Positions 1 through 32,000 of a DNA stretch of 32,000 nucleotides are shown here, one piece after another. Under the pieces are notes generated by a model. The model saw nothing but the letters and a program-made list of their open reading frames with translations. It ran no database searches and was not told the origin of the DNA. The DNA comes from Candidatus Methanophagaceae archaeon. GTDB taxonomy: Archaea > Halobacteriota > Syntropharchaeia > Alkanophagales > Methanospirareceae. A program made the translations under genes and the position numbers. Within the stretch, counting starts at the first letter, position 1; every line of letters starts with the position of its first letter. Where the stretch lies: assembly GCA_003194425.1 (NCBI GenBank), contig PQXB01000001.1, positions 490,444 through 522,443 on the forward strand, read 5' to 3'.

Positions 1-297
1 CTCTACGTCGCTGGACCTCGTGAAATTTGACCACTCGAAACCGCCGGGACCAAAATCAACCCCAGCACGCCCGAACCTGTCGTAGTTCGCTCGCTTCTGC
101 GGGTCCGACAAGACCTCGTAAGCCTCCGAGATCTCTTTAAACTTCTCCTCTGCTTCTTTTGGGCTCTTCCTGTTGACGTCGACGTCAGGGTGGTATTTCT
201 TGGCTAACCTGCGGTAAGCACGCTTCACCTCTTCTTTCGACGCTTCTCTGCCCACGCCCAGAATTTCGTAGTAGTCTTTTTCCTTCCTTTCTACCAA
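1..297 (-). CDS. dnaJ: DnaJ/Hsp40 J-domain protein, N-terminal part (rest lies beyond the window edge)
   Basis: My reverse-strand translation reads (M)[75 protein letters not shown]. This is a J-domain with the HPD tripeptide. The only in-frame start after the upstream stop (358-360) is TTG at 295-297. Confidence 0.85.
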
Positions 298-300
298 CTC

Positions 301-347
301 ACCTCGTCCTCCTCCTCTCGTCCTCCTCTCGTCCTCTTCTCGACTCG
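301..347. repeat. Imperfect tandem repeat (tcgtcctcctc-type, 11-14 bp units, about 3.5 copies) in the dnaJ 5' flank
   Basis: Direct reading: tcgtcctcctcctc / tcgtcctcctc / tcgtcctcttc / tcgac-tcgtcc. Confidence 0.7.
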
Positions 348-394
348 TCCTTCGCTGTTAAAGAATTTATCTTTTAAGGCTTAAATTTAAAAAA

Positions 395-991
395 ATGAAC
401 TACAAGGGACACCTGACCGTCGGTCTTGCCTGCGCCCTCGCCTTAAGTCTTGCCCTCTTCGTAGCCGTGGCAGAAGACCTTTTCCTCGCTCTCCCGCTCC
501 CGTTCTTCTCTCTCCTGCACCCGTTCTTCTCTCTCCCGTTCTTCTCTCTCCCGTTCTCGCTCGACTTCAAAGAACTGCCGTTGTGGATTTTAATCTGCCT
601 CTTCGGCTCGCTCGCACCCGACCTCGACCACAAGCACAGCAAAATCCACAGGTGGTCTTACACCGGCTCAGTCTCGTTCGGAGCCGCCCTCTACCTCCTC
701 TCCCACGAGCCGTTTCAGGCGTTGGCAGTTACAGCCGCGCTCGTGCTCACCGTCTTTTTACTCTCACGGCTGAAGCACCGCGGCTTTACACACCACGCAC
801 CAGGAGTGGTCATTTTTGCGGTGCTCTTGTACGCGGCGTTTTCTGTGCTGAACTTCTCGTCGCCGGTCGTGGTTACTGGGTTTGGAGTGGCGGGGTATTT
901 GAGCCACCTCGCTGCAGACTTCTTCTCCACTCGGAGCAAAAGAAAAGCCAACAAAGCGAGCAAGCAAACAGGCAAGCGAGCAAGCAAGTAG
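395..991 (+). CDS. Membrane-bound metal-dependent hydrolase, YdjM/DUF457-like
   Basis: 198-aa ORF with several hydrophobic helices. Motifs GHLTVG, APDLDHKHSKIHR, HRGFTHH and SHLAADFFS are typical of DUF457. It contains an in-frame PFFSL repeat insertion (nt 499-562). Confidence 0.6.
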   Translation: MNYKGHLTVGLACALALSLALFVAVAEDLFLALPLPFFSLLHPFFSLPFFSLPFSLDFKELPLWILICLFGSLAPDLDHKHSKIHRWSYTGSVSFGAALYLLSHEPFQALAVTAALVLTVFLLSRLKHRGFTHHAPGVVIFAVLLYAAFSVLNFSSPVVVTGFGVAGYLSHLAADFFSTRSKRKANKASKQTGKRASK

Positions 992-1000
992 GTAAGAAAA

Positions 1001-1834
1001 ATGAAAGGTTTAAAAGGGAAGGGAAAACCTGCGGTAGTGGGCGTGCTGAAAAGCCTCTCCGTTCAGGAGGCGTTGCGAGCGAAGGAGAGCGGGGCGGACG
1101 CGGTAGAGTTGAGAATTGACCTCTTGAATTTAGATTTGGGGGAGAAGGTAAATTTGGAGAGGGGGGGGAAGGGAGAGGAGGAGGGAGTAGAGAAGGTGCG
1201 AGAGTTCGTTGCGAGATTCAAAAAGGAGGGCGGGGGACTGCCAATAATCGCGACGAACCGCAGAAAAGAGGAAGGCGGGTCTTTCGGGGGCACCGAGGAA
1301 GAGCGGGTTGGTCTGCTAACTCGCCTCCTCGAGACTGCGGAGCTGGACGCTGTAGACATCGAGTTCTTCGCTCCCGAGGCGGGGAAAAAGGCTGTTTTAG
1401 AAACAGCGAGAAGACACCGCAGAACCGTTATTCTCTCGTTCCACGACTTCACAGGAATGCCAAGCCGCGAGGAGATTTTGGAAATCGTTGCGAGAATGCA
1501 CGAGGAAGGTGGGGGAACAGGTGAGGGCGGGTGCGTTGCAAAAATCGCGGTGACGCCGAGGACTCTGGGCGACGCTCTGTTTCTGCTTGACCTGACCTAC
1601 AAACTCTCAAGCGAGGGGAAGGCGGTGGCTACGATTGGAATGGGTGCAGTAGGAAGGCACTTGCGAGTAGTTGCACCCCTCTACGGCTCTGCACTGACCT
1701 ACGGCTTCCTGGAAGGCGAAGAAGGCGAAGAAGGAGAGGGAGGGGAGGAAGGAGAGGAAGGAGGAGTGGCTGTAGCACCGGGTCAGTTTAGTGTGAAGGA
1801 GTTAAGGGGAATGCTGCAAAATCTAATCTTCTGA
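1001..1834 (+). CDS. aroD: 3-dehydroquinate dehydratase, type I
   Basis: Motifs AVELRIDLL, PIIATNRRKEEGG, DAVDIEFF, ILSFHDF..MP, VAKIAV, MG..GR.LRV..PLYGSALTY and APGQ match the type I DHQase layout. There is a glutamate/glycine repeat insertion just before the C-terminal APGQ. Confidence 0.8.
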   Translation: MKGLKGKGKPAVVGVLKSLSVQEALRAKESGADAVELRIDLLNLDLGEKVNLERGGKGEEEGVEKVREFVARFKKEGGGLPIIATNRRKEEGGSFGGTEEERVGLLTRLLETAELDAVDIEFFAPEAGKKAVLETARRHRRTVILSFHDFTGMPSREEILEIVARMHEEGGGTGEGGCVAKIAVTPRTLGDALFLLDLTYKLSSEGKAVATIGMGAVGRHLRVVAPLYGSALTYGFLEGEEGEEGEGGEEGEEGGVAVAPGQFSVKELRGMLQNLIF

Positions 1835-2231
1835 ACGAGTTTATTGATTCTACGCACTGCATTCCCCGAGCCTTTAAAATCCGCCCTACCGCCTCACGAA
1901 ACCGCCGTTCCACCCGCACTCCCTCTCGCTCCAGCCGAGCCGAGAGTTTCTTGTTAAACCCGTTCCCCGCCCTGTCGTAGTCTGTCAGAATCGCGACCCT
2001 CTTCTTCTTGTACTTGCTCCCCAAATAGTCAACGAGCCGAGCGCAAGAGAAGCCCGAGCAGCACATCAAAATCTCCTTCGTAGTCCCCAGCCCCCGCAGC
2101 GCTGCTTTATCTCGAGCACCCTCAACAACGACCGCGTCCACAAAATCGTCCATCTCCTGAACCAGGCTCTCCAACGCCTGATAAATCTGATAAGCCTCGT
2201 AGTCCCTTTTCCAAGTTGGCTGCATTCTCAT
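1788..2231 (-). CDS. Small Toprim-domain protein (archaeal UPF0292 / COG1658-like)
   Basis: VVVEGARDKAAL ... RVAILTDYDRAGN is a Toprim E...DxD signature. I prefer the ATG at 2231 (MRMQPTWK) over the TTG at 2306 given in the track. The 3' end overlaps the aroD 3' end by 47 nt (convergent). Confidence 0.6.
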   Translation of the reverse strand: MRMQPTWKRDYEAYQIYQALESLVQEMDDFVDAVVVEGARDKAALRGLGTTKEILMCCSGFSCARLVDYLGSKYKKKRVAILTDYDRAGNGFNKKLSARLEREGVRVERRFREAVGRILKARGMQCVESINSFRRLDFAAFPLTPSH

Positions 2232-2444
2232 ATTAGAAATTAATATAACTAAACTTTGTGAAATAGTCTCCCCCAGCTCTCTCGTGTCAACGCAGAGCCC
2301 TACCAAAGAAGGCGCTGCATCTTGATTCTACACTCCCCTCTAAATACTTTCACGCCCAAAGGTACCTTATTCCTCTCAAACAGCCTTCCAAAAAAAAAAA
2401 CCTTCCAAAAAACTTTTCAAAAGAAAAATTTAAAAGGAAATTTT

Positions 2445-3233
2445 ATGCTCACTTTTGTCGGTCTCGGGTTGTACGACGAGAAGGACATTACTTTGAAAGG
2501 TTTAGAAGCGGTGAGAAAGGCAGACAAGGTCTACGCCGAGTTCTACACCTCCCCCCTCGGCGGAAGGACGGTAGAAAAAATGCAAAGGGTGTACGGCAGG
2601 CGAATTTCTGTCCTAGAGCGGAGCGACTTGGAAGAGAACGCGGAGGCGGCGGAGAGCGGCGGGATTTTGGAGCTGGCGAAGAGCAAAAATGTGGTCTTGC
2701 TCTGCGGTGGCGACTCGATGGTTGCGACTACGCACGTTGACCTCCGGCTCAGGGCGATCGACAGAGAAATAAAAACGCGACTAATTCACGCACCCTCGAT
2801 TTTGTCCGCGGTCGCAGGTCTCTGCGGGCTTCAGAACTACAAGTTCGGCAAGTCCGCAACCGTCTCCCCGCCCTACCCCCACGGCTGCGGAGGCGTTATT
2901 TCTGAAGTCCCCTACGACACTCTAAAAGCAAACAAAGAAAGGGGACTGCACACTCTGCTCTTTCTCGACATCTCGATGAGCGTAAACGAGGCGTTAGGGC
3001 TGCTGGAAACGGTTGAGGAAAGAAGGCGAGGCACGGTGCTTAAAAATAAAAAATCAATAATCGTCGGAATTGCGAGGGCAGGCTCGGAAGAGCCGGTTGT
3101 AAAAGCAGATTATTTGGAAGGTTTGAAGAGCTACGATTTTGGCGAACTTCCGCACGTGCTCGTTGTTCCCGGAGAACTGCATTTTCTGGAGAAAGAAGCG
3201 TTAGTGAAAATAGCCAATTTCCCTGCACCTTAA
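2445..3233 (+). CDS. dph5: Diphthine synthase (SAM-dependent tetrapyrrole-methylase fold)
   Basis: MLTFVGLGLYDEKDITLKGLEAVRKADKVYAEFYTS... and LCGGDSMVATTH, HAPSILSA, LHTL.FLD are typical Dph5/DphB motifs. The track ORF starts at a TTG (2322) with a low-complexity leader, and the ATG at 2445 aligns with the family N-terminus. Confidence 0.85.
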   Translation: MLTFVGLGLYDEKDITLKGLEAVRKADKVYAEFYTSPLGGRTVEKMQRVYGRRISVLERSDLEENAEAAESGGILELAKSKNVVLLCGGDSMVATTHVDLRLRAIDREIKTRLIHAPSILSAVAGLCGLQNYKFGKSATVSPPYPHGCGGVISEVPYDTLKANKERGLHTLLFLDISMSVNEALGLLETVEERRRGTVLKNKKSIIVGIARAGSEEPVVKADYLEGLKSYDFGELPHVLVVPGELHFLEKEALVKIANFPAP

Positions 3234-3235
3234 AA

Positions 3236-3280
3236 TCAAAAAAATAAAAAAATGAGAAGGGAAGAAAAACCCCCCTTCTC
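3236..3280 (-). terminator. Hairpin plus oligo-T terminator downstream of mcrA (also faces the convergent dph5)
   Basis: GAGAAGGG (3254-3261) pairs with CCCTTCTC (3273-3280), giving an 8-bp stem and 11-nt loop. On the minus-strand transcript this is followed at once by T7-A-T7 (plus-strand A-runs 3238-3244 and 3246-3252). It lies about 57 nt after the mcrA stop. Confidence 0.55.
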
Positions 3281-3336
3281 TTTCTCTGTTCTTGTCCTGT
3301 TCGCTTGTTTCGCTTGTTTGTTTTTGTTCAAACTTT

Positions 3337-5061
3337 TTACCGGCCGTAGTAACCACCGATAATCAGGTCTCGCTCGCCTGCGGGTTTGAACTCTCTCAGC
3401 GCACCTCTTCCGTACTCTCTGGTCACGTAGCCACGGTCGAACGGCAGGTCACGGTCCGAGAACGCTACCTTCCACAGCGGCGACAGCACCCACGCGTCCT
3501 TGTTCGCAAGGTGTGCTCCTGCAACCAGACCACCGTACGCACTCTGGTGTCCCACGTTCATCGCGTAGTTCGGGTAGTTCACGCCTCGCATCTCGAACGG
3601 CATTCCCTCGTCGCTCTGGTACGAGTACGAACCGCACGCCGTGCACTGGTCCTGCAAGTCGTATCCGTAGAATCCGAGTCTACCGACACGCTCGTAGTGT
3701 CCAAGCATCGACATCGACCACGCACTCAGGGTCGGCTGTGCAAGTCCTGTTGCGCACGCAACGGCACTACCGCATCCCGCTGCTGCACAGCACGCTCTCA
3801 CTGAACCACCGAAGTGCGACTCCGCAACCGTCGGGTACGCCTCGTACTGCGTCAGGCAGTAGTCGTTCTCAGCACGGATTATCTTCTCCAGAATATCCAT
3901 GTTCAACTTGTCGCCCTTTAACAGCTCGCCGTTGTTCTCTTCGTTTATGTAATCTCTACCGATCTCACATCCCTTGTAGCAGAAGTCCTCCAGGATGTTG
4001 TCCGTGTAGGTCGCGCTCGCGTACTGCGTGAACCCGACACCGCCCGACATGTAGGTTCCGAACCACAGCTGGTCGTAGACCATCGCCGCAACTGCAATGC
4101 TCTCCAACTCCGCTCTTATCGGGTCGTTCGGGAACAACGCTGGCGATCTCGTGCTGTCCGCGTTTATTCCTAACGGCATTCCTGAACACTCGTTCTGCGA
4201 CCTCGCCCTCTTCACTGGCATAAAGTTCGAGAGTTTGACCACAGCCGCGTGCTTCGCGTAGTAGGCGAACTCGCCGGTCGCCGACTCACCCGCACACATC
4301 TTGTATGCGTTTATCATCGTCATCCCGACCTGCATTCCTACCCACCTGAACATCGTTCCGCCGTCTGTCATTCTGCCCACGACCGTCGGCATCCAGAGAA
4401 TCTGCCAAATCTTCTTCCCGATTGCGTCTTTCAACTGGTCTGCCTGCTCGCCCGGCTTCTCCCAGCCTGCTGGGAATTCCTTGTTTATGTCCAGCACGAA
4501 CCTCCTGTCCAGCGCGTCTGCAAGGTCGTCGTCGCCTGTGAATATCTTTGCGTAACTGTCGTTCACGAGCAACGGCTTCGTCTCAACCATGTGCTCCTGA
4601 ATAACCGCACCGCCAGGCAGCGCGTGGTTCAGCACTTCCATGTAGTGGCTGATTGTGTCCGGCGTTACTTCCTTGCCCAACCTCGCTTCTAACAGTCCGT
4701 GTGCGTCGTCCAGTCCCAGGATAATTCCTCTCTTCATATCGTCCCAGCACTGCTGCATCGCGGCGTTGTTTATCCAGTGCAGGTCGTCCGCATTCACCAT
4801 TATGTCCGTGTGGTTCATCATATACGGCATCAGGTACCTCTGCCCCTGCGGCATTCCCACATCTGGATTGTATCCAGGAGTTCTCACGGTTCGGTTCTCT
4901 ACCATCCGCTTCGCTTCCTCGATGAACTCCCGCTTCCTCATTCCTCCTTTCTGGGCAATTCCTCCGTACACATAGAACTTAGTCGTTGTACTCTCTGGCT
5001 TCTCGGCGAACTTGTCCGACATCGCCTTCAAGAAATTGTGCTGTACGTCTCTATATGGCAT
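3337..5061 (-). CDS. mcrA: Methyl-coenzyme M reductase alpha subunit, ANME-1-like variant
   Basis: 574 aa. Motifs: GGVGFTQYASATYTDNILEDF, YAKHAAV, PVKRAR, GFYGYDLQDQC, YPNYAMNVGHQ and GALREFKPAGER. FGGSVRACCAAAGCGSAVACATG replaces the canonical FGGSQRAAVVAAAAGCSTAFATG. Confidence 0.97.
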   Translation of the reverse strand: MPYRDVQHNFLKAMSDKFAEKPESTTTKFYVYGGIAQKGGMRKREFIEEAKRMVENRTVRTPGYNPDVGMPQGQRYLMPYMMNHTDIMVNADDLHWINNAAMQQCWDDMKRGIILGLDDAHGLLEARLGKEVTPDTISHYMEVLNHALPGGAVIQEHMVETKPLLVNDSYAKIFTGDDDLADALDRRFVLDINKEFPAGWEKPGEQADQLKDAIGKKIWQILWMPTVVGRMTDGGTMFRWVGMQVGMTMINAYKMCAGESATGEFAYYAKHAAVVKLSNFMPVKRARSQNECSGMPLGINADSTRSPALFPNDPIRAELESIAVAAMVYDQLWFGTYMSGGVGFTQYASATYTDNILEDFCYKGCEIGRDYINEENNGELLKGDKLNMDILEKIIRAENDYCLTQYEAYPTVAESHFGGSVRACCAAAGCGSAVACATGLAQPTLSAWSMSMLGHYERVGRLGFYGYDLQDQCTACGSYSYQSDEGMPFEMRGVNYPNYAMNVGHQSAYGGLVAGAHLANKDAWVLSPLWKVAFSDRDLPFDRGYVTREYGRGALREFKPAGERDLIIGGYYGR

Positions 5062-5062
5062 T

Positions 5063-5902
5063 TTATTCTACACCTCCTCTCGGTACAAATAATTTCAAGT
5101 CCTTCACTCCTATGTCCTTCTTCCCGCCTTTTATCTCTGACATCTTCTTCCAGGGTTGGAATCCGCCGACTGTCCTCTTCCAGTGGATCTGTGCAGTCAC
5201 GTCCATCGACTCTGGGTCGTCCACTTCCTGCCAAACACCGCCCTGTGCGTTCCTGTACATCGTCGTTCTCTTGAGCAGCTCGTCCTCTGGCAGCGGCTTT
5301 CCTAAGACTACTTCCTTGTCCATCGCACCGCCGATCATATCTTTCACGTAGATGACTTCTCCGCCCTTGCCTTTTGACCATCTCCGCAGTGCGTCGAACA
5401 TCATTCCGTCCTCGTCCAGTCTGACCGCGTGCCCGTGCACTGTCCTTCCTCTCAGTCCTGTCCTCGCAGTGTCGTAGAGTTCGCAGTCTATCTGCTCTTT
5501 CGTTATCTTTTCGATGTCTCTCTCACGCCCTTCTATGATCGTCCTTCCTGACAACACACCTGGGTCTACACCCTTGTATCTGGTGTACGCTGCCCACGCT
5601 CGCTGGTAAGGCGTTATCGGTGCGAACATCATTGAGTCGGTGTACTGTACGTACCGAATCCTGTCGCCTGCCTTCGCTCCCTCTGTCGGCTCTACCATTT
5701 CACGAACCGCGCATTCAGGCTCTTCCATCTCCTCGAGTGGCGGGTGAATGCTCTTGTACTCCTCTCCTGGTGCCCTGTGTGCAAGCAGTCTCACAATGTC
5801 TTCCTCTGCAATGTCCCTCAATTTCTCGTAGGTGTAGTTCGGATCCATGTAGTTCCTTCTGTTCTGTGCTATATGGCTACTTCCAGCCGTATATTGTGGC
5901 AT
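5063..5902 (-). CDS. mcrG: Methyl-coenzyme M reductase gamma subunit
   Basis: 279 aa. It sits between mcrB and mcrA with a 1-nt gap to the mcrA ATG. Motifs IHPPLEEMEEP, RYVQYTDSMMFAP..PYQR and GRTVHGHAVRLDEDGMMFD are typical of McrG. A GGAGG lies upstream. Confidence 0.95.
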   Translation of the reverse strand: MPQYTAGSSHIAQNRRNYMDPNYTYEKLRDIAEEDIVRLLAHRAPGEEYKSIHPPLEEMEEPECAVREMVEPTEGAKAGDRIRYVQYTDSMMFAPITPYQRAWAAYTRYKGVDPGVLSGRTIIEGRERDIEKITKEQIDCELYDTARTGLRGRTVHGHAVRLDEDGMMFDALRRWSKGKGGEVIYVKDMIGGAMDKEVVLGKPLPEDELLKRTTMYRNAQGGVWQEVDDPESMDVTAQIHWKRTVGGFQPWKKMSEIKGGKKDIGVKDLKLFVPRGGVE

Positions 5903-5936
5903 TTTCTTTTTCCTCCTTTCTCCTTTTTTTCTCCTT

Positions 5937-7247
5937 TTACATTATCTCCTGCGCACCCTCGGCGACCGCCTTCATCGGCTCTGCAAACTCCGGAATCGCT
6001 CCCAGCACTTCTCCGTACAGCGCTGATGTCCTCGCTGGTATGAAATACATCGTGTCCGCGTCTATGCACATCGCAGCACAGAAGCACGGGATAAACTGCC
6101 CCTTTGCGTGCCTTGTAACGATGTGGTTTCCGTAGAACACACCCGGACCACCGCCTCCGTAAATCGAGTGCGAGAAGAACGAACTCGAGACTGACGCTCC
6201 TTGTGCCATTCCAAAGTCAGGTCCCGGCAGCCCTGTCTCTCTCTCCATCAAACAGCAGCTGTACATAATGTTCGATGGCACTGGCTGTCCTGCTCGCATT
6301 GATGCACAATTCACACACACTGCAGCAAGCATTCCCGCGCTCGCGTACGCGTTCCACAACTGCATATCGTCGGCGTCGTAAACCACGAACCCAGACGGCA
6401 TCTCCTTCAGCGGCTTTATCACTCCGTCCGCTTTTGCTCTCTCCACCGTGCTGTAAACCACATCTGCAAGCGTCCCTGTCTTTCCGTTCTCTTTTATCAG
6501 GTCGCGCAGCATGTTGTTCGCGTTCAGCCCCTCGTACGCCAAGTCCAAAAGATGCCCTCTCTCGTGCGGTCCCATGCAGTTGCCCATCTCGAATTGTGCT
6601 GCCTCTTCCAGAATCATCGCCAGCGCTGCACCCTGCATCGCTCTCTTCCGCACCGTCGCTGCCAAGTGGTTCACCGGAATGTTCCTCAGCACAAATCCCG
6701 GACCCTCGTTCTTTATCGGCACATCGACTAACATCTTCACTGCGCCGTCTGCTGGGTCTGGGTCCTGCGGATACATTCCCCACACTGCTGCATGCACATA
6801 AGGTGCTTCCCACATACTCACATCGCAAACATCGATGATCGCATGCGTCAGCGCACCCATCGCAGCCGTGAGACCAACCGAGTAGTCGCTCAAAATCCTA
6901 GCGCTCGGAACCTGCGTCAGCATCCGCTTTCCGCCTGCCATCAACTCGACATTCGTGTCGTCGTCCTCGCTAACACGCAGCATGTCTTCTACTTGTTCCG
7001 CTATCGCTTCCGCGTTCGCCAGTATCGGAAAGTCGTGTCCTACGCCGCGGATTACCATTCCTTTGCCTGCTATTGTTCCTGTTGCTAACTTGTTCTCCAG
7101 CTTCGCCAAGTCAACCGCACCTGTCCGAATGGTCAGGTTAACGATTTTCTTTATCGCTGGGTTCTTTAGTGGACTGATTGCCTCTAACGGCACGTTGCTC
7201 GCCAGTTGGTTGCCCCTGTCGTCGTATAGATCTACTTCATCTGCCAT
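5937..7247 (-). CDS. mcrB: Methyl-coenzyme M reductase beta subunit
   Basis: 436 aa. Motifs VDLYDDRGN, PLEA.SPL.NPAIK, GGKR.L.QVPSAR, DVSMW and SIYGGGGPG are typical of McrB. A GGAGG lies 10-14 nt upstream of the ATG. Confidence 0.95.
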   Translation of the reverse strand: MADEVDLYDDRGNQLASNVPLEAISPLKNPAIKKIVNLTIRTGAVDLAKLENKLATGTIAGKGMVIRGVGHDFPILANAEAIAEQVEDMLRVSEDDDTNVELMAGGKRMLTQVPSARILSDYSVGLTAAMGALTHAIIDVCDVSMWEAPYVHAAVWGMYPQDPDPADGAVKMLVDVPIKNEGPGFVLRNIPVNHLAATVRKRAMQGAALAMILEEAAQFEMGNCMGPHERGHLLDLAYEGLNANNMLRDLIKENGKTGTLADVVYSTVERAKADGVIKPLKEMPSGFVVYDADDMQLWNAYASAGMLAAVCVNCASMRAGQPVPSNIMYSCCLMERETGLPGPDFGMAQGASVSSSFFSHSIYGGGGPGVFYGNHIVTRHAKGQFIPCFCAAMCIDADTMYFIPARTSALYGEVLGAIPEFAEPMKAVAEGAQEIM

Positions 7248-7507
7248 ATTTTCCTTTTTCCTCCTTTTTTATTCTACCCACTCTTTATGGGCAAGTTTTA
7301 ACAAAGAAACGCATCTTTAAAAGATTTTCTTTTTTTCTCAAGCCTCCAAAAATGAGAAGCATTCTTGTGCGTGTTTATTAATTTAATTCACACAAATTGT
7401 GGTGGTTTCTAAAAAATATGACAATGTTTGTTAACAACCTCCCTCTACCCTCACACACTCCTTCCCTCTCTATTTCCCTCTCTCTTTCCCACCCTAATTC
7501 TGGCATT

Positions 7508-7529
7508 GTTAAGTGCTTGTTAAGTGCTT
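7508..7529. repeat. Tandem direct repeat, 2 x 11 bp (gttaagtgctt)
   Basis: Exact duplication read directly from the sequence. Confidence 0.9.
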
Positions 7530-7539
7530 TTTCTTTCGC

Positions 7540-7581
7540 GATTTCTAACTTTAGATTTCTAACTTTAGATTTCTAACTTTA
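7540..7581. repeat. Tandem direct repeat, 3 x 14 bp (gatttctaacttta)
   Basis: Three exact copies read directly. In mcr orientation the unit reads taaagttagaaatc. Confidence 0.95.
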
Positions 7582-7591
7582 ATCTAATAAT

Positions 7592-7639
7592 CTAATCCTC
7601 TTTTATAAGACATAGCTAATCCTCTTTTATAAGACATAG
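7592..7639. repeat. Tandem direct repeat, 2 x 24 bp (ctaatcctcttttataagacatag)
   Basis: Two exact copies read directly. It is preceded by atctaata/atctaat and followed by aaaataatat(t/a)gaaa-type repeats up to about 7680. Confidence 0.95.
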
Positions 7640-7699
7640 AAAAGTAATATTGAAAATAATATAGAAAATAATATTGAAACATTTATTTAGTCAGTAAAA

Positions 7700-7939
7700 A
7701 TGCCAGAAGAAAAGAAGAAGAAAAGTTGGATAGAAATAGAAGCCGAGAAGGCGGATAAAGAAGAGGGCGGACGGAAAGCACAGATAATCGAGAATGCAAA
7801 GTGTGAAAATTGCGGAAAAGAGGTGGAAGAAGGAGAATACATCGTGGTTCGGGGTAGAGTTCTTTGTGCAGAATGTTACGAGGGGGAATTGGAAGAAGGA
7901 ATGGATATGGGAGCCGCGGACGTCGCTGGAGCGGGGTGA
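7700..7939 (+). CDS. Small acidic zinc-ribbon protein (hypothetical)
   Basis: 79 aa with CENC...(17)...CAEC, i.e. two CxxC pairs. No Shine-Dalgarno is present, so it may be leaderless, with AT-rich TATA-like repeats 25-40 nt upstream. Confidence 0.5.
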   Translation: MPEEKKKKSWIEIEAEKADKEEGGRKAQIIENAKCENCGKEVEEGEYIVVRGRVLCAECYEGELEEGMDMGAADVAGAG

Positions 7940-8038
7940 GAGACCGGGGTAGGAGACCAGGGTAAAAGATGAGAAAGGAAGAAAGAGGGAACGAAGAAGT
8001 AAAGAAGAGGAAAGGGGAGTAAAAAGGAGAGAGGAAGA

Positions 8039-8353
8039 ATGAGGAAAATGGAAGAGAAGAAGAAATATGCACTGCCGATTCCGCGGGCGATAACAACCGG
8101 GATAGTATTTGAGGCTGTGGAGAAGTTTGGGCTGGAACTGGATCAAGAGAAGCCGCCAGAAGACGCGTTTGATCCGAGGACTGACCTGCCAACGAAGGAT
8201 TACGTGCCCCGGATGCTACTGTGGGGCGACTCGCCAGAGCAGGTGCTGGCTGCGAAAGAGTTCATTTACAAGAAGCACGAGGAATGGATAAATAATGTAG
8301 ATGAGTTTCGTAGGAGGAGGATTGAGCAGATTCAGAGAAAAATGCGAAAATAA
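8039..8353 (+). CDS. Hypothetical protein (no family recognised)
   Basis: 104-aa ORF preceded by a roughly 100-nt purine-rich tract ending in ggagagagg. The composition looks like a normal coding region and I see no motif I can name. Confidence 0.45.
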   Translation: MRKMEEKKKYALPIPRAITTGIVFEAVEKFGLELDQEKPPEDAFDPRTDLPTKDYVPRMLLWGDSPEQVLAAKEFIYKKHEEWINNVDEFRRRRIEQIQRKMRK

Positions 8354-8634
8354 AACTTCTCTTTAAAAACTTTAGCAAAGAAAGAAGGTTTTTCCAAAGA
8401 AGGGGGAGAAGAGAAGGAATCTTAGCTTTTTGAGGTAAATTTTTATAGAGACAAAACAAATTATATTTATGTTAAACACGATGAAAAAAATGGAAGGGAA
8501 AAGGGCTAACAAAACTTTGTCACGCTCCTCTTATCTTCAGCGAAAGGAAACGGCAAAAAAACAAAAGAAAAATAACTGCCAGCAGGGAACGGAGACAGAT
8601 AAGAGGGAAGAAAAAATTAGGAGGTGAGAAAAAA

Positions 8635-10014
8635 ATGAAAACCAAAAGCAAAAACCTAAAAAGAAAAGCGATGGCATTGGCGATTTGCACGGTCTTTTTG
8701 GTGGCAGTCTCAGGAGCAGTAGCAGGGACAGCCGAAGAAAGTGCAGCGGAAGGCACAGACCAAATCTACCTTCACTCAAATCTCAGCGCGCTAAAACCGA
8801 TTGAAAACCCGGTCTACACTGATTGGCACGAGCTTTACCCAACTTACTGCAACTGGTACAATCTTAGCGGCTGGAGGGACAACGGCGACGACGTGCTCAG
8901 CCCCTGCGATTCAATCGAATTGACTGACGCAGACGGAAAAGTGGGAAAGTACCACGTGGACGAGGTGACGGTCACGATCACCGTTGTACCTGTGGACGCA
9001 GTAGGTCAGGCCAAGCCGACGTACCTTGATTTCACGGGCGGCTACGACGATATAAAAACGGCAATGTACGAGCCACCCGGCACGATTTGGCACGAAATTT
9101 ATCCAAGGTTCTGCCAAAAATATGAGTTGCAGTGGTGGAAGGACAACGGCGACCAGCACCTCAGTTACTGCGACTACATCGGGCTGCTGGACAAAACAGG
9201 AGCAGAAAATCCGTACCACGTGGAAGAGGTAACCATTGACATCATCGTAACACCCGAGCCAACAACAGAGAAGCCCGACCTCGTGGTCGAGAAGAAGTGG
9301 GAGGAGCACGGAGACATAAAAGGGACTTACACGGTCTCGTACGTTATTCACAACAAAGGCACAGCAACCGCACCCGCGGGACACCACACCACTTTGTACG
9401 TTGACGGCGAAGCAATTGAACACAAACCCGTGCCGGTGGCTCTGAGACCTTGCCAGACCTACGAGGACACTTTCAGAACGGTAGTGAAATGCACGCCGCC
9501 TGAGGACAAAATAACAGTCTGCGCCGACAACTTCGGCACGATCGACGAGCTCGACGAGACGAACAACTGCCTGACGAACATCTGGAAATGCCCTGGCACA
9601 CCACCAGTACCAGAAATCTCGGTAACAACCGACAAGTTCGAGTACTGCCCCTGCAACACGATGGTGATTACAATAAACATAAACAATCCGACGAAGAACC
9701 CGGTAACATTCAAATGGTACTTGGGAGCGCCGACGCTGGGGTATTGGGCAAAGATGTACAGCATGAGCATCCCTGCAGGCTACAAGAAAACATTCACGGT
9801 GGAAATGCACGTCGAGAAGTGGAGCGAGACGCCGTTCAGTGCTGTGTGGTACGTGGACTTGCAGGACCCGGAAACAGGAAAGGAGTTAGCAGCGGACTGT
9901 GCATGCTGGTCGTACGCCTACCCGTACTGTCCGAAGTGTGAATCAGAGACAACGCCAACATCGCTGCAGGAAATAGCGATAGGAATAGAGGAGCAAATAA
10001 AAGGCGGTGCGTAG
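8635..10014 (+). CDS. Secreted/surface protein: signal peptide, 2 x novel Cys-pair module, CARDB-like domain, C-terminal beta-rich domain
   Basis: AGGAGGTGA lies 8 nt upstream. The N-terminus is KR-rich followed by a hydrophobic stretch (LAICTVFLVAVSGAVAG). Internal duplication at aa 57-119 and 146-207. PDLVVEK...YV.N.G...A......LYVDG........L...........DE.DETNN matches CARDB. No C-terminal anchor is visible. Confidence 0.75.
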   Translation: MKTKSKNLKRKAMALAICTVFLVAVSGAVAGTAEESAAEGTDQIYLHSNLSALKPIENPVYTDWHELYPTYCNWYNLSGWRDNGDDVLSPCDSIELTDADGKVGKYHVDEVTVTITVVPVDAVGQAKPTYLDFTGGYDDIKTAMYEPPGTIWHEIYPRFCQKYELQWWKDNGDQHLSYCDYIGLLDKTGAENPYHVEEVTIDIIVTPEPTTEKPDLVVEKKWEEHGDIKGTYTVSYVIHNKGTATAPAGHHTTLYVDGEAIEHKPVPVALRPCQTYEDTFRTVVKCTPPEDKITVCADNFGTIDELDETNNCLTNIWKCPGTPPVPEISVTTDKFEYCPCNTMVITININNPTKNPVTFKWYLGAPTLGYWAKMYSMSIPAGYKKTFTVEMHVEKWSETPFSAVWYVDLQDPETGKELAADCACWSYAYPYCPKCESETTPTSLQEIAIGIEEQIKGGA

Positions 10015-10119
10015 TGCAGTAAGTAAAAAGCACGACTGCGAAGCCTTGACAAAGAAACGGACTATAAAAAGTTTGGGGGGTTTTCATTTTTTACCCCCTG
10101 TTTTTATTTTTGAAAAACT

Positions 10120-11022
10120 CTAAACCCGCAGACCGCCGAGAAGAGCGACAAACAACGCCGCTGCGATTATGTCCGCGGTGGAACCGGGGTTCACTCCCTC
10201 TTTTATCAGTTCCTCGTCAAACTCCTCCACCTCTCCTCGCTTGCAGCCGGAATTCACAATCTCCTCCGCCCGCCTCCGAACAGACTCGCTCTTCTCCGCT
10301 CCAAATTTCATCTCAACAAAAGTGTCCCTCTCCTCGGAAAGCAGCCTCAGGTAAGCGTTAGTGACGGCGTCGTTCACTCTCCGCTCCTTGTCCTTGTTTT
10401 TGATCCAATCCTTTAGCAGTTCCGCGTACCTAAAAGTCTTCTCGAACCCGCCCACCAATTCACGCGAAATCAAGTCGTAAGACGCCGAAATCTCAAGAAT
10501 CTCGTGCAAACTCTTCCCGCTTGCTCGGATTTCCCTCACCCCTCCCGCGTCCGTCAGGTCAAACTCCGGAACCCCTGCTCTCACTTTTACCTTCGCCTTT
10601 GGAAACGCACGGTAAAGTTCTACCGCGTCCTCAACGCTGGTGTTCTGCACCACTTCCTCTGCCCGACGCTTTAAGAGGCCAGGGTCAAGGTCAGGCTTGT
10701 AAGACCCTGCAGCCACCGCCAGTGGAACAAGCAGAAGCAGTGCGCCAAAGTGCGTGTTCCCTCCACTTTGCCACGCAACGCTCTCTTCTACCGCCCTTCT
10801 TACCAACTCTCCCACTCCCACACCTCCTCCTCCCTTCCACGCGAACCCTCTCGCAGCCGCCTCTCTCAAGACGGGGTAAACCGCGACCGCAGAAGCGAGG
10901 AAATGCTCGTAGCTCGTCTCTGCAAAGTCGTGCGTTCTGCTTACATTTCCGGGCTTCGGGTAAGCCGAGACCTCGAGTAGCAGAGCCAACTGCCCACTCC
11001 TCGCAACGTCGTCCTCGTTCAT
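10120..11022 (-). CDS. CitG/MdcB-family protein (triphosphoribosyl-dephospho-CoA synthase-like)
   Basis: LALLLEVSAYPKPGNVSR, EHFLASA and GGNTHFGALLLLVPLA resemble the CitG family core motifs. Confidence 0.65.
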   Translation of the reverse strand: MNEDDVARSGQLALLLEVSAYPKPGNVSRTHDFAETSYEHFLASAVAVYPVLREAAARGFAWKGGGGVGVGELVRRAVEESVAWQSGGNTHFGALLLLVPLAVAAGSYKPDLDPGLLKRRAEEVVQNTSVEDAVELYRAFPKAKVKVRAGVPEFDLTDAGGVREIRASGKSLHEILEISASYDLISRELVGGFEKTFRYAELLKDWIKNKDKERRVNDAVTNAYLRLLSEERDTFVEMKFGAEKSESVRRRAEEIVNSGCKRGEVEEFDEELIKEGVNPGSTADIIAAALFVALLGGLRV

Positions 11023-11186
11023 CTTATTTGGGCAAGGAGACCCAGTCCTTCCGACTCCTTATCAAACCTCCTAAATCCTTCTACTTCCTTTACCGCTTAG
11101 ATATTTCCCTTTACCGCTTTATTTATCTTAGCGTGACTGCCCTTTGCCTGTCTCTAAAATGTGAACCCAAGCTGTTAGTATTTCGT

Positions 11187-11214
11187 AAGCCCTGTAAGCG
11201 AAGCCCTGTAAGCG
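11187..11214. repeat. Tandem direct repeat, 2 x 14 bp (aagccctgtaagcg) in the citG-like promoter region
   Basis: Exact duplication read directly. A second imperfect duplication of about 21 bp (cctttaccgctt core) lies at 11085-11126. Confidence 0.9.
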
Positions 11215-11242
11215 AAGAGAAACTCAAACCACTTTATTAATG

Positions 11243-12118
11243 TCAAATACGCGATTTTATCAATTCTCCGAGCCCCGCAAACCGCTCCCTCCACTCCTGC
11301 ACCCACCCTTCCTTCGCGTCCAAAGCCACAAACGGCACGCCCTCGGAGTAGCAGCGAGCAATTCGCCTGTCGTACGGAATTTCAAGCAGAATTGGAATCC
11401 CCTCAGCCTTGCAGTAGTCGTAGATCCCGCGGTCGCCGAGCCCCGCTTTATTTACGACCACGCCGAAACGGATTTTTAGTAGTCTGAGTACCTCAACCGC
11501 GAGCCGTAGGTCGTACAGTCCAAACGGCGTTGGCTCGGTAACGAGCAGACAGTAGTCGGTGTTCTGCACCGCTGCAATCACAGGGCACGCCGTTCCGGGC
11601 GGTGCATCAATGATCACGGTCTTCTTTGGGTTGAGTTCCTCTTTAACTCGGTCGATCAGCGGTGTCGCCCGAACCTCCCCGATATTTAGCACCCCGTACA
11701 CGAGTTCTATTCTGCCGTCTCTACTTCTTCCTTTCTTGACAACGCCGATTTCTCTCGGCTCTTCGCTGATTGCAGCACGCTGCTGCTGGCAGACCAACCT
11801 GCACAAACCACAGCCGTGGCAGAGTTCGGGAAAGACCAGCACTTTCCTCGGCAGCACAACGATCGCGTTGTACTCGCACGCAGAGGCGCAGGACCCGCAG
11901 TAGTCGCAGAGTTCCTCGTTAACCTTCGGCACCAACGTCTGCGCCGGCTTCACCGCCTCAATCTTGGGCTTAAGGAAAATGTGAGTGTTTGGCTCCTCAA
12001 CATCGCAGTCCAAGAGTTGCACCTCCGTCGAGAAGGACGAAGCAAGAGAAAGAGCGAGGTTCAATGCGACGGTGGTCTTCCCTGTGCCTCCTTTTCCGCT
12101 TGCTACTGTCAAAATCAT
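11243..12118 (-). CDS. MinD/ParA-superfamily P-loop ATPase with inserted 2x[4Fe-4S] ferredoxin domain (COG1149-like)
   Basis: Deviant Walker A ASGKGGTGKTT, then two CxxCxxCxxxC-type motifs (CDYCGSCASAC, CHGCGLCRLVC), then DAPPG and the ParA-like C-terminal part. I prefer the ATG at 12118 (MILTVASGKGG), which also removes the overlap with the upstream CBS gene. Confidence 0.8.
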   Translation of the reverse strand: MILTVASGKGGTGKTTVALNLALSLASSFSTEVQLLDCDVEEPNTHIFLKPKIEAVKPAQTLVPKVNEELCDYCGSCASACEYNAIVVLPRKVLVFPELCHGCGLCRLVCQQQRAAISEEPREIGVVKKGRSRDGRIELVYGVLNIGEVRATPLIDRVKEELNPKKTVIIDAPPGTACPVIAAVQNTDYCLLVTEPTPFGLYDLRLAVEVLRLLKIRFGVVVNKAGLGDRGIYDYCKAEGIPILLEIPYDRRIARCYSEGVPFVALDAKEGWVQEWRERFAGLGELIKSRI

Positions 12119-12125
12119 TGCTACT

Positions 12126-12986
12126 TCAGCGAGACCTCTTGAAAGGCAGGCGAAGTTCCCTGCCCCCGCCACCTGTGTGTCTGTAGTCGTGGAAGCTGAA
12201 AATCCCTGAGGCGAGGCTGGAGGTCGCCTGCTGCTTCCTCCAGAAAGTCGTGTGTCGGAACTTCCTCAACTCCGCTTCTAACCTCCTTCTCTGCTCCTCC
12301 CTTTCCTCTCCGCCTTCTCCTCCTGCACCAGTTTCAGTCTCGTGCTCGTGCCAGAGCCGTTTAACGCTCGCAAAAATCTCGCCCAACTCCTTGTCGTCCG
12401 TGTAGGTGCAGACGAGCCGGCTAAGTTCGTCGCAGACCTCCTTCAAGCCCGCTCTGTACTTTTTTATGCTTTCCTCGTCCCCTGCAGCCAACAGCACTTC
12501 ACACTCGCTCAACGACCGCTCAAGTCGGTCAAGCGTCCAGCCACTCGCTAAAACTCGGACTTCAGGGTAAAACCGCTTTACAAACTCAGGCTTTCGTGTC
12601 AAAATATTTCGGACGCTCACGAGCCCGACAAGCACGCCGTTCTCAACCACCGGCAGCCTTTTTACGCCTTTTGCCAAGGCGAGGTCGCACGCCTCCTCTA
12701 CCGACGCCTCGGGAGCGACGGTAACCAGCGGCGAAGACATTATTTCTCTCGCTCGAACTTCGCTCGCCCGCTTGTCTCTCCGTAAGACTTTTAACACAAT
12801 GTCCCGCTCGGTAACAATTCCAGCGGGCTTCGCTGCTGCTGGTGGTTCGCCACCTGAGGTCACAACAACGCTCCCTACGCCCAACTCCGCCATGTCCTTC
12901 GCTATTTTAACGACTACCGTCTCCTCGTCCTCTGAAACAACCGGACGGCTCATTATCTCGCGGACTTTCATTTTTTCATTCCTCAT
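12126..12986 (-). CDS. CBS-domain pair protein with helical C-terminal extension
   Basis: Two CBS repeats (VREIMSRPVV...GIVTERDIV and AREIMSSPLVTV...GLVSVRNIL). An 8-nt gap to the downstream MinD/Fer4 gene suggests one operon. Confidence 0.75.
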   Translation of the reverse strand: MRNEKMKVREIMSRPVVSEDEETVVVKIAKDMAELGVGSVVVTSGGEPPAAAKPAGIVTERDIVLKVLRRDKRASEVRAREIMSSPLVTVAPEASVEEACDLALAKGVKRLPVVENGVLVGLVSVRNILTRKPEFVKRFYPEVRVLASGWTLDRLERSLSECEVLLAAGDEESIKKYRAGLKEVCDELSRLVCTYTDDKELGEIFASVKRLWHEHETETGAGGEGGEEREEQRRRLEAELRKFRHTTFWRKQQATSSLASGIFSFHDYRHTGGGGRELRLPFKRSR

Positions 12987-13123
12987 TTACAGCGAGCAGC
13001 AGCGAGCAGGCTAACCGCGCTCCAGTGGTAAATCCTGTTCAACTCCTCCCAGTCCTTCAGTCCTCGCGACATAAAAAAGATGTTCCCCCAATTTTATGCC
13101 CATTTTCCTCAACTCGAAATTAA

Positions 13124-13140
13124 AGGCTTTTTATATTTAA
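13124..13140 (+). promoter_or_regulatory. Candidate TATA box/BRE for the SRP RNA gene
   Basis: aaaggctttttatatttaa is centred about 22-28 nt upstream of the predicted RNA 5' end (13155). Confidence 0.4.
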
Positions 13141-13154
13141 ATTAAACTTTATTT

Positions 13155-13470
13155 GTGCGGGCTAGCCTGGAGGGTTAGGCGTCCTCTGCAACTCGAAACC
13201 GCCGAGACGCGAGGGGCGAAGCTCGAGGAAGGGACCGTAGCTGGCAGTTTCAGCTCGGAGTCCAACGAAGAAGCACCGTCCTGCGGGGTCGTCGGTGGCG
13301 CGGAGGCACGCTGGAGGGTTTGTCACCGCACCTTTGTCGCGGACACCGGTTTAGGCCCGGAAGGGAGCGGACTCACTGCGGACGCTCGGCGCTCGCAGGG
13401 TAGCGGTGCAGAGGACGGCTTTGAGGGTCTGGCTGGCAGCGAAAGCCTCGACCGAGAGCGTGCCCGCACT
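13155..13470 (+). ncRNA. ffs: Signal recognition particle RNA (archaeal 7S RNA)
   Basis: The 5' end GTGCGGGCTAGCCTGGAGGGTTAGGCGTCCTCTGCAACTCGAAACCGCCGA closely resembles archaeal SRP RNA 5' domains. The helix-8 motif AGGCCCGGAAGGGAGCGG is present. The 5' GTGCGGGC pairs with the 3' GCCCGCAC. Length is about 316 nt, and a T-rich stretch (ctttctt) follows. Confidence 0.85.
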
Positions 13471-13494
13471 CAAACTTTCTTGCTAGATTCAGTG

Positions 13495-13538
13495 GCGGGT
13501 GCGACGCGGGTGCGACGCGGGTGCGACGCGGGTGCGAC
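13495..13538. repeat. Tandem direct repeat, 4 x 11 bp (gcgggtgcgac)
   Basis: Four exact copies read directly, between the SRP RNA 3' end and the trpB stop, followed by atttttc. Confidence 0.95.
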
Positions 13539-13544
13539 GATTTT

Positions 13545-14909
13545 TCACAAACCCTCCCCCCCGAGCACTTCCTCCACACTGAAAATGTCTTTGTCGCCCC
13601 TTCCCGAAAGACAGACCACAATCAAATTCTCTTCCCTCTCTTGCTTCTGCTCCTTTGCCACTTTCTCCACTTTCTCCGCTTTTTTCGCTCTCCGTTTCGC
13701 TTCTTCGACTGCGTAGTGAATTGCGTGAGCGGACTCAAGAGCCGGAATAATGCCCTCCTTTGTAGACAAAACCTCGAAAGCCCTCAAAGTCTCCTCGTCA
13801 GTCGCAGCCCGCATTTTTACCCTGCCCGAGTCCACCAAGTACGCCAACTCCGGTCCAACGCCGGGGTAGTCAAGCCCGGGGGCGAAGCTGTAGGACTGTT
13901 TTATTTGACCGTCCTCGTCCTGCAGCAGCTTCGAGTACATTCCGTGCAGGACGCCCTCGGTGCCAGCGCAGAGCGACGCCCCGTGCTCGCCGGTCTCCAA
14001 GCCCTTCCCCGCAGCCTCGACGCCGACGAGTTCCACTTCTTTGCCTGCCTCGTTACCCTCCTTGTTCTCCACCTCCTTGTCCTCCAAGAACTCGTAAAAT
14101 GTGCCGAGAGCGTTACTGCCACCCCCGACGCATGCGACTACGAGATTTGGCAGCCTGCCCTCCGCCCTCAAAATCTGCTCTTTCGTCTCCCTGCCGATGA
14201 CACGCTGAAACTCACGCACAATCAGCGGGTAGGGGTGCGGTCCCACTACACTGCCGATCAAGTAGTAGGTGTCCTCGACATTCGTTACCCAGTCCCGCAT
14301 AGATTCGTTTATCGCGTCCTTCAGCGTCCTCGAGCCCGAATCCACAGGGCTCACCTTCGCTCCCAAAAGATGCATCCGAAAGACATTCGGTCTCTGCCGC
14401 ACAATGTCTTCGGTGCCCATAAAAACCTCGCACTCCAGCCCCAAAACCGCAGCAGCCATCGCGGTCGCCACCCCGTGCTGACCCGCACCGGTCTCGGCAA
14501 TTACCCGCCGCTTTCCCATCTTTTTCGCCAGCAGGCACTGCCCCAATGTGTTGTTCAACTTGTGCGCACCCCCGTGCACCAAGTCCTCCCGCTTCAGGTA
14601 AATCTTCACTCCACCGCTCTTCACCCCGCAGTTCGTCCCACTGCCGTTTGTCCCACTACCGTTCGCACTACTCGCTCCGCCGCACATTTCAGACAGGTTC
14701 TTCGCGAAGTAAAGCGGTGTTGGACGCCCTGCGTAAGTCCGCAAAAGCCTGCCCAACTCCTGCTTAAAACTCTTCTCCTCTGAAAGCCAAAAGCGGTTGA
14801 ACGCCTCCTCAAGCTCCTCCAACGCCGTCATCAAAACCTCGGGTGCGAACTTCCCCCCGAATTTCCCAAACTTTCCCTGCTCGTCCGGTCTGCTTAACAT
14901 CTTCAACAT
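13545..14909 (-). CDS. trpB: Tryptophan synthase beta chain
   Basis: [66 protein letters not shown] and LSGRGDKD are the family motifs. Several insertions relative to the family, including a [10 protein letters not shown] duplication. Confidence 0.92.
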
Positions 14910-15592
14910 TTTACCGCCTCCAAGAATTTTTTTACCTTCGCCGCGTCCTTCTTCCGCAGCCTGCTCTCCACACCGCTGGAGACGTCCACTGCGTAGGGTT
15001 TCACCACTTTCACCGCTTTTACGACATTTCCAGGGTTCAACCCGCCAGCAAGAATCACTTTTTCTCCACCCACTCGCTCGACAATTTCCCGACTTACCGT
15101 CCAGTCGTGCACTCTCCCAGTGCCTCCGATTTCCTCTGCTCCTGCTCCAACCTCCTCTGCTCCTGCTCCAACCTTTGTCCCTACCTCAGTGTCCAGCAAA
15201 ATCGCGTCTGCAACGCCCTCGTAAGCCAACGCCTCCTCCAGGGACTTCTTTCTGTCGCGACCAACGCCGATTTTTTTTATTATTTTTATCCCGCTTTTTA
15301 TCTCTTCTCGCAACGCCGCCACAAACTCCACCGACTCCTCACCGTGCAGTTGCACGCAGTCCGCCCCGGTCTCCACGATTGCGGTTATTTTGTCGGTTGG
15401 AAGACCGTCCAGCCTGGCGACCACGACCTTAGAGACAAAAATCGGGAGAGCTGCGAATATTCGCTTGGCGTCCTCCAAACTCGTGTAACGGCTCGTTCCC
15501 GCCACATTTACCACGCCGACAGCGTCTGCACCTGCCTCTGCCGCCAGCAACGCGTCTTCCACCGAAGTGTTGCCGCAGATTTTCACTCTCAT
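14903..15592 (-). CDS. trpF: Phosphoribosylanthranilate isomerase
   Basis: [13 protein letters not shown]...GADA.G.V, VQLHG, LLD...GGTG..HDW and LAGGLNP.NV are the family motifs. A 7-nt overlap with the trpB start suggests coupling. Contains a VGAGAEE duplication. Confidence 0.88.
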
Positions 15593-15657
15593 TTTTCTTG
15601 TTTCAAGAATTTAGTTCTTTATTTATTCTTTCAAAAAGGCAGACAAGAAGAAAGAAA

Positions 15658-16113
15658 ATGCAGCAAGGAGAGAGGGAAAAAGCAGCGAGGATTCCGTGGG
15701 ACGAGTACTGGATGAAAATCGTAAAAGATGTGGCAACGCGTTCAACCTGCATTCGACGGCAAATCGGTGCGCTGGTGGTGAAGAAAAATGTAATAATTTC
15801 AACAGGCTACAACGGGGCACCGAGAGGCTTCCCGCACTGCCTCGAGGTCGGCTGTCGGCGGGACAAATTGAAAATTCCGTCAGGCGAAAGACACGAAGAG
15901 TGCCTCGGGGTTCACGCAGAGCAGAACGCACTTTTGCAGGCGGGCAGGGACGCCGAAGGTGCGACGCTCTACGAGAACGCGTTTCCGTGCAAAATTTGTG
16001 CCAAGTTAATAATAAACGCAGGGGTAAAACGGGTGGTAATGTCCGGGGAATACAGCGACCGGGAAGGGCTGAAATATTTGCAGCAGGCAGGTGTGGAGCT
16101 CGTTCATCTTTAG
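15658..16113 (+). CDS. dCMP (deoxycytidylate) deaminase, ComEB-like
   Basis: WDEYWM..A..VA.RSTC.RRQ.GA..V, GYNG.P.G..HC, HAEQNA and PCK.CAK.I.NAG are zinc-deaminase H-A-E / PCxxC motifs. I prefer the ATG at 15658 over the track start at 15598. Confidence 0.85.
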   Translation: MQQGEREKAARIPWDEYWMKIVKDVATRSTCIRRQIGALVVKKNVIISTGYNGAPRGFPHCLEVGCRRDKLKIPSGERHEECLGVHAEQNALLQAGRDAEGATLYENAFPCKICAKLIINAGVKRVVMSGEYSDREGLKYLQQAGVELVHL

Positions 16114-16133
16114 TTTTTGTTTAGTTTGGTAAA

Positions 16134-17252
16134 ATGTCAGGGAATTCTTTCGGCAGGAGTTTCAGGGTGACGACCTGGGGCGAGTCGCACGGTGTAGCGG
16201 TAGGTGTCGTCGTGGACGGCTGCCCTGCTGGGATCGAACTGTCCGAGGTGGAGGTGCAGCGCGAGTTGGACAGGAGAAAGCCCGGCGTGAGCGAGATAAC
16301 GACGGCGAGGAAAGAAGCGGACGAGGTGAAGATTTTGTCGGGCGTCTTTGAAGGAAGGACGCTCGGCACGCCGATTTCAATGCTCGTCTGGAACAGAGAT
16401 GTGGATTCAAGCCCTTACGAGGCTCTAAAAAACATTCCGAGACCGGGTCAGGCAGATTTCTCTTACGAGACGAAGTACAGCGGGGTGCGGGACTACCGTG
16501 GTGGCGGCAGGGCGTCGGCTCGCGAAACCGTCGGGCGAGTCGCTGCGGGTGCAGTAGCAAAGCGGATTTTGGCGGCTCAAAATCACGAAATACAAATTCT
16601 GGGGCACGTAGTGGAAGTCGGGGGGATAAAAGCGCGGGAAGAGGGGGTTGAAGAGGTAAGGAGGAACACCGAGCGGAACGCGGTCAGGTGTGCGGATTTG
16701 GAGGCTGCGGGGAGAATGGAAGAGTTGATAAAAGCAGTTAAGGCAGAAGGCGACAGTGTAGGCGGCGTCGTAGAAGTGATTGTGTTGGGTGCTCCGGCAG
16801 GCTTGGGCGAGCCGGTCTTCGACAAACTGGACGCAGAGCTCGCGAAGGCTTTGATGAGCGTTGGTGCGGTGAAGGGCGTTGAAATAGGGGCAGGATTTGA
16901 GTCTGCAAGAAAAAGGGGCAGCGAAATGAACGACGAGTTCTTTCTGCAGGAGGCAGCAGTAGAGGACGGGCAGGAGGTCGAGGTAAAGGGAAGGCGAGTG
17001 AGAACGAGAACGAACAACGCAGGCGGGATTTTAGGCGGAATCTCAACAGGCGAACCGATAATTTGCAGAATCGCGGTTAAGCCCACTCCGTCTATTTCAA
17101 AGCAGCAGCGAAGCGTTGACTTGCGACGGCTGGAGGAGGTGGAGCTAAAAATAAAAGGCAGGCACGACCCCTGCATTTGTCCCAGAATCGTTCCTGTCGC
17201 GGAGGCGATGGTTGCACTCGTGCTCGTGGATTTTTTGCTGCAAAAATATTAA
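16134..17252 (+). CDS. aroC: Chorismate synthase
   Basis: [58 protein letters not shown] and GRHDPC match the family. Confidence 0.93.
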
Positions 17253-17278
17253 AGAAAGTTTTAAGTTTATGTTTTATT

Positions 17279-17343
17279 AATTAGTAGAGGATCTAACTCT
17301 AAATTAGTAGGGGATCTAAATCTAAAGAAATCTAAATCTAAAG
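17279..17343. repeat. Tandem direct repeats (2 x 23 bp aattagtagRggatctaaMtcta, then aagaaatctaaatctaaag) directly upstream of the A2-like gene
   Basis: Read directly. There are five ATCTAA hexamers in 50 bp, and the array ends 25 nt before the ATG at 17369. Confidence 0.9.
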
Positions 17344-17368
17344 CGTAAATGCGAACAGGGGCGAAAAA

Positions 17369-19105
17369 ATGGACGAAGTAGTAAGTGTTGAGGGGCTGTG
17401 CAAGCGATACAAGTTGCCGAAAATCGGCAAAGAAGTAGTAGCACTGGACAAAGTCTCCTTCAAGATTGGGAAGGGAGAAGTGCTGGGCGTAATCGGGAAG
17501 AGCGGTGCGGGAAAGACGACGCTGCTTCGGATGCTTCGCGGCTACGAAAAGTTTGATGAGGGCGTCATAAAAATGGGCGGGGGGAATGGAGGAACAGAAA
17601 TTAAAGTGGTGCCTGACTCACCTTACTCGGAGTTCAGGAAGCTGCAAAAAATGACCGCGTTTCACCTTCAGCGCTCCTTCGCTCTTTGGAACCTCTCGGT
17701 AGTGAACAACATAATTATGCGGCTGCGGGCGGTGCAGACGGGCGCCGAGGAGGTTCCGCAGATTGAGGACGAGTACGAGGAGTTGAAGGAGCAGGCGATG
17801 GAGATTCTTGACCTCGTGGGGCTGCGGGAGAAGTACAACTATTTCTACCCGATTCTGAGCGGTGGAGAGAAGCAGCGGGTTCTCCTTGCTCGACAGCTCG
17901 CGAAATCGCCCTCGGTGCTGCTGCTTGACGAGCCGAGTACGATGTCAGACCCACTCTCGCGTGAGGAAATGCTTGAGAGCGTGAAGCGGGTGAAAGAGCG
18001 GACAGAGGTCAGCGTTCTCGTCGTCTCGCATATGCCCGAGGTTCACCGCTACCTCTCGGACAGGCTGATTTGGATGGAGGGTGGGAGAATAATTGAAGAC
18101 GGGGGAGTGGAGGAGATAATCGGCAAGTTTTTAGCCGAGCTCGAGCCGGTAAAACCGCTGACGCCTGTAAGAGACAAGCGGGACACGATGATTGAAATCA
18201 ACCGTGTCTGGAAGAAGTATGTAATTTACACGAGCAACACGCTGATAAAAACGATTGAAATGCCAAACCTAAACTTGAAGATTCCGAGAGGCGACATTCT
18301 GGGCGTAATCGGCCCGTCAGCGATGGGGAAGACCGTGCTAATGCGAATGCTCGCAGGAATTGAGCAGCCTGACAAGGGCTTTGTTCTCTACCGAATCGGC
18401 ACGGTGGACTTCGCTAACATCGCCGCAATCGGCAGCAGGCGAGCAATGGAAGCGAGGAGCAGACTCGGCGTCCTGCACCAAGAATTCACCCTCCCACCTT
18501 TCCAACTCGTTCAAGACGCGTTCGCGCAGAAACTCGGGATAAAGAAACTTGAGATGGTGCGGCAGGCGATGGCCAGGGCAAAGGAGCACGGAATCAGCGA
18601 TGTAACGCTCGACGCCCTCCTCCGAATCGCGGATATGCCTGAGTTGGAGGCGAAGGAGAAGCTCGAAGAGTTAGGCGTCAGCATAGAAATATTCGACGAG
18701 CTCTTCCCGAAGTTCCCGCCGTCCGAGGCTTTTAAAGCCGCTAAACCCTTCCTAAAGGCTCTAAACCTACCCAAAGAGATCTTTGAACGGCACAACAGCG
18801 AGGCAAGTGCGGGCGAGCACGTTCGGCTCGCGATCGCGATTCTGATGGCTGCTAACTCGGAGGTTCTCCTCTTGGACGAGCCGTTTGGCGACCTCGACCC
18901 GATTTCAATGCGAAAGGTTGCGAACTCAATCAAAGAGCTGAACCGCGAGTTCAACACCACGATTTTAGTCGTGAGCCACCAGCTTGATGTTGTTCGGGAA
19001 CTTACGCACGAGGCGATTATGATCGACGAGGGCGAGATTGTGATGCGTGGCGACCCGAACGAGGTCTGCGACGCTTTTATCGCGCTGGGAAAGCCGGAAG
19101 AGTAA
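17369..19105 (+). CDS. atwA: Double ABC-ATPase, probably methyl-coenzyme M reductase system component A2
   Basis: 578 aa with two ABC cassettes and no transmembrane domain. Cassette 1: [23 protein letters not shown]. Cassette 2: GPSAMGKT, degenerate signature [19 protein letters not shown]. The LQRSFALW segment is as I recall for the A2 family. The assignment is from memory of the family and is not verified. Confidence 0.6.
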
Positions 19106-19166
19106 GGAGAAATAAAAAGGATAAAATAAAGAGGATAAAATAAAAAGGAAAAAGAAGAAGAATTTT

Positions 19167-19241
19167 GCTCCGCTGGTGTAGTTCGGCCAAGCATTTGGGC
19201 CTCTCGAGCCCACGACCGGGGTTCAAATCCCCGGCGGAGCA
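19167..19241 (+). tRNA. tRNA-Glu (anticodon CUC), no encoded CCA, no intron
   Basis: Hand-folded cloverleaf: acceptor GCTCCGC/GCGGAGC, D-stem GTGT/GCAT, anticodon stem TGGGC/GCCCA with loop CT-CTC-GA, T-arm CGGGG-TTCAAAT-CCCCG, discriminator A. Confidence 0.85.
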
Positions 19242-19366
19242 TTCACAGTGACTACTCCTACAGTAAAGCACGTGGGAGCAGTCACAACAAGAAAAGAAGG
19301 GCAGGTGAAATGGGTAAGACACCTGCAGGGTTTAAGAGAGTTGAGGAAGAGGCAGAATTCTGGTTT

Positions 19367-19855
19367 TCATTGTAAGAACTCCTCTAAAGTTTTGCTTTTA
19401 TGCTTTTCGGCTCTGCCTCTGCTTCTGTACTTGTGTTCGCAGCTCTGCTCCTCGTCGATTATGTGAATTACGGTGTAGCCGCGGAGTTTAAGCGCGTCCG
19501 CAATGAACCGGCGGTGGCACTGCGAGAACCGAAGTTCAGCGCAGACGACTGCAACTCGTCTCGTGCTCGTGCCTGCGAGCTCCTCAAGACAAGTCAAACC
19601 CTTCTCAAATTCTTCGGTCTCAGTAAATTTCTTGTAGCCTCCTTTTCGGTGCCCGCCGAGTTCTGCGAGGTGGAGGTATTTCACGCCACGGCGGTTCAAA
19701 CTCGCCTCGAGGTTCTCTTGGTTGAAGTGCTTGAACTTAGACCGCGGGAAGCGTCGCACGTCTGCCACTGCCTCAATTCGGTAAGCCCCAAGCAAGTCCA
19801 AAAACCCCTCCAAACTCCTCTTACTTGTCCCGACAGTCCAGATTTTCATTTGCAA
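19367..19855 (-). CDS. DUF488-family protein
   Basis: KIWTVGTS.RSLEGFLDLL....IEAVADVRRFPRSKF.HFN...L...L...GV.Y.H...LGG is the DUF488 N-terminal pattern. Confidence 0.75.
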   Translation of the reverse strand: MQMKIWTVGTSKRSLEGFLDLLGAYRIEAVADVRRFPRSKFKHFNQENLEASLNRRGVKYLHLAELGGHRKGGYKKFTETEEFEKGLTCLEELAGTSTRRVAVVCAELRFSQCHRRFIADALKLRGYTVIHIIDEEQSCEHKYRSRGRAEKHKSKTLEEFLQ

Positions 19856-19883
19856 GCGAAAAGCTTTGCTAAAAAATAAAAAA

Positions 19884-22800
19884 CTAAAGAGCCGGCGCCC
19901 TTACCGTCTTGCCCTGCAGCACCGCCTCTTCTGAAACGCTCTGTTCTACCTCCCGCAACGCCACCGTCTCGTTCTTCATAAGTTTTATTTTGTAGGGTGC
20001 CGCGACAGTAAATCCCTCAAGTTCAAAATCCGTTCCTTCGGTTGAGTACGGCACGACGAAGGAGTAGGTGCCGTTCGAAAGAGTTCTTGCGGAGTAAACG
20101 AACTCTCTTCCTTGGTTTGAGGTTACGTTCGTGGAGATTTCAACGACCGAGCCGTTAGGTGCAGTCCCTTCTACACTCCCTTCTACCCTCGCACCCTTCA
20201 CGTACTCAAAAACCTTCACGAATTTTATTTCCTGCCCTCCCTGCCAGCCCATTGAAATTATGGTGCTCGGGGACTCGTGAACGAGCCTGTAGTGGCGTAA
20301 AGGCTGCAGGTAAAGGTCCTTGCCAAGTTCCACGCCAGTGCCGTCGAACAAGTGAAGGCGGGCTTCCATCGTGCTGTAATATTTCGCGGTCGGTGCAATT
20401 TGCGGTCCCTTCTCGGTGTTCACCCGCATAATGTAGCCGCCGGTGTCTTTAGCCCACGCCGTAATCGCGCTGAACTTCGGCGTAAGCCCGAGCCTGCTGC
20501 AAATCCCTGTTACATCCGCCATCTCAAAGTCGCTCACCACGTACCTCGTGCCAAGTTCGTCCAAAATCCAATTCGCCTCCTCCTCGTCCCGCGAGACGAA
20601 GAAAGTGCAAGCACCGGGTCGCAACGAGCCGTCCTCGTTCCGCCCTCCGATTCCACCTTGGAACGGGTTGGAATTCGGAATTCGGTGTGCGTAGAGCGTT
20701 ATCACATGCCCGTAGTCCCACCAACTCATTACACCGTACGCGCTCTCTGGATATTTGTAGTCCACCCCTCGCGGCGGCTCTTCGTACAATTCATAATAAT
20801 TCACCCCCGGGTCAGGCGTGTTGTTCCTCATCCAAAACAGCGACTCGTACCAGTCCTCAGGGAAGACCGAAGGACCGCTCTTGGCGTGGTAGTAGGACCA
20901 CTTGAAATTGTCGGGCAGGTTCTCTGGGAACGAGTTAGTGAGGTTAAAAGGGAAGGGGTAGAAAAGAATGAGAATTATCAAAAAGACCACTAAAACGCGG
21001 TTTGGAGCGCCGTATTTCTTTAGCCCTCTCCTCACACTCTTCTCGCTCTTCTTACTACCCTTACTACCCTTACTCGCCTCTGCCTTCTGCTTCTGCCGCT
21101 GCCTCTCTTCTACCTTCTGCTTTCCTTTGACCTTCCTTTCATTTTTCCTCACCGCCCCTGCTCCTGCCCCCTTTCCCGTCCCCGCTCCTGCCCCCTTTCC
21201 CGTCCCCGCTCCTCCTTCCATCTCGCTGCTGAAAAAATCAAAGCCCAACCGCGTCGTCCGAACTGCGAACAGACCACAGAGCAGTGCCACATTCACCGCG
21301 TAGTAGTAGACGAACCGACTCATCCCAATCGGAGGCGGAGAAATGCCCAGCATATCAAAAATAACGCCCAAAATCAGCAGGTTTATAAAACTCCAAACCA
21401 AAAACAAAGACTCCTCCGCCCGCCATTTCTTTACAACGCTGTAAATCACAAACCCAAACCCGGCGAGCGAGATGTAGAAGCAGGTGGAGAAGTTCCTCAG
21501 GGCAGCGTCCAGCGTCATCGGGTGCATTTCGCCCAGCACTTCCATCGCAATCCCGTATTTCACCCACCCAAACGCATTTGCAAACGAGGCGTACAACGAA
21601 GGCGTCGCGAGCCGCAAAACGACTAAAATCGCAATCCCCTCCGCCAAAAGCACAAACAGATACGCGTAGGGCACCATTTTTCTCCGTGCCAAGACCGAAG
21701 AGGTCGCACTCAAGACCAGAACCACGACCGCTCCGATGAGCATTGACGCCGTGTGCACCGAACTGTACATTCCCGAGTGATTCAAGAACGGCGAAATCAT
21801 CAAGAGCGGAATTAGAAACACAGGAACGCCGACGATGCAGAGGTAGTCGGTTGAGTTGCCACGCAGGTGCTCAAAGATAAATTGAGCGAAGAGAGCGACG
21901 AAAACGATGAAGACGAAGAGGACGCAGCCGACCCAAGTGAGTGCGTAAAGACCAAACGAGAAGCCTGCAAGGAAAATAAAGACCAAAACCTTTCTCAAAG
22001 ACGAAAAGTCCCTTTTCGCCACTGCAGCCGCTAACTGCTCGAAAGTTACGCCGCCTGCTCCGCACGCCTTCGCCTCCTTTAACGCCAACACCAAAAAGAG
22101 CATTGCTACCGTGCTAAAGAGGAGTTCGGCAACGTGGTGGTCGGCAGCCCCCAAAATCGAGCGGAACAAGAAGCCCGGCAGAATCGCGATTAAGAACGCC
22201 GAGACCAAGCCCACTGCCCTGCTGTACAACTCTTTTCCGATGAAATAAACAGGAAAGACAACCAGAGCGCCGAGAACCGCGGGGTAGTAAGCCAAGACAG
22301 TTTCCATTAATTCCTGCGTCGGCGCGCCCAAGCCGAGCAGCCAAGTAAAGAAGGCAGGGATTTGGTCGAAGAGTGGGGCGAAGTGAAGGTGGTCTCCGTG
22401 CGGGTAGAGTGTGTAGGGGTCGAAGAAAATCCTGTGCGGGTAGTGCCCGCCGAAGAGCAGGTTCTCAACCAGCCGCACGTGGTACACTGGGTCGTCAGAC
22501 CCAAACATTACCCGCCCGCCGCCAACGAAGACGCGGTCGTAAGGCAAGACCGTTCTTATGAGAAGTGAGATTCCAAAAATGACATACAAAATGTTAAAAA
22601 CTGGCAGTCGCTCGAGGAGCGTCCGCAGTCTCGCAGACCCAAGGTCAAGGCGGAAACTTGATTTTTTCGAAATGAGAATTGGCAGAATTCCTGCACCCGC
22701 AGCGATGAAAAACAGAAAACTCACCCTCCTGCCCTCCTCGAAAAAAATTGTCGGGCTAAAGGCGGTTACAAGTGGGTAAAAAATTATGAAGGACTCAAGC

Positions 22801-22943
22801 AGAATCAGCGAGCCGTAAAAAAGCCATTTATTTTGCAGCCTGTCTCGCAGGCTCTCTCGCAGGCTCTCTCGCAGCCTGTCTAACTGTAGCGTTGCGTTCG
22901 GTCTTGTCTTTTTCTGTTTCCCGCCCTCTCCGCTTCGTTTCAT
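19884..22943 (-). CDS. aglB: Archaeal oligosaccharyltransferase AglB (STT3 family), long form
   Basis: 1019 aa with a multi-helix N-terminal membrane domain. The WWDYGH motif (MSWWDYGHVI) is followed by a large C-terminal soluble domain. A long basic low-complexity insertion contains two repeat families. Confidence 0.88.
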   Translation of the reverse strand: MKRSGEGGKQKKTRPNATLQLDRLRESLRESLRDRLQNKWLFYGSLILLESFIIFYPLVTAFSPTIFFEEGRRVSFLFFIAAGAGILPILISKKSSFRLDLGSARLRTLLERLPVFNILYVIFGISLLIRTVLPYDRVFVGGGRVMFGSDDPVYHVRLVENLLFGGHYPHRIFFDPYTLYPHGDHLHFAPLFDQIPAFFTWLLGLGAPTQELMETVLAYYPAVLGALVVFPVYFIGKELYSRAVGLVSAFLIAILPGFLFRSILGAADHHVAELLFSTVAMLFLVLALKEAKACGAGGVTFEQLAAAVAKRDFSSLRKVLVFIFLAGFSFGLYALTWVGCVLFVFIVFVALFAQFIFEHLRGNSTDYLCIVGVPVFLIPLLMISPFLNHSGMYSSVHTASMLIGAVVVLVLSATSSVLARRKMVPYAYLFVLLAEGIAILVVLRLATPSLYASFANAFGWVKYGIAMEVLGEMHPMTLDAALRNFSTCFYISLAGFGFVIYSVVKKWRAEESLFLVWSFINLLILGVIFDMLGISPPPIGMSRFVYYYAVNVALLCGLFAVRTTRLGFDFFSSEMEGGAGTGKGAGAGTGKGAGAGAVRKNERKVKGKQKVEERQRQKQKAEASKGSKGSKKSEKSVRRGLKKYGAPNRVLVVFLIILILFYPFPFNLTNSFPENLPDNFKWSYYHAKSGPSVFPEDWYESLFWMRNNTPDPGVNYYELYEEPPRGVDYKYPESAYGVMSWWDYGHVITLYAHRIPNSNPFQGGIGGRNEDGSLRPGACTFFVSRDEEEANWILDELGTRYVVSDFEMADVTGICSRLGLTPKFSAITAWAKDTGGYIMRVNTEKGPQIAPTAKYYSTMEARLHLFDGTGVELGKDLYLQPLRHYRLVHESPSTIISMGWQGGQEIKFVKVFEYVKGARVEGSVEGTAPNGSVVEISTNVTSNQGREFVYSARTLSNGTYSFVVPYSTEGTDFELEGFTVAAPYKIKLMKNETVALREVEQSVSEEAVLQGKTVRAPAL

Positions 22944-23013
22944 CCTTTCTACAAATATTTTCCACTCTCTTTAAATAGCTCTTTTTATTAAACAACCTTC
23001 AAACCAAAAACAA

Positions 23014-24966
23014 ATGAAAATTGACTTTGACTACCGCAAAATTGGGCTAAAAGCAGGCTTGGAAATTCACCAGCAGCTCGACACGAGGACAAAACTCTTC
23101 TGCGAGTGCCCCACCGCGCTGCGGGACAAACGCGAGTCCAACCGCAGTTTCAAACGCTACCTGCGGGCGTCGAAGAGTGAAATGGGTGAGGTGGACGCGG
23201 CGGCGCTCGAAGAGGAGAAGTACAGCAGGACTTTCGTTTACCGAGCCTACGACAGCACTTGCTTGGTCGAGAACGACGAGGAGCCGCCGGGGGAGTTGAA
23301 CCGCGAGGCACTTGAGATTTCGTTGGAGGTGGCGCTGCTTCTGGGAATGAAACCAGTGGACGAGGTTCACACGATGCGGAAAATCGTGATCGACGGCTCG
23401 AACACCTGCGGCTTTCAGAGAACCGCGTTGGTTGCGACCGACGGCGGAATCGAGACTCCAGAGGGTTTTGTCGGCGTGGACTCGCTCTGTCTCGAGGAGG
23501 ACGCGGCGCAGAAAGTGGAGACAGAGGGAGAGGGCGACGCGGTCGTTTTCTCTTTAGACCGACTGGGCATTCCGCTCGTGGAAATCTGCACCGCTCCCGA
23601 CATAAAAACCGCAGAGCAGGCGAGGAAGGTGGCAGAGCAGCTCGGAATGATTCTGCGTTCTACGGGCAAGGTGAAACGCGGGCTTGGGACAATTCGCCAG
23701 GACATTAACATCTCAATCGAGGGCGGCGCTCGTGTGGAACTAAAAGGCGTTCAAAACTTACGGCTGATTGGGAAAATCATTGAGAACGAGGTCGTGCGGC
23801 AAACGAACCTTCTTAAACTGCGCGACGAGTTAAAGAGGCGAGGAGCGAGGGTAGAGCGTAGAATCGTGGATTTGTCGAGCGTTTTTGAAGGAAAAAGATT
23901 CTTAAAAAGAAAATCTTTACCAAAAGAAATAAAATCCGGAGGGGGTGTGTTTGGCGTCTGCCTGCGTGGTTTCGGCGGTCTGGTTGGGCGAGAAATCCAA
24001 CCAGGGCGGCGGTTTGGTAGTGAGTTGGCGGACTTTGCGAGGAAGTGCGGTGCGGGTTTAATGCACACCGACGAACTTCCTGCTTACGGCGTGAGTGCAG
24101 CGGAAGTGGGGCGAGTGCGGAGAATTTTTGGGGCTGCCGAGACAGGAAAGGACTGCGTAGTGCTGGTTGCGGCAGAGAGAGAGCGGGCGGAGAAGGCGTT
24201 GAACGCGGTGCTGAACAGGGCGGAGGAGACGTTGCGCGGCGTGCCGAAAGAGACGCGGCGGGCGTTGCTAAACGGAAGCAGTGCTTTTATGCGACCTCTT
24301 CCTGGTGCTGCGAGAATGTATCCGGAGACGGACGTGCCGCCGGTGGAAATTGGGGAGGAGTGGGTGAAAGAGGTAAAAAGCAGGCTTCCTGAGACTTTTG
24401 AGCACCGAAAAGCACGGTACAAGGAGCAGTTCGGGTTAAACGAGGAACTAGCAGACAAAATCTCCCGGAACCCCAGTTTCGCTCTTTTCGAGCGTCTAAT
24501 GAAATCGTTTGGCAGCAAGAGGGGAAAGGGCAAGGGCGTTCCGGCAACGCTGGTCGTCAGGACGCTCACCGACACGCTGGCTGAACTGACGCAAGAAGGA
24601 GCGGCGGTGGAGAAGTTGGAGGACAGGCATTTCGTAGATTTGTTTGAGCAGCTCTCTGCGAACGCGTTTGCGAAGGAGGCGGTGCCTGAAATCTTGAAGT
24701 TCTTGGCGAGCCAGCCGCAGCCTGCTGAAACGAGTGTAGCAAAAGCAGTAAAAGAAATCGGGCTTGAAGCAGAGACGAACTTGGAGGAGGTGGAGCGGCT
24801 CATCGCGGAGGTAGTGAGCGCGAGGCGGGATTTTGTGAAGGAGAGTGGTGCGAGGGCGGTGGGACCGCTGATGGGCGTTGTGATGAAGGAGCTGCGGGGA
24901 AAGGTGGACGGAAAAGAGGTGAATAAAATATTGACGGAGAAGGTGAAGGAAATTCTGGAAGGGTAG
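23014..24966 (+). CDS. gatE: Glutamyl-tRNA(Gln) amidotransferase subunit E
   Basis: 650 aa. GLKAGLEIHQQLDT..KLFCECP is followed by a GatB-like core with the GatE-specific insertion and a C-terminal YqeY-like tail (GPLMG.VMKELRGK.DGK). Confidence 0.9.
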   Translation: MKIDFDYRKIGLKAGLEIHQQLDTRTKLFCECPTALRDKRESNRSFKRYLRASKSEMGEVDAAALEEEKYSRTFVYRAYDSTCLVENDEEPPGELNREALEISLEVALLLGMKPVDEVHTMRKIVIDGSNTCGFQRTALVATDGGIETPEGFVGVDSLCLEEDAAQKVETEGEGDAVVFSLDRLGIPLVEICTAPDIKTAEQARKVAEQLGMILRSTGKVKRGLGTIRQDINISIEGGARVELKGVQNLRLIGKIIENEVVRQTNLLKLRDELKRRGARVERRIVDLSSVFEGKRFLKRKSLPKEIKSGGGVFGVCLRGFGGLVGREIQPGRRFGSELADFARKCGAGLMHTDELPAYGVSAAEVGRVRRIFGAAETGKDCVVLVAAERERAEKALNAVLNRAEETLRGVPKETRRALLNGSSAFMRPLPGAARMYPETDVPPVEIGEEWVKEVKSRLPETFEHRKARYKEQFGLNEELADKISRNPSFALFERLMKSFGSKRGKGKGVPATLVVRTLTDTLAELTQEGAAVEKLEDRHFVDLFEQLSANAFAKEAVPEILKFLASQPQPAETSVAKAVKEIGLEAETNLEEVERLIAEVVSARRDFVKESGARAVGPLMGVVMKELRGKVDGKEVNKILTEKVKEILEG

Positions 24967-24976
24967 GTGGTTTTGT

Positions 24977-26218
24977 TTAGCGAACGACCCTGCCCAGCAC
25001 CCGACGCAACGCAGAAAAATCGCAGAGCATTGAAGTGTAAGCAGCGTTCGCTAACGGGCAACAGCACTCGCCTCGCCTCACCGAAGCCCGAATTTCATCC
25101 GCTTTCCGTGAACGCCAGACCCAAGCGAAATCGTAGTCTGCGGTTCCGGCTCTGAGGTTTCCAAGCGGTTCTGCACGCACGCAGCACGCCCAAACATCGC
25201 CGTAAGCAGAAATTTGGCAGGAGGCAAAACCTGCGTAACACGGAATCGGCTGCCTCCTCTCCGTAAGCACCTTCTCCAACAGCCTGTAGTACTCCAGCCG
25301 AAATGCCTGTGTTACGCGGGCGAGAAAGTCGGCTTCGGGGTCTTTGAGGTAGTCGCGTTTTATTCGCTCGCGTAGCGGTGCGAACGCCGCAGCAAAGGAG
25401 CGGTAGTCTGGCGTGACTCCGCTGCCGACCGTCCCGAGTTCTACTCGCTCTTCCGCAACCTCAAAAATGTGCGAATCTGGCTTCGGATTTAAGCCCTGCA
25501 CAAACTCGTAAATCTCCTCGAGCCGGTCGAGGTTGAAGTTGGAGACGACAGTGTGAACGCCCACTCGAAGCCGCGGATTTTCAAAATCCTGCTTGAGTGC
25601 AGTTAGTCGCTCGTAAGTGGCAACGAACTTCTCAAAATTGCCCGCAACGCCTCTTATTTCGTCGTGCAGCGAGCCAACGCCGTCTAACGAGAGGTTGAGA
25701 ATTAAATCAGATTTCCCTTTTTTTGTCTTATTTTTTACCTCCAAAAGCTCTCGCACCCTCCTCTCTACAAGTCTTGGAGCGGTGGCGTTGGTCGGAATGT
25801 TCACGATATTTGGCGAGCAGTGGCGGGCGAGTGCGTCGTAGATTTCCACCAGGTCGCTTCGGAGAAACGGCTCGCCACCGCTCAGCGTGACCCAGTAGGC
25901 GCTTTTTCCAACGCTCTCAAAAATCCTCGCAAATTCGCCGGCACTGAGCTCTAACCTTGACCCGCTTCTACGTAACGCGGGCTGTTCTTCGTCGCAGTCG
26001 TCGTAGAGTCGCCAAATGTTGCAGGTCTTGCAGCGGGCGTTGCACCTGTTCGTTACGCTGACCGTGTAGTTTATCGGGAGCGGGAGAGAACCGCGAGCGG
26101 GAGTGAGGTGAGCGGGAGAGAGGTGAGCGGGAGAGAGGCGAGCAGGAGTGAGAGCAACGCCAAAGGTTCGGAATGCCTTCAGGTTCAAGACTTTCAGGGG
26201 TAGCAGGAATTTTAGCAT
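24977..26218 (-). CDS. Radical SAM protein with C-terminal Cys-rich (SPASM/twitch-like) extension
   Basis: CNARCKTC (CxxxCxxC), SGGEP and a downstream CYAGF.SC...YGDVWAC motif. The N-terminus carries an LTPAR/LSPAH x4 repeat, so the exact start is uncertain. Confidence 0.75.
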   Translation of the reverse strand: MLKFLLPLKVLNLKAFRTFGVALTPARLSPAHLSPAHLTPARGSLPLPINYTVSVTNRCNARCKTCNIWRLYDDCDEEQPALRRSGSRLELSAGEFARIFESVGKSAYWVTLSGGEPFLRSDLVEIYDALARHCSPNIVNIPTNATAPRLVERRVRELLEVKNKTKKGKSDLILNLSLDGVGSLHDEIRGVAGNFEKFVATYERLTALKQDFENPRLRVGVHTVVSNFNLDRLEEIYEFVQGLNPKPDSHIFEVAEERVELGTVGSGVTPDYRSFAAAFAPLRERIKRDYLKDPEADFLARVTQAFRLEYYRLLEKVLTERRQPIPCYAGFASCQISAYGDVWACCVRAEPLGNLRAGTADYDFAWVWRSRKADEIRASVRRGECCCPLANAAYTSMLCDFSALRRVLGRVVR

Positions 26219-26306
26219 TTCTCCCTTACTAAATTAAGTAAATAAAAAACCTGTTGGAGAGTAAGCCCAGCACGCAGCGCAGGGGCTGAGGCTGCTAAGT
26301 TATTTT

Positions 26307-26666
26307 TTATCCTCTTCGCCGAATCGAGATTTCGCGTTTCTTCGGCATTATTTGCTGCAGAATCTGCTTCAACTGTGCGTCATTTATCGCACTTTTTAGC
26401 CGCCCTGTCTGTGCCAACGCGATTAGCTGGTTCTCCAACTGCTCCGCGAACTCGGGCTTTGCCATTCTTATGTTGTTCAACCGCTCTCGTGCCTCGGGTG
26501 TGAGAATCTGCTTAAGAATGCTCTTTTTTACTTCTTCTACTTCCCGCTTTCGCCTTTCCTCCTCTGACTCCCCTACACCTGCTCCTGCACCTACCCCTGC
26601 TCCTTCCTGTAGCATTTGCTCATATTTTCGCCGCCTTATTTCCTCTAACTCCTCTTCACTCGCCAT
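26307..26666 (-). CDS. PDCD5/TFAR19-like dsDNA-binding protein
   Basis: [37 protein letters not shown]...I.D.QLKQIL matches the family. It sits directly downstream of eS19, as in many archaea. Confidence 0.8.
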
Positions 26667-26668
26667 TT

Positions 26669-27211
26669 TTAATTCTTAACACCTCCCTGATTTGCTCTAC
26701 CTTCCCTGCTTTGTTCTGCGTTTTTCTTTGGGTTTGCGGTTTGCTCTGCGTTCTTTAGCACGTGTGCGGTGTTGTCGAGAAAAGACTGCCCCTTCGGCGA
26801 AATTACTCGTCCCTTCCGCCCTTTTCGTCCCTTCTGCCCTGTCCTCCCATTTTTATTCTTTCCCTGCTCGGGCTTAATTACGAAACCTGCCTGCTCCAAC
26901 TGCGAGAGCACGGTTCGTATTATTTTCCCCGAGGCTGCTCTGAACCGCTCGGGCTTTGCTCCTCTTCTAACTCTGCTGCCGTAGTAAGTGCGTAGCCGCG
27001 AGACCCCGACAGGACCGTGCAGGTAAATCTGCCGCAGCACCGACGCGGACCGCAGCCACCACCAGTCGTCGTCCTGAGGCGGCAGTTCCTTGTTCGCACC
27101 CTTCTTCACCTCCGCAGCCCACTTTGGCATTCGAATGGCTTTGTTCTTCTTCAGTTCCTCCGCCACCTTCTCCACCAATTTGCCAGGCGGCACGTCGTAC
27201 AGTGTTGTCAT
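26669..27211 (-). CDS. rps19e: Ribosomal protein eS19 (S19e) with extended basic C-terminal tail
   Basis: [20 protein letters not shown]...MPKWA..VK.G..KE.PP.D.DWW..R.AS.LR..Y..GPVGV.RLR..YG matches the family. I prefer the ATG at 27211 (MTTLYDV) over the track start at 27304. Confidence 0.88.
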
Positions 27212-27311
27212 TTTTATCTCACCTTTTTTATCTTGCTTACTCCTCTTGCTACTCCTATTTTCCGTCAAAGCATAAAAAGTTAAGGTGTAAATAAAAATAA
27301 GCAAGAAGACG

Positions 27312-28790
27312 ATGAAAAGCGAGGACAGGAGCGGGGAAGTGAAAATCGGGTTGGAATGCCACGCGCAACTTCTTACGAGGTCGAAGTTGTTCTGCCCCTG
27401 CTCTACGGACTACCAGAATTCAGAGCCGAACACGCACGTCTGTCCGACCTGCTTGGGCTTGCCGGGGGCTCTGCCGGTAGTGAACGAGCAGGCGATAAAA
27501 TACGGCGTGAAAGTGGCACTCGCGCTGGGCTGTGAGGTGCAGCCAGTGACAACTTTCTACCGCAAAAACTACTTCTACCCCGACCTCCCGCGGGGGTTTC
27601 AAATCACGCAGTACGACTTCCCGATTGCGTTGAACGGGCTTGTGAAAATAGAGAACAAGAAGGTGAGGATAAGGCGAGTGCACCTGGAGGAAGACCCCGG
27701 CAGGCTGGTCTACAAGGGCACGATCGAGACCGCGAAATATTCACTCGTTGACTACAACAGGTCGGGAATTCCGCTCGTGGAAATCGTTACCGAGCCGGAC
27801 TTGAGGTCGCCGAAGGAGGCACGGGTGTTTTTGGGCAAGCTGCGGAGCGTGTTGGGATATTTGGGCGTCTTTGACAGCGACTTGGAGGGGGCGTTGCGGG
27901 TCGACGCGAATGTCTCAGTGGCAGGCGGCGAACGGGCGGAGGTGAAAAATATTTCGTCCTACAAAGGCGTGGAACGGGCGTTGTCGTTTGAAATAACGCG
28001 GCAGAGGAACTTGCTGCGACGGGGACTCGGGGTGGTGCAGGAGACGAGGCACTACGACGAGGCGCGGGGAATTACAGTTTCAATGCGGACGAAGGAGTTC
28101 GAGCACGACTACCGCTACTTCCCTGAGCCTGACCTCGTGCCGATTCGGATTTCAGGGCTGGTGGCGGGGTTAAGGGCGGAGATTCCTGAACTTCCAGACG
28201 AGAAGAAAAAGCGGTTCGTCTCGCAGTACTCGGTAACGCAGGAGCACGCGAACTCGCTGACCTTCGACAAGAGTGTAGCAGATTTTTACGAGGAGGTGGT
28301 GTCAAAAATGCCAAAGACGGAGGCGGTGGCGGGCTCAAGTGCTGCGGTGGCGGGCTCAAGTGCTGCGTGGGTGGCTACTTGGGTGGCGGATGTTTTGAAA
28401 GGCGAACTGAATTATCGTGGAATTTCGATGCGCGAGGCGTCAAAACTGATTTCGGCTGGCGATTTCGTCACGGTCTTGAAGCTTTTGAAAGAGGGCGTTG
28501 TTACAGAGCGCGGTGCGACTGAGATTTTGAGAGAAATGCTCGACCGCGGAGGGAAGCCGAAAGAAATCGTGAAAAAGAAGGGGTTGGCGAGTTTGGGCTC
28601 TGCAGAGACCGAGAAGGCGGTCTTTGAAGTGCTGGGAGAGGAGCAGAACGCAGGTGCGGTTGCGGACTACAAACTCGGCAAAAAAGAGGCTTTGAACTTC
28701 TTGGTTGGGCAGGTGCTGAAGAAGACGAGGGGGCGGGCGGAGCCGAAGAAAATCAACGAACTGCTGAAACTGGAACTCCAAAAAAAGTGA
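27312..28790 (+). CDS. gatB: Asp/Glu-tRNA amidotransferase subunit B
   Basis: KIGLECHAQL.T.SKLFC.C, NTHVCP.CLGLPGALPV.N, FYPDLP.G.QITQ, LEEDPG, VDANVS and a C-terminal YqeY-like tail. Contains a VAGSSAA duplication. Confidence 0.9.
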   Translation: MKSEDRSGEVKIGLECHAQLLTRSKLFCPCSTDYQNSEPNTHVCPTCLGLPGALPVVNEQAIKYGVKVALALGCEVQPVTTFYRKNYFYPDLPRGFQITQYDFPIALNGLVKIENKKVRIRRVHLEEDPGRLVYKGTIETAKYSLVDYNRSGIPLVEIVTEPDLRSPKEARVFLGKLRSVLGYLGVFDSDLEGALRVDANVSVAGGERAEVKNISSYKGVERALSFEITRQRNLLRRGLGVVQETRHYDEARGITVSMRTKEFEHDYRYFPEPDLVPIRISGLVAGLRAEIPELPDEKKKRFVSQYSVTQEHANSLTFDKSVADFYEEVVSKMPKTEAVAGSSAAVAGSSAAWVATWVADVLKGELNYRGISMREASKLISAGDFVTVLKLLKEGVVTERGATEILREMLDRGGKPKEIVKKKGLASLGSAETEKAVFEVLGEEQNAGAVADYKLGKKEALNFLVGQVLKKTRGRAEPKKINELLKLELQKK

Positions 28791-28791
28791 A

Positions 28792-29550
28792 ATGAGAGAG
28801 CGGTTCAGGCTAAAAGAGACCTCCGCGTGGATTACCGCAGACGAGTGGAAATACATTGAAATCGCAAAAGAAGAACTGACGAAACGCCGAACTGAGTTGG
28901 AGCGCTTCGTTCGCTGCCACCCTTTCTTCCTCGTAACGCTCGAACCTTACCTGCCCAAACCTTACCCAACCGCTTACCATACCGAAGAGCCAGAGACGGT
29001 GCGGAGAATGCTCGAGTCGGCAGGAAAATTCGGCGTAGGTCCGATGTCCGCGGTTGCAGGAACTTTAGCAGAGCTCGCGGTAGAGGCGATGCGAGACGCT
29101 GGGGCGAGGCACGCAATCGTGGACAACGGTGGCGACGTCGCGCTGCTAAGCGACCGAGAAGTGCTGGTTGGAATTTACGCCGGCAGCGAAAGCCCGTTCT
29201 CTAACCGAATCGCTCTTAAAATACGCCCCTCTTCCCCTTCCTCCTCTCGCCCTTCGTTAGTCGGCGTCTGCACCTCCTCGGGAACGGTGGGGCACTCAAT
29301 AAGTTTCGGGAACGCGGACGCCGCCACGGTGGTAAGCGGGAGTGCCTCGCTCTCCGACGCCGCAGCCACTACACTCTGCAACTCCGTGACTGACGCCAGT
29401 TCCGTCCCGCAAGCCTTCCGCACAGTCAGCCAAGTGGCAGGCGTCAAAGGAGCGGTCGTAATTTGCAAGGACACGCTCGCGAGCTGGGGCGAGGTGGAAC
29501 TCGTCCGTCTAAAGGCTCTAAACGCCCCTCAAAATTGCCAACACGAGTAA
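28792..29550 (+). CDS. UPF0280 / ApbE-like family protein (COG2122-like)
   Basis: GVGPMSAVAGTLAELAVEAM...GA...IVDNGGDVAL and SSGT.GHS.SFG.ADA..V match the pattern I recall for archaeal UPF0280 proteins. It starts 1 nt after the gatB stop. Confidence 0.6.
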   Translation: MRERFRLKETSAWITADEWKYIEIAKEELTKRRTELERFVRCHPFFLVTLEPYLPKPYPTAYHTEEPETVRRMLESAGKFGVGPMSAVAGTLAELAVEAMRDAGARHAIVDNGGDVALLSDREVLVGIYAGSESPFSNRIALKIRPSSPSSSRPSLVGVCTSSGTVGHSISFGNADAATVVSGSASLSDAAATTLCNSVTDASSVPQAFRTVSQVAGVKGAVVICKDTLASWGEVELVRLKALNAPQNCQHE

Positions 29551-30426
29551 GGTCGCAGTCCTTGCGAGCTCGTTGGAAGCGCCCAGCACATCCCCGCTTA
29601 CTACGCCAAAATTCCTCCTCGCAAGACGCGAGACGAAAAAAGCAACCACGACGCCCACAAAAACAACCACCCCAAAAGAAGTGCCAAAAAATAAACTGAC
29701 GAGCACCGCGGAAACAAGTGCAAACGCGAACTTTGGTGCGGTCTGCGATTTTATGAACAACGCCCCCAGCCCCTTGACCTCAAGCCCCTCGTTAGAACCT
29801 GCAGAGGCTGTAGCGTCCGCTCTTCTGCCGAGAAAAAGGCAAGTGTTCACGCTCACCTTCGCCGAGACCTCCGCCACCACGAAAACCCCAACGAACTCGT
29901 AAAAGTGCGTGAAACCTGCTGTGAAACCTGCTGTGAAACCTGCTGTGAAGTCCGCACCTGAACACACAGTCTTAACAGCAAACAGGTTCAAGAGCAGGAC
30001 AAAAACAACCGCGAACAAGCCTGCCACGCCCAACTTCTCGTCCTTCATCGCCCGCCGCTTCTCACTCCGCCCTCCTCCCGCCATCAGACCGTCGAAAAAG
30101 TCTGCCAAACCGTCCAAGTGCAGCAGACCTGTAAGAGAGTAGAGAGCGAGCAGAACGAGCAGAGCCGCAAGCTCTGACCCTGCTTCCGACCCTGCCTCTG
30201 ACCCCAAAACACCAAACCGCCAAACCGCTAAACCACCAAATCGCAAAACCGCTAAACCACCAAACGCCACCGCGCCAACAACCAACCCAATAAACGACGC
30301 AGCGAGCGGGAAGAGGTAACTCTTGGCTGCTACCGTCTCTATTTTCGCTCCTCTTTTTACCGGCAGCCGCGTCAAGAAACTGACTACATCAAACATCGCC
30401 CAGTCAAAATAACCTCCGCTCCCCAC
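29518..30426 (-). CDS. cobS: Adenosylcobinamide-GDP ribazoletransferase (cobalamin synthase)
   Basis: FLTRLPV, LHLDGLADFFDG, R...AMKD...G..G and GDVLGA match the family in a polytopic membrane protein. Three separate in-frame tandem duplications are present. The 3' end overlaps the convergent UPF0280 gene by 33 nt. Confidence 0.85.
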   Translation of the reverse strand: MGSGGYFDWAMFDVVSFLTRLPVKRGAKIETVAAKSYLFPLAASFIGLVVGAVAFGGLAVLRFGGLAVWRFGVLGSEAGSEAGSELAALLVLLALYSLTGLLHLDGLADFFDGLMAGGGRSEKRRAMKDEKLGVAGLFAVVFVLLLNLFAVKTVCSGADFTAGFTAGFTAGFTHFYEFVGVFVVAEVSAKVSVNTCLFLGRRADATASAGSNEGLEVKGLGALFIKSQTAPKFAFALVSAVLVSLFFGTSFGVVVFVGVVVAFFVSRLARRNFGVVSGDVLGASNELARTATLLVLAILRGV

Positions 30427-30429
30427 TCT

Positions 30430-30612
30430 TCAGAGAGCTGCGTCGCACCCAAGTAAGCGTCCACCGCTGCATTTTATCGGCGGGCCAGCGTGCCCGAAGT
30501 TGAGGAAGATGCCCGAGGAGCACATCGGACCGAAAGTCCCCGTAGTTACAACACTGCCGTCCCCGATTCTTTCGTTTATCTCGCCGACTGTTTTGGTTTT
30601 TCCCCTCTTCAT
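30430..30612 (-). pseudogene. Probable decayed fragment of a DUF39/COG1900 (homocysteine-biosynthesis type) gene
   Basis: The 60-aa ORF reads [41 protein letters not shown]. As I recall the family (N-terminus ..EINEKI..GEAVVVTAEE...[26 protein letters not shown]), these are two N-terminal segments of a roughly 390-aa protein. They are joined by a deletion of about 30 aa, and the ORF then stops. Confidence 0.4.
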
Positions 30613-30694
30613 TTCTCTCTCTCTTTATTTTGGAAAGGTTAATGAGAAATTAATAAATATTGTTGCGGGAATTTAAAACGGAGAAGAAAGTCTT

Positions 30695-31549
30695 ATGGCT
30701 AAACGCTGTTTTGTGATAATGCCGTTCTCGGCAACGACGCCGGAGCACACCGCGGCGTACTGGGACAAGTTCTTCTTGAGGTTCGTGAAGCCGTTGGTTG
30801 AGGGGCTTGGCTACGGCTGCAGTCGGTCCAAGGCAGAGCCGTCAAACATTATAAAGGACATTCTCAAGGAACTCTGCGACGCGGATTTGGTCTTGGCGGT
30901 TCTGACGGACTACAACGCGAATGTCTGGTACGAGTTGGGAATCAGGCACGCTTTGCGGAGAGGCACGATTATGATGATCGAGGAGGGGCAGGAACTGCCC
31001 TTCGACATTAGCCTCTACGGCGTTATCAAGTACGAGAACACGATTGTGGGTGCGGCTGACTTTAAGGAGGAGTTACGAAGTTTTGTTAGGAGAATTGAGG
31101 TTGAGAAACCTGCAGACAGTGCTGTAAGCGAGTTCTTGGGAGTTCCGAGTTACAAGGAACACGAATATCCTCCCTCAATACCAAAACCGCCTGACAAGAA
31201 GCCGAAACTAGATCTAAAATTCAAAAAAATAAAAGAAATAGTAAGTGGCGGTGAAAGGTGGTACATTGTTAAAATCTTTATTGAAGGAGAGAAAGAGGCT
31301 TTAGATAAAATTAAAGAGGTGGAATATAAACTTCATCCAACCTTTAAAAGACAATTTATCAAATCTAACGACCGAAAATCGTGTTTTTCAAGAACGATTA
31401 GAATTTGGGGGTCCTTTACAGTTAGAGCAAAAGTTCTTATTCAAGGAGATCAAAGAGATGAAACAATTGAGTTGGCTCGACTTATAAGTTTTAAAAATGA
31501 AAAAGGAAAGAGATCAAACGCCGCTTTGAGACACCGCCGCCCATCTTGA
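30695..31549 (+). CDS. Fusion protein: N-terminal TIR-like / nucleoside 2-deoxyribosyltransferase-like Rossmannoid domain plus C-terminal prokaryotic YEATS-like (pYEATS) domain
   Basis: N-terminus: CFVIMPFS...ADLVLAVLTDYNANVWYELGIRHALRRGTIMM...PFD, the MPF...NV.YELG pattern of NDT/TIR-like domains. C-terminus: W.IVKIFIEG...LDKIKEVEYKLHPTF......DR...F.....WGSFTVRAKV, which fits the V.Y.LHPTF...WG.F pattern I associate with pYEATS. G+C drops sharply inside the gene. Confidence 0.6.
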   Translation: MAKRCFVIMPFSATTPEHTAAYWDKFFLRFVKPLVEGLGYGCSRSKAEPSNIIKDILKELCDADLVLAVLTDYNANVWYELGIRHALRRGTIMMIEEGQELPFDISLYGVIKYENTIVGAADFKEELRSFVRRIEVEKPADSAVSEFLGVPSYKEHEYPPSIPKPPDKKPKLDLKFKKIKEIVSGGERWYIVKIFIEGEKEALDKIKEVEYKLHPTFKRQFIKSNDRKSCFSRTIRIWGSFTVRAKVLIQGDQRDETIELARLISFKNEKGKRSNAALRHRRPS

Positions 31550-31714
31550 TTTTCACCGATTCTTCGACAGTAAAGCGCGACGGTAGAAGAGTAAAGAGCG
31601 AAGGAGCCCTACTTGTCACAGCGAGCACGAGGGAGTTACTTTGGAAGATGACGGAGGTGTTGAATTTATGAAGGAAATGTTGCGGAGTTTTAGAGTTGAG
31701 TTGGAGTTGGACAA

Positions 31715-31987
31715 ATGAACAAACGTCGTGTGCTTGAAGAGTTAAAAAGGAGACCGAAGAATGCTCGGTTTGAGAAATTATGCGCGATTGCAGAGGCATT
31801 TGGTTTTAAATTTAGAGGAGGGAAGGGCAGTCATCGAATTTATGTGCGCGAAGGAGTGGAAGAGATATTGAATTTTCAAAATGTAGGAGGTAAGGCAAAA
31901 CATTATCAAGTAAGACAGTTTATAAAAATAATCGAGAAATATGGCTTGTTAGCGGGGGAGAAGGAAGAGGATGAGAAAAATGACTAA
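31715..31987 (+). CDS. hicA: HicA-family (YcfA-like) toxin
   Basis: 90 aa. F.KLCAIAEAFGF.FRGGKGSHRIY, then a basic K.YQVRQ..K.IEKYGL segment, is typical of HicA mRNA interferases. Confidence 0.65.
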   Translation: MNKRRVLEELKRRPKNARFEKLCAIAEAFGFKFRGGKGSHRIYVREGVEEILNFQNVGGKAKHYQVRQFIKIIEKYGLLAGEKEEDEKND

Positions 31988-32000
31988 ATATACGATAGAA
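31971..32000 (+). CDS. Start of the probable cognate HicB-like antitoxin (truncated by the window end)
   Basis: An ATG at 31971 overlaps the hicA 3' end by 17 nt and reads MRKMTKYTIE. The call rests only on position and TA gene-pair logic, with 10 codons visible. Confidence 0.3.
   Translation, partial: MRKMTKYTIE

Follow-up and report, generated by a model that had tools for sequence, protein, structure and literature searches.

A single species-level lineage of ANME-1 (Methanophagales) carries a large excess of short tandem duplications, which is limited to units of 9-25 bp, filtered by reading frame within genes, polymorphic between strains and visible as derived insertions in conserved proteins. 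We think it probable, given these observations, that this lineage both makes and resizes such duplications, and that within its genes the reading frame decides which of them are kept. The window, by which we mean the whole 32,000-nucleotide stretch that was analysed, holds the mcrBGA locus of the lineage and has a GC content of 53%; its gene names are backed by Pfam, the gene earlier called DUF457 being PF04307 (YdjM).

Excess, unit length and reading frame

An exact scan (period 9-40, at least two perfect copies) found 20 tandem arrays in the window, with units of 9-24 bp and none longer than 76 bp (Table 1), whereas 50 dinucleotide shuffles gave a mean of 0.22 arrays and 100 local 60-bp block shuffles a mean of 0.39, with a maximum of 2 in any shuffle of either set. 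TRF returned 72 rows at a score of at least 30, merging to 20 arrays (score at least 50, period 9-40). The excess noted in the preliminary description is thus real and well above chance. Many of the arrays are first-generation duplications (2.0-2.6 copies) of formerly unique sequence. Every coding repeat listed previously is in its place in both DNA and protein, the PDCD5-like repeat being an imperfect 12/18-bp array (78% matches) rather than a clean 18 bp x2. Between genes, an array placed at 7939-7965 is present at 7932-7969 but imperfect (80% matches), and a span given as 11085-11214 contains a clean array at 11187-11217 and one weak 21-bp pair, but nothing else clean.

Table 1. Tandem arrays and repeat-bearing insertions, in window coordinates, with their differences in other strain contigs
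Feature	Position	Strand	Remarks
11 bp x3 array (TCCTCCTCTCG)	310..342	.	Intergenic, upstream of ydjM; TRF score 59; exact x2.45; unchanged in L001 and L071-L074
ydjM (PF04307), 15 bp x2.5 exact, PFFSL	482..557	+	21-bp row overlaps; protein LPFFSLLHPFFSLPFFSLPFSL
aroD, 9-bp units x5.9 (EGEEGEEGEGGEEGEEGG)	1711..1763	+	TRF, exact scan, protein; one additional 9-bp unit in L071
9 bp x2.2 array	3300..3319	.	Intergenic, downstream of mcrA
11 bp x2 array	5917..5938	.	mcrB-mcrG spacer
12 bp x2.4 array	7462..7490	.	Upstream of mcrB; +24 bp (two more units) in L002, L071, L072
11 bp x2.2 array	7506..7529	.	
14 bp x3.0 array	7540..7581	.	No junction microhomology; single copy in six other strain contigs
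24 bp x2.0 array	7592..7639	.	No junction microhomology; single copy in six other strain contigs
12 bp x3.3 array	7639..7679	.	One unit less in L002 and L061
13 bp x2.9 imperfect array	7932..7969	.	3' end of 79-aa zinc-ribbon gene
14 bp x2.2 array	11187..11217	.	Between citG and ParA/Fer4 gene
10 bp x2 array	12990..13009	.	Immediately upstream of CBS gene
11 bp x4.1 array	13495..13539	.	Between SRP RNA and trpB stop; L059 and L061 have 3 copies, L060 a single one
trpB, 9 bp x2.8 (KAEKVEKVA)	13658..13682	-	Within C-terminal insertion vs solved TrpB structures
trpB, 54-bp (18-aa) insertion holding 15 bp x2.3 (NGSGT x2)	14617..14670	-	Missing in strains L059, L060, L064 and all solved TrpB structures
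trpF, 21 bp x2.05 (VGAGAEE x2)	15132..15174	-	Within 15-aa insertion vs T. maritima TrpF
23 bp x2.1 + 6-bp units	17279..17342	.	Between aroC and ABC ATPase gene; additional exact 16-bp duplication in L061
14 bp x3.1 array	19110..19153	.	Immediately upstream of tRNA-Glu; longer by 17 bp in L060 and L064 and by 3 bp in L059
aglB linker, 9 bp x2.7 (SKG x3)	21051..21074	-	
aglB linker, 24 bp x2.6 (GTGKGAGA)	21152..21213	-	+21 bp in L089, -3 bp in L059; end point of three short-read contigs
aglB N-terminus, 12 bp x3.3 (LRES)	22835..22881	-	L089 has four complete units
Radical-SAM/SPASM gene N-terminus, 15 bp x4.9 (LSPAH/LTPAR x4-5)	26078..26152	-	One unit less in L090; segment wholly missing from 57-66% identical orthologues
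PDCD5-like gene, imperfect 12/18-bp array	26570..26604	-	8-aa insertion vs nearest relatives
eS19 C-terminal tail, KNAEQ repeats (also KGRKGRKGR in eS19)	26669..26760	-	Additional exact 18-bp unit at 26717 in L078, L079, L090
gatB, 21 bp x2.1 (VAGSSAA x2) + 12 bp x2 (WVAT/WVAD)	28323..28391	+	16-aa insertion
cobS, 12 bp x3.4 (FTAG)	29909..29949	-	One unit less in L078
cobS, 12 bp x2.8 (GSEA)	30172..30204	-	Species-specific insertion
cobS, 24 bp x2.7 (FGGLAVLR)	30204..30269	-	Species-specific insertion

The window holds 0.63 arrays per kb, and L071 (1-9600) and the tail of L060 have an equal density. With nine more arrays in 14 kb outside the window, the species totals 29 arrays in 46.3 kb, whereas other ANME-1 loci have 38 arrays in 615 kb, a rate ratio of 10.1 (p=1.8e-16), density here being origin rate times persistence, so that slower loss would give the same picture. 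The other loci stand at 0.077 per kb (54 loci, 584 kb), those with GC above 50% at 0.076, and the nearest GatB relatives at 0.02 (1 array in 42.6 kb); two archaeal replicons have 0.12-0.14 per kb, and 50 kb of E. coli has none. The suspicion that repeat density exceeds that of other archaea is borne out over the roughly 46 kb scanned, for the archaeal sequences compared. Both ORFs (0.56 vs 0.044 per kb in other ANME-1) and non-ORF DNA (2.09 vs 0.28) share in the excess, which together with the equal density elsewhere upholds the proposal of a high duplication rate across the genome with a frame filter, a claim that extrapolates from three regions, about 46 kb of genome. Relative to other ANME-1, arrays with units of 3-5 bp are scarcely more frequent (ratio 1.1), those of 6-8 bp slightly so (1.4-1.9), those of 9-11 bp 4-7 times and those of 12-25 bp 17-53 times; no array with units above 25 bp was found.

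The same signature appears in a different lineage, Candidatus Methanoxibalbensis ujae (ANME-1c; McrA 75% identical, GC 48.6%), whose contig JAOQIN010000051 (L032) has 8 exact arrays with units of 9-16 bp in 12.4 kb (P=1.5e-6 against the ANME-1 background, for this one contig), the unit being a multiple of 3 in 4/4 ORF arrays and 1/4 outside ORFs. Two further loci at the same McrA identity, L031 and L033, are at or near background density.

Units are a multiple of 3 in all 11 exact coding arrays of the window (binomial p=5.6e-6 against an expectation of 1/3) and in 2 of the 9 non-coding ones (Fisher p=4.6e-4 for the difference), as first described; the nine arrays outside the window also have units that are all multiples of 3. 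The mcrBGA genes, said to be free of repeats through strong constraint, do lack exact arrays over their 3.9 kb, but their absence is not significant as a sign of constraint, because only 1.5 arrays would be expected at the coding density (P(0)=0.22).

Derived insertions and differences between strains

The inserted segments are absent from the aligned sequences of 66 GatB and 95 CobS relatives, from the eS19 and PDCD5 of the nearest relatives, from radical-SAM orthologues, and from solved TrpB, TrpF and GatB structures. By these comparisons the repeats in all seven proteins are species-specific derived insertions and not ancestral segments. The repeats of this lineage lie in old families normally conserved in length (TrpB, TrpF, GatB, CobS, eS19, AroD); eS19, for example, has 147-149 aa in relatives, while in strain L078 it was called as 186 aa and in L066 as 199 aa. 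G, A, S, E and K abound in the inserted peptides. Structure models of GatB and CobS place the main insertions in low-confidence loops (the inserted repeat of GatB and loop 55-69 of CobS, both with pLDDT below 50).

Contigs from other samples, 98-99% identical to the window, differ from it by whole units in both directions, so that the copy-number polymorphism anticipated for individual repeats is seen both between genes and in about ten of them: in at least 7 intergenic arrays, and in aroD, trpB, DUF488, aglB (three times), the radical-SAM gene (twice), eS19, AbpE, cobS and the 3' end of gatE. By a single BLAST method there are 22 gaps of at least 9 bp per 820 mismatches here and 0 per 3329 in control ANME-1 strain pairs, and singleton differences favour expansion by about 7 to 2, rates that are rough since the strains are not phylogenetically independent and the comparison is unrooted. 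In every strain group the two copies of the gatB repeat share the same variant base, and so show concerted evolution. These differences support a duplication process that is still active in the lineage.

Origin of the duplications

The sequence at the junctions supports the original interpretation, slippage or microhomology-mediated duplication, with slippage covering the mechanism in part. Mean junction microhomology is 3.1 nt, where about 0.7 is expected, and reaches 4-8 nt in many coding arrays; of six new duplications that can be dated through a known single-copy allele, however, three have no microhomology and one has 1 nt, and classical primer-template slippage explains such cases poorly. 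The units are skewed toward purines or pyrimidines (0.757 vs 0.66 background, a value reached in 0/2000 resamples), and no common motif among them is obvious.

We suggest that the DNA metabolism of this lineage generates tandem duplications with units of 9-25 bp and later changes how many copies they hold, the two together being perhaps an order of magnitude commoner per point substitution than in related ANME-1. The molecular step may be a replication-associated misalignment or template switch with a reach of up to about 25 nt, aided by short direct repeats and skewed sequence; once two copies are present, ordinary in-register slippage could follow. Duplications would arise everywhere, non-coding DNA keeping any unit length and genes retaining multiples of 3 at tolerant sites, for instance termini, linkers and, in GatB and CobS, the loops seen in the models. 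As for the root cause, we can only speculate that lagging-strand flap processing or a polymerase activity is altered.

An unlikely alternative, but one to be taken seriously, is that the duplications arise by break repair: one nick in each strand, or a double-strand break with staggered ends, at a spacing of 9-25 nt, would be filled in and rejoined, duplicating the overhang without homology, and slippage would just resize existing arrays. The new duplications with little or no microhomology fit this account, as does the sharp limit on unit length near 25 bp, and in yeast end joining has been reported as necessary for non-repeated sequence to be duplicated de novo in tandem (Lehner et al. 2012, as cited in PMC4608483). 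Against it stand a mean microhomology well above chance, the long microhomologies of many coding arrays, and sites and units that show no nuclease-target marks and no obvious common motif.

Relaxed selection or drift, an ordinary duplication rate combined with a small effective population that lets in-frame insertions stay, seems to us very improbable. The proteins are visibly longer than those of relatives, and the coding density in the window (0.39 per kb) reaches roughly 50% of the value given by the in-frame third of the non-coding density (2.29/3 per kb), which suggests weak purging; yet non-ORF DNA carries a roughly 8-fold excess, ORF DNA being in excess too, the long gaps between strains are missing from controls with four times more substitutions, and the excess is limited to units of 9-25 bp. 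We give even less credence to the notion that selection favours the repeats, for instance as flexible linkers, as regulatory sequence upstream of mcr or as phase-variable switches, and that they are no by-product of mutation: promoter-proximal arrays do lie upstream of mcrB, tRNA-Glu and the CBS gene, and the composition of the inserts is linker-like, but the arrays are scattered over unrelated genes and spacers, are missing from all relatives compared and vary freely in copy number between near-identical strains, and no array with units of at least 9 bp lies out of frame so as to switch a gene.

An assembly or sequencing artefact, or a normal archaeal repeat background, is scarcely credible: short-read contigs do often end at arrays (L001 at 7941, L062 and L063 at 21169, L067 at 28363 and 29937, L065 at 14661), but identical arrays were recovered from several samples and assemblers (Logan, MEGAHIT-style ENA contigs, a SPAdes contig, JGI, NCBI), all are shorter than an assumed read length of 150 nt, typical of Illumina, and some 600 kb of other ANME-1 metagenome assemblies hold ten times fewer, even if assemblies are known to go wrong at tandem repeats (PMC6868369).

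Relation to known repeat systems

A process of this kind is already known; its intensity here is unusual and lineage-specific. Bacterial VNTR or minisatellite-like repeats, such as the MIRU-VNTR loci of Mycobacterium tuberculosis, are made and resized by replication slippage. The ANME-1 arrays resemble them in having head-to-tail units of at least 9 bp in low copy number, with unit steps between close strains, in-frame placement within genes and copies in concerted evolution; unlike VNTRs, they are not confined to a handful of separate loci but spread uniformly at about 0.6 per kb (~46 kb sampled), and they affect housekeeping enzymes and ribosomal proteins of an uncultured archaeon. Yeast rad27 (FEN1) mutants, in the 1997 work of Tishkoff et al., reportedly accumulate tandem duplications of short unique segments, often bounded by direct repeats of a few bases, without a comparable increase in the instability of 1-5 bp microsatellites. 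Our lineage likewise duplicates unique segments, with units of 3-5 bp not raised, but it is a natural population and not a laboratory mutant, and half of its datable events are without flanking direct repeats; the likeness is one of signature, and a flap-endonuclease defect in the lineage is hypothetical. In a passage of PMC4608483, Rad27 is credited with keeping sequences from duplicating and repeats from expanding.

Prokaryotic low-complexity regions expand through short-repeat dynamics, which are attributed for the most part to replication slippage, and are found above all in young families that evolve fast (Persi, Wolf, Karamycheva, Makarova, Koonin 2023, PMC10120016). Short in-frame coding repeats arise and resize in both cases, but those of ANME-1 are in old, length-conserved families, and the excess belongs to one lineage and not to a class of proteins. 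Plasmodium falciparum has the top short-tandem-repeat density among 117,861 genomes, and archaea are the domain with the lowest (PMC12699852). In Plasmodium, too, a genome-wide repeat bias puts non-conserved, probably disordered segments into conserved enzymes, although there the bias is linked to an extremely AT-rich genome and to very short units. In this ANME-1 lineage, units would persist wherever extra residues are tolerated and housekeeping proteins would so lengthen; a lineage-specific mutational process, in other words, is probably making core enzymes longer.

Array density and reading frame

An exact scan (period 9-40, at least two perfect copies, overlapping rows merged) found 20 head-to-tail arrays in the window, all of them contiguous and at most 76 bp long, and TRF returned 72 rows at a score of at least 30. 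Chance would supply a mean of 0.22 exact arrays in dinucleotide shuffles and 0.39 in 60-bp block shuffles, neither ever exceeding 2; the second figure rules out a local low-complexity effect, just as the contiguity of the copies, the lack of unique spacers and the short total lengths rule out a CRISPR array. Every in-gene repeat listed in the preliminary description was located in the DNA and is visible as a repeated peptide in the protein, and its proposal that units are multiples of 3 bp within genes and of any length between them was borne out: such units make up 11 of 11 coding arrays and 2 of 9 non-coding ones (gene map; Fisher p=4.6e-4), as well as 9 of 9 arrays found beyond the window in the same species. 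Genes carry 0.39 arrays per kb and the DNA between them 2.29. The three mcr genes do lack exact arrays, as had been noted, but their emptiness cannot be read as the signal of constraint that it was taken for, since only 1.5 arrays are expected there (P=0.22 for none).

The predicted excess was found, and relative to other ANME-1 it is about tenfold. A McrA search of species-representative genomes gave 54 loci for comparison, the top match being 92% identical and nearly all being labeled ANME-1, Methanophagales or a broader archaeal taxon. The window (32 kb) carries 0.63 arrays per kb, against 0.077 in these 54 ANME-1 mcr loci (584 kb), 0.02 in three loci (42.6 kb) from the relatives nearest by GatB, 0 in E. 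coli (50 kb), 0.14 in the M. jannaschii extrachromosomal element and 0.12 in Haloferax volcanii pHV3. GC content does not account for the excess, because a background density (0.076 per kb) is also what six ANME-1 loci show whose GC exceeds 50%. Two further stretches of the species match the window: positions 1-9600 of contig L071, upstream of the window (0.625 per kb; Sua5, eS8, an aIF5B-type IF-2, a methyltransferase and DnaJ), and the tail of contig L060 (0.64 per kb; PGK, GAPDH and an MFS transporter). Pooled totals are 29 arrays over 46.3 kb for the window species and 38 over 615 kb for the others (ratio 10.1, p=1.8e-16). Weaker purging from proteins cannot by itself explain this difference, because it is present both in ORF-covered sequence (0.56 versus 0.044 per kb in other ANME-1) and in non-ORF sequence (2.09 versus 0.28).

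Another ANME-1 lineage, Ca. Methanoxibalbensis ujae, shows the pattern as well, on a single contig (JAOQIN010000051.1). Its 12.4 kb hold 8 exact arrays whose units measure 9-16 bp (P=1.5e-6 relative to background ANME-1), and units are multiples of 3 bp in 4 of 4 arrays in ORFs and 1 of 4 outside them. Two loci with McrA as divergent as that of this contig (L031 and L033) are at or near background.

The species stands apart: its GatB sequences form one cluster at 98% identity, with no further match above 78%. The window has 53% GC, versus 43-44% in the nearest GatB relatives (L080, L083 and L086; GatB 75-76% identical); base composition has shifted in this lineage along with the indel spectrum. 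Contig names of relatives, as distinct from the window's species, suggest hydrothermal settings ("GBSed" for L081, "hydrothermal vent metagenome" for L080); a literature search by accession number turned up no paper on the samples. Housekeeping genes, their names confirmed by Pfam, flank the mcr genes, and mcrC and mcrD are absent from the window. The gene content comprises YdjM, AroD, a Toprim protein, a tetrapyrrole methylase, a CARDB surface protein, CitG, a ParA/ferredoxin protein, a CBS protein, TrpB, TrpF, dCMP deaminase, AroC, an ABC ATPase, DUF488, AglB, GatE, a radical-SAM/SPASM protein, a PDCD5-like protein, eS19, GatB, an AbpE-like protein, CobS and a YEATS protein. The 104-aa protein encoded upstream of the mcr operon has counterparts of 68-78% identity in many ANME-1 mcr loci.

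Derived insertions and variation among strains

The inserted segments are absent from relatives of GatB, CobS, PDCD5, eS19 and the radical-SAM protein, as expected of insertions rather than ancestral sequence. These comparisons were made by protein searches because tblastn of all window proteins against the ANME-1 mcr loci left the repeat-bearing genes almost entirely unmatched. Sixteen residues of GatB, including VAGSSAA twice, are missing from 66 relatives, almost none of which has an internal insertion of any kind. CobS is 288-292 aa in the window species and 245-274 aa in 95 relatives, bar one with a longer predicted N-terminus, and its insertions occur in none of the 95. The nearest relatives lack the PDCD5 GAGVGAG insertion, the internal GRK insertion of eS19 and the eS19 tail extension; the LSPAH segment is missing from radical-SAM orthologues of 57-66% identity; and the TrpF, TrpB and GatB repeats fall in homologue gaps when aligned to solved structures. 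In AlphaFold models built on the alignments of GatB and CobS relatives, the GatB insertion (residues 336-348) and the main CobS insertion (55-69) are each predicted as coil with pLDDT below 50, with confident helices on either side.

Strain contigs from other samples, 98-99.5% identical to the window, were obtained by exact-protein look-ups and one metagenome scan (L002, L059-L061, L064, L065, L071, L072, L078, L079, L089 and L090). The look-up for the YEATS protein returned contigs only about 1 kb long, from three other samples, in which its sequence does not differ; those for GatE and CitG returned no contigs. The copy-number polymorphism that the preliminary description had suggested looking for is present in intergenic and genic arrays alike, by whole units and in both directions, with steps of 9, 11, 12, 14 (twice), 15, 16, 18, 24 and 33 bp, among others, between contigs 98-99% identical (see table). 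The duplication process is still active. Within genes, strains differ by +9 bp in aroD, 54 bp either way in trpB (a segment of nested 15-bp duplications), 6 bp in DUF488, +21, +12 and -3 bp in aglB, -15 and +9 bp in the radical-SAM gene, +18 bp in eS19, +9 bp in AbpE and -12 bp in cobS; CitG and CARDB have additional in-frame indels. Every genic multi-base indel between strains is a multiple of 3. The 24-bp duplication at the 3' end of gatE leaves the protein unaltered, its second copy lying in the 3' untranslated spacer.

Features of the window and differences among strains (positions are those of the window)
Feature	Position	Strand	Observation
mcrA	3337-5061	minus	
mcrG	5063-5902	minus	
mcrB	5937-7247	minus	
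12-bp array	7462		Two more units (24 bp) in three strains
14-bp array	7540		3 copies; 1 in six strains
24-bp array	7592		2 copies; 1 in six strains
12-bp array	7639		3 copies; 2 in other strains
Small gene	7700-7939	plus	Upstream of mcr operon; 79-aa Cys-rich zinc-ribbon-like protein; no Pfam match
Small gene	8039-8353	plus	Upstream of mcr operon; 104 aa; no Pfam match
Site beside citG	~10113-10119		729-bp insertion in strain contig L061 (3230-3905)
Archaeal SRP RNA	13155-13469	plus	Rfam RF01857, 182.6 bits
11-bp array	13495-13539		4 copies; 3 or 1 in other strains; adjoins SRP RNA, downstream side
Array	17279		Additional exact 16-bp duplication in strain contig L061
Array	19110-19153		17 bp longer in two strains; adjoins tRNA-Glu, upstream side
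tRNA-Glu(CTC)	19166-19242	plus	
aglB 24-bp array	21169		Strain contig L060 (15046-19799) departs from synteny
aglB-gatE spacer	22991-23005		~520 bp extra in other strains
gatE 3' end	24941-24966		24-bp tandem duplication in strain contig L089, spanning stop codon
gatB 21-bp copies	28323-28367		Both copies G (Ala) or both T (Ser)
YEATS protein gene	30695-31549	plus	284 aa; prokaryotic YEATS domain PF20305, E=3e-16

By one BLAST procedure, the strains show 22 gaps of at least 9 bp per 820 mismatches relative to the window, and control ANME-1 strain pairs (95-99.8% identity) show 0 per 3329; the associated p=4e-16 is only indicative, because the strain comparisons are non-independent. Bacteria and archaea usually show a bias toward deletion. 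Among copy-number differences confined to a single strain group we count about 7 expansions to 2 contractions, which would be a bias in the opposite direction, toward insertion, but is only suggestive because the strain tree is unrooted. One array, that of gatB, shows within-array homogenization: both 21-bp copies have G in the window and in contigs L066 and L090, and both have T in L078 and L079. Such concerted change implies that the duplication recurred, that the array contracted and then re-expanded, or that conversion took place.

The arrays are not an assembly artefact, since arrays of identical structure recur across assemblies of different samples made by different pipelines. Every array in the window is also shorter than an assumed, typical Illumina read of 150 nt. 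Short-read contigs of this species often end at arrays, as expected if the repeats loop the de Bruijn graph or vary in the population, and breaks of this kind would tend to hide repeats rather than create them.

Larger differences also separate the strains. The extra segment between aglB and gatE (L059 16851-17386, L078 3042-3577 and L089 3285-3820) has gene calls in L059 and L078 for an 80-aa ORF and a HicA toxin, which fits the hicAB structural-variation hotspots described for ANME-1 (PMC13385816). The insertion beside citG, absent from the window and from all strains but L061, holds two small ORFs of 135 and 88 aa without a Pfam match. Beyond its departure inside the aglB array, L060 continues into PGK, GAPDH and the MFS transporter; the break is either a real rearrangement at a repeat or an assembler's chimeric join.

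Unit length and the origin of the duplications

We compared array density by unit length between the window species and other ANME-1; this table replaced a 1-9 bp repeat metric of our own, modeled on that of PMC12699852, which was discarded since it was not comparable with the original and barely separated the two sets. The ratio stays at 1.1 for units of 3 bp and of 4-5 bp, and is 1.9 for 6 bp and 1.4 for 7-8 bp; it is 6.6 for 9 bp, 3.9 for 10-11 bp, 17 for 12 bp, 27 for 13-14 bp and 53 for 21-25 bp, with 5 arrays versus 0 for 15-bp units and none in either set above 25 bp. The duplication process reaches over roughly 9-25 nt. The flat ratio for 3-bp and 4-5-bp units rules out the microsatellite instability of a mismatch-repair defect. 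Unit lengths of 9, 10, 11, 12, 14, 15, 21 and 24 bp occur and none dominates; target-site duplications or excision footprints of mobile elements are excluded, because unit length is not fixed and alleles differ by the unit alone.

In this species, tandem duplications of 9-25 bp are elevated relative to substitutions, arrays change by unit steps in both directions, and a reading-frame filter acts on the products. The preliminary description had invoked slippage or microhomology-mediated duplication at a high rate, filtered by reading frame. Its observation is confirmed and its interpretation supported: density and strain data uphold the rate and the filter, and slippage itself we can only infer, three of six new events having 0 nt of microhomology. 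The first step is most likely a replication-associated misalignment, because microhomology at the junctions of the 20 arrays averages 3.1 nt (about 0.7 expected) and the units are skewed toward purines or pyrimidines (0.757 versus 0.66 background).

Fill-in followed by end joining is a serious rival for this first step. Single-copy alleles in other strains identify 14-, 16-, 18-, 24-, 24- and 9-bp events as de novo duplications, and the microhomology of these six datable events is 0, 0, 0, 1, 4 and 5 nt; the 0-1 nt in four of them argues against pure slippage and keeps the rival in play. There is precedent in yeast, where the tandem duplication of sequence not previously repeated is reported to depend on end joining, and Rad27/FEN1 is reported to prevent short sequence duplications of this kind (PMC4608483). 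What the rad27/FEN1-defect signature and the window species share is de novo tandem duplication of short single-copy sequence.

We can imagine, although we think it rather unlikely, that a heritable change in replication or repair arose in the window lineage, and independently in at least one ANME-1c lineage, making these organisms natural mutators for 9-25 nt duplications only, in which the deletion bias is reversed and core proteins lengthen in real time. Candidates would be FEN1 in flap processing, PolB or PolD in strand displacement, and an activity in nicking or end joining; the approximately 46 kb sampled from the genome contain no replication or repair genes.

A known process at unusual intensity

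VNTR loci and the dynamics of short repeats in prokaryotic proteins have been described well (PMC10120016), and we therefore file the signature under a known process: it is a new, unusually intense, lineage-specific case and does not represent a system of a new kind. Low-complexity-region expansion likewise yields short in-frame repeats within genes (PMC10120016), but that expansion concentrates in young, fast-evolving families, whereas the families affected here are old and conserved (TrpB, TrpF, AroD, GatB, CobS, eS19 and AglB). A literature search found no earlier description of such a signature in ANME-1 or other archaea; the one study retrieved on structural variation in ANME-1 left out any variant not exceeding 50 bp (PMC13385816). 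In a survey of 117,861 genomes, archaea were lowest in short-tandem-repeat density and relatively depleted (PMC12699852). The lineage is a clear exception to this poverty, within a signature bounded to 9-25 bp units and free of microsatellite excess.

In practical terms, the arrays can serve as high-resolution strain markers for ANME-1 populations in metagenomes that contain the window species. Because short-read contigs break at arrays, MAGs of this species can be expected to be fragmented and to differ in gene length from one assembly to another.

The lineage offers a natural experiment on the entry of new insertions and low-complexity segments into old enzymes and on how many in-frame insertions are tolerated; from coding versus non-coding density, we estimate that roughly half of them appear to be. 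If the cause is a change in a specific replication or repair gene, a genotype would be linked to a mutational spectrum in an unculturable organism. Were the natural-mutator reading true, the ceiling of about 25 nt would correspond to a physical length in the machinery, be it a flap, a footprint or an overhang.
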